Shown here: in pieces, positions 1-64,000 of the stretch
How positions within the stretch are numbered: position 1 is the first letter of the stretch
How the letters are laid out: each line of letters starts with the position of its first letter
Assembly (NCBI GenBank): GCA_048937405.1
Contig: JBHLNF010000001.1
Span: forward strand, 320,001 to 384,000
From: Promethearchaeota archaeon
GTDB taxonomy: Archaea > Asgardarchaeota > Lokiarchaeia > Sigyniarchaeales > SOKP01
Direction of reading: 5' to 3'
Length of the DNA stretch: 64,000 nt
Translations under genes and position numbers: made by a program
The notes under the pieces: generated by a model
What the model was told of the DNA's origin: nothing
Database searches by the model: none
Seen by the model: the letters and a program-made list of their open reading frames with translations, nothing else

Positions 1-445
1 TAGAGTCAGCAGCAGCTTGGCTATAGAATTTTATAGCTCTATCTTCTCTTGAGTGAGATTCTTCTAGATTTGGTTTATATTCTGCTGCACATTTATCATA
101 TTTAGGGAAATCAACTTTATCTAGTTTAAGTATTTTTTTCCAGACTGATGCATGTTCACCTTCAACTTTAGCTAGTATTTTAAAAATTTTTTGACCATCT
201 AATTCTGGAGTCTTGTTACTTGCACATTTATAAAATATATTATTTGATACCTCAACTTCTAAAGCTTTTTCAACATTAGCTTTATCTGTTTCATTTAGCT
301 CAACATCCCACGCTCCAGTATCATCATATTCTGTTGATTCAGTAAAATATTTTTTAAAAGCCCCGCAAAAAGGACATCGACTTGGAGCTTCTTCACCAAT
401 ATATGCTTCTCCGCATATCTTACATACAAAAACTTTAACAAAAAT
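1..445 (-). CDS. Rubredoxin + ferritin-like (rubrerythrin-family) protein, 3' end outside the window
   Basis: Not in the ORF track. Manual translation gives FVCKICGEAYIGEEAPSRCPFCG followed by ExxH-type ferritin helices (ALEVE, VEGEH). The only in-frame start candidate is ATT at 445, downstream of GGTGA. Confidence 0.8.
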   Translation of the reverse strand, partial: MFVKVFVCKICGEAYIGEEAPSRCPFCGAFKKYFTESTEYDDTGAWDVELNETDKANVEKALEVEVSNNIFYKCASNKTPELDGQKIFKILAKVEGEHASVWKKILKLDKVDFPKYDKCAAEYKPNLEESHSREDRAIKFYSQAAADS

Positions 446-667
446 CTTTTTTCACCACGTTAATAATAAAATTTGTTTATTTAATAACATACAATTTAGT
501 ATAAAACATTATATCTAAATTAAATTATTAGAAATTATTACAATTTTTATATTTTCAACTTAATTTTTAAAAATAGATTTCTTTTAAATACAATTATTAA
601 AAAAAAATAGAATATAAACACAATTATAGATTCTTTAAATTTTTTAATAGTTCCAGTTTGATTATCA

Positions 668-1756
668 TTGCGTTGTCTAGGTATAGACCCTGGATCGAAG
701 AGTTGGGATTTCTTCGGTTTAGGGGAAAATAAAATAATTTTGGATACATCTCTACCCACTAAAGAAATAATTAATGACCCTCAAAAAGTAATAACTATTA
801 TAAAATCAGTAAAAGATATAGATTTAATGGTAGCTCCAAGTGGATTTGGGCTTCCCTTAAAAAATGTGAATGAATTAACAGAGCAAGATATATTTTTTAC
901 ATTATTAAAATTTGATCAAAAGGAGAAGGATAAATTAGTGGGACTTGGAAAGGTTCTAAGGTTAATTAAAGCCCAAAATATTCCCGGAATTATTGTTCCC
1001 GGAGTTAAACACCTACCTACTGTTCCTAAATATCGAAAGATCAATAAAATTGATATGGGTACAGCTGATAAAATTTGCACTGCTGTTACTGGAATTAGAG
1101 ATCAAATGGAAAGATTTAATATTACCCCTGAAAATACCAATTTTATTTTGGTTGAAATAGGTTATGGATTTACGGCAGTTTTAGCAATTGAAAACGGACA
1201 AATTATAGATGGTGTTGGAGGTAGCAATATTATGGGTTTTAGAGCGTGCGGTAGTCTTGATGGAGAATTAGCCTATCTAATCAAAAATATTCATAAAAAG
1301 AATATATATAAAGGTGGGGTAGCATATATTTCTGGATATTCCGATTTGAGTTTGAAAGAGATTAGCCTTTTGGCAGAAAAAGATATGCAAACTAAACTTG
1401 CCATTAAAGCTTATTTATCAAGTGTGAAAAAAGCAGTTTTTGGAATATCTTCCTCATTTTCATCCAAAGAAAAGATTAAAGAAGTACTATTAGCTGGAAG
1501 AGGTTCAAACTTGCCATACTTTCGGGAAAAAATGATTCACAGTCTAAAAGACGTTGCTCCAGTAAGGCTTATGAATTCATTTAGTCAGATAGCAAAACGT
1601 GCTGCTCAAGGAGCAGCGTTTATTGCCAATGGAATTCTCGGTGGTAGATTCGAACCAATTATTAATAATTTAAAACTCAAAGAAGCTAATGGTTCAATTT
1701 TAGATGATATTTTTATTCCATTTGAAAGAGAAAAATTGATAAGTGATTTAGATTAG
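668..1756 (+). CDS. DUF1464-family protein (acetate/sugar kinase-like fold)
   Basis: GIDPGSKSWD N-terminus, PSGFGLP and NKIDMGTADK motifs. Confidence 0.8.
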   Translation: MRCLGIDPGSKSWDFFGLGENKIILDTSLPTKEIINDPQKVITIIKSVKDIDLMVAPSGFGLPLKNVNELTEQDIFFTLLKFDQKEKDKLVGLGKVLRLIKAQNIPGIIVPGVKHLPTVPKYRKINKIDMGTADKICTAVTGIRDQMERFNITPENTNFILVEIGYGFTAVLAIENGQIIDGVGGSNIMGFRACGSLDGELAYLIKNIHKKNIYKGGVAYISGYSDLSLKEISLLAEKDMQTKLAIKAYLSSVKKAVFGISSSFSSKEKIKEVLLAGRGSNLPYFREKMIHSLKDVAPVRLMNSFSQIAKRAAQGAAFIANGILGGRFEPIINNLKLKEANGSILDDIFIPFEREKLISDLD

Positions 1757-3323
1757 GATTCTTATAATTACTGGTCTACAGAGCTATGATATAATTGAGA
1801 AGATTATTAAACCTATAAAAGAGCATAAAATAAACATTATAAAGGCACCAATATCAGTTTCTGCATTTCTCACAGAATCTATAACAAATGATATTTTAGA
1901 TAAGATAAATATTAATGAATATGATTTGGTATTATTACCTGGTTTTATCCAGTGGGATTCAACTAATTTAGAAGAAAAATATTCAATCATTATAAGAAAA
2001 GGACCTGAATTCGCCTCTGATTTACCTTTTATTTTAAAAAACTTAGAAAATTTCAATCTTTCTAATATACTGCCGGCAAATAGACTATTGGAGATTTCAG
2101 GAGAAAATCAATTTTCAGAGATCTTAAAGGAACAATTAGAATTAGCTAAAAATCAACTAGGTTATCACACATTTTATCTTAATAAGGAGAAATCTAATCT
2201 CATAATTGGTAAAAATTTACCTCCCCCTATTATTGCTGAAATTGTGAATTGTACTGAAAAAGAAAATGATAATATTCTAAAAAAAGTAAAACATTATATC
2301 AATTCTGGAGCGGATATTATTGATATTGGATGTGTATCTAATAAATCAAATCCAGAAAGAGTCAAAGAAATAATCAAATTAATCAAGTCTAAGTATAATG
2401 TGTTGTTAAGTATCGATTCGATGGTTCCTGAAGAAATCAATGCTGCTGTAGATGAAGATATTGACCTTATATTAAGCTTAGATCTCGGTAACTATAAAGA
2501 ATTATTAACTCTTCCTGAAGATATTCCCCTAGTTATACTTCCAACTAATGTTAAGAATGCATATTTTCCAAGAGATCCAGAATCTCGCGTCAAAAACCTA
2601 TTTAAATTAACAAAGGAATTAAAAAACAATGGTTTTAGGAAATTAATTGCTGATCCATTATTAGAAACTCCAATTAATCCGGGAATCACTAACTCTTTAC
2701 AAGCTTATTTCCTCTATAAGAAGAAAGCTATGGAGAATAAACATAAAGAATTTGAATTACCAATGTTTTTTGGAATTTCAAATGTAGTAGAACTGATGGA
2801 TATTGATTCTGTTGGTATTAATGGACTTTTAGCTAGTATTGCTATTGAATTGGATATGGGAATTCTTTTTACTGTTGAACATAGTACAAAATTAATGGGG
2901 GGAGTAAGAGAGTTGAAAGAAAGTGTAAAATTAAATTATATTGCCAAGCATAATAAAACGCCCCCAATAAACCAAGGTATCTCCATTTTCAAGGCTAAAG
3001 GAAAGATTAGCCAAGAAATACCTTTAATAAGTGAAGCTAATGTGATTTTAATAGATAAAACTTCAATAGATTATATCCCTGATAAAAATGGATATTTTAG
3101 AATTTATACGGATAATTATTCTAAAAGAATTATAGTCTATTTCTATTCTTATGAGGATAAATTACTCCAAACTCTTATAGGGGAAAATGCTGAAGCTATT
3201 AGTAAAAAGATAATTCAAAATGAACTGACTAAAGATATATATCATTTAAATTATTTAGGCAGAGAATTGAAAAAAGCAGAGCTATGTTTATTTTTTGGAA
3301 AACCTTATATTCAAGATGAATAA
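1752..3323 (+). CDS. Dihydropteroate synthase-like protein (MJ0107 type) with C-terminal DUF4346
   Basis: GADIIDIG, LSIDS, GISNVVELMDIDSVGIN, YLGRELKKAE. The frame is open upstream of 1926 to ATT at 1752, giving the typical xRILIITG N-terminus. Confidence 0.85.
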   Translation: MRILIITGLQSYDIIEKIIKPIKEHKINIIKAPISVSAFLTESITNDILDKININEYDLVLLPGFIQWDSTNLEEKYSIIIRKGPEFASDLPFILKNLENFNLSNILPANRLLEISGENQFSEILKEQLELAKNQLGYHTFYLNKEKSNLIIGKNLPPPIIAEIVNCTEKENDNILKKVKHYINSGADIIDIGCVSNKSNPERVKEIIKLIKSKYNVLLSIDSMVPEEINAAVDEDIDLILSLDLGNYKELLTLPEDIPLVILPTNVKNAYFPRDPESRVKNLFKLTKELKNNGFRKLIADPLLETPINPGITNSLQAYFLYKKKAMENKHKEFELPMFFGISNVVELMDIDSVGINGLLASIAIELDMGILFTVEHSTKLMGGVRELKESVKLNYIAKHNKTPPINQGISIFKAKGKISQEIPLISEANVILIDKTSIDYIPDKNGYFRIYTDNYSKRIIVYFYSYEDKLLQTLIGENAEAISKKIIQNELTKDIYHLNYLGRELKKAELCLFFGKPYIQDE

Positions 3324-3337
3324 AAAAAAAGAATATT

Positions 3338-3637
3338 TTATAATATTTCAAAACAAACCTTTACATCTGCTCCTCCTTCTAAAAATGGAGCGAGTTTTGC
3401 TGTATTTTTTCTTAAATTTTCATTATGTATTTTCAATGCATTAGAATCAGCATATACTTCATAAAAAACAATTACATTTTCCTCTCCCTTTACAGTGTGA
3501 GGAATATATTGTAAACATCCTGGCTCTGACTCTTTAATTTTAGGGACAATCTCTTTTAAACCTTCTTTTACTTTTTCCATACTTCCTTCTTTCACACGTA
3601 AAGTTGCAATTAATGTTATTGGAATTATTATCACCAA
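3338..3637 (-). CDS. Antibiotic biosynthesis monooxygenase (ABM) family protein
   Basis: EPGCLQY...FYEVYAD..ALKIH pattern, about 95 aa. Confidence 0.85.
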   Translation of the reverse strand: MVIIIPITLIATLRVKEGSMEKVKEGLKEIVPKIKESEPGCLQYIPHTVKGEENVIVFYEVYADSNALKIHNENLRKNTAKLAPFLEGGADVKVCFEIL

Positions 3638-3907
3638 TTCTTTCTTTATATTTTTAAAACTAATTTTAATAAAAATTTTATAAAAGAGTTAATTCCATAA
3701 AAACTTACATTGGTAAAAAATATTGCTTACTTACAAAATTTTATCTTATTAAGATAGTATTATTCTAATAATTAAATGAAAACCTCTTATTGCTTATTTT
3801 AGATATTATCATAGATTCATTATAAATTCTGGAGTAGAGATTTAAATAATTGTTTTACTTATATAGTATACGCTTATGAACTAAATAAACTCAAATGGTA
3901 TGATATT

Positions 3908-5773
3908 ATGATCCCAAAAAATATGGAGTTATTTCTTAATGAACATCTTCCCGAAGCTACTTTTAAAGCTCGTCTTAAAAAAGATAAAAACATTTGTTAT
4001 TTAGAATTTAACAATACAGACGTCCACCTTTTATCTCATTTAGGGATTATATGTGATAAATTAGGTCCTCACTTAGTATCATGTATATGGGATGAAAACT
4101 CACCACTTGAAATTGGTGGATATGTAGTAGTGGATTCTCTCGCGGGAGGTCGTCCTTCGATGGGAGGAATTAGGATGTTACCAAATATAACTCCAGCTGA
4201 TATTCATAATTTAGCACGAGGTATGACATTAAAAAACGCAGCTGCGAATCTTCCATATGGGGGAGGAAAAGCAGGTATTGTCGCAGAAAGAGAACTCTCT
4301 CCTGAAAACCATACTCAAATTGTTCGTGGATTCGCTCGTTTAATTCGACGATATACGGATATTTTCCTTCCTGGACCTGATGTTGGTACGAACGATGCCG
4401 ATATGAAAATCATTGCTATTGAAAATGGGTTAGATAATGCTCTCTCTAAACCTGCAGAAATGGGAGGAAATCGTATTGATGAACTTGGAGCTGCCGGAGG
4501 GGGTGTTATTATAGCTTTACAAACGTTGTTGGAAATTATGCCAAGATTAAGAATACTTAATCAATTCGCTAATTTAGAAATTCCAAATATAAGAGATCTT
4601 AAAATATTAATTCAAGGATTTGGTGCAGTAGGAGCTCATGCTGCTCGTATAATGAATGAAAGACTACCTCAAGCAAAAGTTATTGGTATTAGTGATTTGG
4701 AAGGCTATTTGTATAATGAATCTGGCTTACCTATTGGAGATTTGTTTGAATTATGGAAAGAAAATAAATTAGTAACTAATTTATATTTTAAAAATCAAAT
4801 AATATCAGAAGGATATAAACATCCAACTAAATTTTCTACAAATGCAGATAATTTACTTCTAGAAAATGCTTTTTGTTTAATTCCCGCTACTCCAGTATTT
4901 AATTATTTAAGTGTTAGAGATTCTGAAAATCCTTCGATGATTGTTGATCGAATGGGAAAATGGTCAGTGATTATTGAGGGTGCTAATACTTATTCTCCTG
5001 ACCCAAATAGAAAAGCTGCTAGAATACGAATGGAACAAATTGTATATCGAGAAAAAGGAGTTATGATCGCAAATGATTATTTAGTTAATTCAGGTGGAGT
5101 AATATTTGCAGCACAAGAAAATATTGTAGGAACTCCAGATAACTTACAAATTCCAGAAGAAATGCTTGGCAAACGTGAGGCTGTAGAAAAATGGTTAAAA
5201 GATCATGCTAAAGAATTTACTGAACTATCAAAGAAACGACTAATTGCTGGTCAAGAATATAGAGAGAAAGTAATCCGCAATAATATGATAGAATTAGTTG
5301 AACTGCTAACAACTCATCCAGATATGTTACCTTTCAATGCGGCTGAACAAATAAGTCTTCAACGTCTTACAGCAAAAGAAAGAGAACGAACAGCTAAAGA
5401 TATTATGATACCTATTCCGACTATTGATGTTAAAGACACCATTCAAGAAGCAGCATCATTAATTGTAAATAAAGGAAGTGATATTATTGCTGTTCTTTCG
5501 AATGGTAAACTAATAGGTGTTGTAACTGACTGGGATATTACTAAAGCAACAGCGGAGGGAAGCATTAATGCTACTCTAGACAAGATCATGACTAAAAATG
5601 TCATTACAGCACATCCAAATTTTACAATTGTAGATATAGTACGTGAATTAGAACAGTATAAAATCTCAGCAATACCCGTTGTAGAAGAAGGAATTGTATT
5701 AGGAAAAGTTAATTCAGATCTAATTGCCCAGAGATATGTTTTAGATTTACTCCAATCTCAAGAATCTAGATAA
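3908..5773 (+). CDS. Glu/Leu/Phe/Val dehydrogenase fused to a C-terminal CBS pair
   Basis: GGIRM, GGGKAG, PGPDVGT, IQGFGAVG, EGAN, VNSGGV motifs; last ~125 aa are two CBS repeats. Confidence 0.9.
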   Translation: MIPKNMELFLNEHLPEATFKARLKKDKNICYLEFNNTDVHLLSHLGIICDKLGPHLVSCIWDENSPLEIGGYVVVDSLAGGRPSMGGIRMLPNITPADIHNLARGMTLKNAAANLPYGGGKAGIVAERELSPENHTQIVRGFARLIRRYTDIFLPGPDVGTNDADMKIIAIENGLDNALSKPAEMGGNRIDELGAAGGGVIIALQTLLEIMPRLRILNQFANLEIPNIRDLKILIQGFGAVGAHAARIMNERLPQAKVIGISDLEGYLYNESGLPIGDLFELWKENKLVTNLYFKNQIISEGYKHPTKFSTNADNLLLENAFCLIPATPVFNYLSVRDSENPSMIVDRMGKWSVIIEGANTYSPDPNRKAARIRMEQIVYREKGVMIANDYLVNSGGVIFAAQENIVGTPDNLQIPEEMLGKREAVEKWLKDHAKEFTELSKKRLIAGQEYREKVIRNNMIELVELLTTHPDMLPFNAAEQISLQRLTAKERERTAKDIMIPIPTIDVKDTIQEAASLIVNKGSDIIAVLSNGKLIGVVTDWDITKATAEGSINATLDKIMTKNVITAHPNFTIVDIVRELEQYKISAIPVVEEGIVLGKVNSDLIAQRYVLDLLQSQESR

Positions 5774-5784
5774 AAATCGGAATT

Positions 5785-6915
5785 TTAATAATATTTTATA
5801 ATATTATATAAAGTGTCTCTTTGAGCAGGTTTTTTTCCAGCAGCTTTTACTATTTTTATTATTTCTTCAGGTGCTAAATATTCACCAAATTCAGCACCGG
5901 CGCTTTTTGAAATATTTTCTTCCATTAAAGTACCTGAAAAATCATTCACTCCGTAATTTAAAGAAACTTGAGCAAAATCAGGTCCTAATTTCACCCAACT
6001 ACATTGGACATTATCGATATAGTTATTTAAAAATAATCTGGAAACACAAAATAGTTTTAAATGATCCATTCCATAGGTAGGCTTTAAAGGAAATTTCTCA
6101 AGCTTTGAAAGTATTGGTCTCTCTTTTACAAATGGCAATGGAACAAATTCAGTAAAGCCATGAGTTTCATATTGAATTTCTCTTAAAATTTCTAAATGTC
6201 TAATTCTATCCGATAATTTCTCGATATGTCCATACATTATAGTTGAGGTCGTCGGAATACCTAATCTGTGAGTTGTGGTGATGATATCCTTCCATTGGTT
6301 AGTTTTTACTTTATTGGGACAAATTATTTTTCGTATATCATCAACCAATATCTCAGCAGCGGTACCTGGAATTGAATCTAAACCTGCATTTTTTAATTCT
6401 TTTAAAGTTTCTTCTATTGAATGTTCATATAGTTTAGACATGTAAAATACTTCTTGTGGTGAAAATGCGTGAATATGAATATTAGAGTCAATTTTTTTCA
6501 CAGTTTTAAGGATATTCAAATAATAATCAAAATTGAGTTCAGGATTTATACCCCCTTGAATACACACTTCACTACAACCAGCATTTTTTGCTTCAATAAC
6601 TTTTTCACCAATTTGATCAATAGAAAGTGTGAAAGCATTAGAATCATTTGCAGGTAAAGAAAAAGAACAGAATTTGCACCTTTGATAACAAATATTTGTG
6701 AAATTAATATTTCTATTTATCACAAAAGATACAACATCTTGCTTTTTTTCAAAACAGATCTGATTAGCTACGTATTGTAGGGATATAAATTCTTTTCCCT
6801 TTACTTTTAATAACTCTAATGCTTCTTCTGAGCTTAAATCTTCTGAATTTAAAGCTTTTTGTAAGATTCCTTTAATATTTGATTCAATATGTTCAAAATA
6901 TTGAGTACTAGTCAT
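5785..6915 (-). CDS. cofH: FO synthase subunit 2 (radical SAM)
   Basis: NRNINFTNICYQRCKFCSF, PGTAAEIL, STIMYGHIE, SWVKLG, GTLMEENIS; adjacent to cofG. Confidence 0.9.
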   Translation of the reverse strand: MTSTQYFEHIESNIKGILQKALNSEDLSSEEALELLKVKGKEFISLQYVANQICFEKKQDVVSFVINRNINFTNICYQRCKFCSFSLPANDSNAFTLSIDQIGEKVIEAKNAGCSEVCIQGGINPELNFDYYLNILKTVKKIDSNIHIHAFSPQEVFYMSKLYEHSIEETLKELKNAGLDSIPGTAAEILVDDIRKIICPNKVKTNQWKDIITTTHRLGIPTTSTIMYGHIEKLSDRIRHLEILREIQYETHGFTEFVPLPFVKERPILSKLEKFPLKPTYGMDHLKLFCVSRLFLNNYIDNVQCSWVKLGPDFAQVSLNYGVNDFSGTLMEENISKSAGAEFGEYLAPEEIIKIVKAAGKKPAQRDTLYNIIKYY

Positions 6916-8020
6916 CTAAATTTATATTATCTATTATTTTTTTAATATTTTCTGGACAAAATCCTTCTTTTTGTAGAAAACTATTATATATAGGAAGTCT
7001 CTCTTTGAGCCTATAACCCTCGTCTCTACAAATATTATTCAATCTATCAATTTGAGGCCATTTATTATCAGGATTTATATAATCAATTGTAAAGGGAGAA
7101 ATTCCTCCAAAATCATCAATGCCCATTTCAATAAAATCCTTTTCATACCCAGTTATAAGATTAGGTGGAACTTGAATAGCAATTTCATTTTCCAAAATAA
7201 TTCGGGCGATGCCTGTTATTCTGAGAATATCATCAATGCTAATGGGATTTTTAGGTTGATAGGCAATTCCTCTTTTTTTTACAAAATTCTGGATTATTAC
7301 TTCCTGAATATGACCATATTCATTATGGATATTCTTTATTAAATATAAATCTCTTATAACATCTTCAATATTTTCTCCAATCCCTATAAGCAAGCCGGTA
7401 GTAAATGGAATTTTTAATTTTCCAGCATTCCTAATATGATGTAATCTTTTTTTTGGAGTTTTTCCAGGAGAAAATTCATGTACACCCCCTTTTTTAAAAA
7501 GATTTAAGCTGGTGCTTTCGAGCATCAACCCCATACTAGCATTATATCTTTTTAGTTCCTTCATTTCATCATAGGTTAGAAGTCCTAAATTCGCATGTGG
7601 TAAAAAGTTTAAATCAAGCAATTTTTTACATAGTGTTTTTAAAAACACCATAAAATTTGAAAAGTTTCTTTTTTCTAACTCCCTTTTGACCTCAAGAAAG
7701 CTCTCAGGATTTTCTCCAGACATAACAAGAGCCTCTTTACAATTGAATTGAATAGCATTTTGAATTAATGTTTCTATTTGCTTATTATTTATTAATATTA
7801 AATTATCTTTATCATTTTGTTTGGGGATTTTATAATTATAGAAACAATATCCACACTGATTAACACAATAATTTGAAAGAGAAAGTGTAAAGTTTTTAGA
7901 ATAAGTAATTACTTTACGTTCTTCATTGGGTAATTCTGCCTTTATATCCTTAACCTTTTCTCTTAATCTCTTAAGATTCAAGCTTTTTAAATGATTTATT
8001 TTTATTTCTCCATTCATCAC
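6908..8020 (-). CDS. cofG: FO synthase subunit 1 (radical SAM)
   Basis: ITYSKN..CxxxCxxC, SMGLMLES, IPFTTGLLIGIGE, GHIQEVIIQNF, QVPPNL, DDFGGISP. Confidence 0.9.
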   Translation of the reverse strand: MMNGEIKINHLKSLNLKRLREKVKDIKAELPNEERKVITYSKNFTLSLSNYCVNQCGYCFYNYKIPKQNDKDNLILINNKQIETLIQNAIQFNCKEALVMSGENPESFLEVKRELEKRNFSNFMVFLKTLCKKLLDLNFLPHANLGLLTYDEMKELKRYNASMGLMLESTSLNLFKKGGVHEFSPGKTPKKRLHHIRNAGKLKIPFTTGLLIGIGENIEDVIRDLYLIKNIHNEYGHIQEVIIQNFVKKRGIAYQPKNPISIDDILRITGIARIILENEIAIQVPPNLITGYEKDFIEMGIDDFGGISPFTIDYINPDNKWPQIDRLNNICRDEGYRLKERLPIYNSFLQKEGFCPENIKKIIDNINLDD

Positions 8021-8697
8021 TTCTTCCTTTTATAACTTAAAGTAACATAATAAGTCCTAATTTTCACATCAAAAAGGTCAAATCTAGGCGAACTACTAAT
8101 TTTTTCAAATCCAATTCCGTCAACAAGACTAGTTGCTTCTTTTCCCCCTACAATCCAAGGCGCTATAGTTAACCTTATTTCATCAATAAGATTTTTTTCT
8201 ACAAAACTCCAGTTCAAGGTACCCCCTCCTTCCAGCAATATCGAATTTATACCAAATTCTTTTAAGATAGATAAAAGCTTTAATATATTAACACGGTGAC
8301 CATCTCCCAATTGTATAACCCTAACCCCTTTTTCTTCATATAATTTTATTTTATTCAATGGAACATTTTCAGTCGTACAAATAATAGTAGGATAAATTTC
8401 TTGTTGAAAGGTAATAACATTAGATTCTAATGGAATTGTTAAATTACTGTCTAAAACAATCCTATAGTATCCTCTATGTTTATGATATTTAATATGCAAT
8501 TTTGGATTATCTTTCAAAATTGTTCCCTTTCCAACCATAATTGCGTCTACACTCGCACGAAGTCTATGGACGTCTCGCCAGTCTTTTTTATCAGAAAGAT
8601 CAGAATCTCCTGTCTTTGAGGCTATTTTACCATCAATAGTCATTGCTGCGCTTAAAATTACATATGGTTTATCAGATCCCATAGAATACACGTTCAA
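8017..8697 (-). CDS. 2,5-diamino-6-ribosylamino-4(3H)-pyrimidinone 5'-phosphate reductase (RibD C-terminal / ArfC-like)
   Basis: AAMTIDGKIA, VHRLRA..DAIMVG, LLEGGGTLN. Confidence 0.9.
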   Translation of the reverse strand: MNVYSMGSDKPYVILSAAMTIDGKIASKTGDSDLSDKKDWRDVHRLRASVDAIMVGKGTILKDNPKLHIKYHKHRGYYRIVLDSNLTIPLESNVITFQQEIYPTIICTTENVPLNKIKLYEEKGVRVIQLGDGHRVNILKLLSILKEFGINSILLEGGGTLNWSFVEKNLIDEIRLTIAPWIVGGKEATSLVDGIGFEKISSSPRFDLFDVKIRTYYVTLSYKRKK

Positions 8698-8785
8698 ATT
8701 ATATTAGATCTTCTATATTTAAAATTTTATTATTACTGTCTTTTGGAATTAAAGAAAAATTAAAATTTTAACTTATTTAAATAAA

Positions 8786-9901
8786 TTAAAAAAAGGATTC
8801 TAAACCTGTTGATTGGATATTTCTAAATCTATAATTATATTTTGGTATATTAAATAATTTGATATTAGAAATTCTTTCAAATTCCTTTATTATAAAATCT
8901 TGCATCTGATTATAATTAGCTTTATAAGGAACAATTATCAATATGATATTATTATTTTTACACAATGTTTTTTTAACTTCATCTGTTTGGATTTGTCTCA
9001 AAAATTCTTGATAATTTTTATGAAAAAAATTTGGAAACTTATAGTGTTGAATTCCATTAAATTCAAAGCCCAATCTAAGAATTTTCTTCATTATTTGGAT
9101 TTCAGTATATCCATCTAAGTGCATCCGACCACTATATTTAGGGATTATTTTGGATAATGATATCTTGGAAAATTTTTTTTTAAAAATTTGTTCAAAAAAC
9201 CAGCGGCAAATTTCTTCACTTTTCCCTTCTGAACAATAAGGACACCAATGACCTCTTAAAACACTATCATATGTTGTGTTCCATGGTTTATGATTTTTAA
9301 TTCCACATTTCCATTTCAATATAATTTGACTTGGACTTTTTTTTTTCGTTAATTCTTCAAATTTATCTTTAGTTGTTAGTAGTTTACCAGCGATTCCATT
9401 TTCTTCTTTTCCTCTAAATTCTGCGATATCTTTGATTTTATCATATGTCTTGGGTCTATTTCCAGCACAATCTGGACACCAACTTCCCTGTTGTAAGCGA
9501 GTATAGGGTGCCTCCCATGTATTATGTTTAATATTCTCACATTTCCATTTTAACATAATTTGGCTTGGATTTTGATTTTTGTTTAATTTTTTAAAATCAT
9601 TTCTGGATGTTAATAGCTTTCCTCCTCTTTCCTCCGCAATTTTTTGACAATCTTCATATGTTTTAGGCAAGCAATTTCCTGCACATTCAGGACACCATGT
9701 ATTTTGTTGAATACTATTGTATGTTGTTGTCCAAGGATTATGTTCTTTAATTCCACACTTCCACTCCAGTGGAACTCTACTAGGTCTAAATTTATATTTT
9801 GATTTTAAGTAATTAAATTTACTTTTTGAACTAGATATCCTTCCTCCTCGTTGTCTTGCTATGTTCAAACAATCTTAATAAGATATTTTAGATTTAGGCA
9901 T
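8786..9901 (-). pseudogene. Zinc-ribbon repeat protein with C-terminal PD-(D/E)XK-like endonuclease; early nonsense codon
   Basis: Three WKC..H.W....WCPxC repeats then EEIC..LDGY..EFNGIQHY. ATG at 9901 is in frame but interrupted by TAA at 9875-9877; the ORF track restarts at TTG 9868. Confidence 0.6.
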
Positions 9902-10230
9902 GTTTTAAAATGAGTTTAATAAATATTCTGAATAAAATTAATGATTATAATTGAAAAATCTTTAATAACTCATACTCTTGATAAGTTTATCAATTTTTCA
10001 TTTCAAAATATACGATTTGAACACAACGAGAAGATATATAAACGTTCTATATAAATTTCTATAAATTTTACTGAGACTTGTGAAAAATGTTATATAAGGT
10101 AATATTCTTGGATTCCCATTTTAATTTTAACTGATTTTAGTATTAATTCTATATGAGAAATAATCTATATTCTTAATATAATATTTTTCCATCTATCGTC
10201 ATAGCAGCGCTCAAAATAATATAGGGCTTA

Positions 10231-11400
10231 TCACTTTCTTTCAAATACTACCTCTCCATTAATATATGTCCTAATTATATTTTCTGATTTTAATCTTTGA
10301 GTAATTATATCATATATATTATTAGAATTTAATTTAGATGTATATAAATTTGGATGACTGAGATCAACTAAAAAAAGATCCGCAGCTTTTTTTTTTGAGA
10401 TTGAGCCAAGTTCGTTTTCAAGGTTAAAGTTTTTGGCTGCGTTAACAGTTACCATCTTCAATAAATCTTTAGAAGTAATTTGCAATTCTTTATTATGACT
10501 GCATAGGACTCTTGAAATTCGATAAAAATATCGTATCTCTTCAAATAAATCAGTATTATTTACCATTAAATTATCTGTTCCTAATGATATCGGAATTTTT
10601 TTCCTAAGAATTTCGTTGATGGGGGGAAAACCCGTTCCAAAATATCCATTACAACGTGGACATAAAACATAAGATATATTTCTTTCAATTAATTTTTCTA
10701 AATCTTTTTCAATAAATTTCGTGCCATGAATAAGGACGTCAATAAAATTATCATTAAACAAGTTATTTAACAGTTTTTCATTACGAATGTTCTCAGCACA
10801 ATGACAAGCAATGATTTTCTTAGATTTCTGTTTAGCAGATAAAACATATTTTTTATTTGATGAAGTAATTTGTTTATAACTAGATAATCCAATACCATCT
10901 GCTAATTCAAAAACAGAATCTATTTCGCTTTCATCCATAAATCGCCCTAGGATCATAAACTTAATTGAGCTCTTCATGAGTGCTTTATTTAAAAGCTTTA
11001 TTCCCTCAACACCACCTTCTCTAAAATCAACAAAAAACGTAATACCATTTGAAAGCATTTCTAAAACAGTATTTTCAATTCCTTTAATTTTAATCTCTTT
11101 AGGTGTTTGTCTTAATAATTTATGTTTTAGACCATAAGGTGGAGCAACTATCTCTGCTAAATCTTTATTAAATCCTAATTCCTTGGCAAAACTATCTCCA
11201 ATATGGATATGTGAGTTAATAAAACCTGGAAGCATTAAAGAAGATTGATTATTTGGCAAAATCTCAAAATTTTCTCTTATATCATCATATGAAAGGTTTA
11301 TAATTCTCCCATTTTGATCAATTTCTAATTTAACATTTTGCTTTAAATCTAAATTCTCTCCAATTAAAGCATATTTGCTGAATAAGTATTTATTTGCCAT
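10231..11400 (-). CDS. Amidohydrolase-family metal-dependent hydrolase/deaminase
   Basis: PGFINSHIH, HCAE, LIHG, SLGTDN, GSI..KKAAD; ATG at 11400 preferred because it avoids overlap with the divergent mptA. Confidence 0.85.
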   Translation of the reverse strand: MANKYLFSKYALIGENLDLKQNVKLEIDQNGRIINLSYDDIRENFEILPNNQSSLMLPGFINSHIHIGDSFAKELGFNKDLAEIVAPPYGLKHKLLRQTPKEIKIKGIENTVLEMLSNGITFFVDFREGGVEGIKLLNKALMKSSIKFMILGRFMDESEIDSVFELADGIGLSSYKQITSSNKKYVLSAKQKSKKIIACHCAENIRNEKLLNNLFNDNFIDVLIHGTKFIEKDLEKLIERNISYVLCPRCNGYFGTGFPPINEILRKKIPISLGTDNLMVNNTDLFEEIRYFYRISRVLCSHNKELQITSKDLLKMVTVNAAKNFNLENELGSISKKKAADLFLVDLSHPNLYTSKLNSNNIYDIITQRLKSENIIRTYINGEVVFERK

Positions 11401-11493
11401 TAATTCATAAACAATGTAAATTATTTTAAATATTTCTAATCCTTTTAAAAAATAGAATAGAAAAAAATTACTTAATGAATCAAGTGATTTAAT

Positions 11494-12453
11494 ATTCATA
11501 AATTTAAAAAGGACTTACAAGATTCCGGTTCAGCAATAGATATTGCGATAGATAAAGTTGGAATTGTTGAATTAGAAAAAAAAGTTGAAATAGTTCAAGA
11601 AAATAAAAAATACTCCTTTTACCCCAAGATCTCAGCACTTATTGATCTCCCTGCACAACAACGAGGAATCCATATGTCACGGACATCCGAAACTATTGAA
11701 GAGGTTATAAATGAAGTTATTTACAAACCAACACCCACAATCGAATTAGTAGGTGATAGGATTGTTAGGAAATTACTCGAAAGACATCCATACACATCAA
11801 AAGCCGAAGTTAAATTAGAGGGAAAGATTATAGTCCAAGTTAGAGAAAATAATACTAGAAATATCCAAAAATCTTATGATATTAGTTCTTTTGTAAAAGC
11901 TAAAAGAGATGAAAAAGGACAGGTCGAATTTAATTACTTTATAGGAGCAAGTGCGGTAGGGATAACCGTATGTCCGTGTGCTAAAGAAATGTCACAAGAA
12001 TATGCCCAAGAAATTATTAAGACAAGAAAAGATATTAATGTCAATGAAGAAGACCTTAAGAAATTAATTAATATTCTTCCTTTTTCCTCGCATAATCAAA
12101 GATGTATTGGAACAATAATTGTACAAATAAAAGACTTAACTAATCATAAAGTTGATGTATTAGATATTATCGAGGTAATAGAGGATTCTATGAGTGGAAA
12201 AATACAATCTGTGTTAAAAAGACCAGAGGAAGCAGAGTTAGTAAGAAGTGCTCATTTAAAACCATTATTTTCGGAAGATGTAATTAGAGAAATGGCAAAA
12301 AATTTTATATTACGTGATTTTCCTAATATTGAAGATAATTTTGAAATTAAATTTAAAATTGAAAGTTTTGAATCAATTCATCCACATAATGTATATGCTG
12401 AATTGAAAACTACTATTGGTGCATTAAAGGAAAAATTAACTAAAAAGAAATAA
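11494..12453 (+). CDS. mptA: GTP cyclohydrolase MptA/FolE2 family
   Basis: RGIHMSR, TVCPCA, SHNQR, LKRPEE, ESIHPH. The conserved N-terminus (DLQ..IDKVGI) lies in frame upstream of 11674, back to ATT at 11494. Confidence 0.88.
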   Translation: MHKFKKDLQDSGSAIDIAIDKVGIVELEKKVEIVQENKKYSFYPKISALIDLPAQQRGIHMSRTSETIEEVINEVIYKPTPTIELVGDRIVRKLLERHPYTSKAEVKLEGKIIVQVRENNTRNIQKSYDISSFVKAKRDEKGQVEFNYFIGASAVGITVCPCAKEMSQEYAQEIIKTRKDINVNEEDLKKLINILPFSSHNQRCIGTIIVQIKDLTNHKVDVLDIIEVIEDSMSGKIQSVLKRPEEAELVRSAHLKPLFSEDVIREMAKNFILRDFPNIEDNFEIKFKIESFESIHPHNVYAELKTTIGALKEKLTKKK

Positions 12454-12477
12454 CTTTTTGAAACTCAAATTCTAATC

Positions 12478-13617
12478 TTATCTTTTACTTCTTAGAAAAT
12501 GCTTTATAATTATTACATAATTTTTTACACTAATAATTTTAGGATTTCTCCTATAACTTGCAGGAATAGGTGCATTACATCGAGAACAGAGATTAGAACT
12601 TGTAAGCCAATCTTTAAATTCATCTGCGTGTGCGGGATATCTGCATTTAGGGCATAAAATTATCCCTCTACCATTATCTTTAGGAAATTCAGGCAATTTA
12701 AAACAAAAAATGCACTTAAAATCTTCTGACGAAATCCTTGCAGCTTTTGGTTTATATAAGTTAAAGTTTTTTGGTTTACTACTTACACTCTTATAAGTTT
12801 TTTTAGATTTTGAACTTGTAGTTCTTGTATGTATTGTTGGTGACGATCTTGTTGATTGGGATACGGAATTTGAAACACGAGAAACTGTCCTAGTTGATGG
12901 TCTTGAAGATGTTCTATTAATACTACGACTACTTTGTCTCTGAGGAGATGATATAGTATTTAATCTACTTGTCCTCTGTGTTATATAATCCCTGCTCAAA
13001 CGTGGTAATCGAGTGCTACTTCCAACTAATCCATGTATAACAAATATTGAAATTGTACTAATGAGAAGAAATAAAAGATTAAGGTCAATTAAAAAATTGA
13101 TAGGTGGTATTAAAGACTCATAAAAATCGATAAGTGAATAAAAACTAATCCAATATATAATTATAAATAAAATTATTGAAATACATATGAAATACCCAAA
13201 AAGACGTGCTTTCACTGATTTTCGACCAAAATAGATTACATTGTATTTTTTAAAACAACGATATAGAGAAATTGAACCATAAAATACATAAGGCAATCCA
13301 AATAATATACTCCACCAACTTAAATATAAATCTGAACCTTCTAAAAGATTTTCTCCTAATAAACCCGTAAAATTGCTCCAAATAGAATAAAAAATTCCAA
13401 CGAAAACAGGACAAACAACAAAAAAAGCAGTATTATGAGGAGAATTAAATTCTCTATATTGTTTAATACTTTTTAATACCTTATAAGAATAAATCAACCA
13501 GATTCCGATTAAAAACCAGGTTAAAAAAACATTAATGGAATTTAAAATAAGACCATGTATAATACCTATTAATATAAATATCCCCAGAAAAATTGCCACA
13601 GATTTAATTTTAACCAC
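12478..13617 (-). CDS. Multi-pass membrane protein with Ser/Arg-rich linker and C-terminal RING-like zinc finger (putative membrane E3)
   Basis: About 6 hydrophobic segments, then CIFC-x16-CPKC..AHADE..W..CSRC; last gene of the Ub operon. Confidence 0.65.
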   Translation of the reverse strand: MVKIKSVAIFLGIFILIGIIHGLILNSINVFLTWFLIGIWLIYSYKVLKSIKQYREFNSPHNTAFFVVCPVFVGIFYSIWSNFTGLLGENLLEGSDLYLSWWSILFGLPYVFYGSISLYRCFKKYNVIYFGRKSVKARLFGYFICISIILFIIIYWISFYSLIDFYESLIPPINFLIDLNLLFLLISTISIFVIHGLVGSSTRLPRLSRDYITQRTSRLNTISSPQRQSSRSINRTSSRPSTRTVSRVSNSVSQSTRSSPTIHTRTTSSKSKKTYKSVSSKPKNFNLYKPKAARISSEDFKCIFCFKLPEFPKDNGRGIILCPKCRYPAHADEFKDWLTSSNLCSRCNAPIPASYRRNPKIISVKNYVIIIKHFLRSKR

Positions 13618-13645
13618 AGTTTTAGTTCACCAAAATTCTTCTGTT

Positions 13646-14500
13646 TCAATTTTCATCATATTCAAGATAAACTGCTTTACCTTCAATTATTGGATTCATA
13701 AAATCTAGTATTTCAGGCAACATTTTTATGTCCAATGCCCCTTTAATCCCATAAACTAAGGGATACCATGCCCTAGTATTAAGATCGGATCTATAAATTT
13801 CAAAACCAGCTGATGTACCATCAATCAAATATGGATCAACTACTAATGCTACTGATTTATCCCATAGTCTTTGATATCTTGCATGTGTACCTATATCTTC
13901 ATTTGACATAAAACACCCATAAGATGGATGGGAATGATACCAACCGCATATAAATAATTTCTCTTTTCTAATCAGTTCAAATGCTTTTTCAAAACCAGAT
14001 TTGCGGTTTTTTTGAACTATCATTTCTGCATGAATTGCATTTCCATGACCAATAGGATAAGCATCTTCAATATGAAGAATATCTGTTTTCTTGTCTAATT
14101 TACCAGCTAAGAGTCCTATAACTTCTACCCAATTTCTCTTTGGAATATTTTTATTCGCGTATTTAAGTGCATGACTAGCAATTTTAAGAATAGGTTTCAC
14201 AGCAATATAAACCTCGCTATTAATTTCTTCTTCAGCTAATTCCAAAGATCTTCTTTTTTGTACAAATGTTTTGACTTCAATTGGGGGCTCTATTACCTTT
14301 TTATTTTCTTCAATTAATGCCTTTTCATTAATCAGGTTTTTTTGAGATCTAAAATATTCTTCTTTAAGTTCTTTATAAATTTCTTCAAGAACTTCAGCAT
14401 CTAATCTCTTTATAATCTCTTCTTTCCGTTTTTCTTTTAAAAATTTTTTTAATTCTTTTAATGAATCGTCTGGTTCATTTCCCATTAAAGTGTTCACCAC
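13646..14500 (-). CDS. JAB1/MPN+ (Rpn11-like) deubiquitinase
   Basis: EVIGLL...GWYHSHPSYGCFMSNED JAMM motif. Confidence 0.92.
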   Translation of the reverse strand: MVNTLMGNEPDDSLKELKKFLKEKRKEEIIKRLDAEVLEEIYKELKEEYFRSQKNLINEKALIEENKKVIEPPIEVKTFVQKRRSLELAEEEINSEVYIAVKPILKIASHALKYANKNIPKRNWVEVIGLLAGKLDKKTDILHIEDAYPIGHGNAIHAEMIVQKNRKSGFEKAFELIRKEKLFICGWYHSHPSYGCFMSNEDIGTHARYQRLWDKSVALVVDPYLIDGTSAGFEIYRSDLNTRAWYPLVYGIKGALDIKMLPEILDFMNPIIEGKAVYLEYDEN

Positions 14501-15021
14501 TTTTTATTTGCATACTTCTTTACAAGATTTTTTACTTTTTTCTCAAAAAGCTTCTGATTTTTCATCATTTCTATAGCAGCTTTCTTGTTAAAAACATCAG
14601 TTGGATTTACATACTTTCCACGTGTATTTAACATTGCAGTTATAGCCTGAACGACAGTCACAGCTGTTTTTGATGGACTCCACCCACCCTTTTTTCCAAC
14701 TAAAGAGGGATCGACTAGCGCTAAGCAAATATTCCTCTGTCCTTTATATTCATTTGGTTTTGCCCAAAAATTTGGATGCCATATTGGTGTATGTAATCTA
14801 ACAAAAGGTGGTTGTTTAGGATACTGAGCAGGAAACTTCATCTCTAATTTAAAGAGACCGCCTGCATAAGCAGTGCCTTTAGGACCTTTGATAGTCATTG
14901 CTAAATGATCAATACTTTTTCTATTTGGATTAAATGGTTTTAATTGGACGATAGTTCCTTGTTTATATAATTTTTTTAATCCAGCAAAATCTTGTGAAAT
15001 TCGACTACTTCTTATACTCAT
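14494..15021 (-). CDS. Ubiquitin-conjugating enzyme E2
   Basis: GP.GT.Y.GG.F, YP..PP, WHPN, ICL catalytic Cys, WSP. Confidence 0.95.
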   Translation of the reverse strand: MSIRSSRISQDFAGLKKLYKQGTIVQLKPFNPNRKSIDHLAMTIKGPKGTAYAGGLFKLEMKFPAQYPKQPPFVRLHTPIWHPNFWAKPNEYKGQRNICLALVDPSLVGKKGGWSPSKTAVTVVQAITAMLNTRGKYVNPTDVFNKKAAIEMMKNQKLFEKKVKNLVKKYANKKW

Positions 15022-15129
15022 ATTTTATACCTTTACTTTATCTTTTTCTTTATATTAGATATTTAAATTTGTAGTTATATTTTTAATTATTTCATTAAAT
15101 TTTTGATATATCTGTTGTTGAATAAAACT

Positions 15130-16353
15130 TTATTTTAATTTTAATGTTATAAAAATTTCTCCAGCTGTAAATCCTGCGGCAGTTAAAAATTCATAGTTTC
15201 TTAAACCATTTTCTATTGGATTTTGTTCTAAATTGATTATTTTAATATCATTAAAGTCTAATGAGGTTATAACAGGCTCAAGATCAGGATCTAACTTAAA
15301 ACCATGCTTTTCTAAAATTTTAATTATGTTAATACATGGAGAGTTTGCTTTCAATTTTACAACATATCTCCTAACATTTTTTCCACATTGAGAGCATTCT
15401 GGATTTCTTTTCTTTTCTATATGATAAAATCTCATTGTTATAGCATTGAAAATAACATATGATTTGATTGGTTCACCCAAACCTTTATGACCTTTTTTCC
15501 AATGAAGAATCTTTATGACCTCATGTGATTGTAATGCAGAGATGACAGCATTGATGGTGATAATTCCTGGATCATGTCTATCAATAATCTTAACTATATC
15601 ATCTTCAGTATATTCTGGAAGGAATTTATGTTTATTTACTAATTCATTAGCAACTTTTTGAATATACTTTATATCATTAATATTTTTGGGATTAGGATCC
15701 CTTTCAAATTCTTCTTTAAAGGCCATGTCCCCTTTGAAAACACAATGAATTCTTTTTCTTGGTACTCCCACGACTGTACATGCCGCCATCTCGTCGCTTT
15801 CCACTTCTGGGAGTGGGTTGCATTCATAGCATGCATTTTTGTATGGAAAAACAGTATAAATGTGACCATGATACCCTGACACACCTCCATCTACTAATGG
15901 TTTTCTAAATCTGATACATTGAGCATTCAAATTTAACCGAGCGTTCATGGAATCAAGACCTCCTACAACAACATCAGCTGCTAGATATAATGCAGGGTTT
16001 AATCTTTCTAAGGAAGAATGATATCCCTTAATTGTTATATTTGGATTTATTTCCGCTAATTTTTTTGCTGCTACTGCGGCTTTAGGTTCTCCTAACTTAG
16101 CACCTGCAAATAAAATTTGACGATTCAAATTTGAATGTTCTATAATATCTAAATCCACTAAATCTATGTGACCTACACCTAACATAGCAAGGTTCTTTGC
16201 AATTTCACATCCTAATCCTCCTACTCCCACCATTAAAACTCGGGAATTCTTCACTAGTTTTTGTGACCATCCTTCAAGTCTAAATTGTCGGTCATATAAA
16301 TTTCTCTCTTCCAATGTGAGGTCTTTACTAAAAAAATCTGAACTCTTTTTCAA
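15130..16353 (-). CDS. Ubiquitin-activating enzyme E1 (ThiF/UBA3-like)
   Basis: YDRQ, GVGGLG, DIIEHSNLNRQ, CYEC, ACT catalytic Cys, CSQC; start TTG 16353 after GGTGA. Confidence 0.93.
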   Translation of the reverse strand: MKKSSDFFSKDLTLEERNLYDRQFRLEGWSQKLVKNSRVLMVGVGGLGCEIAKNLAMLGVGHIDLVDLDIIEHSNLNRQILFAGAKLGEPKAAVAAKKLAEINPNITIKGYHSSLERLNPALYLAADVVVGGLDSMNARLNLNAQCIRFRKPLVDGGVSGYHGHIYTVFPYKNACYECNPLPEVESDEMAACTVVGVPRKRIHCVFKGDMAFKEEFERDPNPKNINDIKYIQKVANELVNKHKFLPEYTEDDIVKIIDRHDPGIITINAVISALQSHEVIKILHWKKGHKGLGEPIKSYVIFNAITMRFYHIEKKRNPECSQCGKNVRRYVVKLKANSPCINIIKILEKHGFKLDPDLEPVITSLDFNDIKIINLEQNPIENGLRNYEFLTAAGFTAGEIFITLKLK

Positions 16354-16442
16354 TATTATCACCAATAATAATAGTAAAAAAATAAAAAAATTTAGGGGCA
16401 TAAAGCCCTAATACTATAGTTTATGAAAAAAATTATATAAGT

Positions 16443-16781
16443 TTATCCCGCAGTGCTTGCTGGGATTAAAAGAATATCATCGCCATCGCTGACATTATAG
16501 TCTTTTAACGTATTATTTTCATCCATTGTAACTCCACCAGATGATAAGTGAAAGTCATTAGGATCAAGTCCATATAAATTACCTAATGTTTGCTTAATAT
16601 CACTTACATTGTTGCTATCATTGACAGTCAGTTTTTCCTTTTTTTCACCTGGACCGATTGTAGACATGAAATATAAAGTAAGCTTTTTTCCTGAAGCGGC
16701 GGGTGTTTTGCTACTTGCTGGGGTTTTTGATTTTAGAGGTTCTTCTCCTCCTAAATCCTCATCAAATTCATCAAAACTCAT
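16443..16781 (-). CDS. Ubiquitin-like protein with acidic N-terminal tail, C-terminus ASTAG
   Basis: Beta-grasp pattern (VSDIKQ..L..GG..MDE..TLKDYNVSDGDDILL); first gene of the E1-E2-JAB operon. Confidence 0.9.
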   Translation of the reverse strand: MSFDEFDEDLGGEEPLKSKTPASSKTPAASGKKLTLYFMSTIGPGEKKEKLTVNDSNNVSDIKQTLGNLYGLDPNDFHLSSGGVTMDENNTLKDYNVSDGDDILLIPASTAG

Positions 16782-16888
16782 TCATAACACTTCTTTTTCT
16801 GTTATTTTTTATTTTATTTTTATTTTTAACTTAATAAAAACACGTGAAAAAGATATAATAAAACCCTTTGGAATGATTTTGAAGTTTT
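16722..16888. repeat. Direct repeat copy 1 (Ubl codons 1-20 plus upstream region); left boundary of island
   Basis: Aligns with 51567-51729; 35 bp perfect core at 16750-16784. Confidence 0.9.
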
Positions 16889-16966
16889 CAATTTTCAATT
16901 TGCGTATTAAAGTTTTCTAAATTAACTTTCTAACATAACAATCTTTTTTTCAAGATTATTCTCTTT

Positions 16967-17206
16967 CTAACCTAACATTATTGATGGCACGACAAAAGAA
17001 TTCATGCAAAATGGACACATATTATATTGTAATAACCAATCATGAATACATTTAGAATGAGCCTGATTTCCGCAAAAATGACATGTTATAGTCTCTTCTT
17101 CTCTCTCATCTATTATCTCATGACAAATAATGCAAGTTTCATCATATAAAAATTTCATAATGCTTTCTTGAGAATAATAATATTCTTTATCTTGGATTAT
17201 TATCAA
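16967..17206 (-). CDS. Small RING-type (C4HC3-like) zinc-finger protein, putative E3
   Basis: CIIC..CHFC...H..C...W.....CPFC. Confidence 0.85.
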   Translation of the reverse strand: MIIIQDKEYYYSQESIMKFLYDETCIICHEIIDEREEETITCHFCGNQAHSKCIHDWLLQYNMCPFCMNSFVVPSIMLG

Positions 17207-17405
17207 CTTCCAATTTTTTAATTATAATTTTTTTTCATACACTTTTGTAATCATAATGGTATATATCGTATATAAAAACAACGTTCGTACAACATTTCCA
17301 TTAATACACGATTTTGCCTTTATATATAAAGATGATCTGGATTTTTCCTTTATAAATAAAAAGTAAAATACGGTTTAAATGGTCTAAAGTACATTCTATA
17401 AAGAG

Positions 17406-18632
17406 TTAATGTTTGATAGTTAATTCCATTAACTTTTTTACGTTTGTTTTATCTCGTATTGCATTTCTATTGAGAAATAATACTCCCACAACTACCCCTA
17501 TTACAATCATTATTATTAGGGGAGTTATCATTTTTTTCAAAACATCCCTATCTGAAATTGATATTTGCATATTCGGATCTCTATACTTAAATTCTACAAC
17601 AATAGAGTTATTATCTAATATGTCCGTTCCTTGAAACTTAGATAGTAGTGTAAAGTTTTGATTATTTTCTAAAAACGTAACAGGTATTTCTATTGTAGCT
17701 ATTCCATTATCATCAATAAGACAAGTATTTTGATAAATTAATGAATTATTTGCTTTATAATTTAAATATATATTAAAATATTCATTTTTTATTGGTGTGA
17801 AGTTGCCGTAATAAAAAAAAAGACTAATATTGATGTCGGTGTTTGTTTCATATATGTTTTGGCATTCAAGAACCTCAATAATAATCGGAATCCTTCTTAC
17901 ATTCACACTACTTGAGAATTGATAGTCGTTATACACAGTATCGCTTTCTAATTCAAAATCTAATATATTTAATCCTATGTTTAGACTATCTGTGGAATTT
18001 AAAAAAATATCAATTTGACCATTTTCATCTGTTATATATGTGTTTTGAAAAATTAGATTTGAGTCTGAATATACTTTAAATCCAATTTCTTTACTTGTAA
18101 TATATTCCATCGTAATATTTTCATAAACTCTAATTGAATAATTTAGACATTGACCATACATTATATCATTTTCAATATTAATAATTTCGTGAGTTATGTC
18201 TTTTTTATAAATTTTAATTTCAAACAAATCTAGATAGGTGGATACTGTATTTGTAGTATCAAAATGAAAATAAAAAAAGTACATTTTAACATAGAGAATA
18301 TTGGTACTATTATTAAAATCAATATCCAAACTCTGAATATCTAAAGTCCAATTTTTTTCTATAACTCCTACATTATCATATTCCGACGAATTCCACAGTT
18401 TAAAATCAGAACCATTAAATATTTGTATTTGGATAAAAGCTATTTCAATAGCAGGGTTATAGTCCATCAACCACGAAGCATTTATTATGATATTTCCATC
18501 AATGAAATATTTGGTCTTATCGGTTTCAAAATTATACACTTCACAGTAAAACGATTTCCCTAAAATCGAAAATGAACTAAAGCTAATAGAAACCAATAGC
18601 AAAATTAGAGCACTTTTAGCTTTATATTTCAT
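17406..18632 (-). CDS. Surface protein with signal peptide and C-terminal membrane anchor
   Basis: Hydrophobic N-terminus, beta-rich Asn-rich body, C-terminal TM followed by basic tail. Confidence 0.7.
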   Translation of the reverse strand: MKYKAKSALILLLVSISFSSFSILGKSFYCEVYNFETDKTKYFIDGNIIINASWLMDYNPAIEIAFIQIQIFNGSDFKLWNSSEYDNVGVIEKNWTLDIQSLDIDFNNSTNILYVKMYFFYFHFDTTNTVSTYLDLFEIKIYKKDITHEIINIENDIMYGQCLNYSIRVYENITMEYITSKEIGFKVYSDSNLIFQNTYITDENGQIDIFLNSTDSLNIGLNILDFELESDTVYNDYQFSSSVNVRRIPIIIEVLECQNIYETNTDINISLFFYYGNFTPIKNEYFNIYLNYKANNSLIYQNTCLIDDNGIATIEIPVTFLENNQNFTLLSKFQGTDILDNNSIVVEFKYRDPNMQISISDRDVLKKMITPLIIMIVIGVVVGVLFLNRNAIRDKTNVKKLMELTIKH

Positions 18633-18853
18633 ACTTTCTTTTTGACAAAAAAATATAAAAACTCGTTTAAAAGTAGTTTTGAGATTTATTTTTATTCTAT
18701 ATATCCTCTTTTATTGAAAAATTTTGATCTTTATGACACCGTTTTACATGTTTTTTGAAATTCAATAAAATCAGAACTTTGCTTGAGTAAATAATATCTG
18801 TTGCATAAAACAATGACCAATTAAATATATAAAATATCAAAAAATTTCATTTT

Positions 18854-19092
18854 CTAACCTGATATTACTGAAGGTACAACAAAAGAATTCATGCAAAAGG
18901 ACACATATTATATTTTAGTAATTAATCTCGAATACATTTAGAATGAGCCTTATTTCCGCAAAAATGACAAGTTATAATTTCTCCTTCTCTATCATCTATT
19001 ATTTTATGACAGACAATGCAAGTATCATCTAAAAAAAAATTTCTAACACTTTCAAGAGAATAAAAATATTTTTTATTTTCTATCACTATCCA
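18854..19092 (-). pseudogene. Degenerate duplicate of the small RING gene
   Basis: Translates CIVCHK..CHFCGNKAHSKCIRD then TAA in place of Trp; 2-nt deletion in CPFC; similarity to 16967-17320 extends into the upstream region. Confidence 0.85.
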
Positions 19093-19367
19093 CATCCTAT
19101 TCTCTAAATCTAAAATATTTTCTATACACTTTTGTATTAATGAATACAGTTTATCATATTTAGAAATAATGTTCCTTCAATATTTTTGTTAATATAAGAT
19201 TTTAGGTATTTTGAAAATATAGTAATGGGTCTTAAATAATACAAAGATTTTCTTTGTTCAATAATTATGAAATATTGATCCCAGAGTTGGTGGTAATTCT
19301 AATCCTACAGTTATACTTAAAACTTTTAGTTCTAAAGAAACCTTCAAAGTTTATGTGTATAACTATA

Positions 19368-20096
19368 TTATAAGAGAGCAAAGATTTTTTTAACTAGTAC
19401 CTTATTTTTTACAATTAAGATTTTACAATAGATATACACATTTTCATTAATTCCATCAAGAATAATATTTTTAGTTGTATCTTTTTCAATAATTAAGTCT
19501 GGATTTTTTAGCAAATCTTTTTTGAATGGATCTACAGGTGTATTCAATATTTTTATCTTAGCATGATTTGTATTAAATTTTACTATTGGTTCTGCCCATG
19601 AAACTCGGGTTCCTCCATCTTGAGTAGTAACGCTATAATGCTGAAAATCTTCCCTTTTCTGTTCTTTAAATTGTTCATGCTTTCCTTCTCCAGCAATTTT
19701 AGCCAGTTGTTCCAACCATTTATTTCTTCTATGTGTATAGGGTTGGAGAGATAATAGATAATCATAAAGTGACTTATTCTTCTTCTCTAAATCTGACATT
19801 TTATTTTTATTCATTATCCATGAAAAATTACTGTAAGAATCAGCAATTGGGAAATAAATCTTATGTCTTTTTTTGCGATCTATTATTGATAATGAGGGTA
19901 AGTAATAAATATTCCATATTATTCTCATAATTTTATCAAGAATATGTCGATTTTTTTCAATTATCTCATGAGTTATATTTTTTAACTTTTCTGTAATTTT
20001 ATCATCATTGACACATTCAGTATATTCATTAGACAACTCAAGAAGCTTTTCTTCAGATCTTTCTAACATACCATTAATTTCACTAGGAATCTTCAT
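19368..20096 (-). CDS. Hypothetical protein, possibly HEPN-like
   Basis: 242 aa ORF; IYFPI..LQPY..WL..L....KH pattern. Confidence 0.5.
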   Translation of the reverse strand: MKIPSEINGMLERSEEKLLELSNEYTECVNDDKITEKLKNITHEIIEKNRHILDKIMRIIWNIYYLPSLSIIDRKKRHKIYFPIADSYSNFSWIMNKNKMSDLEKKNKSLYDYLLSLQPYTHRRNKWLEQLAKIAGEGKHEQFKEQKREDFQHYSVTTQDGGTRVSWAEPIVKFNTNHAKIKILNTPVDPFKKDLLKNPDLIIEKDTTKNIILDGINENVYIYCKILIVKNKVLVKKIFALL

Positions 20097-20527
20097 TCTT
20101 AATCATCTTTATGCTATTCTTGATTTGATTATTAACTCATTTACTAATAAATTATTCAATATTCAGCCACCTCTTAATTCCCACTTTTAGAGCATGATTT
20201 ACCAATATTTTATCCTTATTATTATATTTATTAGTGGATTCTTTCCCATGTTATAATACTTATAAAATTAAAACTAAATTAAACAATTTTGTCTATATTA
20301 TTAAAAATAAAATTAACTTAATAAATATAGAGAACATCAGATTATTAATTTATACTTAGTTTCATACTAAAAAAGCTTAAAACTATACGTCTTAGAACTT
20401 ATCTTTCCTTTTCTATCTTACTCCTTTTCTTATTAAATGTTTATAAATAATCGTATTCTATTCTTATTCTAAACCACTCCTTATTTTTCTTATTGTCTTC
20501 AATGTTCATTCTACCTCTTTATTTTAC

Positions 20528-21931
20528 CAATGAAAGCAAAATAAAGCCCTTCTCTTTAGGGATGGGATGAATTTTGCTGTGAACATCATTAAATCATTCC
20601 AGTTTATCTTTTAAAATAGGTAAAATAATATACTGCTTATAATGCTTCGTACCAACATATTAGAATTGAACCCTTCCCCACACCAGAGGAAGATTCTTCA
20701 TACAATGTTGGTAAGATCTAGTGCCATCTGGAACCTAGGGAATTATACACGGCGACAAGCATTCTTTAATAAAGATACAAAAAGTCCATCTTATTCTCTT
20801 CAATGTAAGGAACTAAAGGATAATAATCTTTATAAATCGTTAGGATCTGCATATTCCCAGCAAATCTTAAAGAAATTGGACAAATCATGGCAGTCATTTT
20901 GGAATTCTTTAAAATCTGAGAATATTACACATAAGGTATCAATCCCTCACTATTTTAAGAATTATAAAACTAATCAAACCCTCCCTACATTATTGATTTG
21001 TCGAAATGATTGTTACCATATTGATCAGAATTATATTTATATTTCTTGTTCTAAGGATTTAAAGGAAGAATATAGACTTAAAGGACTTCTGAAAATAAGA
21101 TATAAAGGAATAAGAAAATGGAAGGGTGTGCAAAAGGTTATGGAGATTAAATATATTCCCTATCTTAAGAAATTTTATGCGTATCAGACTGAAGAGGTAG
21201 CTTCTACTCCCATAGACTTTAAAGAAGAGAATATTTGTTCTATTGATTTGGGAATTAAGCGATATCTTACCACCTGCATTAAAATCTCTGAAGATCTCTC
21301 TTTTATCTATGAATCAGAGCACATATTTCAACAATATCTCATTCTTTCAAGAAGAATAGCCTATTATCAAGCAAGAGCTAAAAAAGAGAATAACAAATAT
21401 ACTACTCATAGAATTAGAAGATTATATCTTAAAAGAAGACGAAAACTACATAACTATCTTAATAATATTTTGGCACATTTATTTCGGAAATTGAAGCACT
21501 ATCAGGTCTCAAAGATTGTAATCGGAGACTTACAAGGTATTAGAGATTCTCAAATTCCCTCGTATTATAAAAATAAGAAAAAGATCAATGAGATGATTCA
21601 AAACTTCTGGTCAGTTGATCTTTTTAAAAAAAAACTACAAAATAAATGTGAGGAGTTTGGAATTGACCTTGTGGAAATCGATGAAGCCTATACATCTTCT
21701 ACTTGTCCTATGTGTAATGAGAGAGTCAGTCCGAATGATAGAACTTTTAAATGTCCCCGCTGTGGGTATAAGCAAGATAGAGATGTAGTAGGAGGTATTA
21801 ATATTCTTAAGAAATATTATCATGATCATCATATTGATGATGTAAGGATAGAGAACTATCCTTTAGTGTCTACGATTCTCATTGAATCATAGGGACTATG
21901 AATCCATATCCTTTAGGGTATGGTAGTTCAA
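20528..21931 (+). mobile_element. Non-autonomous IS200/IS605-family (IS608-like ends) element
   Basis: TTAC at 20524-20527 before the left end; AAAG + hairpin CCCTTCTCTTTAGGGATGGG; right end GAAT + hairpin CCATATCCTTTAGGGTATGG, ending in TCAA; no tnpA. Confidence 0.88.
20642..21892 (+). CDS. tnpB: RNA-guided endonuclease TnpB
   Basis: SIDLG (RuvC-I), VIGDL (RuvC-II), EAYTSSTCPMC..FKCPRCG..DRDVVG (zinc finger + RuvC-III). Confidence 0.93.
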   Translation: MLRTNILELNPSPHQRKILHTMLVRSSAIWNLGNYTRRQAFFNKDTKSPSYSLQCKELKDNNLYKSLGSAYSQQILKKLDKSWQSFWNSLKSENITHKVSIPHYFKNYKTNQTLPTLLICRNDCYHIDQNYIYISCSKDLKEEYRLKGLLKIRYKGIRKWKGVQKVMEIKYIPYLKKFYAYQTEEVASTPIDFKEENICSIDLGIKRYLTTCIKISEDLSFIYESEHIFQQYLILSRRIAYYQARAKKENNKYTTHRIRRLYLKRRRKLHNYLNNILAHLFRKLKHYQVSKIVIGDLQGIRDSQIPSYYKNKKKINEMIQNFWSVDLFKKKLQNKCEEFGIDLVEIDEAYTSSTCPMCNERVSPNDRTFKCPRCGYKQDRDVVGGINILKKYYHDHHIDDVRIENYPLVSTILIES

Positions 21932-22162
21932 CTAAGAGATAATTGTTACATAGAGATCCACTTGAATGTTCATACTCCACTCTTTTTTGCAGTTTGAACA
22001 AAACACTAAAAATTTTGTAATCTCATGTATATTGTAAATATCCAAGTCGTCGCTAATGAGCGCTTCACTTTCTTCTTGACAATCAGGACAAGTCCAAGAT
22101 ATTGTATATGGTGTTTCTAATTTACATCCCTCAATAAAGGTATTCTTATAATCTGAGTACAT
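21932..22162 (-). CDS. Small zinc-ribbon protein
   Basis: CPDC...CSNC; stop codon abuts the IS right end. Confidence 0.6.
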   Translation of the reverse strand: MYSDYKNTFIEGCKLETPYTISWTCPDCQEESEALISDDLDIYNIHEITKFLVFCSNCKKEWSMNIQVDLYVTIIS

Positions 22163-22230
22163 CTTTACTCTTGCTTTAAGTTGGTTTCTAATCTGTATTT
22201 TTAATCCCTCTTATGTATTTTTTAAATCTA

Positions 22231-23472
22231 TCATAAATTTCTTTTCTCAGCTTTCATACGCTTTAGTTCTGCTTCAATCTCTTCGTCTGAAGTAAAAGTA
22301 CCCAGAATTCCTATATCAGTGATCTGTGTTGTTTCGAAATCAACACATTTGAATTTGTTATCAAATCTATTAACTAATACATTTAATAGTTTGACCTTGT
22401 TTCCCTCTCTAAAAACATCATTGAACTTATTAATATCCTCATCAAAAATGGTTACGGTCATAACTCCTGTGTCGTCTCTAATATCAATTTGTTGGAATAA
22501 TTCCTTTCCGTAAATGTCACACTCTCCCATATCGCCCCGTTTAACCACGATTCCTTCAATATGTGTTAACCAGTTAGAATAACGATACTTCTTTATCGCT
22601 TCAATGTTAGGGAGATCTACAATATCGTAATCATACTTCTTTATTTCCGTTCCCATCGTGCTTTCAAGTGTTGCTTGTTTTTTCCATTTTTTTCGCTTCA
22701 AGTTTGTTATTGTCACGATATCTCCTAATGTGAATGATTCTGTTAACCCTACTTTCTTATTCCAAAAGGTAACCTTAATAATTCCCGTGCTATCTGCAAT
22801 AATTACAATTCTCATTTGTCCCTTCAAGCCATCCTTTCTTTCAAACACCTTGATATCTTTTATATCCATTATACATACGGAAACAGTAACTAAATCGTTG
22901 TGATATTCCGTTTCTTCACCCGATTCAATGTGCCACACTTGAAATTCTTTTTGTTGGTAAATGGGATAATCCTTCTCCTTCATAACACTTAGATTTATTT
23001 GTATATCCCCATCATGTTCCAATTGTAATGACATCTCTTCATTTTTCCTACTTTTTACATTACATCCATTTATTTTAATGAGTAGATTGGGTCTTAAATT
23101 TCTCATTATCTCTGTTTGTTCGTTCCATAATACCACTTTCACACAACCTGTCTTGTCAAATATTGTGAATGTTCCTATCTTTCCCATCCATAAATCCCTC
23201 TTAAAGGAATTTAGTCTATGCAGAAAGCGTATTCTCCCCACAACAGTTATATCTTTCATTCCTAAAGTTAGTGAACTGATTTCCGTAATTTTTTTTGAAT
23301 TACTATGTGATATCCCAAACTCCCTTGCCAAGAGGAGTAACGAGGCTTTTGCTGATATTAGTCCTTTCAATTCTTCTTGTTTTTCTTTCACTTTTTCCCT
23401 TATTTCTGACAGACTAAGCCCCGTCTTGTATATAATCAAAGATTCCAAATTTTTATACTCCTTTTCTTTCAT
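22231..23472 (-). CDS. Replication protein A-like ssDNA-binding protein (three OB folds)
   Basis: N-terminal GLIS.KASLLLLAREFGI plus three D.TG...V..W/F OB-fold motifs. Confidence 0.88.
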   Translation of the reverse strand: MKEKEYKNLESLIIYKTGLSLSEIREKVKEKQEELKGLISAKASLLLLAREFGISHSNSKKITEISSLTLGMKDITVVGRIRFLHRLNSFKRDLWMGKIGTFTIFDKTGCVKVVLWNEQTEIMRNLRPNLLIKINGCNVKSRKNEEMSLQLEHDGDIQINLSVMKEKDYPIYQQKEFQVWHIESGEETEYHNDLVTVSVCIMDIKDIKVFERKDGLKGQMRIVIIADSTGIIKVTFWNKKVGLTESFTLGDIVTITNLKRKKWKKQATLESTMGTEIKKYDYDIVDLPNIEAIKKYRYSNWLTHIEGIVVKRGDMGECDIYGKELFQQIDIRDDTGVMTVTIFDEDINKFNDVFREGNKVKLLNVLVNRFDNKFKCVDFETTQITDIGILGTFTSDEEIEAELKRMKAEKRNL

Positions 23473-23533
23473 ACTCTTCTCCTAAATTTTTTTATAACTG
23501 AAATGTAACAATCAATTCTTATTTCTGCATTCT

Positions 23534-23878
23534 TTACACCTCAGCAAGATAATCAAAAGAATCAAGGATTTTATCTAATTTATTGAAAAATTTTTTTTTA
23601 AAATAGAAACGTGGCTTCTTGAATGCACATATCGAATGGAGTGTTATAAATTGAGTTCTTTCTGTTTTCCTATATAAGCGAAAACTGATAAAAAAAGTCA
23701 TTTCAGCGAGTTTATTGCATATTGGACATGTAGGGGAATTTATATAATTTCTTTTGTCTAAAACCACTTTTAATGTTTTTTTTCTTAGTAACATCTTGAA
23801 ATCATACCATCCTCCTTCTTTATTTTTACAAATACAGTTTCTCTTATTTTTCCTTATTTCTTCGCTGTTTGTGTTCAT
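23534..23878 (-). CDS. Hypothetical small zinc-binding protein
   Basis: CPIC...HSIC; co-oriented within the operon. Confidence 0.5.
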   Translation of the reverse strand: MNTNSEEIRKNKRNCICKNKEGGWYDFKMLLRKKTLKVVLDKRNYINSPTCPICNKLAEMTFFISFRLYRKTERTQFITLHSICAFKKPRFYFKKKFFNKLDKILDSFDYLAEV

Positions 23879-24800
23879 AAATCTCTTTCGATTTCTTAGT
23901 TTTTGCTATATTTTCCAAATCTGTACTTTGCATGTAAAAAATATCTTGAATTCCTAATTTGACACACTCTTTAGTAATTTTAGAAAGATTCTGTAATTCT
24001 GCAATTTTCCCTGCTTTCCACAGTAAATTCAAACCATATCTAATATCTTTTTTTCTATATGTTTCGTCGGAAATCAATCTAATTACGTCATTCGAGATTG
24101 CATCTTTTTTAAAGCTGAGTTCTGCCCTAAACTTTAAGATATCAAAAACCTGCTTTTTAGAATAATCACTAAAATTTATAATATTTCTTTGAAGTGTGCT
24201 TATTGTTCCTGAATCTAAATCATCTATACATGAGATATTTTGAGTAATTCCTATAATGGATATATGAGAGGGTTTATTGAAAGAATCGTCATTTAACCGA
24301 GTTAAAGAATGAAGAATATCTTTATTATTCTTAATGAGATGGTTGAACTCATCTAAAATAATGAGTAAATAAACATTATCTAACTCTGTAAACTCTCTTA
24401 GGAGATCTAAAAGTTCTGATGGGGCATAGCCCCTTTTAGTAAATTTTGGGTTAATTGAGGAAAGAATTGTCATTAATATTTTATAACCTGATTTTTTAAC
24501 CCGACAATTGATAAAAACAGAGTAAAGAAATCTCTCTCTCTTCTCTGCTTCTTTCCTAAGAAGACTTATAAAAAATTTTACCGTTGCCGTTTTACCCGTC
24601 CCAGAATTGCCTGTGATTAAGATATTTTTTGAAATCGCATTTCGATGTAATAAAATAGGTAAAAAATATTGTGCAAGAATAGATAATCCTTTTTCTCGAT
24701 AAGGAAGTTTATGAGGAACATAATCATTTTCTAATTTACTTTCATCCACGAAAATTGAATACTTATCATCATTATCTAATAAATTTGAGAATAGATCCAC
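23844..24800 (-). CDS. cdc6: Orc1/Cdc6-family AAA+ protein, apparently lacking the C-terminal winged helix
   Basis: YVPHKLPYRE, GNSGTGKT, INCR, IILDEF, DIRYGLNLL; only 318 aa. Confidence 0.85.
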   Translation of the reverse strand: MDLFSNLLDNDDKYSIFVDESKLENDYVPHKLPYREKGLSILAQYFLPILLHRNAISKNILITGNSGTGKTATVKFFISLLRKEAEKRERFLYSVFINCRVKKSGYKILMTILSSINPKFTKRGYAPSELLDLLREFTELDNVYLLIILDEFNHLIKNNKDILHSLTRLNDDSFNKPSHISIIGITQNISCIDDLDSGTISTLQRNIINFSDYSKKQVFDILKFRAELSFKKDAISNDVIRLISDETYRKKDIRYGLNLLWKAGKIAELQNLSKITKECVKLGIQDIFYMQSTDLENIAKTKKSKEIYEHKQRRNKEK

Positions 24801-25017
24801 TTTTTACAGCCCTCATTTAATAGTAGTTTTAACAATTTCTCTTCCTTTTTTTGAAACAAAAGCATTTGTCATTCCACTTAAACTTTCTATTTTTTAAAAT
24901 GACAATTTAAGAAAGTGAGAGAAAGGCAACATAGTAGAAATGACTAAAGCATAAGGGAAGTATTAGGATTTCTTTTCACGTCCCTTTCTCTCATGTTTTT
25001 TTCCCTTTCCCTGTTTT

Positions 25018-25389
25018 TCATAGTAGACTTATTGATTTAATCTTTTTTCCTCCCAATTCTAAAGTAATAATAGTAATCCTTTCCATCAAGTTCAATTCGA
25101 TATAATTCTTTTTTTTTTCTAAATCATCGCATATACTTTTTATAGCTGGATAATAATCAATGCTTTTATCAAAAGGAAATAACTGATGAATCGGATCTAA
25201 GGTTATTTTATAAATGTCCTCAATTGTATAGGCGAATTCATTGTTCTTTCTAATAAAATTGCTAATTATGTCTCTTTTCATTACGAATTCAAAACTCTCA
25301 AATAAAAGATCGAAGAATTTTTGCTCACTCATTATATTATCGTCCTTAATTTCGTTCATGAAGGTTCTCATCTGCCTTATTTTTTCCAA
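25018..25389 (-). CDS. Hypothetical protein
   Basis: 123 aa ORF co-oriented between radA and cdc6. Confidence 0.4.
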   Translation of the reverse strand: MEKIRQMRTFMNEIKDDNIMSEQKFFDLLFESFEFVMKRDIISNFIRKNNEFAYTIEDIYKITLDPIHQLFPFDKSIDYYPAIKSICDDLEKKKNYIELNLMERITIITLELGGKKIKSISLL

Positions 25390-25582
25390 ATCTTTTATTC
25401 CACATCATACCACAAAAAAAACCTAGAGTGAAATGTTTTAGTAATTCCTTATCTTTCGGTTTCAATTGGGATTCTCCTTGATCTGAGCCGTCTATGATTT
25501 TTCTCATCTCTTCTTCAAAATCCAATTCTTTTCCCATAACCCAATCACTTAAAATCTATTTTTCATTTTTCAATTTTTTAAA

Positions 25583-26662
25583 TTAAAAGACTAATTTTTC
25601 TGTTTCCTCATCTTCAAATATTTCCTTAGTTGTTTCAATATATTCATCTGTAATCCCTTTTCGATTGATATAAAAGCTTACTTCCCTTTCGGGAAGCCCT
25701 GAGTCTTTTAACATCTTTGCATATCGTTTTGTAGGTTGCTTACCTCTACGAAGGTAAATTCGATATGGTGTATAATGAGCCATTACATTTCCTCCTGACC
25801 ACTTGATTTGATTTTTCAATGAACCATTCCCATAACTTCCTACTTGATTTGTATAGATAACCATAACATCAAACAATAGGGTAAGCTTCTTCAGAGATTC
25901 AATCATGTGAGCTAAAATTTGCTGTCTTTTGATATTGTCCCTTGTTCCTTTTATATATTCCGCTCTGAACTTTGCGATAATACTATCTACAATAATTAAT
26001 TTGACTGGTTTTGTTCTAAACTCATCATAGATGAATTCATTAATAATTAATTCCTGTTGGAATGAGTTTAACGGTTTGATAACTTCAATTCGCTCTAAAA
26101 CTTTATTCCCATCGATACCATTTTCCTTTGCAATTTGAAGTATCCTTTCTGGTCTAAATCCTAGTTCAGTATCTATATAAATTACATCCCCGTCTAATCC
26201 ACCTTTCTCTATAGGTTGTGTGGCATACACACATAATGTATGAGCAATCTGAGTTTTTCCTGATGTACTTTTCCCAAAAAACTCAACTACACTATTTTTA
26301 TGAATTCCTCCTACTAGTTTTCCTTTTCGTTGGTCATAATTTAGAAATAAGGAATTTAACCGTTTGCTTCCCGTAGTGAGTCTGCAAACTTCATTTCTAT
26401 TCTTGTTTGTAGTAGTAGCTTTTTCCCGAAAACTAATTCTTACATTTAAAGCATCATATACCTCCTCAACTAATAATCTAGCATCTAATTCTGATATACG
26501 GAGTATAGCCATAAGCTGAGATACTTTTATCATAGAAAGTTGTTCTACTGTCTCAATTCCTGCTTTTTTTAACTTAGTTTTCTTGTCGTTAGAAATTTTT
26601 AGCTGAGTGATTTTTATAGATTTTACAATTTCTACATTTTGATTCTGTTCACCTTGAGTCAT
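25583..26662 (-). CDS. radA: RadA/Rad51-family recombinase
   Basis: N-terminal HhH (KLKKAGIETVE), LTTGS, FGKSTSGKTQ, YIDTE..FRPERI, LIIVDS, RQQ, TNQV, GGNVMAH. Confidence 0.92.
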   Translation of the reverse strand: MTQGEQNQNVEIVKSIKITQLKISNDKKTKLKKAGIETVEQLSMIKVSQLMAILRISELDARLLVEEVYDALNVRISFREKATTTNKNRNEVCRLTTGSKRLNSLFLNYDQRKGKLVGGIHKNSVVEFFGKSTSGKTQIAHTLCVYATQPIEKGGLDGDVIYIDTELGFRPERILQIAKENGIDGNKVLERIEVIKPLNSFQQELIINEFIYDEFRTKPVKLIIVDSIIAKFRAEYIKGTRDNIKRQQILAHMIESLKKLTLLFDVMVIYTNQVGSYGNGSLKNQIKWSGGNVMAHYTPYRIYLRRGKQPTKRYAKMLKDSGLPEREVSFYINRKGITDEYIETTKEIFEDEETEKLVF

Positions 26663-27119
26663 TTTTAAGACCTTATCCTGTTTTCTCTTTTTTAAATTAT
26701 CATTTAAATCTGCCGACAAAAAATTTGTCAATGTAATAATTACAGATATATTAATATTTAAATGTTTTACTTTTGTGTTGATTTATAATGAATAATTATT
26801 TTACTATCGTGTTAAATATTGATAAACTTATAATTATATAAATAAAACTAAAAAATTATAGTTCTTTTATTTATATTTCTATAATATTTTAATAATAAAA
26901 TTAATTAAAAAATGAGAAAAATTATGTTATTTAATATAAATCAATGTTCTATATTCCATTATTATATTTATATGTTTAAGAAAATGCTCTAAATATAATT
27001 AAAAATATTCAAAAATTCTGTAATTTACCTATAAATCAAATATTTTTAAAATAAAATATTATTATATTATCCTACTTTAATATTAATAATATTTACGAAA
27101 AAAATGGTAATATGTAAAA

Positions 27120-27401
27120 ATGAAAGATGTAGTTTCTTTAACATTTAGCGGAAAAACATTAGGATTCCCTATTCAAAGTGGATTTTTAGAAGAATTAGGA
27201 TTGAAGCGTGGTAATTGGGTTGAAGTAGAAATTTTCATTCCATATCAAGGAAAATCCTCATTTATAATTACTCGAAGGTTAAAACCTATTGGAAGTTCAC
27301 TAGGAGTAACTATTCGTAAATATATAGTTGATGAATTAGAGCTTAGTAAGGGAACCAATTTTCAAATAGATGTTAGAAAACCAAAAACTCCTTCAGTTTA
27401 A
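27120..27401 (+). CDS. Duplicated AbrB/SpoVT-type DNA-binding protein
   Basis: Two G.S/TLG..I......LGL..G repeats; divergent from the radA operon. Confidence 0.75.
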   Translation: MKDVVSLTFSGKTLGFPIQSGFLEELGLKRGNWVEVEIFIPYQGKSSFIITRRLKPIGSSLGVTIRKYIVDELELSKGTNFQIDVRKPKTPSV

Positions 27402-27699
27402 TATTTTTCTACTTTATTTTTTGAAATTTTATTGATTAATTTTCCACAATCTATTAAATAATTTAATCTCATTCTTTTGATAAAAGACGACTCCTACTAC
27501 ACGACCTAAAAAAAGGTCAAAAGGTTAATAGGACGAAGGGGAGACGTTATAGTTTATTAAAATAAACTATAAAAAGACAAAAATCCAGTTTAGTAGTAGG
27601 AGTCATGATTATTGGAAATTTCTAATTCTTGCCAAGTTTTAAACAAACAATAGTGCTAATAAATATTTCTATTGTGATAATGATTGATGTTTCATAATC

Positions 27700-27912
27700 T
27701 CAATTTTTAACCGTCAAAAGTTCTTTAATTTCTTTTATAATAATATATGCTACAATCACCAAAACCAAAAGGAGTGCTGATGTTGCAACATTAGATATTA
27801 TAAAAATTACTCCACTCATACCTGTAAAAATTAGTAACATTGTATTTTCTAAGACAACCAAAATCGAAATAAATATAAAAATTCCATAAGTAGTGCTTTT
27901 CCATTCTTTCAT
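27700..27912 (-). CDS. Small two-TM membrane protein
   Basis: 70 aa with two hydrophobic segments. Confidence 0.6.
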   Translation of the reverse strand: MKEWKSTTYGIFIFISILVVLENTMLLIFTGMSGVIFIISNVATSALLLVLVIVAYIIIKEIKELLTVKN

Positions 27913-28037
27913 TTTTCTATTCTTATCCTATAATACTTTTGATTGTACATTTTTTTTCAGATTAAATAAAATAAACTCCACTATTATGCAATTTCTTATG
28001 AACCTTAGCTTGATTTTTATGTCTTCTCAATTTCAAT

Positions 28038-28670
28038 TCAAATAAAACATTTCATAAACGTTGTAAAACCAAACAAAAGACAATCAATAACTCCCGCAAT
28101 GAACAGTTTAAAACTCGTTGTATGAGTTTTATTAGCATACATAATCATGAATCTTAATCCCATAATTATCCCTGCGAAACCAGTAAAAGATGTTAAAGCG
28201 AAACAATAATAGATCGATTTTTCATAAGGATATACTGCCAAATCTGGATCTTGAAACCTTGCCATAAATTCTTCTGGGATAAATCCCGCAAAGTTGATGA
28301 AGTCATATAAAAATGCGTCTGGAATTGGATCTAAGACAAACATCAATACATGTACTAAATATCCTAGAAGAATTCCCGTTGCTAACGCAAAATAAAATAC
28401 TCCTAATATTAAGTGAGTTTCTTTTGACTTGCCTAATTGTAATTTCTGCTCTTCGTCCATATCGTACTCTTTCATTTTCATTCCTCTGGAAAAACCCCTA
28501 TATCGTCGTAATGTTAAATATCCGATTGCATAGAGCAAAAAAATAAGGATATATTTTAAGAGGAGAAATAAGGTTTCCATTACTGTATTAAAAATGACAA
28601 AAAAGTTTAGAAACCTGTCAAGAATATCATCCATCCCGTCATTAATACTAAGAATTTGCGATATACTCAA
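28038..28670 (-). CDS. Multi-pass membrane protein
   Basis: About 4 hydrophobic segments; in operon with the ATPase. Confidence 0.7.
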   Translation of the reverse strand: MSISQILSINDGMDDILDRFLNFFVIFNTVMETLFLLLKYILIFLLYAIGYLTLRRYRGFSRGMKMKEYDMDEEQKLQLGKSKETHLILGVFYFALATGILLGYLVHVLMFVLDPIPDAFLYDFINFAGFIPEEFMARFQDPDLAVYPYEKSIYYCFALTSFTGFAGIIMGLRFMIMYANKTHTTSFKLFIAGVIDCLLFGFTTFMKCFI

Positions 28671-28687
28671 TTTTTTCTCCCTTTATT

Positions 28688-29002
28688 TTAAAATTTTCTT
28701 TTTATTTTTTTGTGCTTTTCATTTGCGTTTTTTATAGGTAAGTTCTTAGAGTTATCCTTTTTTTGAACATTCTCTTGAATTCCCATATTTTTTGCTCGTT
28801 TCTTCCGTTTTTCTTGCTCTTTGTATATCTTTTCACAAATTTTTTTCAATTTCTCGAATGCCTTTACTTCTTCTTTTGATTTAAAGAATGAGTCCTCTAC
28901 CTCTAATTCATTTTCATTATTGTGTAATTCCTCTGAATCCTCTAATATACCCTTATATGATTTTTTCTTATTATTTCTTTCAATTCGTTTACTTTTTCCC
29001 AT
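28688..29002 (-). CDS. Charged hypothetical protein
   Basis: 104 aa ORF with GAGG RBS, between the ATPase and the TM gene. Confidence 0.55.
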   Translation of the reverse strand: MGKSKRIERNNKKKSYKGILEDSEELHNNENELEVEDSFFKSKEEVKAFEKLKKICEKIYKEQEKRKKRAKNMGIQENVQKKDNSKNLPIKNANEKHKKIKRKF

Positions 29003-29033
29003 TTTTTTATTTCTAACCTCATAATTTTTTTAT

Positions 29034-30716
29034 TTATATTCTATTTATAATGGTATTGCACACATCACAACGAATAAGATCTCCAATTATCTCATTTCCG
29101 CAAAAATGACAATACTTCCCAGTATCTTCTGTTATATTTTGGGTTTCTGGTTTTTCTGGTTCATGGTCTACTATTTCAATTATATTTTCCTGACTAGTCC
29201 TATTTTGTATTCTATCTAATATTTTTTTATTATTTTGCTCAATTTCTTCTTCTGCTAACCATTCTCGTTTTATAAACGGTACTTTTAACGCAAATGGTTT
29301 TCCTATTGAATTTACTCGTATCATGCATTTACCTACACCTAATAAAGATAAAAATTTCCTCTCTTTATCTTCAAAATTTAGTAGATCCTGTAAATAGTCT
29401 TTTTGCATGTGATTTTGAAAGGACACTAAAATTCCGCAATTTGCAAGAATCTCAGGTGATACCGCAGGACGTGTCGCTAAAGAGATTAAGCATTCTCCCG
29501 TACCTCTTAAAAGTAATGCAATATCTTCTATGTAAGAAGAGATTGTGGATCGTTGTGTGGTTGACTGCGATGCAAAATACTGGGCATCTTCTATTATTGT
29601 AATATGTCTAATTCCTTTGTATTCTTTACTTCCCATTTCGATATTTATATCCCATAAATACTTGAAAAGCATATTTAAGAAAAATAGGGTATCTTCTTTT
29701 TCCCCTCCAATTTTTATAATTCCACTCACATCAAGTAAGATATTGTGCTTAAAAATTTCTTTTACATCTAATCCCATCTTCGTCTCAAAACTGTGCTTTA
29801 GTGTACCTAAGCTGTACCGTCGTATTCTATTGGTTACTGCGGTTACACTACTTTTAAAGGTAGGATCTCTAGTTTCAGCATAGATTTCTTCGTAATATTT
29901 CTCTGAATCTTCATAAAAAGCTTTCCAATTTCTCTTTACGGGATCGTCACAAACTCTTTTTAATATATCTGTAAAAACCCTTTCCATTTGAGGAGTATAT
30001 TCAACACCTTCAAATAACCCTCCACTTCTGAAAATTTGGAATACCCGTTCTGCATGTACTTCACTATCTTGTCCTTCAGGATCGAAAATATTAATGGCAA
30101 AATTTTTTCCAACTATAAACACCAGTAAGTTAGGAATTTTCTTTTGTAAATAATGATATTCTCCTTTAAATTCTGCCAATAGAAACGGTGTAGTATACTT
30201 TTTGGTATAATTGATTAGGAAATTTTGGAAAAAATTACTTTTTCCTGAACCTGTAATTCCAGTTATAAACATGTGACGGGCGAGGTCTTGTAATCTGATA
30301 TGATAACTATATTTCTTTTTATTTCCGTATAATACCGTTCCTACATTGATTTCTCCTTTTTTTGCCAAATTCTTTGTTGGATAACTTAATTTAATTAGTT
30401 CTTCTTTTTTCACATATTTGAAGGATTTTACGCTTATTACTAGCGAAATCCAAAAGATTGTTTGATTTAGGGTTATTAACGATAGTAGAAGATCATGCTT
30501 AAGGTATTCTGAATTAATATAAAACTCTAAATTCGAAAGATAATAGATTAAAAGTAGTACAATAAATAAAATGAATATTATATTAAAGATCCTATTTGAG
30601 ATTGTATTTCTTTTTCTAATAATGGTATTTTTAAACGTTCTTTTTCTAAAAAAATACCCAACTATAGAAAAAAAAATAAATCCTATACATAAAATAAATT
30701 CTATAACCAATGACAT
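29034..30716 (-). CDS. Membrane-anchored HerA/VirB4/FtsK-like ATPase (DUF87 type)
   Basis: 3 N-terminal TMs, RHMFITGITGSGKS, EFKGEY, IIEDAQ, LRGTG, C-terminal CHFC..CDVC. Confidence 0.85.
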   Translation of the reverse strand: MSLVIEFILCIGFIFFSIVGYFFRKRTFKNTIIRKRNTISNRIFNIIFILFIVLLLIYYLSNLEFYINSEYLKHDLLLSLITLNQTIFWISLVISVKSFKYVKKEELIKLSYPTKNLAKKGEINVGTVLYGNKKKYSYHIRLQDLARHMFITGITGSGKSNFFQNFLINYTKKYTTPFLLAEFKGEYHYLQKKIPNLLVFIVGKNFAINIFDPEGQDSEVHAERVFQIFRSGGLFEGVEYTPQMERVFTDILKRVCDDPVKRNWKAFYEDSEKYYEEIYAETRDPTFKSSVTAVTNRIRRYSLGTLKHSFETKMGLDVKEIFKHNILLDVSGIIKIGGEKEDTLFFLNMLFKYLWDINIEMGSKEYKGIRHITIIEDAQYFASQSTTQRSTISSYIEDIALLLRGTGECLISLATRPAVSPEILANCGILVSFQNHMQKDYLQDLLNFEDKERKFLSLLGVGKCMIRVNSIGKPFALKVPFIKREWLAEEEIEQNNKKILDRIQNRTSQENIIEIVDHEPEKPETQNITEDTGKYCHFCGNEIIGDLIRCDVCNTIINRI

Positions 30717-31032
30717 GATATTTTCTCTTATTTTTAAATTGAATTCTCTATTTATAATAAAATAAATTTCTGGTTGTGTGAGATCCTCTATACGTGAGAG
30801 TTTTTTAGGGTAAAAATTTCTTATTCATTTGCAGGGAATTTAGAAATCAATATAATTTATCAAGTCTTAAATTTTACTTTGCTTTTTAGTCATTTCTTTA
30901 CTCTCGCAAATTATATTCATATTTTCTATTTTTTGAACTGCTTACTTATTTTTCGGTAGATTTTTTTCGTAAATGAATTAAAATAAAAAAAAGGGTATTA
31001 GGATATCTGAAATTTGGGGTTTTATTTCAGAT

Positions 31033-31215
31033 TTAGGTAAACAAATATGCTTCTTCTTTAGAATGCGGTAAGCTAAGAATTCCAACATCATCAATCTCAA
31101 CATCACCACACCTAAGACATTCCCATAAATATACAACTACATTAACCAGTCTAATTATATGTAATCGTGATTCCCCTGTACATTTTTTACATGTTTTATA
31201 TATTACCATGTGCAT
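31033..31215 (-). CDS. Small zinc-ribbon protein (paralog of 34937-35155)
   Basis: CKKC...WECLRCG. Confidence 0.65.
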   Translation of the reverse strand: MHMVIYKTCKKCTGESRLHIIRLVNVVVYLWECLRCGDVEIDDVGILSLPHSKEEAYLFT

Positions 31216-31423
31216 TACTTCTGTTTTTTTGTGAATTGTCTTCTAAATTGTTATATCGTATATCGTTTGAAATCAGTTCTACACATTCAACAAATTCCTT
31301 AAAATTATCAGGAGTATCTTCTATCACTTTCTTGGTGGCGATTAAAATTCTCCATAGATTACTTTTCTCTGTGGTTTGTAGAAACATATTATCTAATTCT
31401 TCTAAATATAACTGATTGAACAT
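31196..31423 (-). CDS. Hypothetical protein
   Basis: 75 aa ORF preceded by AGGTGA. Confidence 0.5.
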   Translation of the reverse strand: MFNQLYLEELDNMFLQTTEKSNLWRILIATKKVIEDTPDNFKEFVECVELISNDIRYNNLEDNSQKNRSNAHGNI

Positions 31424-31495
31424 TTAAATAGGTCACCTTTTTGGATTATTTTAGTAGGCTAAACGGGAAAAATAGGAAAAAGAAATTTAGTTAAT

Positions 31496-33610
31496 TTAAA
31501 GACTCAATAATTCTTTTTCGAGGTCTTGTTTATTTTTTTTTAGTAATAATCTATTTTTTCGTTTTGAATTTTGAACTTGTACGAATTCTATTATATCTTT
31601 GAGAATTGTAGGTTTGAAACTTAGGCTTACATCCTTAGAATATATTACACACTTGACATTTTCAACATCGATATTAAGCATTTTAGACAGAATATAAGCA
31701 TATCCCACAACTTGAGGTAATCCACGAATTAAATCTCCATATCTTGGTTTATATTCTATAACAATTAACTCTGACGTAATATTATCAAATCCAAGTAGAT
31801 CAATATGCCCTATTCTTCCTTTTTGCTCATCGTATATCGGTATTTCCATCCCAATTATTTGTTCCAATTTTATACTTTGTCTTTGAATCAGTTCATGTCT
31901 AGGATTCACATATTCGGTGCTTTTTGCAATTCTATTAGCTATTTCTTTTAATTTTAATGATAGTTTTCCTTTTTGATCTTTAAGTATCTTATTTTTTGAT
32001 ATTAATGGAAATATCAATTGTTCTTCTATTATTGCTGTCTTTAATTTTTCCTCAGCTAATCCCTTAATCTTTAGCTCCGAACCTCTAAATTTAGGATGCT
32101 TAAACAACTCGACAGGATATTTATCATTAATAAAGTTTTCAAAGCTGTTTTGTAGTTTTTGTCTAATATTAGTATTTTCAAAGTTCTTTAGATGGTCTTT
32201 ATTAAATTTAAATTCATAAATAAGTGATCCTGTCTTAATTAATTTTGATGTTTCTTTTTCTTTATCTATTGTCTCATCTATAATTTCAATTGCATTGATA
32301 TACTGTTGTCTATCTATTATCTTATTTTTTAAAGCGTTGTTAATATTTCTCTTTACTTTTAGCCATTTATAAAGGTAATAATCCTTCTTCTCTAATTCGC
32401 TAATAAATTCTCCTGCCCCTAATGAATACTTATAAAATTTCATTATTTTATTTAAGAAATCATCGATACTCAATTCAAGTATTTTGAAAAGAGAATATAC
32501 AGTTTTTATTTGTGCTCTATTCGTCTTATTATATAATATTTCTAATGTTTTTTCAAAAGTTTCTCTTGAATATTTGAAATCTGCAAAAATTACATTCAAA
32601 TTCTCTTGAACAGTTTTCCTTATTAAGCTTATTAACAAATATGTAACCTTTTTAGAAAGATTTACAGCTTTACATACTTTTTTATAGCTATATTGTAAAT
32701 CGGAATTCCTTCTTCGTATTCTTTTTTTTAGCATTAAATAAACTATACTTATTGCTAGATATTGAGGGTAAAAATTATCATAAAAACCATTTTTAAATAA
32801 CTTAGCTATATTAATTCCATATTGTTCCAGAATTGAGATAAGTTTAAGTCTTTTTTCATATCTAGTTGTTGCTCGGTTTGTAAAACATTTAATTTTATTT
32901 CGAGTTAATAAGGTTAATGTTTTTTTAATCTCGTCTTGAAATTTTTGTTCATTAATATTTAATTCAAATTTATCGATTAAAATATCTGTGTAAATTTTTG
33001 AATATTTTACTGTTTTTTCAATGTATTCTTTTGCATCAATTTTAATAAATTCTTTTTGAAAATTATTTAAAACTGAATTAAATACAACATAATTACCATC
33101 TATTTTAAGAAATTTTGCAAATGTTGTCTGCTTTACCATTATATCATAGTGAAGTCTTATTATGGAATATATTATAGATCTTGCTAAATTAATAAGATCT
33201 TTATCTTTCCATTCAATTGATGTATGTATAGTTTCCTTATCATTTTCATATTTTTTCTGAATCTTTTTGATGTACTCCAAATATAGTTTTTTGAATTCTG
33301 GTTCATTTACACATTCGAAGATATCATTTTTAGGTAAAATTTCTAACTGAAATTCAATTTCTTCTTGGATTCTTTGCAAAAATTGAGTATCAAGTATTTT
33401 TATAATTGTTGGACTTTTTCTAATAGTAAAAGAGTTTTTACATTGTTTGCATTTTAAGAGTCTATATCCAATTTTTGTTAAGTTTAATGGTTTTAACGGT
33501 TTGTATATTTGTGCAGTATTACAACATGGCGTTATCACTTCTATTTTCCTTATAATATCTTCTTTTTGCGATGCTGCAGATGGTAAATACTTATCTAATG
33601 TAGTATTCAT
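31496..33610 (-). CDS. Large protein with N-terminal zinc ribbon and C-terminal PD-(D/E)XK nuclease
   Basis: PCC..CKQC; EIPI..GHIDLL..VIEYK..QVVGYA. Confidence 0.75.
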   Translation of the reverse strand: MNTTLDKYLPSAASQKEDIIRKIEVITPCCNTAQIYKPLKPLNLTKIGYRLLKCKQCKNSFTIRKSPTIIKILDTQFLQRIQEEIEFQLEILPKNDIFECVNEPEFKKLYLEYIKKIQKKYENDKETIHTSIEWKDKDLINLARSIIYSIIRLHYDIMVKQTTFAKFLKIDGNYVVFNSVLNNFQKEFIKIDAKEYIEKTVKYSKIYTDILIDKFELNINEQKFQDEIKKTLTLLTRNKIKCFTNRATTRYEKRLKLISILEQYGINIAKLFKNGFYDNFYPQYLAISIVYLMLKKRIRRRNSDLQYSYKKVCKAVNLSKKVTYLLISLIRKTVQENLNVIFADFKYSRETFEKTLEILYNKTNRAQIKTVYSLFKILELSIDDFLNKIMKFYKYSLGAGEFISELEKKDYYLYKWLKVKRNINNALKNKIIDRQQYINAIEIIDETIDKEKETSKLIKTGSLIYEFKFNKDHLKNFENTNIRQKLQNSFENFINDKYPVELFKHPKFRGSELKIKGLAEEKLKTAIIEEQLIFPLISKNKILKDQKGKLSLKLKEIANRIAKSTEYVNPRHELIQRQSIKLEQIIGMEIPIYDEQKGRIGHIDLLGFDNITSELIVIEYKPRYGDLIRGLPQVVGYAYILSKMLNIDVENVKCVIYSKDVSLSFKPTILKDIIEFVQVQNSKRKNRLLLKKNKQDLEKELLSL

Positions 33611-33968
33611 AGGTTAAGTCTCCCCTTATAGATATTATATTTCTCATTAGGAAATTTATAATTATTTGATTAGAACTTATCCATTGTTTTAATTTCTTGT
33701 TAAAAAAGGAATCGTTTAATTCCATCCTATTTTTATCCATAGAACAAATTTTCACTTTTTCATATCACCCTTGACTTGTCTTTAATGATTCTCATTAAAT
33801 TTAAATAAAAAAAGTAAGTTAGTTTTTTAAATTTCAAATAGCTTGAATTTAGAAGTTCACGTCATAACCATTTTTTCAATAAACATACCTGTAGCAATTC
33901 TTTAAATTGCCTTCACTTGAACTTTCTCAAATATGCTGTAATCTATCTTCTAAATTCATATTCTTCAC

Positions 33969-34331
33969 TTAATTAATCATGGCTGTTTCGGTAAGTATTT
34001 CATTCTTTTTTAGTACCCATGTCTCGATTTCTAATGATTGGTTTTGTTCTTTTGTAGGTTTCCATGATTTAACGGTACTTTTTGGTATCCATGCTTCTTT
34101 CTCATCAAATTTAATGAATAAAGCTTTTTCAGTTTCTTTTGTTATCATTCCTGTTATTTTTATGGTCGGTTTTGGTTTACCATTATGAATGTATGTATTT
34201 GTTTTTCGGCTTGATGTTTTTTTTGGCTGTTTTTTAGGATTATCGTTTTCGAAGCATGTATCAATTACATATTCTTTAATTGCTTCCCTTACCAGTTTTT
34301 TTATTATTTTAATATCATCCTGAGTAAGCAT
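33969..34331 (-). CDS. Small OB/SH3-like hypothetical protein of mobile-element type
   Basis: ETEKALFI....AWIPKS..I..W motif; GAGGTGA RBS. Confidence 0.65.
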   Translation of the reverse strand: MLTQDDIKIIKKLVREAIKEYVIDTCFENDNPKKQPKKTSSRKTNTYIHNGKPKPTIKITGMITKETEKALFIKFDEKEAWIPKSTVKSWKPTKEQNQSLEIETWVLKKNEILTETAMIN

Positions 34332-34586
34332 TTTTCAAAATTCACCTCTTATGAATAAGAATTTTTATCCCTATGGTTTGTGGTTAGATTTTGTGTGTTT
34401 TTGGGTAAAGTTGTCCCCTAAAAATTCATATAGGAGATCTCACACAAACAGAAATCACCGTTATCTCCTATTATTTCTGCTCTAGCGACAGCACATATCT
34501 TAAATTGAAATTTACAACACATACCCTATTTTTAATTTGACCACGTTTTTTTGTTAGATTTGCTTACAATTAAAATGATAAAAAAA

Positions 34587-34862
34587 TTAATTTGAAGAAT
34601 TATAATAGAGAGCTAAATTTAAGTTAAGAACTCGTATGTAGGATCTCATCCCTAACACAAATTTTTCTATATAATCCTTTTCTAAAATTGCCAAGTCTTT
34701 TTTACACCATTTTTGCTCGAATTCTAAAAGGAATTTTTCTAATTCTTCAAGGAACTGACAATGAGTACAGTTTTTCTTTTTATGAAGGAAAAAATTCACA
34801 GTATTAAAATTTAGATGGTCTATAAGGTATTCTTTCTTTTCTCTATACTTTGCATTTGACAT
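34587..34862 (-). CDS. Hypothetical H..CxxC protein (paralog of 35358-35672)
   Basis: FN..H..CTHCQFLEEL..KW..KDYIE..MRSYIRVLN. Confidence 0.7.
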   Translation of the reverse strand: MSNAKYREKKEYLIDHLNFNTVNFFLHKKKNCTHCQFLEELEKFLLEFEQKWCKKDLAILEKDYIEKFVLGMRSYIRVLNLNLALYYNSSN

Positions 34863-34936
34863 TTTTTTCTCATCTTCTTATAAGTCTAAAAAAAAAGGGG
34901 ATTTGGGGTGATTTAGAATTTTAAACCTATTCCAAA

Positions 34937-35155
34937 CTATGTACTATTCTTGCAGAACAATCCAATTTTATATGGACTTGGTTCTAAATCCCAATCTTCT
35001 AGCGGTATAATTGACATTGATTTATGGTCAATATATCCACATGAAACGCATTCCCATACTTCAATTATATTTTTGTATAATCGAAGTGTGTAACGCTTTA
35101 ATTGTCCGTCTTCTTCTGTACACGAACTTTTCGTACAAGGCTTTGTAACACCCAT
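34937..35155 (-). CDS. Small zinc-ribbon protein (paralog of 31033-31215)
   Basis: KPCTKSSC...WECVSCG; AAGGTG RBS. Confidence 0.7.
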   Translation of the reverse strand: MGVTKPCTKSSCTEEDGQLKRYTLRLYKNIIEVWECVSCGYIDHKSMSIIPLEDWDLEPSPYKIGLFCKNST

Positions 35156-35357
35156 ACTTTACACCTTTCTTCTGTTTATTGTGGTTAGATATGTGTTGTC
35201 GCTAAGTCAGAAATATTTACTAGCTTATCTCTTGTCTTTCTCTGCCCTTGCAACAACACATACCATCATATAGGTTGATGTAAGAGATTACAACACATAC
35301 CATATTTTTATTCTGAAGAGGTTCTTTATTTTTTAGTAGATTACTGGAAAGAAGAAG

Positions 35358-35672
35358 TTAAAAAAGAGATTTGGCTGACTTCGATTTCCTAAAAGAATAC
35401 TTAATGTTGAGAATTCTTATAAAAGCTCTCATACATTGTGCTACATATTCAACATAATCTTTTAACTTAATATCTAAGCCATATTCCATTTCTTCTTCGG
35501 TATATTCCTTCTCAAGCCACTTTCGTGCTTCCTTTATGATGGAAACATCAAGGTCTTGTAAGAAATTACAATAGACACAACTTTCGTCTGGTCTGTGATC
35601 ACCTTTTAAATGATGAACCGCAGTAAACGGGTTGAAGTCTATTAGATTTTCAACTTCTTGTAAAGCTTCCAT
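35358..35672 (-). CDS. Hypothetical H..CxxC protein (paralog of 34587-34862)
   Basis: FN..H..CVYCNFLQDL..KW..KDYVE..MRAFIRILN; GAGGTGA RBS. Confidence 0.7.
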   Translation of the reverse strand: MEALQEVENLIDFNPFTAVHHLKGDHRPDESCVYCNFLQDLDVSIIKEARKWLEKEYTEEEMEYGLDIKLKDYVEYVAQCMRAFIRILNIKYSFRKSKSAKSLF

Positions 35673-35780
35673 ACCATCACCTCTATGCTATGTGTTGTTG
35701 GAAGAGCAGAAAATTTTCATCGTATCTTGCGGTGGTCGGTTCAAGCCGACTTTTATTATTCTTTTTTTATTCCTCTTTAC

Positions 35781-36782
35781 TCATTCATGTAGGATTTTCA
35801 TTTCAGATGGAGTATAATTATTATTAACCATTCTTTTCAATACCTCCACATCTTTTAGCTTATATTTTCTCTGCGTGGTTTTAATTGTCCATATTTTCTT
35901 ACTGTGTAAATCTGCATTCTCTATTTTGCAGATATATCTAGGTCTTTTACATATCGGACAATTATCAGTTATCTGAGTTTTGTAGGTCTTTACAATTCTG
36001 AATTTACTCTGATGGAGATATCCAAACAAATTATAACTGTTTTTTACTCCTGAGCTATCTTTCCATAAGGCAATTTTGCTAAGGATATAAAAAATCGTAT
36101 AATACACATTATTTCGTCGTGGCAAATGATTTCTATAAGTTGTGTTAGGGTATTTTTCCCGAAATTCAGAATTATTCATAAGATACCCAAATCCTATAAC
36201 GTGGATATGAACGTTAAGCATTTTTTCAATAGTTCTATCTTTTTCCGTACATTTACAGAAGTATACCTTTTCATTACATTGTTTACAAACACTACTCCAT
36301 AGATGTAAAAATATAATTCCTCCTAGCACTCCCATATCTTTTAGCATTGGATATACGATTTTCTTCTTAAATTTAAGATATTTTTGATAGGTCTCAAAAG
36401 TGTCTCGTCTAATGTGAAATATAATGGAAAAATGCATGATTTTCCCAATACCAATACCGTTTGCATAGCAAATCCTTCGAAATTCCTTTAGTCTATCATT
36501 TAATTTTCTAGCTTTAACTGAACATGCGGTTATAAAACACTTTTCACAGTCCAACTTGTTACAATGTTGATAGATTGATTTTTTCGAGGTAATATCCTGT
36601 TCGCATTGTAATTCATACCGTTTCTTATTGCAATTGTTCCTGTATGTTCCCTGTGATCCCGCAGGTATCCAGTTGTAGCATTTCTCAAACTTTAAATTAG
36701 CAATCTGTTCAACCTTAATGGCGGTTTTTCTGCTAATTTTATTTAATGAAGTATTATAGGTAATCTGTTTTATCTTCGACAT
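35781..36782 (-). CDS. HUH endonuclease (rolling-circle Rep-like) with zinc-binding motifs
   Basis: Motif I-like HFSII, HUH motif NVHIHVIGFG, motif III-like YILSK; CxxxxCxxC upstream and CPIC downstream. Confidence 0.72.
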   Translation of the reverse strand: MSKIKQITYNTSLNKISRKTAIKVEQIANLKFEKCYNWIPAGSQGTYRNNCNKKRYELQCEQDITSKKSIYQHCNKLDCEKCFITACSVKARKLNDRLKEFRRICYANGIGIGKIMHFSIIFHIRRDTFETYQKYLKFKKKIVYPMLKDMGVLGGIIFLHLWSSVCKQCNEKVYFCKCTEKDRTIEKMLNVHIHVIGFGYLMNNSEFREKYPNTTYRNHLPRRNNVYYTIFYILSKIALWKDSSGVKNSYNLFGYLHQSKFRIVKTYKTQITDNCPICKRPRYICKIENADLHSKKIWTIKTTQRKYKLKDVEVLKRMVNNNYTPSEMKILHE

Positions 36783-36864
36783 ACGGTTTTAAACTTTTTT
36801 AATTTTAAATATAATATAAATCATGAATATTTAAAGCCCTATATTTTTCATTCTGGCTATTCTC

Positions 36865-37002
36865 TGTAATACAATTAAGCTAATCGTAGTACAATTTAGG
36901 TATTCGTAATACAATTCAATATATTTTGTAATACAATTTGATTTATTTTGTAATACAAAATTTCCTTTTGTACTACAAATCAGCTTTCCTATGTAATACA
37001 AT
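36865..37002. promoter_or_regulatory. Array of seven GTA-N-TACAA sites with 20-23 bp period (iteron/operator-like)
   Basis: Cores at 36866, 36886, 36906, 36928, 36950, 36970, 36993, directly upstream of the HUH gene. Confidence 0.85.
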
Positions 37003-37082
37003 TGAAAAAAAAGTGAACTTTGCTCGAAGTTAGAAATAGTTACCATCTTTAGATTAGTTTTTATAGCTCTTTATACAATTTT

Positions 37083-37916
37083 ATGCAAAGTAAATCATTA
37101 AAATATACAAAAATGAAAGAAAAAAATATAACATATATTATAATTCCTGCGATGGTTTTCGGGTTTATTTTTATTTCTTCCCTATTTTACTTTAATTGGG
37201 GGTATTTCTTAGATACTTATTTGACAACTGATGGATCTCTACTTATTATACTTGTAATTCTTGTGAGAACATTTATAGTTGGGGCAATTGGTATTCTATT
37301 ATATGCAAAATGGATTAACCAAGAATCACAGTATTTTTCAGACATTCGTTTTTTGTTTTCTTTGTTTTTTCTTGGTTTGGTGTTTGGAAAATTAGCCGAA
37401 TTGTTTTATTACTTCATGTACTACCATTTTTCAGAGTCGTTATTTATTATTTCACTTCAAGCTCGTTTTCTTTGGATGATACTTAACTTAAGCCCTCTTT
37501 TCTTTGTCACATTCGAAATATTATTGTACTATCTTTCTGAAAATTTTCAAACTTTTACATTTCTAAAAAAAGAGAACTCCATAATAATTAAAAGAGTCCT
37601 TATCCTAATAATTATGGTAATCGAAGCAATATTAATTTTCATATCCTCTAATGTTTTTGCCATTTCCCTGCTCTATCCGATTGTTACCATTTCCTCATTG
37701 TTGTTAGTTTCATGGCTTTTTTATCTTGCCCATAGATATAAACGATTAAATGACGCAAAACCATATATTTTATTTATCGGTTTTTCCATTTATGCCCTAA
37801 ATTCAATAGTTCGCTTTGTTTTCTTGCTTATTTTTGGTACAACTCCCCTTTATGTTATAATAACGGAAAGTTTGGATCTCATCGTGTCATTTCTTATTTT
37901 ATATGGTATTATGTAG
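37083..37916 (+). CDS. Polytopic membrane protein (7-8 TM)
   Basis: Alternating hydrophobic segments. Confidence 0.75.
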   Translation: MQSKSLKYTKMKEKNITYIIIPAMVFGFIFISSLFYFNWGYFLDTYLTTDGSLLIILVILVRTFIVGAIGILLYAKWINQESQYFSDIRFLFSLFFLGLVFGKLAELFYYFMYYHFSESLFIISLQARFLWMILNLSPLFFVTFEILLYYLSENFQTFTFLKKENSIIIKRVLILIIMVIEAILIFISSNVFAISLLYPIVTISSLLLVSWLFYLAHRYKRLNDAKPYILFIGFSIYALNSIVRFVFLLIFGTTPLYVIITESLDLIVSFLILYGIM

Positions 37917-38566
37917 AGCAGAACACATCATCTTTTCTATTTTTTTTTTCAAATTCTAAGAGTTTAGTAAGAACTTGATGATACAATAATTTTTGAATAA
38001 TAGTTATTCCATCACTCTATCTATTTTACTCAACCACATTTATTATTTCTGAGGATAAAAATATCACAATTGAGTACTTTATTTTACTTCATATTCTAAG
38101 CATGATTTATTTTTTTATAGAAGATACCTTATAAGAATTTTTTCAAAATAGTTTTTCATTTTTAATTTTTTTGAACTAATTTTGACAATATAATCCTTTT
38201 TTAGAAAATTAGAAAATTATTAGAGACATAACATTTAAAAAGTAGACTATATATAATTCATTTTCAGAATTGATCCTCTTTTTAAATACGATTATTAATC
38301 AGGTAATATATTTGAAAACCTTAATAATGAAGTATACTAAGTGAGAAGAATAGTAAATAGAATTTAGAAAAATGTAAGACCTTTTCTGTCGGATAATGGT
38401 CATTATAAAATATGATTAAAATATCCTTTAAACTTATCATTGTATTAGCAAGACTAAACTATAATCTAAAAAAGGATCTGTACTCATACAAAGACTCCAA
38501 TATGTTTAAATAGTAATATGATAGTATTATAGGTAACAGAATTTTAATAAAAAAGAGGATAAAAAA

Positions 38567-39406
38567 ATGAAAGTAGACTACTTATCAACTGGATTAAAAA
38601 TAAAAGAAGCCCAAGACTTAATTGAAAAATTATACAATCTAGGTAGAACAGCTAAAAAAGATACTTTTGCAGAAGATATTGAAATGTCAATTAAAGGTAG
38701 TGCTTTTAGGATTAAAATTGCCTCAATGAAAAAGATGGGATTTTTTATTCAAGAAGACGATAACATAATCTTAACACAACTAGGAAACAATATTTATAAT
38801 GCATATGATGAGACTGAAAAAAAACAGTTATTATTTCAAGGATATATGAATGTAGAACTTCATGAGAAGCTAATTGAAAGATTTAAAGATACAGGTTTAA
38901 ATGTAGAAAAACTTGATAAATTATTGATTCGAGAATATGATGTCCACAATAATTATGCTAGCAGAGTAGCTAAGAGTATTATAAAATCTTTTTCTTATCT
39001 TGGAGTACTAGATCCTGAAACAGGAGAAATAAATGTATCGTTATTAAAAGCTGATGCATCTTCAGAAATAAAAAATGAAAAAGTTGCAAAAAAACAAATA
39101 GAACTAAACATGATTGACAATAAAACAATGTATGATTTGAAAAAAGTAGAAATGTTAGAAAAACCAATACAACAAATAAATACATTTAATTCAGAAGCAT
39201 TTGAGACAATTTTATCAATAGCTAGCTATTTAGATGCAATTCCAATTGAAGACTTATCAGAATTATTGTTAAAAAATGAAAAACTAACACATACAAAGCT
39301 AGTATTTGAGATATTTAAAAATAAGTTTATAGATGATACAATTTCCGAAGAAGAAATAAAACATTTGTTAAAAGCTCTAAAACAAGACTTAAATATCATA
39401 AATTAG
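38567..39406 (+). CDS. Hypothetical protein with probable N-terminal winged-helix domains
   Basis: MKKMGF....IILTQLG wing pattern; GAGG RBS. Confidence 0.6.
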   Translation: MKVDYLSTGLKIKEAQDLIEKLYNLGRTAKKDTFAEDIEMSIKGSAFRIKIASMKKMGFFIQEDDNIILTQLGNNIYNAYDETEKKQLLFQGYMNVELHEKLIERFKDTGLNVEKLDKLLIREYDVHNNYASRVAKSIIKSFSYLGVLDPETGEINVSLLKADASSEIKNEKVAKKQIELNMIDNKTMYDLKKVEMLEKPIQQINTFNSEAFETILSIASYLDAIPIEDLSELLLKNEKLTHTKLVFEIFKNKFIDDTISEEEIKHLLKALKQDLNIIN

Positions 39407-39971
39407 AAAAATTTAAGTGATAAAAATGAAAAAATATATAATACATACAGAAAACATAGAAAACTCGAAAATATTAGAAAAACTAATTGATACTATATTA
39501 GAAATATTAAAAGCTATCTCTTCAAATACATTGATTATAGAAAAGCTCGAACACAAAAAAAGAATTACTCTTAATAAAAAAGGACACATTGACTACTGGC
39601 TTAACAATTAGTAAATTAAAGAGGTGGCAGACTAGACAATGCCCACGCAGTTTATTGAAAGTCTAGACTGTCAATTAACCTCAACTTAACTAGAGTTTTT
39701 TTCTTATTTATATTTTTCTCCTATTTAAATAGATTTTATAATTTCAAATTCTTAATTTCTATTAAATATTAATTCCTTCAGATTTTATTCAAATAATAAA
39801 TTAGAAACAAAAAAGGTGTAAGATTTTGATTATAACTAATATTTCACGTAATATTAGATGTGATTAGCCTTAACCAACTTTATCTCTTTATATTTTGATT
39901 TAAAGTAATCCAAAGAGAGAAAAAAGAAAATTTTAAAAAAAATCAAAAAAATTAAAGAATGAAGTGATAAT

Positions 39972-40745
39972 ATGAGTATAGAATATAAATTAGCAGGTAT
40001 TAATCACTATTATTCAGCAAATATCAGTTTTATTGTAGAAACTGTAGCATCCACTATGCAATTTTGGGGATATATTACTACTTTTATGGAAGACGGGTCA
40101 ATTAAAGCTATAAAAGACAAATCTAGACCCTTTTATTTCTACCCTCATGAATCAAAGCAAAAACCATTGATAACAAATAAATTAGAAAAAGCAGAATATC
40201 AAATAAATCGAAAACCAGAAACTATTAAGAATCATATACTAAAGATGGGATTAATTTATTTATTTTCCCTATTTGAAGCATTTAATAAAGATTATTTTCA
40301 AGAATTATTTACATACAAACCAGATCTGATGAAAAGTAAAAAAAGGAAAATTGATTATGAAAATATACTCCAATTTGGAACTATTGAAGATTTACATAAA
40401 TCTTTAGCCGAAAATATTGTTGACAAATTTGGTTATCGAGATATTGATAAATTTGCTAAATTTATCCTAAAGAATTTTAAAATAGATTTAGATAATAATT
40501 TAGAATGCTGGTTAAATTTACGAGAAAGCTATTATAGAAGAAATTGCATTGTTCACAATGATGGGAAAATATCGGAGTTATACTTAAAGAAACTTTCATT
40601 AGGAAATAACGAGTTAAATCAAGAACTTGACTGTGATATCGAATATCTCTGGAATCTTCATCACGATATTCATTCATATATAGATTTTATTGATGAGTCA
40701 ATAAGACAAAAATTTAATTTGAAGAGTTTTATTGACTCGGTGTAA
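39972..40745 (+). CDS. HEPN-domain protein (putative RNase)
   Basis: LFSLFEAF helix and RRNCIVHNDG (RxxxxH). Confidence 0.75.
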   Translation: MSIEYKLAGINHYYSANISFIVETVASTMQFWGYITTFMEDGSIKAIKDKSRPFYFYPHESKQKPLITNKLEKAEYQINRKPETIKNHILKMGLIYLFSLFEAFNKDYFQELFTYKPDLMKSKKRKIDYENILQFGTIEDLHKSLAENIVDKFGYRDIDKFAKFILKNFKIDLDNNLECWLNLRESYYRRNCIVHNDGKISELYLKKLSLGNNELNQELDCDIEYLWNLHHDIHSYIDFIDESIRQKFNLKSFIDSV

Positions 40746-40860
40746 AGATTCTTTTAAACTTTTTTTCTGAGTCTTCCTGTAATTAAGTTATCTGGATATG
40801 GTAGCTTACTGTTTTCAAAATCTTTGGGTTTTTATAACCCATTTTATACATATTTGTAAT

Positions 40861-41985
40861 ATGAAAAAACAGGGGAAGTACAAGATCTTTTCATATTTAG
40901 TGGAAAATTATTTAATATTTTATGCAAGTATAAATAAAAAAAAGAAATTATTGGCGTTTGCGATATTAAAGGATATTGATTTTAACATAACCTTAACAAT
41001 TTTAAATAGTTTCTTAAGAAAAAGAATAATTCAATATTATTCCATCCAATTAGACACATCTGAAAAATACGAGAAGGTTATAATTGTAAATATTGAAAAT
41101 TCTAAAAAAGAAGAAATTTTGAGGGCGTTTTATTTAATTCAACAAGAATTCATTGATTCTGATATCAAAGCTCAATTCCTTAAAAATGCTAGGTTAGAAA
41201 ACACGTTTTTAGGTGTTATCTTTAGAGAGATACATGATAAGCTATCTATCAAAAAGCAATCTGATTCTATTTTACTTTTAGATGAGGAAACATCAATACT
41301 CTATAATTTTTACAAAATTAATTTTAAGAGTATTAAAACCAAGAAATATTTTTTATTCACTTTTATAAAAGTAATTAACAATATCAGAACAAAAGGAGTC
41401 CTTATATTTCATTTTAAGATAGATAACATGGAAAACATTAAGTTTACCTCCTATTTTGTTGAAAAATGCGAAAATGAAGAACATATCAAGGATAGTGAAA
41501 AAAAAATTAATGAGTTTTTTAATTATGAATTGGTAAAAAGGCATACTATGAAAATTAAAGAATTTGGTAACTTTCTTTGGAGATTAGAAATTGCTAATAA
41601 CTATTTTGCTTTTGATGAGTTTAATGAGATGTTTGTTCCTACAATTCAGCATACATCAATGGATCTCCTCAGAATGAATAGTATTATCGAACAAAAGCTT
41701 TCTAACCATGACATTAAATATGTGCGACTGAATAAGAATTTGCTATTTATCAATCAAGCATATTTATTTTTGGTTTTAGAGCGTTTAGAATCAAAGGCAA
41801 TTGAGAAGCTCATCGAAAAGTTTAGTTCCAAATACTTCATTTATATCCTGATATTAAACCAAGTGGATTATGAAAAGCTACAAGAAATTGAATCACTTAT
41901 ATTAATCGATACAGTGAAGTTGCTTCATGAAAGGGAAATTCATCAATTTAATTATCAAAACTTCAGTAAGAAACAACTTGCATGA
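40861..41985 (+). CDS. Hypothetical protein
   Basis: Long ORF; no recognisable motif; start uncertain (40798 or 40861). Confidence 0.6.
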   Translation: MKKQGKYKIFSYLVENYLIFYASINKKKKLLAFAILKDIDFNITLTILNSFLRKRIIQYYSIQLDTSEKYEKVIIVNIENSKKEEILRAFYLIQQEFIDSDIKAQFLKNARLENTFLGVIFREIHDKLSIKKQSDSILLLDEETSILYNFYKINFKSIKTKKYFLFTFIKVINNIRTKGVLIFHFKIDNMENIKFTSYFVEKCENEEHIKDSEKKINEFFNYELVKRHTMKIKEFGNFLWRLEIANNYFAFDEFNEMFVPTIQHTSMDLLRMNSIIEQKLSNHDIKYVRLNKNLLFINQAYLFLVLERLESKAIEKLIEKFSSKYFIYILILNQVDYEKLQEIESLILIDTVKLLHEREIHQFNYQNFSKKQLA

Positions 41986-42026
41986 ATAATAACCGCTAAA
42001 TCCTATTTTTCCTTTTCTTAGATTTT

Positions 42027-42803
42027 TCAGCTCATTAAGTTTTTTAATTTTTTTATAAATATATTTATTTTAACTTTTCGATTCTCTATAAAATCTTGAT
42101 GTGGTAAATTAAAAAGAGAGTGGGCATTTTTATTACCCTTTTCTTGAAATTCTTTCAAAAGATCAATATACCCTTGTTCAACATCACCAATATCCCTTTT
42201 AAAATCTGAGTCATTTATCATTTCATTAAAATTAGTTATTAAAGTACCAAAACCATGATGACGATCTTTGCCAGTATTATAATATTTATTTACATTTATT
42301 GTTCCATAATAAGATTTTAGACAGTCATAAATAAGATTTTCAAGTAATTTTCTAATTAAGACATACATAGAAGTAAAATAATAATCTTGATACGTACCAT
42401 TTATTTCATTAATTATTTCTTGATATTTTTCATCTCCTAATTCAATATCCTCAATTATTAATTCATATTTTAAAGATATTGGTGTAGTCTCACTTATATC
42501 AACATAATCTTTCTTCAAATCTTCAAATAATCCTGCTAATGATCCTATAACAAGCGTAAGCTTTCCCTTGATGGGATTATCACCATTCATATCCTTTTCT
42601 ATGGCTTTAAAATAAGGTGATTCCTTAATTACAGCTCTATTCGCTACTGCTTGTGCTTTTGTTAATATTTTTTTTACTTTTCTTTCCTCTTCTGCATCTC
42701 TGAGTGGATAAGGAATATCTCCATAAATTTTTATATGTTGGTTATATTCATTTATTACTTGCTCAATTTGAATTATGATTTCCTGCTTTCTTTTAGATGC
42801 CAC
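42027..42803 (-). CDS. HEPN-like (DUF4145-type) protein
   Basis: LIRKLLENLI ... GNKNAH. Confidence 0.6.
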   Translation of the reverse strand: MASKRKQEIIIQIEQVINEYNQHIKIYGDIPYPLRDAEEERKVKKILTKAQAVANRAVIKESPYFKAIEKDMNGDNPIKGKLTLVIGSLAGLFEDLKKDYVDISETTPISLKYELIIEDIELGDEKYQEIINEINGTYQDYYFTSMYVLIRKLLENLIYDCLKSYYGTINVNKYYNTGKDRHHGFGTLITNFNEMINDSDFKRDIGDVEQGYIDLLKEFQEKGNKNAHSLFNLPHQDFIENRKVKINIFIKKLKNLMS

Positions 42804-42911
42804 ACGAATCTCCTTTAATTTAAAATTTAATTTTCATACAAACCATAAACTTGTTTTTTTTTTGGCAAATTACCAAATTTATTGATTAAAGTCAAAATTT
42901 TTATATTATAT

Positions 42912-43745
42912 TTATCTCCTTGGGTTAATTATTACTTTTACTTTGAATTCTTCTGTTTCTTTAGATAAATCATTTTGGAGTGCTTCAGGATTAGAAATCA
43001 ATTCTTGAGGATCATAGATAAAGCAATATAATATCTTACAATTTGGATGAGTCTGATATTTTGCAATATCATCATTTAATTGTACTCCAAGCTCTTTATC
43101 CTTTAAATTTTCTGAAGTTTTTTTTACTTCAATAACAATTTTTTCATTTTTTAGTAAAAAATCCATACGTGAATTACTACCAGCAAAACTAGGCGTGAAT
43201 TCTTCAGCTCTTACATCATCAAATTCTAACTTTAATAAAGCATGTAATAAATCTTGTACATCATATTCATTTTGCACTTTAATTATTGGTATTGTACTTT
43301 TACCTTGACGCTTTTTTAATTGCTTTACAAATCTATGAAATCTACTTAGAATTCGTATAAGTTTTTCTTCTACGTTTTCAGTTTTTCTCTCTCTTTCTTC
43401 TTCTGTTTTTCCGATTGTTTCTTTAGCCTTTTCAATTTCTAATTCATCCAAAATAGTCTCAATAAGATTAAAATATTTTTTTCCTTTCGTTAGTAAATCT
43501 TCTCTAACTCGTTTATTAGTAATTGATTGAGGAGTATCGGCGTAAATACTGGGGGCTTTTAGGATATCATTTTGTAAGCCCTCAAGTTGATTTAAATAAT
43601 CCCTTTCTCTTCCGAATTTTCTTTCAACAATCATTACTAATTTTCTATGGACTTTATCCAAAATATATTTAATTTCATCCTTATTTTTTTCTGGTAATTT
43701 TGTAAGATCATCAATTATTTCTTTTAGAAGTAGTTTTTCGGACAT
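42912..43745 (-). CDS. PD-(D/E)XK restriction-endonuclease-like protein
   Basis: NEYDVQDLLHALL..DVRAEE.TPSFAG..SRMDFLL..IVIEVK. Confidence 0.8.
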   Translation of the reverse strand: MSEKLLLKEIIDDLTKLPEKNKDEIKYILDKVHRKLVMIVERKFGRERDYLNQLEGLQNDILKAPSIYADTPQSITNKRVREDLLTKGKKYFNLIETILDELEIEKAKETIGKTEEERERKTENVEEKLIRILSRFHRFVKQLKKRQGKSTIPIIKVQNEYDVQDLLHALLKLEFDDVRAEEFTPSFAGSNSRMDFLLKNEKIVIEVKKTSENLKDKELGVQLNDDIAKYQTHPNCKILYCFIYDPQELISNPEALQNDLSKETEEFKVKVIINPRR

Positions 43746-43942
43746 ATTACTTTCAAAATTTGTGATTTTTCTCTAAAACATATAGTACTTCTTCTATTAA
43801 ACTATAATTATTTATATTCTTAATATTAATGATTTTTCCTAATAGACTTTTCAAATTAAGAACAAATATTAAAATTTCAAACAACCTTATTTTTTACCAT
43901 CTATTATAAAGAAGAGTTAAGATCTAAACTGGGCAAAAATAT

Positions 43943-44494
43943 TTACCTCTCCTTAAACTCATCTAACTCTACATCTATTTCCTCTTCAAACTCCTCAAAA
44001 ATCTCCTCTCTTGTCAAATCTTTTTCCTGTTCTTGTTGTTCTTGTTCTTCTATGAATTGCTTTACTTTATCCTTAATTTCTTTTTGATTCTCATGGTAAA
44101 ATGTGTCTAATTGCTCTTTTTCTAATTGCTTTGAGGTGTTATTTTGCTTGGAGTTAGGATATTCCTGTAAATTTCCGTCTAGGTCAAATTCAGTTCGGGT
44201 AAAATCCCTGCTACTTTTAGGTGGTGGTGTTATTTTTCGTTTTATTGACTGTTTCTTGGGAATTTCTTTGTTTTTATTAAAATATTGGGTTATACGCCCT
44301 TCCTGCTTCTTTTCTTTTTTATTATTTATTTCTTCGGTTACCTGCTTAATTGTAGTCTCTATTCGTTCTCGGAATAACTCTTTATGTTGCTTATATTTTT
44401 CTTTATCAGCTCTAAAGGAGATTACCGTGCTGGGATTTTCAAATTTCTTAGGTCTATGTCCCTTCTTTTTTCGCTTTGAATCTCCTTCTGGCAT
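43943..44494 (-). CDS. Putative ribbon-helix-helix DNA-binding protein with acidic tail
   Basis: KGHRPKKFENPSTVISFR N-terminus; ATG 44494 after AGGTG. Confidence 0.55.
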   Translation of the reverse strand: MPEGDSKRKKKGHRPKKFENPSTVISFRADKEKYKQHKELFRERIETTIKQVTEEINNKKEKKQEGRITQYFNKNKEIPKKQSIKRKITPPPKSSRDFTRTEFDLDGNLQEYPNSKQNNTSKQLEKEQLDTFYHENQKEIKDKVKQFIEEQEQQEQEKDLTREEIFEEFEEEIDVELDEFKER

Positions 44495-44784
44495 GTTTAA
44501 CACCTACTTTTATCTTATTTACCCATATAAATGAATCTAGATATACTATTGAAAACCTTTAATATGGATAATTTCAATTGTAGTACAATTACTTTTACAT
44601 TTTTGTATTTAAACAACGAAATTTTTCAAAAAAAATGCAATAAACTTCAAGAGAAAAGAGGGTTGCCGAATGTAGCGAAGCGGAGTAAGGCTAGATTTGG
44701 GCGTAGCTTTCCAACTGACCTTTAGGAAGGAAGGAAAGCAAGAACAAATCGTATCCCTCCATTAAAAAAGGTAAGACGGAATTG
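44389..44784. repeat. ~390 bp direct repeat copy 1 (RHH 5' end, promoter, structured element)
   Basis: Aligns with 45880-46275. Confidence 0.88.
44658..44760. other. GC-rich branched ssDNA/RNA structure, copy 1
   Basis: GAGGG/CCCTC closing stem, GCC..GGC hairpin, GATTTG/CAAATC and GCTTTCC/GGAAAGC stems. Confidence 0.7.
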
Positions 44785-44951
44785 AATCAAATCGAAAAAA
44801 TTTAGGTATATAAGAATTTATTTTCAAATCTTAATTTTTTTTTTCATTCCTAGATTATACAGAAATTATCTATAAAATCCTCAACGACTTGTGAATCACT
44901 ACAAAATTGTTAAAATAGCTTATTTTTATAACATAGAACCTTTTATTATTT

Positions 44952-45872
44952 ATGGGCTTAGTGTCAGTAAAAAATATAAAAAGTTTAATTTCCATGAGTC
45001 CATCTTTATTACAGTCAATATTTAGAAATGTTCCCTTATATGTGAATTATGACTTAACTTGGCAATGTAATTTAAAATGTCGACATTGTTATTTTTTCTC
45101 ATCAACAACGGAATTAAAAAATAAAAGAAGAGAATTATCCAACAAAGACTGGGTAAAAGTTTTTAAATACCATAGAAAATTAGGAACAAAGATTGCTGTT
45201 TTAACAGGTGGAGAACCTACTTTAAGAACAGATGTTATAAAAGAAGCGATTAAAATTTTTCCCACAGTTCAAGTTGTATCAAATGGGGTTATAAAATTAC
45301 CCCAATTTAATGGATTTAAACAACCGAAATATTGGGTAAGTATAGATGGTAAAAAGGAAACACATAATAAGATAAGAGGTGCAAGGGTTTTTGATAATGT
45401 CATACAAAATATTCAAGAAAGCAATCCAGTCGTTGCATCCACCATAATGACATTAAATTATAAGGAAATTGAAGAAATAGTTAAGATTGGTCTTGATAAT
45501 GGTGCATCTGGATTAGTCTTTTTATTATATACCGACTATCCTAACAGCTCCCTCTTATTAAAGGGAAATATATTAAAAAAGGTAATTAAAGATATTTTAA
45601 AGGTAATGCATGAATATGGAAATTTTATTTTTTATTCAAAAAAAATGTTAGAAGTATACCTATCAAAAGAATTCGTACCTCATTGTATATTCAAAACTGG
45701 TCAAATAAAAAGTTTCTATCCCGATGGAACACAAAAATTTTGTGTTATGGGAAATTCACCGCTTCTATGTGAAAATTGTGGATGTGTCGTACCAATTGCT
45801 GCATATGCCTTATTTAAGAAATTTGACGCTGGTACAGTTGATAAAACGAGAAAATTGTTTAATCTTGCATAA
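44952..45872 (+). CDS. Radical SAM protein
   Basis: CNLKCRHC, TGGEP, SIDG..HNKIRG, C-terminal Cys cluster. Confidence 0.9.
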   Translation: MGLVSVKNIKSLISMSPSLLQSIFRNVPLYVNYDLTWQCNLKCRHCYFFSSTTELKNKRRELSNKDWVKVFKYHRKLGTKIAVLTGGEPTLRTDVIKEAIKIFPTVQVVSNGVIKLPQFNGFKQPKYWVSIDGKKETHNKIRGARVFDNVIQNIQESNPVVASTIMTLNYKEIEEIVKIGLDNGASGLVFLLYTDYPNSSLLLKGNILKKVIKDILKVMHEYGNFIFYSKKMLEVYLSKEFVPHCIFKTGQIKSFYPDGTQKFCVMGNSPLLCENCGCVVPIAAYALFKKFDAGTVDKTRKLFNLA

Positions 45873-45879
45873 TAATTAA

Positions 45880-46275
45880 GCTCATATTTTTCTTTATCCG
45901 CTCTAAAGGAGATTACCTCGCTTGATTTCTCAAATTTCTTGGGTCGATGCCCTTTCTTCTTTTTCTTTGAATTATCATCAACCTATTTGAACACCAAATT
46001 TAATATTAGTTAACCTTATGGAAGAATTTAAGAATATTTTTGAAATAAATTAGTATGGATAATTCTCAATTGTAATACAAACGACTCTGAATGTATCTGT
46101 CTAAACTCCTTAATTCTTCAATAATACTACATCTAATTCTAAGTAAAAAGAGGGTTGCCGAACGTAGCGAAGCGAAGTAAGGCTAGATTTGGGCGTAGCT
46201 TTCCGACTGACCTTTAGGAAGGAAGGAAAGCAAGAACAAATCGTATCCCTCCATTAAAGAGGTAAGGCGGAGTTG
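45880..46275. repeat. ~390 bp direct repeat copy 2 with truncated RHH remnant
   Basis: Minus strand reads KKKKGHRPKKFEKSSEVISFRADKEKYE and then breaks at the radical SAM stop. Confidence 0.88.
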
Positions 46276-46362
46276 TTTTGCGGAGCAAAACTAGACCACT
46301 CCGTAGCTTTTCGATTGATATGGAATGAAAGAAGGAAAGCAAGGAGTGGTCGTATCGAAGCC
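46150..46362. other. GC-rich branched structure, copy 2 plus a co-varying tandem unit
   Basis: 46150-46252 nearly identical to copy 1; 46266-46362 has the same architecture with different stems. Confidence 0.7.
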
Positions 46363-46457
46363 AAGTATTTAAAATTATCTATATCCTCGATTTGAAAGAA
46401 TAGTGATTTTTCTATGACAAATCCTATTTTATCCAATTAAATGTTTAGATTCTCTTC

Positions 46458-47729
46458 TTATATTTTAGGAAAATTAAAATTATTTTTTTGAAGAACTTTC
46501 ATTAATTTGACATTGGATAATTGATAGTTAGCAAAATCATTTGAATTATATTGATCAACTCTGAAATTATGATTATATAGAAAATTACATAAGGCTTTCA
46601 ATTTACATAAGGAATTATAATACTTTTCTACAGAAAAAATTTCATTTCTATTTTTTCCTAAAACTATCTTAGCACCACATAAACCATCTCCCATTTTAAT
46701 ATAAAAAATATCAAGATCATGAACAAATTTATCTCTTAGGTCTTTATTTATCCAATCATTGAAATCATAACCTTCTATCTTAAGATATTCGAGTTTATCA
46801 TTCAAATTATAATCTAAAATAGACATAAAAAAATTTTTATAAGAATACATTTCTTTAAATTCATCTAACGGCATATCTTGAAATATTGTAATAATTTCAG
46901 GGGGGATTACATAATTATAGCGATATTTTATTTTAGAATAAATTCTATTGACAATTTTTTTTATTGCATTACTTTCATTTATAGAGGCATTTAACCTTTT
47001 CAAATAATTAACAAATTTTCTCTTAAAATTCATCAAATTCTTATCAGTAGGTAGAGTAGTTTTAAATTCTTGAATACAAAATATAGGAAATTTTTCTTTA
47101 TAAATACTGAAGTTATATCCTTCTCTTAAATTTATTAAGATTTGGTTTAAAACTCTTTTAGATATATCGTTTTCAGTTACTAATATTTTTCCATTTTCAA
47201 GATTTTTTTGAATTTCATTATAAAATTTATTCTTTATACTTAGCAACGTTATTAAATATGAAATTTGAAACTTTAATTGATTTTCAAATAATTGTTTATA
47301 TAAGTTGTTGAATCTCCTCAAAGCTTTCTCTGAACTTCTAAATGAACTTAACCATCCTTTTTCTTTTCTCATAAATTTATATTTTGATTTTAATTCAAGT
47401 TGCAAAGAAGATTGGAAAGGTTCAATAAGTAAAAAGTTAAAAAGGCTCTTATTTCTTATATAATAAAAAATATTATATAAATCAGATTTTAATTTGGTTC
47501 CATATTTCTCTCTTAGATTTTTTTGGAATCTAATAACTTCATCTAAAGCATAATTACTTGTTCTTATCGATTTATTTATTAAATTTAAAGAAAATACATC
47601 CAATACAATTAAGAATAAAATTGTGAATATGATTTGGGTGATTTTATATTGTTGATTTAAGATCACCAATATGTTAAGAAAATGAGCTAGTATTAGTAAA
47701 CAAATAAATAATTTCGTTGATAATTTCAT
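46458..47729 (-). CDS. Hypothetical protein with two N-terminal TMs
   Basis: 423 aa, very AT-rich. Confidence 0.6.
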   Translation of the reverse strand: MKLSTKLFICLLILAHFLNILVILNQQYKITQIIFTILFLIVLDVFSLNLINKSIRTSNYALDEVIRFQKNLREKYGTKLKSDLYNIFYYIRNKSLFNFLLIEPFQSSLQLELKSKYKFMRKEKGWLSSFRSSEKALRRFNNLYKQLFENQLKFQISYLITLLSIKNKFYNEIQKNLENGKILVTENDISKRVLNQILINLREGYNFSIYKEKFPIFCIQEFKTTLPTDKNLMNFKRKFVNYLKRLNASINESNAIKKIVNRIYSKIKYRYNYVIPPEIITIFQDMPLDEFKEMYSYKNFFMSILDYNLNDKLEYLKIEGYDFNDWINKDLRDKFVHDLDIFYIKMGDGLCGAKIVLGKNRNEIFSVEKYYNSLCKLKALCNFLYNHNFRVDQYNSNDFANYQLSNVKLMKVLQKNNFNFPKI

Positions 47730-48098
47730 TTCTGATACTAACCTATATTATATTATTTAGTATTATTAATTTTTATCTTTCCTATTAACCTTCTATTTAT
47801 TTTAATCTTTTAAATTTTTAATTAATAATATTCCATAACATTAAAAAAAGGCAATAAGCTCTAGTCTTTCATAAAAATCAATCTATCATAGAATATATTA
47901 TCGTCAATTATTTTAAATGAAATTCTCCTTTGCTTTATCCATTCTTGCTTATATAGTTTTGAATAATTTTTAAATTGTCAATCGAAATGATATAGGAATG
48001 TTCAAGTAAAAATGCCTTTTATTTATTCTATTTTTTTGTAAATTTTTTTAGTTTGACTCTAAATTCTTTCCAAGTTTAACCAAAAAGTTAAATTTTAT

Positions 48099-50219
48099 TT
48101 ATTGCGAAGGTGTTTTCTTATTTGCGAGAAATACAAGATAAATGATTAAACTTTTTGATTGAGCATAAGGGAGCCATTTAAACCTTATATATTCTTGGTT
48201 TGGCATTATAGTTAATTCACGACTTATTTTTTTTCGAAAATCTAATCCCACCAAAAAACCGATACGAGAATTAATGATTTCACTTTTAATTTGAGTAGTG
48301 AACTTTGATTCTAAAATATCAAAAGCATTTTTGTTATCTTCTCTTTTTCTTGCTTTTTTATGTTTTAAGACTTTAAGTTCAATTGGAATTGTAAAAGATA
48401 ATTTTAAATCTATATGTCCTCTTGCTTCATTTGGAGTATCAATAATTTCTTCACCAAAAACATCTTTTAATCTTTCTCTCATAATTGGATGAAAAAATTT
48501 TGTTTCCATTTCTTTTCGCGAACTATCTCTATTTTTCTCAAACCATTCCTCAGCACCGTCTTGAATAAAGTCTCGATGATTATTATTATACACCATTTTG
48601 TTTACAAAAAAGTTTAAGACTCTAAAAAAATCTTTACAAAACTTTTGAGGTAACCTCAAATTAGCAAAATTATCCTGTAATTCTGAAATTAAGAATTTAT
48701 TCATATCTGCATATCCAGTATCAACTTGATTCCGAATTAAATCTTCACTTTTAGTTAGAGATTTTTGAACATTATTCTTTAATGGGTGATAATATTCATT
48801 CTTAATACCCATGAATTTAGTAAGAATGTGATTATTTGGAAAAAATTCTGGATCTCCACTCCATTGAAAGATGAGTGGAAAATCTCTTTGATGGAAATCT
48901 TTAATCTCTATTTCTTTACCTTCTATGGGGATTAAAATATCTCTTCCATTTATATTTATCTTACAGCGAAAACAAGAATGATAATTTTGATTAGCAGTCC
49001 ATTTGACTTTAATAAATTTTTTCTTATCCTTTTCTTTAAATTTTGGATTTAATATTTTAAGCGATTTAATTGGAAGAACAATTGCAAAACTTGGTTGATC
49101 AATAGTATTAAGATTATAACCAATAAAGTTATTTATTTTTTCAGTTACATTAGATAACGAACCATCGTCATTCAGAAATTCAATTCCTTCTAATTCTAGA
49201 TTTGAATATTCTATTTTAGTAAAATGCCCAAAATGGTCAAAAAAGATGAAATTGAGTATATCTCCATTATCCGAGCAAGAAATCCTTGTACATTCATAGC
49301 CTGATTCTAATTTATCTTTAAAACCATTATAATAGAAATAATAGGGGAATGGATATAAAAATTCAAGAATATAATTATCAAAATTGTATTTTAAGTAAGG
49401 AGCACTTTCAATTCTTTTTTCAATACTCTCTAGAGAAATAATTTCTTCAAAAAGTCCTATTTCATAGTTATAAGAAAAGATGGGTTCCCTCTTCTCATTT
49501 TTTTTTTCAGTAAAATCAATTCTAAAATAGAGTATTTCATTATAAGGAAATGTTTCTGGTAATTGTTTAATCCCTTGATGATTAAATGCGACGATTCTTA
49601 CTCGAAGATTCTCATAAGTCTCAAATAAATAATTTTGTTTAACTTCATTTATATATCTTAATATCGTCTTAAAATTCCAGAATTGACAAAAATTTCTTTT
49701 TATTTCTTCACCTTTATTTGTAATTCCTAAAAAAATTGGATTTCCTGTTAAGTATTCAATCCCTATTTGAATTAATTCTAAATCTATTAATAAACTAATT
49801 AAAAATTTGGTTTGGTAAAGAAGTCCAACTGGAATTTCATTTAATAGAGAATCATTAATCACAATATCACCCCAACTATTTTGCTTACGGTGTTCTTCAA
49901 AAAAATTAAGCATTTTGCACAATAAAAGGATATAATTTGGTTTTTGGTTAAAAATTAATTCATAGTATAAATAAGTCTTTAATCGAAGCCCATTATTAAT
50001 AATAAATCCTTTTCCTTCTAATCCTCTAATTCCTCTATTGATTTTATTATTAATGTCAATATTGGAAGGTGGAGGGATACACGTGGGAATATAACTACGA
50101 TATTTTAAATTCTCTATAAATTCTATGCAATAAATTCTAATAACTTCTAATTCTTCTTCAGAAAAATCATTAATTTCATATTCAAATATATTTCTCTCTT
50201 CAAAATCTTCAAAAAACAT
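48099..50219 (-). CDS. Large hypothetical protein with C-terminal PD-(D/E)XK-like domain
   Basis: E..FFH...RGHIDLKL...IPIELK. Confidence 0.6.
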   Translation of the reverse strand: MFFEDFEERNIFEYEINDFSEEELEVIRIYCIEFIENLKYRSYIPTCIPPPSNIDINNKINRGIRGLEGKGFIINNGLRLKTYLYYELIFNQKPNYILLLCKMLNFFEEHRKQNSWGDIVINDSLLNEIPVGLLYQTKFLISLLIDLELIQIGIEYLTGNPIFLGITNKGEEIKRNFCQFWNFKTILRYINEVKQNYLFETYENLRVRIVAFNHQGIKQLPETFPYNEILYFRIDFTEKKNEKREPIFSYNYEIGLFEEIISLESIEKRIESAPYLKYNFDNYILEFLYPFPYYFYYNGFKDKLESGYECTRISCSDNGDILNFIFFDHFGHFTKIEYSNLELEGIEFLNDDGSLSNVTEKINNFIGYNLNTIDQPSFAIVLPIKSLKILNPKFKEKDKKKFIKVKWTANQNYHSCFRCKININGRDILIPIEGKEIEIKDFHQRDFPLIFQWSGDPEFFPNNHILTKFMGIKNEYYHPLKNNVQKSLTKSEDLIRNQVDTGYADMNKFLISELQDNFANLRLPQKFCKDFFRVLNFFVNKMVYNNNHRDFIQDGAEEWFEKNRDSSRKEMETKFFHPIMRERLKDVFGEEIIDTPNEARGHIDLKLSFTIPIELKVLKHKKARKREDNKNAFDILESKFTTQIKSEIINSRIGFLVGLDFRKKISRELTIMPNQEYIRFKWLPYAQSKSLIIYLVFLANKKTPSQ

Positions 50220-51162
50220 GTTCTATACACGTACAAACTCAATAATACTGAAGAAATCTAAGATTCTTTTTTATTTAGATTTAACTAACAATATTTTAAT
50301 AAAAAAGATATAAAATTATATTATAGCAAGATTTTAGAGGAAGTAATATTATAAGAATTTATTATCCTGCTCATACTTTATCATTTCATCTGGTCTTAAA
50401 TTCAATCAAATGATTTTTTTAAAATTTTAAGATTCTTACTTTTTTAGAATACTATTTTGTCTTACTTAAGATAATCTTAAATTTCATTATTACGTTCTGA
50501 AATCCTATTACCTATTACTAAACCTTCATATGTGAGTAAATAATGGTATTTATTGACGAATATATCTCTACTTATCAATCCTTTTTGAAAAAATCTTTTC
50601 ATTGTAGCTTTGAATGACATATTAGTAATTTAGAATTAGATATCTCATTATATTTCTCAAGTAACTCTTTCTGCGTAGTATAACAAATTTCACATTTCTC
50701 TTTTTTATAGGAATATGTTAGCATAAATTTTTCCACCTTTCCTGATCTAACCATTTTTCTTTTTTTATTCTTATTTCTAAACATATTAAAAAAATTCACT
50801 ATTGATCTCTACTCGATCTATATCTTTTTATACCCTCATTAATCTATTGTTCTGTCTAATGATGTTGGAATTAGGGAGTGGTTGTCACCTTTTCCACTCC
50901 CTTCTTAAAAACAAATAAAAATAGGTTTAATTGGTTTTTTTGTCTTATTGAAGATAAATATGAGGATCATGCATGCTAATCATGTATGCTTATCATGTAT
51001 ATACACGAACAGTTAAATAATAAGATTGAATCATTTATAATAAGAAAAGTAGTTGGGAGAATTCAATAAATAATCTCAAGGATAACCCTAATAATATCCT
51101 CTTTTCTAACTAGTGTGTTCTTCTTTAAAAAAACAATTAAAATTAAATTTATGGGAGAGAAG

Positions 51163-51394
51163 TATGAAATATTATTGTCCACATTGTAAATCTGAAAGAG
51201 TTATTGAATATGGGAAATATTTTCAATGTGTAGAATGTAATTCAGAATTTTCTAAAGAATCTGTGGGAAATATTGAAGATACAAATATACTTTCCACTCA
51301 AGAATTAGATGGGTTTATCGATTCTTTTGAAGAATTAAAAGATAAGAAGCAAAGAGATGGGTTTTTGGAATCTCTTAAAGAGGATTTTCACTAA
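51163..51394 (+). CDS. Small zinc-ribbon protein
   Basis: YYCPHC...FQCVEC; ATG after GGGAG. Confidence 0.7.
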
Positions 51395-51398
51395 ACCT

Positions 51399-51530
51399 TT
51401 TGTACTACAATTATTCTTCTAAATTTAAATTGTAGTACATCAAAAATATTCCTCTTTTCAATTGTATTACACTTAAATTTCATCTGTATTACAATGTATT
51501 ACAATTGAACTTTCTTCCTATGTAACAAGT
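51399..51530. promoter_or_regulatory. Second array of TGTA-N-TACA sites at the island right end
   Basis: Cores at 51402, 51432, 51464, 51486, 51496 (partial at 51522). Confidence 0.8.
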
Positions 51531-51563
51531 ATATTTAACGACAGTTAAGATGAAATGATATAT

Positions 51564-51626
51564 TTAGGTTTTGGATTTTAAAGGTTGCTCCCCACCTAAA
51601 TCCTCATCAAATTCATCAAAACTCAT
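51564..51626 (-). pseudogene. 5' fragment of the Ubl gene (MSFDEFDEDLGGEQPLKSKT-stop)
   Basis: 19/20 aa identical to the N-terminus of 16443-16781. Confidence 0.9.
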
Positions 51627-51729
51627 TCAAAACACTTCTTTTTCTGTTATTTTTTATTTTATAATTTTTTCTTAATAAAAACACATAAAAAAGATATAAT
51701 AAAACCCTTTGGAATGATTTTGAAGTTTT
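51567..51729. repeat. Direct repeat copy 2; right boundary of island
   Basis: Aligns with 16722-16888. Confidence 0.9.
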
Positions 51730-51881
51730 TATTAGAATTGTTCAAAAAAGTAGTAAATTAAAAATCATAAGAAATTAGATTATAAATGGCATGAATGCCT
51801 AGTATTATTTATAATATATTGATTTAAAGAAGTTAAAAATTTACTAACCCATAAATGTCAAAACGATAAAAAAATAAGCCA

Positions 51882-52553
51882 ATGAGTTCTCTGGATAATG
51901 CAGAATCTGTTGTTCTTGAATTAGTAGAGGAATATTTGACAAAGAAAACCTTTTTTTCTTTAAGAGAAATTATCTCGTATATTAATAATAGAGTGAGATA
52001 TAAATCTAATATAAATGAGAATAGAATAGAATTAATCTTAAAGGATTTAATTAAACGACGTGTTATCATTCCTGGGACTAGATTAATGAAGAATAATATC
52101 ATAGAACATCCAAAAAGAAATGAAATTTTTAATTATATTAAAAAAAATCCATCAAATATCAATGAAATAATGAAAGCTTTGCATATTGGGAGTAACCAAG
52201 CTTTATGGCATTTATCATGCTTAGAAAAATTCCAATTTGTAAGGTCAAAGCAACTGAATAATCATAGAATTTTCTTCAAATTTGATTCAAATCCTAAATA
52301 TGACAAGCTATATTACTATTTAAAGAAGGATATAATTCAAAAAATAATCAATTTTATGAACCAAGAAAATAAAGGATTTAAAATTACAGAAATAGCATCT
52401 GGTTTGAAAAAGAATCACAATACGATTAAAAAATACTTAGATATCTTAACTAATCTAAAATTAGTGAAAATTGGAGGAGAGAGTAATAGAAAATTGTTTC
52501 AACTAAATAAAAAGAATTATGCAAAAGTTAGAAAATTAATTCAAGGTGTATGA
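51882..52553 (+). CDS. Multi winged-helix (ArsR-like) transcriptional regulator
   Basis: RNEIFNYIKKNP..WHLSCLEK and ITEIA..HNTIKKYLDIL HTH motifs. Confidence 0.85.
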   Translation: MSSLDNAESVVLELVEEYLTKKTFFSLREIISYINNRVRYKSNINENRIELILKDLIKRRVIIPGTRLMKNNIIEHPKRNEIFNYIKKNPSNINEIMKALHIGSNQALWHLSCLEKFQFVRSKQLNNHRIFFKFDSNPKYDKLYYYLKKDIIQKIINFMNQENKGFKITEIASGLKKNHNTIKKYLDILTNLKLVKIGGESNRKLFQLNKKNYAKVRKLIQGV

Positions 52554-52638
52554 ATATAAAAACTTCAAATTTATTCCAGTCCCATTTAAATTTTAATATG
52601 TATATTCTAATTTCAGAAAATGATCTAAACAAAAAATT

Positions 52639-53424
52639 ATGAGGAAAAATATTCGAATTATTAGTCTTGTTGCGCTCTATACTTTTTGTATTGCGATTTA
52701 TGCCTTTTTTATTTTATTTCGCATAGACAATTTTTCCTTATTTCTCATTTTCTCTATAGGTAGTGTTGCTGCACTGTCTAGTAGTACAGTATACACAGTT
52801 CTACATTCTAAAGGTAGTTGGGAAGCGAATATAAAGAAAAAAAAAAAATTACCTGAATCTAAATCAATTAAAATAAAACCAACAAATATGTTTGAAGATT
52901 ATATTAGTGCTATGCCTTCAATCGAAGAATATATTGAGTCAGAGGACTCTTATAAAGATAAATCAATAATAGATAAATACATCTTTTCAAAGTTTAGTCA
53001 AGAGGAAATAAACAATATAAATCTCCTAAATTTGTCAAATACAGATAAGATTCTTTTTATCCGAGAAATGCTATATTTTGATACTATTGAGAGAAAATCA
53101 TTAATCGAAAATATGTTGAGAAATCAAGATAAATATGATGAAGAAATAACTTATACAGCAAACTTAAACATAATAAATATTGAGGATCAAATTCGAGTTT
53201 ATATTAGATCGCTAGTTGAACCCGGTGAAAAAACAAAAATAATGATAATTGATACTAGTGAACTGGTAGGGATAATCAAAGAGGAAATTGGCAGATTATA
53301 TGATTATGATTTAAAAGCTTTTCTGCTATCTTCAGGAGGTGTGCTGTTAGATGAAAATTTACTTATCAGAGATTGTAATATTGATGATGATGATGAAATT
53401 GCGTTAATCCCCTCAAGAAAATAA
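52639..53424 (+). CDS. Membrane-anchored protein with C-terminal ubiquitin-like domain lacking the terminal Gly
   Basis: Two N-terminal TMs; C-terminus PGEK..IKE..LYD..FLLSSGGV.LDE..DDDEIALIPSRK aligns with the Ubls. Confidence 0.85.
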   Translation: MRKNIRIISLVALYTFCIAIYAFFILFRIDNFSLFLIFSIGSVAALSSSTVYTVLHSKGSWEANIKKKKKLPESKSIKIKPTNMFEDYISAMPSIEEYIESEDSYKDKSIIDKYIFSKFSQEEINNINLLNLSNTDKILFIREMLYFDTIERKSLIENMLRNQDKYDEEITYTANLNIINIEDQIRVYIRSLVEPGEKTKIMIIDTSELVGIIKEEIGRLYDYDLKAFLLSSGGVLLDENLLIRDCNIDDDDEIALIPSRK

Positions 53425-53481
53425 AAAAGTTAAAAATAAAACTAGGTTGTCTTATAATTGGTTGCTTTTTCTAAATATGAA

Positions 53482-53895
53482 TCAACCGGCTGTACTCGCC
53501 GGAATTAATAGTATATCGTCGCCATCATTAAGATTATAATCCAATAAAAGTGAATCCTCATCCATAGTAACCCCACCTGATGATAAATGAAAATCAGCTG
53601 GATCTAATCCAAATAAATTTGCAACCGTTTCTTTGATATCTCCCACATTATTACCTGTATTTACGTTTAATTTTTGTTTTTTTTCACCTGGACCTATGGT
53701 TGACATAAAGTATATTGAAATTCTTTTCCCTTCTGATATTACTCTTGTATCAGGAGTTTTGGATTCAATCACTTCTTCCGAACGTATTGAACTAGTATCT
53801 TCAACGTCATCATCTAAATTTTCGTCCAAATTTTCATCTAAATCGTCATCCAATTCCTCATCTAAATTTTCATCAAAATCCTCATCAAATTCCAT
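53482..53895 (-). CDS. Second ubiquitin-like protein (paralog of 16443-16781)
   Basis: YFMSTIGPGEKK..FHLSSGGVTMDE..DGDDILLIPASTAG; expanded acidic N-tail. Confidence 0.9.
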   Translation of the reverse strand: MEFDEDFDENLDEELDDDLDENLDENLDDDVEDTSSIRSEEVIESKTPDTRVISEGKRISIYFMSTIGPGEKKQKLNVNTGNNVGDIKETVANLFGLDPADFHLSSGGVTMDEDSLLLDYNLNDGDDILLIPASTAG

Positions 53896-54110
53896 ATATT
53901 CAACACCTAATTCATTTTTAATTTATTAAGTATAGTGAAAATTTTATCAGTTTTTTGTGTTTGCTTTATGAAAATTATAGAAGTTATAATTAATATATAA
54001 ATCGATTCTAAATATAAACAAATTGAAGTAATAGAAATTCAGATTGCAAACACTTTAGAGTAAGAATTTATATAATTTTATTAAAAGATATCATAACTTG
54101 TGAAAATGCC

Positions 54111-55247
54111 ATGAATGACGAGTCTATTCCCAAATATCAAATTCGAGAAAAAACACCTGAAGAGGAAATTGAATCATCTTTTGATAAGAAGATGTATAAA
54201 AAAATTAAAAAAGAAAGAATTAAGTTAGATAAAGAAAAAGGTGAATGGGAAAAAATTATTAAACAAATTCAAGATTATAAGGATAATATCGAAGATCTTG
54301 AAAAAAAAAGAAAAGAAAAAGAAATTGAAGTCAAAAACCTTCTTGAAAAACGTGATATTTTACAGGATGAATTAAAAAAAGCAAAGAATCAAGTTGAACA
54401 ACACAAAAACCAATTTGCTATCAAAGAAAGAGAATTCAGAGATAAGATTAGGCAGAAAAATGACGAATTAGACCAAAAGAATGCTGAATTAGAAAGATAT
54501 CGTGATAAATTAGATAAAATCAAGGAAGATATTGGGAATGAGAAAAGAATCTTAGATAAAGAAAAATTTAGAGCAGAAGGCCGTATTAAGGAAATAAAAA
54601 CAAAACTTCCAGGGATGGAAAGAAGAGAAGAGACTTTAAATAGGAATATCAATGATTTAGAGGATAAGTTAACGGATTTAAGAAATCAAATTAAAGATTT
54701 AACTAAAGAAAGAGATAATTTAGATAGAAATGTAAATAGTTTAAAAAGGGAAATAACTGATGAAAAAAATAGAATTTCTGATGAAAAGAGAAAACTTAAG
54801 GATGAAAGAGAAAAAACTCGTTATAAAAAGCAGGAACTAGATCTAAAAACACGTGATATAGATAAGAAAAAGGATAATCTCAAAAAGATCAAAGAAAAGA
54901 CTGAAAGAGATTTGAATGATTTAGAAAAAAGAAGACGACAAAATGAAGCAAGATTAAAAGACTTGCAGAGAAAAATTAATTCAGCAGAGAACAAATTTGA
55001 TTCACTAAATCGTAAAATTCCAAGTTTAGAGGATAAATTTAATAGATTAAATAACGATTATAGAAAACTAGAAAAAGAAAAGAATAGATTAGATAATGAG
55101 AAAAGTCTCATTAGCCGTGAAAGAGATAAATTAGAAAAAGATAAACAAAGATTTCTTAATGAAAAAAGAGATTTTGAAAGAGAATTAAGAAAGGCTAAAA
55201 CTATTCCAAAACATAAAATTAAATCAAAAACTCCTTCAAGATATTAA
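54111..55247 (+). CDS. Long coiled-coil protein
   Basis: Continuous K/E/R/D/L heptads; no ATPase motifs. Confidence 0.8.
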   Translation: MNDESIPKYQIREKTPEEEIESSFDKKMYKKIKKERIKLDKEKGEWEKIIKQIQDYKDNIEDLEKKRKEKEIEVKNLLEKRDILQDELKKAKNQVEQHKNQFAIKEREFRDKIRQKNDELDQKNAELERYRDKLDKIKEDIGNEKRILDKEKFRAEGRIKEIKTKLPGMERREETLNRNINDLEDKLTDLRNQIKDLTKERDNLDRNVNSLKREITDEKNRISDEKRKLKDEREKTRYKKQELDLKTRDIDKKKDNLKKIKEKTERDLNDLEKRRRQNEARLKDLQRKINSAENKFDSLNRKIPSLEDKFNRLNNDYRKLEKEKNRLDNEKSLISRERDKLEKDKQRFLNEKRDFERELRKAKTIPKHKIKSKTPSRY

Positions 55248-55267
55248 TTGTGTATATTGAAAACTCT

Positions 55268-56308
55268 ATGAAGATAATTGAAGGCATTGAAGGAGATTAT
55301 ATAGAAACAAAAGAAGATAACTTATTTTTTGATATAAAAGGTTTAACTCACCCAAATAATTTTAAGATTTGCTTTTTAAGATTTTTTCCTCATACAGATG
55401 GTGAACGTATAAAAAATAATATACACTTCAAAAAAGTATATGATTTGAATGAAAGATTTACTATTTTGCGAGAAAAATACCCTAAATATCTCCATTTTTC
55501 AAATCAACTTGACTTAGAAGTGCAAGGAGTTGAAACTAAGGATATAGCTAAAATTTATACACCAAGAGCTTTTTATAGGAGATTAACAAGAGAAAATAAC
55601 CTATCAGCTCTAGAAAAATATTCCAAGGATTTATGTGATTTATTTATTTCAGAAGGGAATCTTGATGAAAATTCCATAGGAATTTCTGGTTCAACAATGA
55701 TAAGATTAGATACTGAGGATTCAGACATCGATATAGTGATATATGGTACCGAAATTAGTTTAGAATTTCAAAAGAAATTAAAAGAAATATTTGAAAGAAC
55801 AAATAGATTACGAAAATATAATATTGACGAATATAAATCTCATTATAGTTGGCGTGTGGGTGGTTCAGATATCCAATTTCAGGATTTTTTAAAAAGTGAA
55901 AAAAGAAAGCAACATCAAGGTAAATTTGGAAACTACGATTTTTTTATTCGATATATTAAAAGCCCTAAAGATTGGAATGGGAATTTTTATGATTACAAAT
56001 ATAGTAACTGTGGAAGAATTAAATTAAAAGCAGAGATCATAGATTCTGAAAATTCAATTTTTACGCCTTGTTCATATAAAATAAATCCTGAAAAAATTAT
56101 TGAAAGAAGTGCTATATCAAAAAATGTCAAGATAAGAGAAATAAATGAAATTAATTCATTTAGAGGTCGTTTTTGTGAGCAAGCTCAAGAAGGAGAAAGA
56201 GTTATGGTTGAAGGAAAATTGGAAAAAGTTAATTTTAAGAATGCAATAGAGTATTATCGAATATTATTAACTGATCAAAAAAAAGATAAATTGCTTATTT
56301 TAAATTGA
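55268..56308 (+). CDS. Predicted nucleotidyltransferase (COG1665-like)
   Basis: GISGS......SDIDIVIYG Pol-beta motif; C-terminal OB-like V.GKLE. Confidence 0.8.
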   Translation: MKIIEGIEGDYIETKEDNLFFDIKGLTHPNNFKICFLRFFPHTDGERIKNNIHFKKVYDLNERFTILREKYPKYLHFSNQLDLEVQGVETKDIAKIYTPRAFYRRLTRENNLSALEKYSKDLCDLFISEGNLDENSIGISGSTMIRLDTEDSDIDIVIYGTEISLEFQKKLKEIFERTNRLRKYNIDEYKSHYSWRVGGSDIQFQDFLKSEKRKQHQGKFGNYDFFIRYIKSPKDWNGNFYDYKYSNCGRIKLKAEIIDSENSIFTPCSYKINPEKIIERSAISKNVKIREINEINSFRGRFCEQAQEGERVMVEGKLEKVNFKNAIEYYRILLTDQKKDKLLILN

Positions 56309-56367
56309 TTATAAATGATTAATGTGTTATTAAAATCTTTTTATTGAATTATGATTTTTTATATCTG

Positions 56368-57678
56368 ATGGATATTTTTAACGCTGATCTTCATATTCAT
56401 AGTCCTCATTCAATTGCAGTATCGAAATCATTGAATTTAGATACAATGTTGGAAACTTGCAGGAAAAAAGGTTTAAATATTTTAGGGACGGGTGATATTT
56501 TACAACCAGAATGGTTTAAATATATGGAAAATAATTTAGAAAAGCAAAAAGATGGTTCCTATTCATATAAAGACATTTTTTTTATCCTTCAAACAGAAAT
56601 TGAAGATTTAGAAAATATTCATCATGTAGTTATGTTTCCTGATTTCAATTCGGTTAAAGAAATTCAGAATAAATTGAAAAAATATTCTAAAAATATATTT
56701 GATGAATGGGGTGGAAGACCTAGAGTGAATTTATCACCTCCTGCTTTAGTTGAAGAAATATCGGATTCTGGAGGTATAGTTGGTCCAGCCCATGCATTTA
56801 CTCCTTTTAAAGCGATTTTCCGACAAGGAAAATTTAAGTCTCTTGAAGATTGTTATGAGGGAGCAGTTAAAAAAGTAAGTTTTATTGAATTAGGGCTTTC
56901 TGCTAATACAGATTTAGCAGACCGACTAGAATCACTAAAAAATGTTACTTTTCTAAGTAATAGCGACGCTCATTCACAAGATCCACGTTCTTTAGGAAGA
57001 GAATTTAACAAATTTGAAATTGAAAATCCTTCTTTTGATGAAGTTTTATCAGCCTTAAACAGAAAAAATGGAAGAAAAGTTAATCTTAATATCGGTTTAA
57101 ACCCAAAGCTAGGAAAATATTACACTATGTTTTGTAATAAATGTAGAAGAAGGATTTTATTTAAGAATGTAAAGAAAAAAGGAAATTCAATCTTTAGTCA
57201 ATACTCAGTTACAGAGAATTTTGTTATATACTATTCTAACGATCCTATTTCTTCAAGATTAGATTATCTAGAACAAGTTTCTAAAAATAAATTGAATTGT
57301 CCAGCATGTAAAGAGGAATTAAATAAAAATTTCAAAGTTAAATTAGGAGTAAGTGAAAGGATTGAAAAAATTTCGACGTTTTCAGAACCTAATCATCCAG
57401 ATCATAGACCTCCCTATGTCAATGCCGTGCCATTAATTGATATTATTAGATCTATAAAAGCTATTAAAAGTACAAATAGTAAAACAGTTTTAAATCAATA
57501 TAATAAGATAATTCAAGAACTTGGCACAGAATTTGAAATTTTAATAGATATATCGATCAATAAGATTGAAGATTTTGATCATAATATAGCTTTAGTTGTA
57601 CAAGCTCTTAGGAATAATGAAATCGAATATACTCCAGGAGGGGGAGGTACATATGGTCAAATTAATTTACAAATATAG
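56368..57678 (+). CDS. PHP-family phosphoesterase with zinc ribbon (endonuclease Q-like)
   Basis: ADLHIHS, GTGD, PAHAFTP, ELGLSA, NSDAHS, LGRE, LGKY, GVSERI, PGGGGTYG. Confidence 0.88.
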   Translation: MDIFNADLHIHSPHSIAVSKSLNLDTMLETCRKKGLNILGTGDILQPEWFKYMENNLEKQKDGSYSYKDIFFILQTEIEDLENIHHVVMFPDFNSVKEIQNKLKKYSKNIFDEWGGRPRVNLSPPALVEEISDSGGIVGPAHAFTPFKAIFRQGKFKSLEDCYEGAVKKVSFIELGLSANTDLADRLESLKNVTFLSNSDAHSQDPRSLGREFNKFEIENPSFDEVLSALNRKNGRKVNLNIGLNPKLGKYYTMFCNKCRRRILFKNVKKKGNSIFSQYSVTENFVIYYSNDPISSRLDYLEQVSKNKLNCPACKEELNKNFKVKLGVSERIEKISTFSEPNHPDHRPPYVNAVPLIDIIRSIKAIKSTNSKTVLNQYNKIIQELGTEFEILIDISINKIEDFDHNIALVVQALRNNEIEYTPGGGGTYGQINLQI

Positions 57679-57758
57679 AAATAAGCAAAATTAATATTAG
57701 ATAAGACTTTCATTATATACTGCTTAGAATAGAGGGTATAAGACAAATTATTAATGAT

Positions 57759-57998
57759 TCAAATCGAGAATTCCAAATCAAGTTTTAAGAGTTCACCGCA
57801 TTTATTGCAAGTTAACCAATCGAAGACTTTGAACGAAACCACCATCATCTCCATTTCCTTCCTTAGAAATTGATTTTTAAACTTTTTTTTGTAGTCACCA
57901 TTTGGACAAGTAATTATTGCTCTGACCTTTATTAGATCATTACTCCTTGAGTTTTCTAGAGACTCTTCGCTACCAGATTTTGTGTTATCAATTTCCAT
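57759..57998 (-). CDS. Small zinc-binding hypothetical protein
   Basis: CPNG...CNKCG. Confidence 0.6.
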   Translation of the reverse strand: MEIDNTKSGSEESLENSRSNDLIKVRAIITCPNGDYKKKFKNQFLRKEMEMMVVSFKVFDWLTCNKCGELLKLDLEFSI

Positions 57999-58223
57999 AT
58001 TTAATCTTACCCCTAAAACATGATTAACATGATAACAAAGACTTATAAATTTTATTCAAATAATCTTTGTCTTTTATTTCAGATGAAAAAACAGATTGAA
58101 ACATAATATTATTTTACAAATTTACGGAGTAATATTTCACTGATAATATCTTCATATTACTGTTCTTATTATTTAATCAATATTATCTTTATATTATACT
58201 GATATTTTTCTTGATGATATAGC

Positions 58224-59369
58224 ATGAGTGTGGATGATATTTTAGAATTGGCTAAAAAACGATCTTCGGTAAGAGATAGATTTAATCAAATAGCACAACA
58301 TAACCAGAATCCCAATGTTAATCCTAATTGTGATGATGATAAATATTTAGCAGATCTTTTAAAGGTTTTAAAAATCAAAACATACGTGGTTGGCGTTGGC
58401 GGAGCTGGTAATAATACAGTCTCACGATTAGAAGATATGGGGATTAACCATGCGGAATCTGTTGTAATTAATACTGATGCCCATGATTTATATTATTCCA
58501 ATTCGAAACATAAAATACTTATTGGAAAAGAACGATGCAATGGGTTAGGTTCTGGAAATGACCCTCGAGTAGGGGCTGAAGCTGCAGAAGAAGACCGTGA
58601 GCGGTTAAATCAGTCATTAAACGCTGATATTGTCTTTCTAACGTGTGGTTTAGGTGGTGGTACAGGTACAGGAGCGGCTCCTATTGTAGCAGAAGAAGCA
58701 AAAAAGAATAATGCTATAGTTGTTACTTTTTGTTCACTCCCGTTTACATCTGAAGGGAAACAGAGATTAGAAAGAGCAAAATTAGGTTTAAAGAACCTAG
58801 CAAAATATTCTGATTTTCTTATTCCAATTCCAAATGACAACTTATTAGGAATTGTGGGAAAAATCCCCATGATTACTGGGTTTAAAATCATGGACGAAGT
58901 ATTAATAAGAAATATAGGTGAAGTTGTAAATTTGATTAATAACTGCGGGTTAGTTAATATCGATTTTGCTGATGTAAAAAAGACTCTTCTGGAAAATCCT
59001 GCTGGAAAATATCCCTCGGGATTAGTTGGTATAGCGGAATGTATAGGAGATGAGGCAGATCTAGTTGATAAAGCAAGATTAGCTTTGAACAATCCTCTTT
59101 TACAACCAGATCCAAATCAAGTAAATAGATGCTTAGTATCAGTTACAGGAGATCATACTTTGACATTATCCAAGGTAGATAAGGTAATTTCTACAATTTC
59201 AAATGAAATTCCAGAAGTAGCTCAATTAAAATTTGGAGTTCAAAATAATCCAGATATGGGATCTAAAATAAAAATTATGGTCTTAGCAAATGGTCCGGTA
59301 TCGCCCTATGTGCGAGATGCTGTAGATTCAGATATTAGTTTTGCGCAACCAAATATTGTCGGATTCTAA
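58224..59369 (+). CDS. ftsZ: Cell division GTPase FtsZ
   Basis: GVGGAGNN, INTD, GLGGGTGTG, PFTSEG, PNDNL, NIDFADV. Confidence 0.95.
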   Translation: MSVDDILELAKKRSSVRDRFNQIAQHNQNPNVNPNCDDDKYLADLLKVLKIKTYVVGVGGAGNNTVSRLEDMGINHAESVVINTDAHDLYYSNSKHKILIGKERCNGLGSGNDPRVGAEAAEEDRERLNQSLNADIVFLTCGLGGGTGTGAAPIVAEEAKKNNAIVVTFCSLPFTSEGKQRLERAKLGLKNLAKYSDFLIPIPNDNLLGIVGKIPMITGFKIMDEVLIRNIGEVVNLINNCGLVNIDFADVKKTLLENPAGKYPSGLVGIAECIGDEADLVDKARLALNNPLLQPDPNQVNRCLVSVTGDHTLTLSKVDKVISTISNEIPEVAQLKFGVQNNPDMGSKIKIMVLANGPVSPYVRDAVDSDISFAQPNIVGF

Positions 59370-59465
59370 AAAAATATTGGAATATTTTTCTATTTTTTAT
59401 AAATTTATCAACATTTATTCATTTTTATCAGTATGTAAAATTAGATTAAATCGGAATTTCTAAAA

Positions 59466-59912
59466 ATGAATAATCAAGATATGCCTAAAGAAGAACTTAA
59501 AAGAGAAATCCGTAATTTTTTGGATGAAAGGAAAGTATTGGTTCTCTGTACATGTCATAATAATATTCCTCGTGCTACTCCAATGGACTTTTATACTGAA
59601 AAACATAGTTTTAACATTTATGTTGGTCCGACTCCTGGAAGGAAAGTTAAAAATATCCAAGCTAATCCAATTGTGAGTATAGGTATATATACTCCTATGT
59701 CTGAAGGAAAAATTCAAGGTATGCAAATTACAGCCGAAGGTAAAGATAATTTGATTTTTTTAAAAGAAGGAGATGCAGAATTTGAAAAAGCACAAAAAAT
59801 AGTTCGGGGAAAAAGAAAACTAATTTTAAAATTAATACCTGAAAAAATTGAATTACTTGATTATAATTTCATTAATAGGGGATATGCTCGTCTGCAATGT
59901 TTAGATTTATAA
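59466..59912 (+). CDS. Pyridoxamine 5'-phosphate oxidase-like split-barrel protein
   Basis: LCT....PRATP...KVKNIQANP.VS. Confidence 0.85.
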   Translation: MNNQDMPKEELKREIRNFLDERKVLVLCTCHNNIPRATPMDFYTEKHSFNIYVGPTPGRKVKNIQANPIVSIGIYTPMSEGKIQGMQITAEGKDNLIFLKEGDAEFEKAQKIVRGKRKLILKLIPEKIELLDYNFINRGYARLQCLDL

Positions 59913-60106
59913 TTAAAAAATTCCTCAAATTAAATTATAGATTAGCTGAAATTAAAGAATTCTAAAGTTAAAGCATTTCCTACTATTTACAGAAAAAATT
60001 CAATCTTCTCGAGTAAAAAAAAACTTAAAATCTCTAAAATTTATTTTTATTATTAATAAAAACAAGTAATTATTTTGCTGAAATACTCATTAAAAGGATA
60101 ATTATT

Positions 60107-61039
60107 ATGGATTATACAATACTAGGACGTACTGGGTTAAAAGTAAGTGAAATGGGTATGGGATGTGGGGGTCCAAGTCGCATAGGTCAGAATACAGGAA
60201 AGAGTGAAGAAGTATCTATTTCTCTAGTTAAACATGCTTTGGAGTCTGGGATAAATTTCATTGACACAGCTGAAGTATACAAAACTGAGAAAATTGTTGG
60301 TCAAGCTATTAAAGTTATAGATCGTAAATCTCTCGTGATTTCAACTAAAAAATCAACATGGGGTAATTTAACACCAAAAAATGTACAAAAAAGCATTGAA
60401 AGGAGTCTTAAGAATCTTGGTACAGATTATATTGATATATATCACCTCCATGGAGTAATTTTGCAAGATTATAATTATTTAGTTTCAGAAATTGTTCCAA
60501 CAATTCTAGAATTGCGGGATCAGGATAAAATACGATTTATAGGGATTACAGAAAGGTTTAATCACGATCCACAGCATAAAATGTTACAACGAGCATTGCA
60601 AGATGATATTTGGGATGTAATGATGGTTGGTTTTAATATTTTAAACCAATCTGCTCGTGAACGTGTTCTAGCAAGAGCAATAGAAAAAAACATAGGGATT
60701 TTGGTTATGTTTGCTGTTCGTCTGGCACTTAGTAGACCTAAACGACTTAGAGGGTGTATAGAGGATTTAATTAAAAATAAGCAGGTAAAATCTACTGATA
60801 TCGACAGAAATACACTCCTAGATTTTCTCATTCATGAAAATGGAGCCAAAAATTTAGTTGATGCTGCTTATCGTTTCTGTCGTTATGAACCAGGAACCCA
60901 TGTCATTCTTTCTGGAACTGGAAATCTTGATCATTTAAAGGCAAATATTGAATCCTTTTCGAGACCAGCGCTTCCACAGGAAGATATAACTAAACTTCAG
61001 AAAATATTCCAGAATGTTGATTCAATTTCTGGTCAATAG
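60107..61039 (+). CDS. Aldo/keto reductase
   Basis: LGRTGLKVS, GINFIDTAEVY, ISTK, SLKNLGTDYIDIYHLH. Confidence 0.93.
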   Translation: MDYTILGRTGLKVSEMGMGCGGPSRIGQNTGKSEEVSISLVKHALESGINFIDTAEVYKTEKIVGQAIKVIDRKSLVISTKKSTWGNLTPKNVQKSIERSLKNLGTDYIDIYHLHGVILQDYNYLVSEIVPTILELRDQDKIRFIGITERFNHDPQHKMLQRALQDDIWDVMMVGFNILNQSARERVLARAIEKNIGILVMFAVRLALSRPKRLRGCIEDLIKNKQVKSTDIDRNTLLDFLIHENGAKNLVDAAYRFCRYEPGTHVILSGTGNLDHLKANIESFSRPALPQEDITKLQKIFQNVDSISGQ

Positions 61040-61306
61040 GATTTCGTCTAAATATGAATATACATTTCAAACCTAAAATAAATTTTTTAGGAAATGAATA
61101 ATTAGAATCTCCAATAATTACAAATCACTAGGTTTGAAACATAATACTCTCACAATAACATATTAATCAACTGAACTGCTTAATTATGATTTCGCCTAAA
61201 AAGGTTATTCACAATTAAAGTTTTGAATATAAATTAAATAAGAAACATAACAATCAGAATTTAGATAGATAATATTAAATTCAAGAAAAATAGATTTATA
61301 TTTCTT

Positions 61307-61687
61307 ATGATTCCTTCAAAGAAAATAATCCCTCTATTAAGAAAGATACTCAAAGGCGATCAAGGTATAAAAGCAATTTATATAACAGATGAATCTGGAG
61401 AGATAATTGCTAATACAATCAACGAGTCTTTTCAATTAAATGATATAGAATTTTTTGCTAAAAAAAGTGTTATAATCTATAAAGGATTGAAAAAGATTGA
61501 AAATTCACAAATTATTGGAGATTTTAATTATCTTACAGCAGAATTCTATGAAAATGGTAGAATCACTTATATTTCTTTGAAAAACCATGTTGTAGTAATA
61601 ATAGGTGAATATTGTCCTAATGTAGGGATGATACGTGTCATAATAAGAAGTGTCCGCGAGGAATTAACTAAAATTCTTTATGGGTAA
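61307..61687 (+). CDS. Roadblock/LC7-like (profilin-fold) protein
   Basis: 126 aa; GIKAIYITDESGEIIA ... NVGMIR..IR pattern. Confidence 0.7.
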   Translation: MIPSKKIIPLLRKILKGDQGIKAIYITDESGEIIANTINESFQLNDIEFFAKKSVIIYKGLKKIENSQIIGDFNYLTAEFYENGRITYISLKNHVVVIIGEYCPNVGMIRVIIRSVREELTKILYG

Positions 61688-62357
61688 AAATTGATTGCTT
61701 TGGAGGATTTTAATATTGGCTTTTATCTGAAATATATTATAGATAAAATCGTTGATTTATATAAAAGAAAGATATTCTCTATAATTGACTAATATAGTGA
61801 TAAAATAACCATAAACTTAAGAAATTTGGATAAGGGTTCAGTTTAATTACTTGTCATTCAGTTTTAAACACTACTTTTTCAGGAGGGCATACCACGGGGG
61901 AGGGTGGAAATAGAGTTAATAAAAAAGTGTTTTACTAATTTAATCTTCTATAGGATACCAAGCTGTTAAATCTATTCTGTTAAAATCAAGAATAATCTCT
62001 TCACATTCTCCTATATTCCTTTCCTCAATTTTTGAAATATCTCCATAAGATATAGATCCTATAGTTTAACAAGGTTATCTTCCTGGATATTAAAAATAAA
62101 ATATTTAAGACTACTAAAACTGAATTGAGAGATAAGAATAAGATTAGAAATTCTATAGAATCTAGAAAATTTGAAATTTATATTCTTAATAAATATTATT
62201 CTTAAAAACCTCAACTAATTATAAATAACCTGTAATTGAAACCTAATAATAGGTAAATGCATGTATTGTATGTACTATGTGTCGATTTCTTAACAAAATT
62301 GTAAATCCTTAAATATAATTTTGGTTTAACAATATTATTCAAAAAAAGGGTGTTACA

Positions 62358-63107
62358 TTGGGAAAAGATGGGAACTATGGTTTAGACTATTGGAATAATA
62401 AGTGGAAAAAAAATCAAATCATTTATGCAAAAAGACCTTTAAGGGGCGATTCTTATTCAAAAGAAATTTCTATTGATGTAAAGAGTTTCATTAAAAAAAA
62501 TGATGTAATTATTCAGAATAAAATTAAAGAACATAATTTAATAAGGAATAATAATAATGATACTGCTATTGCGTGTCAGAATTTTGTATGTGGTTTTCTT
62601 CGCTATCGATATGATGATATTTTAGCAGAATGTCCTGAGTTTTGGCAATTTCCTTATGAAACAATTCAATCAAAAATAGGAGATTGCGAAGATGGGGCGA
62701 TTTTAATGTCATCATTGATGATCAATGCGGGGATTCCTTCTTGGAGAGTAAAAGTATGCGTAGGGCATGTTTTAACGGATCCAGTATTTACTCTATCAGA
62801 AACCAAAGTAGGAGGACATGCCTATTGTATTTATCTTGCTGATATAGAAAATTCTGACAGGAAATTAGAGTGGGTCATACTCGATTGGTGCTATTTACAG
62901 GACCCTGAATTATCAATCGAGGAAAAACCCTTAGCTCGAGATGGCGGTCAAGAAAGTGCATATAAAGATATATGGTTTACTTTTAATGATGAATTTAGTT
63001 GGAGTCCAGAATCATTTAAGATTAAATCAGATAGAATTAGTAAACGACGTGAAATAATAAAAGAAGAAGCTTTAGCTACACCAGAAAATTTGGAAATGAA
63101 TAATTAA
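62358..63107 (+). CDS. Transglutaminase-like cysteine protease domain protein
   Basis: WQFPYETI...GDCEDGAIL, GHAY, WVILDW triad. Confidence 0.85.
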   Translation: MGKDGNYGLDYWNNKWKKNQIIYAKRPLRGDSYSKEISIDVKSFIKKNDVIIQNKIKEHNLIRNNNNDTAIACQNFVCGFLRYRYDDILAECPEFWQFPYETIQSKIGDCEDGAILMSSLMINAGIPSWRVKVCVGHVLTDPVFTLSETKVGGHAYCIYLADIENSDRKLEWVILDWCYLQDPELSIEEKPLARDGGQESAYKDIWFTFNDEFSWSPESFKIKSDRISKRREIIKEEALATPENLEMNN

Positions 63108-63132
63108 AAGCAAAAAATTGAGGATATTTTAA

Positions 63133-64000
63133 ATGAGTTTAACAATACTAGGAATTATCCTAGATACAATCTTATCATTAGTTATTGTTTTATATCTTAT
63201 TTGGGATCATCTTAAAGACGATCGTCTTTTAACCAAAAGAGTCCAAGAATTTTATAGTGATATTGAAAATTTAATTTACTATTATTATTGTAATGAAATC
63301 GCAAAAGAATTTTTAAAAATTTACAGAGGAAAAATTGAAATTCCATTAAAATTGCAAGAATTAAATGAATCTTCTAATAAACATTATTTTTACAAAATTA
63401 AAGTTAAGAAAGCGTTCAAAAGAAATTCTAAATATCTGGGATTAATATCATTGAAAGAAGAAAAGGAAAAAGAAGAACAAGAAAAAAAAGGGGAAAAAGA
63501 AGAGGAAAAAAAAGGAAAAAGTGATTATATTAATGAAACTTTTATGATTTTAAATGAAGAGGGAGTACTAACAAAACGACTTGGGAGTAAGATAATCAAA
63601 GATTGTTCAGATATAAAACCAGAGGAAATTGACGAGATTAACAAATATCTAGAAAGTTTACGTACATATTGGACCAGCAAACACCATAAATTTTTTACAC
63701 CAAAATTGGAAGAAAAAGTTGATTTCAAAAAAGATCTCATGAATTATATTCAAAATCTTGAGAAAAAATTTAAAGCCAAATCTAAAGAAGATTTATTATT
63801 AAAAGGGAATCTCTCATATTTTTCAAAAAACTATGATGAGGCTATCGAATTTTTTAATCGAGCTCTCGAGATCGATTCGCAATTTAAAGAAGCTTGGTTA
63901 AATAAGGGAATAACGTTAGCTAATCAAGAGAAGTATGGGGAAGCTATGAAATGTTACAAGGAAGCACTCAAGATTGATCCAGAATTTAGGGAAGTTGAGC
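63133..64000 (+). CDS. Membrane-anchored TPR protein, 3' end outside the window
   Basis: Not in the ORF track. Open frame from ATG 63133: TM segment, then YDEAIEFFNRALEID..AWLNKG..YGEAMKCYKEALKIDP. Confidence 0.85.
   Translation, partial: MSLTILGIILDTILSLVIVLYLIWDHLKDDRLLTKRVQEFYSDIENLIYYYYCNEIAKEFLKIYRGKIEIPLKLQELNESSNKHYFYKIKVKKAFKRNSKYLGLISLKEEKEKEEQEKKGEKEEEKKGKSDYINETFMILNEEGVLTKRLGSKIIKDCSDIKPEEIDEINKYLESLRTYWTSKHHKFFTPKLEEKVDFKKDLMNYIQNLEKKFKAKSKEDLLLKGNLSYFSKNYDEAIEFFNRALEIDSQFKEAWLNKGITLANQEKYGEAMKCYKEALKIDPEFREVE

Follow-up and report, generated by a model that had tools for sequence, protein, structure and literature searches.

A gene-restoring mobile element at the ubiquitin-like gene of a Lokiarchaeial ubiquitin operon

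The start of a ubiquitin-like (Ubl) gene occurs twice in the genome of a Promethearchaeota archaeon (G000; 4.47 Mb), the two copies lying 34.8 kb apart in direct orientation, which raises the question of how so much DNA came to stand between them and which copy the functional gene now uses. Here, we address this question in a 64,000-nt stretch of the genome (the window, whose 1-based positions are used throughout). The explanation we favor, at a probability of roughly three in four, is that a gene-restoring mobile element was joined to the gene at about codon 20 by a non-standard system encoded by the element itself.

A precise insertion at about codon 20 of the Ubl gene

The intact Ubl gene (16443-16781, minus strand; 112 aa; Pfam ubiquitin, E 4.5e-8) has orthologs in all congeners and is followed by a host ubiquitin-system operon (12478-16401, minus strand) collinear with all congeners, comprising E1/ThiF (15130-16401; Pfam ThiF, 4e-60), E2 (14494-15021; UQ_con, 2e-26), JAB/MPN (13646-14500; JAB, 3.5e-14), and a 379-aa gene (12478-13617). 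Ubl, E1, E2, and JAB/MPN are co-oriented and kept together in congeners, as in Asgard/eukaryote-like ubiquitin operons. Beyond the duplicated stretch lie host genes that adjoin Ubl-E1 in congeners (51882-53895; Pfam), i.e., a wHTH regulator (51882-52553, plus strand), a 261-aa Ubl-domain protein (52639-53424, plus strand), and a Ubl paralog (53482-53895, minus strand). A tRNA target was ruled out, as there is no tRNA within the window.

Alignment of the repeats agrees with a preliminary description of this DNA, which had reported that the Ubl upstream region and codons 1-20 occur twice in direct orientation, the right copy stopping after codon 20. The left copy (called P; 16722-16888, minus strand) holds codons 1-20 and 107 nt upstream, including a conserved promoter block, while the rest of the Ubl gene (16443-16721) is host DNA; the right copy (51567-51729, minus strand) holds the promoter block and codons 1-20, followed by TAA, and is contiguous with the host wHTH gene. 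A repeat search returned two blocks of 88% identity (16722-16834 versus 51567-51679, and 16806-16888 versus 51647-51729), their offset shifted by a 4-nt indel. Once aligned, the copies are 92.6% identical over 163 aligned bases, with 12 substitutions and the one 4-nt indel, and include an identical 34-nt tract (16847-16880 = 51688-51721). Two further details of that description were recovered, namely a 68-nt core with a single mismatch and six coding differences, five of them synonymous and the sixth Glu14Gln. The only other full-length match in the 4.47 Mb genome (72%, contig C19) is the promoter and 5' end of a full-length Ubl paralog, and thus the pair is not a dispersed repeat. The outer repeat edge (16888/51729) coincides with the edge of the promoter block kept in all congeners and marks a limit of constraint, which is not necessarily the limit of the segment captured by the element.

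The empty site that the preliminary description had proposed to look for is present in all 20 congeneric genomes in which the site was aligned or located: each has a single copy and an uninterrupted run of wHTH, promoter, Ubl, and E1, which identifies 16889-51566 as a precise insertion. This ancestral order is also the one expected if deleting the intervening DNA joined E1-E2-JAB-Ubl to the wHTH gene and Ubl paralogs. Seven genomes (G002, G012, G014, G018, G046, G043, and G042) are collinear by blastn with the flanks of the insertion (...51568 and 16888...), the two alignments overlapping by one repeat copy, and the E1-wHTH spacing is ~650 bp in at least 13 of 18 congeners. The 34.7-kb body (16889-51566) is absent at this site from all congeners (blastn). 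Direct repeats at both ends and a single-copy empty site in relatives are what characterize an integrative element, and the point at which this one went into the host chromosome is about codon 20 of Ubl. A second rearrangement of the locus, in G006 (promoter-Ubl-E1' twice, 103 kb apart), was dropped, its breakpoints being 100-N scaffold gaps.

The element, its terminus, and its relatives

Copies of the same element at other sites in other genomes identify the inserted DNA as mobile. A backbone 75-88% similar lies inside a 319-aa small-GTPase gene in G008 (contig C82, 16721-50198), and a third copy has its terminus at the start of aroA in G046 (contig C120). Together with the empty site, these copies bear out the earlier view of an integrative element that restores its target; the DNA at 16889-51566 belongs to a Lokiarchaeial family of integrated mobile genetic elements that had not been described before. 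Sister elements that end in the same terminus lie in a small-GTPase gene and at the start of aroA, and the family as a whole is thus not specific to Ubl; the proposed targeting of a ubiquitin locus describes this insertion and does not extend to its relatives. In the 84%-complete assembly of G046, aroA was not recovered, and so neither was the element's left end; the Rep-like gene was also absent from its expected place in that copy, where a GIY-YIG-like ORF lies. More distant Rep-like loci, at 35% aa identity, were seen in G115 and G109, with neither flanking repeats nor iterons in the 60 kb around them.

Backbone proteins of the family include RPA-like, Orc1/Cdc6, RadA-like, HerA-like, PD-(D/E)xK nuclease, and weakly HUH-like proteins. 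In the window, a replication/recombination module (22231-26731, minus strand; Pfam) encodes an RPA-like OB protein (22231-23472), Orc1/Cdc6 (23844-24800), and a RadA/Rad51-like protein (25583-26731) with 74%, 64%, and 81% aa identity, respectively, to the G008 element, while other RadA-like genes in the host reach 38% to the element's protein. Also on the minus strand are a HerA/FtsK-like ATPase (29034-30716; Pfam DUF87, PADLOC HerA), a 704-aa protein with a C-terminal PD-(D/E)xK (Cas4/RecB-like) domain (31496-33610; weak NCBIfam NucS/Cas4 matches and Atlas PDDEXK_1 leads), a 333-aa Rep-like protein, candidate HUH (35781-36782; 80% aa identity to its G008 counterpart), and a cargo DpnII/MboI-type restriction endonuclease (42912-43745; Pfam, 4e-53). 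A 408-aa protein (17406-18632, minus strand), whose translation starts with a signal-like segment and has a TM anchor at the C-terminus, has a 35% homolog within the G008 element and a 37% host paralog on contig C29. That contig carries paralogs of five island proteins, and its reading as a related plasmid was dropped because its pair of Cdc6 and surface protein is a conserved chromosomal arrangement in many congeners. TnpB (IS605-type OrfB; 20642-21892, plus strand; Pfam OrfB_IS605, Cas12f1-like_TNB) is a secondary IS insertion, with copies on C24 and C28 that are 88% (protein) and 92% (DNA) identical. Searches of the PDB with single sequences of the 333-, 423-, 704-, and 706-aa proteins gave no match, nine unknown ORFs had no PHROGs or NCBIfam match, and a 395-aa protein had sub-threshold leads only in the Atlas.

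Directly upstream of the Ubl promoter, and co-oriented with it, lies a small RING-finger gene (16967-17206, minus strand; 79 aa; Pfam zf-RING_2), of which a repeat search found a decayed second copy at 18837-19122. It has no ortholog in 53 congeners (best match 53% over the RING domain), and congeners have Ubl next to wHTH, not the RING-Ubl adjacency that the preliminary description had named among the findings that would refute its reading.

At its right end, the element carries a conserved 32-nt terminus, CTATGTAACAAGTATATTTAACGACAGTTAAG (51518-51549, plus strand), whose hairpin (TTAAC-GACA-GTTAA, 51535-51548) is conserved in 3/3 element copies. The same 32 nt abut host DNA at 50198 in G008, while the first 31 recur in G046 with T instead of G as the last base, and all three elements have this 31-32 nt hairpin terminus near a displaced host fragment. 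In the window, the terminus and the right repeat copy are separated by a further 17 nt (51550-51566). Sequences after the hairpin differ among the three copies (ATGAAATG, ATTGTCCG, and TCCTATTA), and the three junctions have no target tetranucleotide in common. Among 54 genomes of the genus, the terminus was found only in G000, G008, and G046, and its motif had zero matches in JGI metagenome contigs. Iterons (TGTAnTACA) form just two clusters in the 4.47 Mb genome, one upstream of the Rep-like gene (cluster A, 36865-37003) and one at the terminus (cluster B, 51400-51506), the latter hairpin-forming when single-stranded (z = -3.1).

Route of integration and origin of the repeat copies

The G008 insertion shows most clearly which repeat copy the element brought. 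Its flanking repeat spans 770 bp at 77% identity; the truncated right copy with its flank is 91.7% identical to G045, whereas, in the intact left copy, identity is 90-97% as far as ~15950 and ~76% from there on. The foreign 3' part of the intact gene (pS 0.72, pN 0.12, dN/dS ~0.05) has no indels and the same stop codon. In G008, then, the truncated copy is the host allele and the gene-restoring segment is foreign. The foreign stretch may start 20-45 nt left of the displaced copy's start, an offset that a clean reciprocal crossover does not predict.

As to the enzyme, six-frame searches for tyrosine recombinases (PF00589, E ≤ 0.1) matched G000 only at C9:13802 and C28:148250, and matched nothing on the G008 and G046 contigs that carry the element; serine recombinases (PF00239), rve (PF00665), and Cas1 (PF01867) were absent from six-frame translations of the island and of the G008 contig; and no island ORF matched an integrase in Pfam, PHROGs, or NCBIfam. 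By these sequence searches, at E ≤ 0.1, the element has no integrase of a known family. The analogy that the preliminary description drew with elements that restore tRNA genes therefore extends to the outcome and not necessarily to the mechanism. The 333-aa Rep-like protein belongs to a family of 14 members, all unannotated (two named Promethearchaeota come from MAGs), in which HIHV is nearly invariant and YYTxFYxLSK conserved. Best VIA-align matches to its AF2 model (pLDDT 73.5) are HUH Reps, at only Z 3.2-4.6 and mixed with RRM-like folds (RepB of pMV158, 4.6; SIRV1 ORF119, 4.5; Vientovirus Rep, 4.5; NS1, 4.2; Helitron, 3.6), while Foldseek against the PDB and a search with PF04986 (Y2_Tnp) gave no match. 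The confinement of the iterons to the region upstream of its gene and to the terminus adds to this lead, but with Z below 5 and short motifs, the modeled protein is a weak candidate for a HUH enzyme.

Under the explanation we favor, the first stretch of the inserted DNA is probably a copy of the Ubl promoter and codons 1-20 that the element itself carried (16722-16888). The Ubl-E1-E2-JAB operon would then stay intact, driven by sequence that came with the element, as did the RING gene immediately upstream. The promoter and first 20 codons native to the host would have been displaced 34.8 kb rightward (51567-51729), still facing the wHTH gene and now pointing into the element's right end. We infer that integration was carried out by an element-encoded system, rather than by a tyrosine or serine recombinase, DDE integrase, or Cas1, acting at the conserved hairpin terminus beside the iteron array. 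Most likely to act there are the HUH-like protein, as the enzyme that would cut or seal the terminus, and, together with it, the element's RadA-like, RPA-like, HerA-like, and PD-(D/E)xK proteins, and the gene-restoring segment would give register with the target. Set against this picture are the 17 nt between terminus and right copy, which it leaves unexplained, the offset in G008, and the G046 copy with no Rep-like gene at the expected place.

A bolder possibility, which we regard as tentative and on the unlikely side, is an undescribed, target-programmable integration in which the captured gene segment both picks the target and repairs it. The HUH-like protein would open a circle at the hairpin terminus, the captured segment would invade the homologous host gene with the aid of the RadA-like, RPA-like, and HerA-like proteins and the PD-(D/E)xK nuclease, and the element would be joined exactly at the homology edge. 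This would account for one terminus with three targets and for edge crossovers at 77% identity. If true, a eukaryote-like ubiquitin operon would stand under a mobile promoter beside a mobile RING E3.

More doubtful is Campbell-type integration, whereby a circular plasmid or virus that had acquired a host-gene fragment by imprecise excision from an earlier host entered by a single, host RadA-mediated crossover in the captured homology, with no element-specific recombinase. The absence of an integrase fits this, as do the unrelated host-derived segments (167 bp and 770 bp) that related elements carry at three targets, and the elements encode RadA-like and RPA-like proteins themselves. However, in G008 the crossover is at the very end of the 770-bp homology (over its first 33 nt, the displaced copy agrees with G045 at 29/33 positions and with the foreign copy at 23/33), the partners, 77% identical with no long identical tracts near the edge, are a poor substrate for standard homologous recombination, and the hairpin terminus exactly at the G008 junction suggests a defined cleavage or joining site.

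In the window, polarity rests on ~11 informative characters. The closest relative is G046, with ~90% identity in each flank; it has the right copy's state at 7 substitutions as well as its 4-nt deletion, and the left copy's state at 3 substitutions. In the coding part, the right copy has 3 differences from G018 and the left copy 6. This gives moderate support, from sequence comparison, to the polarity seen in G008. By that analogy and the comparison with G046, the left copy is probably element-borne and the right copy probably the displaced original host segment. A crossover within the 68-bp near-identical core is disfavored, as G046 sides with the right copy on both flanks of the core (3 versus 1 and 4 versus 2); it probably lay at the left repeat edge (the codon-20 end), as it clearly does in G008, which would leave the right copy wholly displaced host and the left copy wholly element-borne. 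On the best available evidence, the functional Ubl thus appears to use the element's promoter and first 20 codons; the promoter replacement put forward in the preliminary description is probable, given G046 and the G008 analogy.

Left-right identity (92.6%) exceeds that of either copy to any relative (at most 92%), which leaves room for a recent common origin of both copies within the G000 lineage. The promoter parts of both copies also have common derived states against all congeners. Both observations would suit a target duplication, in which insertion itself doubled the host's own sequence (e.g., through staggered breaks or through repair synthesis), the copies have since diverged where they stand, and the left one is not foreign. 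We consider this very unlikely. It is excluded for the family by G008, where the intact copy is 76% identical to its nearest host relative, the truncated copy 91.7%, and dN/dS ~0.05. In the window, the 4-nt deletion unites the right copy with G046, as does the state at alignment column 68, for which the left copy retains what is seen in the outgroups G042 and G043, and five synonymous differences among six are unexpected for a fragment dead throughout.

An assembly artefact, i.e., a contig misjoined at Ubl-like repeats or a strain chimera, which the preliminary description had also named, is extremely unlikely: the genome does come from a metagenome or enrichment with 5.7% contamination, and congener assemblies often break within Ubl (G014, G018, and G006), but the copies differ at 12 positions plus an indel (~7% of positions). 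The right copy ends at codon 20 and continues into unique element sequence, whose terminus is also found at host junctions in two other genomes. Within the 1.05 Mb contig, both new junctions are made of unique sequence, and words across the right junction recur in contigs from five runs (two studies), one run possibly being the source sample.

Significance and comparison with known systems

Integrated elements of Lokiarchaeia are barely described, and those known in Asgard archaea so far have tyrosine integrases and short att sites. New here is a family defined by three copies, three targets, a hairpin terminus, and no known integrase, with its own Orc1/Cdc6, RPA-like, RadA-like, and HerA-like set. 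Targets restored with long, foreign, selectively maintained segments (167-770 bp) point to an integration route so far uncharacterised, and to exchange of core-gene alleles and promoters between archaeal species. The apparently complete RING-Ubl-E1-E2-JAB cassette of this genome is a chimera, whose small RING is mobile DNA, as probably are the operon promoter and the first 20 codons of Ubl; any inference from the locus about the ancestry or regulation of eukaryote-like ubiquitylation has to take this into account.

Rolling-circle (HUH) elements include IS91/ISCR, Helitrons, and RCR plasmids such as pMV158. Like them, the element has a candidate HUH protein, with RepB of pMV158 as its top structural match, an iteron array beside a small hairpin at one precisely conserved end, and no evident target-site duplication, and, as in one-ended transposition, host sequence is carried beside the conserved end. 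Unlike them, it is 35 kb long with Orc1/Cdc6, its protein does not match Y2_Tnp (PF04986) and has structural Z below 5, and there is no common target tetranucleotide. The carried segment is also in register with the target gene, for which rolling-circle capture alone does not account.

Archaeal integrated elements offer a second comparison. Thaumarchaeal ones lie in tRNA genes (39), intergenic regions (15), and 3'-distal regions of protein genes (14) (PMC6563490), and those of the Asgard Atabeyarchaeia have tyrosine integrases and an 11-bp att motif (PMC11529989). Their att sites are short (29-69 bp is the range quoted for crenarchaeal ones), and they encode PF00589 integrases or casposases. 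The element here is likewise chromosomal, between direct repeats, with an empty site in relatives and restriction and defence-type cargo, but it lacks PF00589 and Cas1, and the sequence repeated at its ends is a functional gene segment that has diverged. The tyrosine integrase IntpTN3 of Thermococcus nautili can also recombine any two identical segments that are 104 bp or longer (PMC5495485, PMC8371274), and there, as here, an archaeal mobile element brings about what looks like homologous recombination of a segment that it carries with one in the chromosome; the present element, however, lacks an SSV-family tyrosine integrase, and its partners are only 77-93% identical.

Parallels in outcome are also found among prophages that insert within protein-coding genes, supply a replacement gene end, and leave a host/element chimera as the intact gene. 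Phage 21 integrates in Escherichia coli icd, as does e14. The latter leaves a 163-bp pseudo-icd', while Rac sits at the 5' end of ttcA (PMC6379469) and shows that 5'-end targets are known. As with e14, a partial copy of similar size stands at the other end here (163 versus 163-167 bp), and, as in these prophages, differences between copies are mostly synonymous. Where the prophages have tyrosine integrases and a fixed attB, this element has no detectable integrase family, the segment that it replaces includes a promoter, and close relatives with the same terminus use three genes, with restoring segments that range from 167 to 770 bp.

A precise insertion in the Ubl gene

The genome under study, G000 (4.47 Mb in 29 contigs, roughly 29% GC), carries in the window, which spans C7:320001-384000, a ubiquitin-family gene, Ubl, of 112 aa (16443-16781, minus strand; Pfam), with E1, E2, and JAB genes downstream of it (Pfam). 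A repeat search of the window recovered 16722-16888 and 51567-51729, a pair with one 4-nt indel and an identical run of 34 nt. The left copy consists of Ubl codons 1-20 plus 107 nt upstream and includes the TATA-like TTTTATTATAT, and the right copy holds the same 20 codons followed by TAA, with one Glu-to-Gln and five synonymous changes; a wHTH gene and two genes for Ubl-domain proteins follow to its right (Pfam). The repeat search and the translation of both copies bear out the preliminary description, which had reported the repeat, the end of the right copy directly after codon 20, and the synonymous nature of five of the six coding differences. Elsewhere in the genome, the repeat is matched over its full length at a single place, contig C19, where it aligns at 72% with the promoter and 5′ end of a complete Ubl paralog. 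No tRNA genes were found in the window. A promoter-distal block, AAAACTTCAAAATCATTCCAAAGGGTTTTATnATA, occupies 16847-16888 and 51688-51729 and shows little or no variation ahead of Ubl across 17 congeners. It recurs at G000:C19:~88230-88265, upstream of the C19 paralog, and at G000:C25:62869-62899 (L004 1500-1535), where a 212-aa gene begins ~430 nt further downstream; the block is a candidate operator that the neighbouring wHTH protein may bind.

An empty site, which the preliminary description had suggested seeking in related genomes, was found there, with the Ubl promoter adjoining the wHTH side and a single repeat copy. Protein searches placed the wHTH ortholog ~650 bp from the E1 ortholog, in divergent orientation, in at least 13 of 18 congeners. 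By blastn, four congeners (G002, G012, G014, and G018) each give one alignment covering the window from ~59.9 kb to 51568 and a second, collinear one that enters the operon from 16888, with an overlap of ~170 bp (i.e., one repeat copy), and three more (G046, G043, and G042) show the same collinearity and one-copy overlap, while homology around the left copy ends at, or a few bases from, 16888 in every relative. These empty-site alignments identify 16889-51566, hereafter the island, as a precise insertion, unique to this genome among those examined. An apparent rearrangement at the Ubl locus of another congener, G006, was rejected, its breakpoints being 100-N scaffold gaps; this “complete” one-contig assembly has such gaps exactly at the Ubl/E1 locus (C1:568803 and 672201) and holds two diverged copies of promoter-Ubl-E1′, which would reflect an error of scaffolding or a mix of strains.

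Foreign and displaced repeat copies in a sister element and, probably, in the window

The closest relative, G046 (~90% identical in both flanks, empty site), has the 4-nt deletion of the right copy and 7 of 12 of its substitution states, and the left copy's states at 3. At alignment column 68 and at the indel, it is the left copy that has the outgroup state (G042 and G043). From the G046 and outgroup states we read, with moderate confidence, 16722-16888 as element-borne and 51567-51729 as a displaced host segment. The insertion that restores Ubl, as first described, is largely upheld, with the crossover probably lying outside the 68-bp near-identical core, on both sides of which G046 agrees with the right copy. 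The outer repeat edge coincides with the edge of a promoter block conserved in every congener, and the loss of similarity there probably reflects the end of constraint.

A DNA search of the genus revealed a sister element in G008 (C82), with a collinear backbone of 75-81% DNA identity to the island and, by tblastn, homologs of nearly every island gene from 22231 to 44503. This element (~16721-50198) occupies another host site, with flanks matching G000:C7:19-36 kb and 35-44 kb, and is bracketed by a 770-bp direct repeat, only 77% identical, whose sequence is the final 262 codons of a small-GTPase-like gene (319 aa). Among 30 orthologs compared, the gene of the congener G045 matches the truncated right copy at 91.6%, against 76% for that copy's own left partner, and with 1.5 kb of downstream flank included the match to G045 is uniformly 91.7%. 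Identity to G045 is 90-97% over the left flank and the initial 170 bp of the intact gene, then falls to ~76% at ~15900-15950. Between the two copies pS is 0.72 and pN 0.12; indels are absent, and both end at the same stop. This pattern points clearly to a chimeric intact gene, in which a host 5′ part is joined to a 3′ part that is foreign, under functional constraint, and supplied by the element, and to a displaced fragment that is the host original, with the junction at the very edge of homology. In the window, where the segment is short, the evidence points the same way.

Both elements have the same 32-nt terminus, CTATGTAACAAGTATATTTAACGACAGTTAAG, ahead of the displaced copy, directly adjoining host DNA in G008 and separated from it by 17 extra nt in G000, the genome under study. 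It includes the hairpin TTAAC-GACA-GTTAA and, in a pattern search of 54 genomes, occurred in G000, G008, and G046 only. In G046 (C120, a short contig) it meets host DNA between aroA and aroC, right at the start codon of aroA, a gene that a search of the G046 assembly did not recover. The G000 element is mobile, and its proposed specificity for the ubiquitin locus must be corrected, as sister elements with the same terminus lie in a small-GTPase gene and at aroA. The G046 copy has a 344-aa ORF with a GIY-YIG-like motif (L061 reverse-complement coordinates 62-1096) in place of the island's Rep-like gene, keeps only the first ~30 nt of rep plus its iterons, and may be a non-autonomous derivative.

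Island gene content and candidate integration mechanism

Pfam matches in the island include a small RING gene (16967-17206), with a decayed duplicate containing stop codons (18837-19122), an RPA-like OB protein, Orc1/Cdc6, a Rad51/RadA-like protein, a HerA/FtsK-like ATPase, a DpnII-type restriction enzyme, and a radical-SAM protein, while weak NCBIfam matches and Atlas leads indicate a C-terminal PD-(D/E)xK domain in a 704-aa protein. Given that other RadA-like genes in the host show 38% identity, these island genes are additional copies rather than the core genes. A TnpB gene (OrfB_IS605; 20642-21892; Pfam), with no TnpA seen, is a secondary IS, or IS remnant, inserted into the island, because copies with 88% protein and 92% DNA identity occur on C24 and C28 (a 135-nt fragment is on C11). 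The HerA-like ATPase (29034-30716) and an adjacent 210-aa protein (28038-28670) make up a module that recurs several times per genome throughout the genus (64-70% nt identity; one at G000:C28:309210-311638; many congeners), which suggests a wider set of related elements. Orc1/Cdc6 and a 408-aa-type surface protein, diverged copies of both of which the island carries, form a conserved chromosomal pair (G000:C29:57309-59676; many congeners) that in congeners lies about 7-9.6 kb from contig ends, at a fixed distance from something breaking assemblies. Segments 44389-44766 and 45880-46258 (75-82% identical, 1.49 kb apart; also 46327-46356) bracket the radical-SAM gene, and the G008 element keeps part of this motif at its own right end (G008:C82:49836-50054).

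Six-frame searches of the G000 and G008 elements detected neither a tyrosine nor a serine recombinase, and no rve, Cas1, or Y2 transposase, so that the earlier analogy with integrative elements applies to the outcome. Both encode a 333-aa protein (35781-36782, minus strand, in the island; 80% aa identity between the two) with HxH and Tyr motifs, from an unannotated family of 14 members (the two with taxon names are Promethearchaeota MAGs) present in 9 of 153 genomes of the order. The best structural matches of its model are HUH Reps (RepB of pMV158, SIRV1 ORF119, Vientovirus Rep, NS1, and Helitron), at Z of only 3.2-4.6, and Foldseek returned no match. Iterons lie beside both the promoter of this gene and the terminus; the palindrome TGTAnTACA forms only two clusters in the whole genome, upstream of the gene (36865-37003) and at the island right end (51400-51506).

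On the most economical reading, an element-encoded nicking and joining activity would act at the hairpin terminus, the carried gene segment would give register with the target, and element recombination proteins would possibly assist; TTAACGACAGTTAAG is a candidate ssDNA nicking substrate of the 333-aa protein. The main rival, plain homologous recombination between carried segment and target, is disfavoured by a crossover at the homology edge and partners only 77% identical in G008. There is a real chance that integration proceeds by an uncharacterised mechanism. A further possibility, duplication of the target followed by divergence in place, can be excluded in G008 and is unlikely in the window.

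Consequences at the Ubl locus and known systems

The small RING gene immediately upstream of Ubl has no ortholog in 53 congeners, and the seemingly “complete” RING-Ubl-E1-E2-JAB cassette is thus a host/MGE chimera, partly mobile. Judging from orientation, the displaced host promoter would now face the minus-strand genes of the element (50799-46458). G000 has other repeat pairs on one strand, with 77-96% identity and a spacing of 3-17 kb, at C7:199709-199869/214735-214895 (96%), C28:481691-481839/492237-492385 (82%), C28:251017-251736/253835-254554, C11:22455/34090, and C19:97368-98159/114172-114963, and gene-restoring insertions may be common in this genome. Overall, the preliminary description was sound in its observation and largely in its interpretation, and was amended on three points: its specificity for the target, the place of the crossover, and the lack of an integrase.

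In outcome, the G000 insertion matches e14, whose integration into icd leaves behind a pseudo-icd′ of 163 bp, and Rac, which sits at the ttcA 5′ end (PMC6379469), as well as iMGEs that archaea carry inside protein-coding genes (PMC6563490). The Asgard iMGEs described to date rely on tyrosine integrases and short motifs (PMC11529989), whereas the G000 and G008 elements have no known integrase. Archaeal MGE enzymes can mimic homologous recombination, as IntpTN3 does (PMC8371274), but IntpTN3 is a tyrosine integrase, unlike anything in these elements. What is new here is the combination of no known integrase, one terminus for three targets, and restoring segments that are long and foreign.

Follow-up and report, generated by a model that had tools for sequence, protein, structure and literature searches.

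Three adjoining gene modules in an Asgard archaeon are each closed by their own long-range inverted repeat

We analysed a 64-kb window, that is, the whole stretch of DNA under study, from an Asgard (Loki-type) archaeon. In it, three adjoining gene modules (A, B and C), each closed by its own long-range inverted repeat, adjoin the replication gene of a mobile element. Their co-oriented genes lie downstream of a Rep-like gene, between rep and HerA. These clamps do not look like integron-like mobile cassettes; they look like a device with which the element, in single-stranded form, folds back on itself. Our preferred, if tentative, reading is that long-range pairing between leader and tail of the operon RNA closes each module and covers the ribosome-binding site of its first gene. 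The repeats, their conservation and covariation and the cover of that site are observed; the RNA nature of the strand and the role of the duplex are inferences.

An inverted-repeat scan of positions 29000-38000 (27-nt windows, at least 23 complementary positions) returned exactly three pairs, those of A, B and C, and the same scan of 40 dinucleotide shuffles returned none. These pairs rank top in the whole 64-kb window and are the only ones among its top pairs with normal G+C content. Module A is bracketed by helix 1 (30766-30792 / 34429-34455, 24/27 complementary) and an inner helix 2 (30806-30846 / 34333-34373, 32/41 complementary), with a 13-nt gap between the helices on one side and a 55-nt gap on the other. 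The pairs of cassette B (34472-34500 / 35187-35215) and cassette C (35238-35266 / 35685-35713) are each complementary at 25 of 29 positions. The three bracketed segments of the preliminary description are thereby confirmed, at the coordinates given there, as real and non-random. Its statement that each arm matches its own partner best also holds, in agreement with RNAduplex energies, but the margin is small for B and C, with 86% complementarity to the own partner against 79% for B-left with C-right. All modules have the same orientation, and the junctions read arm-CAGAAAT, then 16-22 nt, then ATTTCTG-arm. As described before, TTATCTC is present in both spacers (C|B, 35216..35237, 22 nt; B|A, 34456..34471, 16 nt), but it is not kept in the sole close relative, G210, where the C|B spacer is 64% identical and lacks the motif and the B|A spacer is 56% identical.

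The arms are the best conserved non-coding parts of the region. Between the window and G210 they are 86-100% identical (86% for the cassette C 5' arm), compared with 56-64% for the spacers, about 72% for the tails minus arms and about 80% for coding sequence. The module A leader is 95-100% identical in G210 and 81% in a decayed relative, G198. The A bracket is also found in L016 (G172), whose Rep is only 43% identical; it lies there between rep and an A120-like gene on one side and an A704-like gene and HerA on the other. The L016 leader is homologous and compensated: helix 1 is complementary at 24/30 positions, a value matched by 0/200 shuffles, and helix 2 comprises 22 bp plus pairing of the Shine-Dalgarno sequence (SD). 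Read from sequence-based MAFFT columns, window and L016 differ by three compensatory double changes in helix 1 and five in helix 2, and three further window mismatches are base pairs in L016. Similarly, the B and C arms differ at four positions, each altered on both arms. The compensatory changes, both between B and C and in the A bracket of a distant relative, support the view that the arms have been selected to remain complementary, which makes "self-closing" as a folded single strand a fair description.

The Rep-like protein (333 aa; 35781..36782, minus strand) contains Cys clusters, H192-x-H194 and Y232, and both histidines and the tyrosine are invariant across 16 homologues. It has no Pfam, PHROG or PDB sequence match. 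Its Atlas neighbours are Rep_1, Zn_Tnp_IS91 and Y2_Tnp proteins (TM 0.42-0.51), and the top VIA fold matches of its structure model (pLDDT 87) are HUH nucleases, weak but consistent (Z 3.4-4.7). The HUH label given to this gene earlier is thus plausible from motifs and fold, though not from any family match, and the protein is probably an HUH rolling-circle initiator of the Rep_1/IS91-like type. Just after rep lies a hairpin (35734..35751, minus strand; stem GTCGG/CCGAC, 6-nt loop CNNGAA); the conserved GCAAGATACG comes next. The stem is kept and the loop varies in the window, G210, G198 and L016. This hairpin is a candidate origin or nick hairpin, or a terminator; a terminator-like match occurs on the plus strand only.

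All module genes lie on the minus strand, in the same direction as rep, and ribosome-binding sites and ATGs sit 12 nt (C), 44 nt (B) and 97 nt (A) inside the 5' arms, both as previously described. In cassette C, the 5' arm (35685..35713; sense TTTTCTGCTCTTCCAACAACACATAGCAT) precedes C104 (35358..35672), a small protein found only in this genome and G210, with a probable relative in L034 judged by motif only. The C tail (35238..35357) carries an inner copy of GGTATGTGTTGT, the 3' arm and an anti-SD ACCTCT, the sole conserved block in its part of the tail. Cassette B (34472..35215) encodes a hypervariable 72-aa Zn-ribbon protein (34937-35155) and the 91-aa B91 (34587-34862), and has a T7 run and a tail with an inner GGTATGTGTTGT copy. 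C104 is a paralogue of A75 (below) and of B91, with which it shares an H..CxxC motif. The core CAACACATA occurs three times per B/C module: twice in direct orientation in the tail and once inverted in the 5' arm. We conclude that B and C are paralogues that go back to an old duplication of a small-gene unit and share the same design; the low identity of B91 and C104 (31%) places their divergence before the split of these elements.

Module A begins with a leader (34333..34455) made up of the helix-1 strand, a local hairpin and the helix-2 strand, which spans the SD GAGGTG and ends about 5 nt before the ATG. The first gene, A120 (33969..34331; 120 aa, 140 aa in L016), has a C-terminal phrog_8389-like domain and is a core gene of the element family. 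In A704 (31496..33610), a Zn ribbon and a helical region resembling TFB/TFIIB are joined to a PD-(D/E)xK nuclease (Cas4/MGME1/Exo5-like) at the C-terminus. The protein is hypervariable: its G210 counterpart is only 34% identical, and the borders, at 31497 and 33666, are sharp. Residues E589, D604 and K621 are invariant. The sequence gives a weak PDDEXK_1/Cas4 match; the structure model (pLDDT 86) matches TFB 1ais_B with a probability of 0.98 and MGME1/Cas4 with 0.95-1.0, the latter at E values of only 0.02-0.1. Two small genes follow: A75 (31196-31423), a truncated paralogue of B91/C104 without the Cys/His part, and A60zn (31033-31215), a paralogue of the cassette B Zn-ribbon gene. The tail (30766..31032) holds a T8 run and the 3' strands of helices 2 and 1, and its 23-mer ATGAATAAGAAATTTTTACCCTA is identical in L084/L085. 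Next comes a membrane-anchored HerA/FtsK-like ATPase (DUF87, 560 aa; 29034..30716, minus strand), the conserved downstream neighbour across the whole family by synteny.

In a single-stranded copy of the gene row from rep to HerA, the non-coding leader of a module would pair with its own non-coding tail and close each module as a stem-loop. The most likely single strand would be the operon RNA. In A (three lineages) and C, the pairing runs from the outer arm over the SD to about 5 nt before the first start codon, and pairing between the first gene's SD and the tail of its own module has a probability P of 0.72-0.98 across A (window, G210, L016) and C (window, G210; 0.86-0.98 for C). Because the pairing continues from the arm over the SD, transcripts that reach the tail would fold back, and this would block translation initiation of the module. 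In addition, or instead, the 27-40-bp duplex could be cut by a double-strand-specific RNase, separating and stabilising the module RNAs; the host RNase III gene scores above the Pfam cut-off. Interplay between 5' and 3' UTRs is known in haloarchaea (PMC2636863), and the regulation of hok mRNA, including its 3' fold-back element, offers a precedent (PMC9841398).

Several observations speak against an RNA reading. The cassette B SD is barely covered (P 0.2-0.33), and shuffled-tail controls for SD pairing are noisy, with a maximum of up to 1.0. The last ORF is separated from the 3' strands by T7-T8 runs, a typical termination signal in archaea, both in module A (window, G210, L016, L084) and in module B, so many transcripts may end before the 3' strand is made. 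The sense strand has no excess of G-U over A-C oppositions (10 vs 7), sense and antisense folds are equal in energy, and the module stems form no bulge-helix-bulge motif. Finally, pairing across 3.7 kb inside one mRNA is unusual.

A close rival, which we regard as possible if on the unlikely side, is that the same clamps act in DNA, in a single-stranded intermediate of rolling-circle replication or of transfer. The element would replicate or transfer as a single strand through its HUH Rep and the pump-like HerA/FtsK ATPase, with the modules as stem-loops. Just ahead of the first gene, the stems could restore a double-stranded promoter or priming site, as Frpo-type single-strand promoters of conjugative plasmids do, and they could also serve to compact and protect the strand. 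The HUH-type Rep, with the conserved CNNGAA-loop hairpin about 25 nt from the first arm, suits this model, and the island has its own RPA-like OB-fold protein, RadA and Cdc6, besides the Cas4/MGME1/Exo5-like single-strand nuclease domain fused to a TFB-like region. Two of the points that trouble the RNA model are at home here: the lack of G-U bias between strands, and the T-runs, which fit the order stem, genes, terminator, partner strand. Helix 2 also spans the 60 nt ahead of the ATG, the expected place for a promoter. However, the window copy is chromosomal, the contigs contain no free circle, and the rolling-circle or single-stranded stage is putative. Clamps 0.5-3.7 kb apart are without precedent, Frpo and sso elements being local hairpins, and the B and C stems hold no clear promoter-like element.

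The array had been described as integron-like, a reading that we find only partly supported and, as an explanation of the repeats, improbable. A segment would leave as a circle or single strand, its two arms and spacer forming one hairpin site; gain, loss and reordering of segments would take place at the TTTCTG/CAGAAA cores, with the HUH Rep as a possible catalyst. The pairing and the junction geometry suit this model, the pre-arm spacers look paralogous (AAGATAC / GAGATAA / GAGATAA), Rep resembles IS91/Rep_1 proteins, and the divergence of B91 and C104 predates the split of these elements. In G198, B and C are absent and the Rep-end hairpin runs straight into the A arm, the break falling precisely on the TTTCTG core; across the family, the Rep-HerA interval is a hotspot of variable genes. 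Both observations speak for modularity, and we propose that B and C were added, or lost, at the TTTCTG core. However, what G198 carries is a decayed remnant, and no enzyme is needed to delete DNA between direct repeats of 6-7 nt at the stem foot. The expected relatives with variable cassette number and order but conserved ends did not appear: G210 and Logan contigs from four metagenome runs (three studies) have the same modules in the same number, order and orientation, relatives with other genes in the Rep-HerA interval have no arms, and the more distant homologous loci L025, L026, L027, L034 and L035 lack the repeats. Nor did circular, empty-site or inverted junctions, also anticipated, occur in G210 or in the contigs of the four runs. 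Arms and tails are absent elsewhere in this genome and from 185,579 species genomes, JGI metagenomes and IMG/VR, and neither spacers nor TTATCTC are conserved. Module A is not cargo, since it encloses core genes of the family, A120-like and the TFB-like/Cas4-like nuclease, and its bracket stays in place despite the deep divergence of Rep. Mobility of the modules is thus not supported.

Less probable still, DNA-binding proteins encoded by the modules, the B91/C104 family for example, could bind the arms as duplex DNA, with the arms serving as operators or as centromere- or clt-like sites; both arms of a module would then change together, since one protein has to recognise both. The three CAACACATA copies per B/C module, the H..CxxC motif, the position of arms upstream of successive gene starts and the conservation of some arm mismatches between window and G210 agree with this. 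On the other hand, helix 2 of module A, an AT-rich stretch of 23-40 nt, is complementary in window and L016 without sharing a motif; a protein site would be shorter and less free to vary in sequence. The A arms differ in type from those of B and C, even though module A encodes the paralogue A75 (which lacks the Cys/His part), and the small module proteins gave no match to a DNA-binding fold or family. We consider it very improbable that the segments are non-autonomous transposons with terminal inverted repeats or recombinase-switched invertible segments: 27-29-nt inverted repeats with shared ends do bracket each segment, and three adjoining units could be site-specific tandem insertions, but there are no further copies anywhere searched, no target-site duplications and no transposase or invertase in the island, orientation is identical in all copies and contigs, module A encloses core genes, and the inner helix and SD cover have no role in such models. 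As the preliminary description had it, no transposase or recombinase family is recognisable among the ORFs between 10 and 50 kb, apart from a TnpB/OrfB_IS605 gene at 20642-21892, outside the module region.

To our knowledge, no described system has this layout of three adjoining self-closed modules. Frpo/ssi single-strand promoters, which lie in the leading region of conjugative plasmids, likewise depend on pairing within the transferred DNA strand to rebuild a duplex just upstream of early genes; Frpo elements are bacterial and form local stem-loops of about 300 nt, whereas here the partners lie kilobases apart in an archaeon and the likeness is a proposal. HUH transposons (IS200/IS605, IS91/ISCR, Helitrons) have subterminal local hairpins, no terminal inverted repeats and many copies. 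The neighbouring enzyme here is HUH-like too, and its Atlas neighbours point to an N-terminal zinc domain of the IS91 type; in both cases recognition would rely on single-strand hairpins, but this Rep belongs to a conserved, replicon-like Rep-HerA row and the arms are single-copy. Integron cassettes also form co-oriented arrays with imperfect inverted repeats, conserved short cores and variable inner parts, and single-strand folding is central to both models. In attC sites, however, the two arms are adjacent at the cassette 3' end and are cut by a tyrosine recombinase next to attI; here they stand at opposite module ends, with no integrase, no evidence of movement and one bracket around core genes.

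For the RNA reading, the nearest parallels are rRNA operons and fold-back mRNAs. Processing stems bracket 16S and 23S rRNA and are handled by RNase III in bacteria and through bulge-helix-bulge motifs by EndA in archaea. These too are co-transcribed segments, each bracketed by its own inverted repeat, with short spacers between repeats and arms that co-vary over 0.5-3.7 kb. Here, by contrast, the brackets enclose protein-coding modules from a mobile element, the 3' strands come after T-runs, bulge-helix-bulge motifs are lacking and cleavage is a proposal. The hok (fbi/tac, plasmid R1) and IS10-type fold-back inhibition systems are likewise plasmid- or element-borne, and the 3' or outer transcript end pairs with the leader, masking translation initiation in a closed, inert full-length RNA. 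While hok is about 0.4 kb long and pairs a membrane toxin with an antisense RNA, the modules described here show no antisense RNA, span 0.5-3.7 kb, encode hydrophilic proteins and stand three in a row.

A repeat search recovered, in the same places, the three inverted-repeat pairs claimed in the preliminary description, which bracket modules A (30766-34455), B (34472-35215) and C (35238-35713), together with an additional inner helix in module A. In this module, the outer helix (helix 1) joins 30766-30792 to 34429-34455, and the inner one (helix 2) joins 30806-30846 to 34333-34373. Exactly three pairs with at least 23 matches in 27 positions occur between 29 and 38 kb, compared to none in 40 dinucleotide shuffles, and they are the only such pairs with normal G+C content across the whole 64-kb window. 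The module genes are all on the minus strand, co-oriented with the Rep-like gene as originally reported. The two arms of each module lie at its opposite ends, the junction palindrome is confined to 7-nt cores, and the sequences flanking the arms are not direct repeats. The brackets are a real, conserved and co-varying feature. No Rfam family matched 30500-37200 at E values up to 1; a scan for sigma-70 promoters and terminators is not informative for an archaeon.

The host is a Loki-type Asgard genome of 4.47 Mb in 29 contigs, and the G+C content of the window is approximately 28%. A block of approximately 24 kb (roughly 22.2-46.4 kb) that holds the modules is common to the window and contig C82 of G210, a close relative from the window's own genus, at 73-84% nucleotide identity, while the flanks of the block differ between the two genomes. 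At 22231-27401, this island encodes an RPA-like protein with three OB folds, a Cdc6/Orc1-like protein with AAA+ and lid domains, and RadA, all shared with G210 at 76-81% identity; it also encodes a DpnII-type nuclease. Along the minus strand, the gene for the 333-aa Rep-like protein (35781-36782) is followed by a conserved hairpin, module C (104 aa), module B (a 72-aa Zn ribbon and 91 aa), module A (120, 704 and 75 aa and a 60-aa Zn ribbon), a membrane HerA/FtsK-like ATPase (29034-30716), and genes for 104- and 210-aa proteins. We refer to module proteins by module and length, as in A704. Among the ORFs between 10 and 50 kb of the window, TnpB (20642-21892) is the sole exception to an absence of integrase, recombinase and invertase families. 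The TnpB gene, which has an OrfB_IS605 / Cas12f-like TNB domain, lies just beyond the shared island, and no TnpA was seen.

The 333-aa protein had been described as an HUH endonuclease. The motif part of this claim stands: an HUH metal-binding motif and a catalytic Tyr motif are present in the expected order, and H192-I-H194 (H192-x-H194), Y232 and several Cys clusters are invariant in 16 homologues with 28-80% identity. A family assignment did not follow, as Pfam, PHROG and PDB contain no sequence match. Its ESM Atlas neighbors fall in clusters with Rep_1, Zn_Tnp_IS91 and IS91 Y2_Tnp (TM 0.42-0.51). The best alignments of an AlphaFold model (pLDDT 87) are to HUH nucleases, namely SIRV1 ORF119, RepB of pMV158, parvovirus NS1, CRESS Reps and Helitron, with low Z scores (3.4-4.7). 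The motifs and Atlas neighbors, weighed against low structural scores and the missing profile match, make an HUH Rep a likely, though not proven, identity. Directly after rep, a GC-rich hairpin (35734-35751) recurs at homologous places in G210 (locus L015), in L010, a decayed copy of the element in G198, and in L016 (G172:C37), a distant relative whose Rep is 43% identical. Across these four lineages, the stem is GTCGG/CCGAC or GTCGA/TCGAC and the loop reads CTTGAA, CAAGAA, CATGAA or CGAGAA. This GTCGG-CNNGAA-CCGAC hairpin is a candidate Rep origin. CTTG-like nick-site motifs in the spacers and the hairpin loop were considered and dropped because their conservation is inconsistent.

All three brackets are present in G210 in the same order. 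Identity of the window to G210 is 86-100% in the arms, 56-64% in the spacers, approximately 72% in the tails without arms and approximately 80% in coding sequence; the spacer motif TTATCTC, noted earlier as shared, is lost in G210. The outer helix of L016 is homologous (TTTCTGTTTTTGTG.GAC...) and is carried by the spacer between Rep and the A120-like gene and the spacer between the A704-like gene and HerA. It pairs at 24 of 30 positions, a score reached by 0 of 200 shuffles, and the 22-bp inner helix continues across the Shine-Dalgarno (SD) sequence GAGGG. We compared the window with L016 in MAFFT columns built from sequence alone and found compensatory double changes in both helices (three in the outer, five in the inner). 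Additionally, three mismatches in the window are base pairs in L016, and the arms of B and C differ at four positions, each of which is altered on both arms. An AT-rich helix of 23-40 nt that changes in sequence yet stays complementary is hard to explain as a protein site. On these comparisons, we conclude that the arms are under selection for pairing in a single strand. Leader-tail complementarity was not significant at the other A704-like loci L083, L086-L088 and L026; L084 and L085 keep the 3' tail alone, with an identical 23-mer.

Homologues of Rep are present in 10 of 399 Asgard genomes, which belong to a single family, and among metagenome proteins there are a dozen. The conserved row consists of Rep, a HerA-like ATPase and a 206-210-aa protein, and the interval between Rep and HerA is variable. 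It holds A120-like and A704-like genes in L016, an A704-like gene alone in L026, a gene for a 93-aa B91-like protein in L034, and one or two genes for a 79-aa protein in L027 and L025. At L035, an 89-aa protein follows Rep and the contig stops before any HerA gene. B91, C104 and A75 form one set of paralogues and the two Zn-ribbon proteins another, and a family search with B91/C104 found matches in the window and G210 only. By the gene content of this interval, segment A contains family core genes, whereas B and C represent lineage-specific additions of an old paralogous unit. On the ENA metagenome scaffold of L025 (1947-3594), an Arf/Ras-like small GTPase gene is flanked by near-identical direct copies of the 79/90-aa gene, each carrying approximately 130 nt of upstream sequence, which looks like insertion by a single crossover.

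Foldseek matches the Zn ribbon and helical region of A704 to TFB, TFIIB, Brf2 and Rrn7, and its C-terminal domain, in which E589, D604 and K621 are invariant, to MGME1, Cas4 and Exo5; these matches combine weak E-values with high probabilities. A word-index search with residues 1-460, dominated by low-complexity words, returned the query alone. For the A704 gene, identity between the window (31497-33666) and L015 (10021-12222) drops to 34%, with sharp breaks at the gene borders, against 75-88% in its flanks. The Zn-ribbon gene of B diverges similarly (43% nucleotide identity between the window and G210). The pattern at A704 suggests that a single gene was replaced by another allele or diversified rapidly. 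A contig from metagenome run X6 departs from the window at 31484. At L083, a JGI contig, an RNase III gene lies approximately 550 bp downstream of the A704-like gene, and a small gene on the opposite strand separates the two.

Of the explanations for the arms, we tentatively rank a long-range RNA clamp first. Pairing in module A (three lineages) and module C (two genomes) covers the SD and stops approximately 5 nt before the start codon, and the SD pairs with its own module tail with a probability of 0.72-0.98. The C tail keeps the anti-SD ACCTCT within diverged sequence, and the host encodes an RNase III family protein (G000:C20:79445-79765, 243-aa frame) that scores above the Pfam cut-off. 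These features favor the RNA reading. T7-T8 runs between the last ORF and the 3' strands in A and B call for caution about both strands sharing one transcript. The sequencing runs listed with the locus include no RNA run. Counts of G-U versus A-C in the arms reveal no strand bias and so cannot distinguish RNA from DNA.

A clamp in single-stranded DNA ranks second and is more doubtful. The putative HUH Rep with its conserved hairpin (loop CNNGAA) approximately 25 nt from the first arm, the RPA and RadA that the element itself encodes, and a domain resembling single-strand nucleases all favor it, as do the T7-T8 runs in A and B and the absent excess of G-U over A-C; the SD coverage and conserved anti-SD weigh toward RNA instead. 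Less probable again, taken with all of its steps, is that the clamps serve an Asgard rolling-circle element during a single-stranded DNA stage. The stem-loop of a module would rebuild a duplex promoter or priming site, or form a hairpin recognized by Rep, so that modules could be expressed, primed, or excised and added singly beside the Rep origin hairpin. The element's TFB-like/Cas4-like nuclease, RPA and RadA would act on the single strand.

The preliminary description had instead proposed integron-like mobile cassettes, a mechanism that the comparative data now available do not support and that we consider improbable. G210 carries the same array, as do contigs that come from four runs in three studies, contigs retrieved via exact proteins have the arrangement of the window, and no excision or inversion joint occurs among the joints listed for the runs' assembled contigs. 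We scanned for the B/C tail pattern, defined as two TATGTGTTG copies plus CAGA. It matched only unrelated tandem repeats in JGI metagenomes and nothing in the IMG/VR viral collection; among 185,579 species genomes, the sole relevant match was G210, the other (L052) being unrelated. One observation favoring modular gain or loss comes from G198. There, the Rep-end hairpin and GGAAGATACAGAAA lead directly to the A arm TTTCTGTTTGTCTGAGATCC with a breakpoint at the TTTCTG core, and both B and C are missing. This decayed copy (G198:C120:5169-8408), from the same genus as the window, has lost most of rep, stop codons break the A120 start, and similarity ends beyond the leader. Its junction could reflect a site-specific event or slippage between 6-7-nt direct repeats at the stem foot; alternatively, it could be the state preceding the addition of B and C.

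Some metagenome contigs depart from this arrangement. In contigs from X3 and X5, two runs of one study, position 36820, just upstream of rep, is connected through 25 nt of other sequence to 34575, where the B91 gene ends. Such a joint could stem from a 2.2-kb circle or duplication containing rep, C and B, or from a relative whose gene order differs. Contigs from run X4, which belongs to an independent study, match the window up to 30734 or from 30752, two points that lie at the outer end of the A 3' arm, and are unlike it beyond, which suggests relatives with a different neighbor beside this arm.

The remaining candidates were rejected. Dispersed terminal inverted repeats (a TIR family, TIR transposon or MITE) were not borne out, as BLAST searches of the 4.47-Mb genome with all six arm regions returned the locus itself only and the arms have no direct-repeat flanks. 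An invertible segment is contradicted by a single orientation in all genomes and contigs (rare inversions being invisible to contigs) and by the lack of an invertase. A bulge-helix-bulge site (two 3-nt bulges on opposite strands with a 4-bp helix between) or intron was likewise discarded, since the internal loops of the folds are symmetric (3x3, 1x1) and staggered bulges are lacking.

The RNA biology of Asgard archaea bears on eukaryote origins. If the RNA role is true, these would be the first archaeal mobile-element protein-coding modules organized like an rRNA operon, each with a covarying closing stem of its own that doubles as a mask for the ribosome-binding site, and would indicate a means by which Asgard archaea insulate and time their genes. 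A single-stranded DNA role, if true, would establish a principle new to rolling-circle or transferred elements. In both cases, the locus is compact and testable, with three stems, obvious compensatory mutations to introduce, and a candidate Rep origin hairpin, and it defines an Asgard element family absent from Pfam and virus catalogues, which comprises Rep, a TFB-like nuclease and a membrane HerA/FtsK ATPase.

The layout of the brackets matches no described system. Integrons place a tyrosine recombinase (IntI) beside the array, whereas no recombinase was found among the ORFs between 10 and 50 kb, and attC is one compact palindromic site (R''-L''..L'-R') at the cassette 3' end, unlike arms at opposite module ends. 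Integron arrays also vary in cassette number and order among relatives, with cassettes that are free or relocated; the uniform array of G210 and the four runs speaks against such variation here, and the decayed G198 copy speaks for it. TIR transposons and MITEs occur as several dispersed copies with target-site duplications, in contrast to these single-locus arms; invertible segments show both orientations and a nearby invertase, neither of which was seen. RNA closing stems of the rRNA-operon and hok fbi types are marked by compensatory pairing, and the arms display it as well (3 + 5 changes between the window and L016, four between B and C). The closest counterparts of the brackets are rRNA-operon processing stems and hok-type fold-back inhibition.
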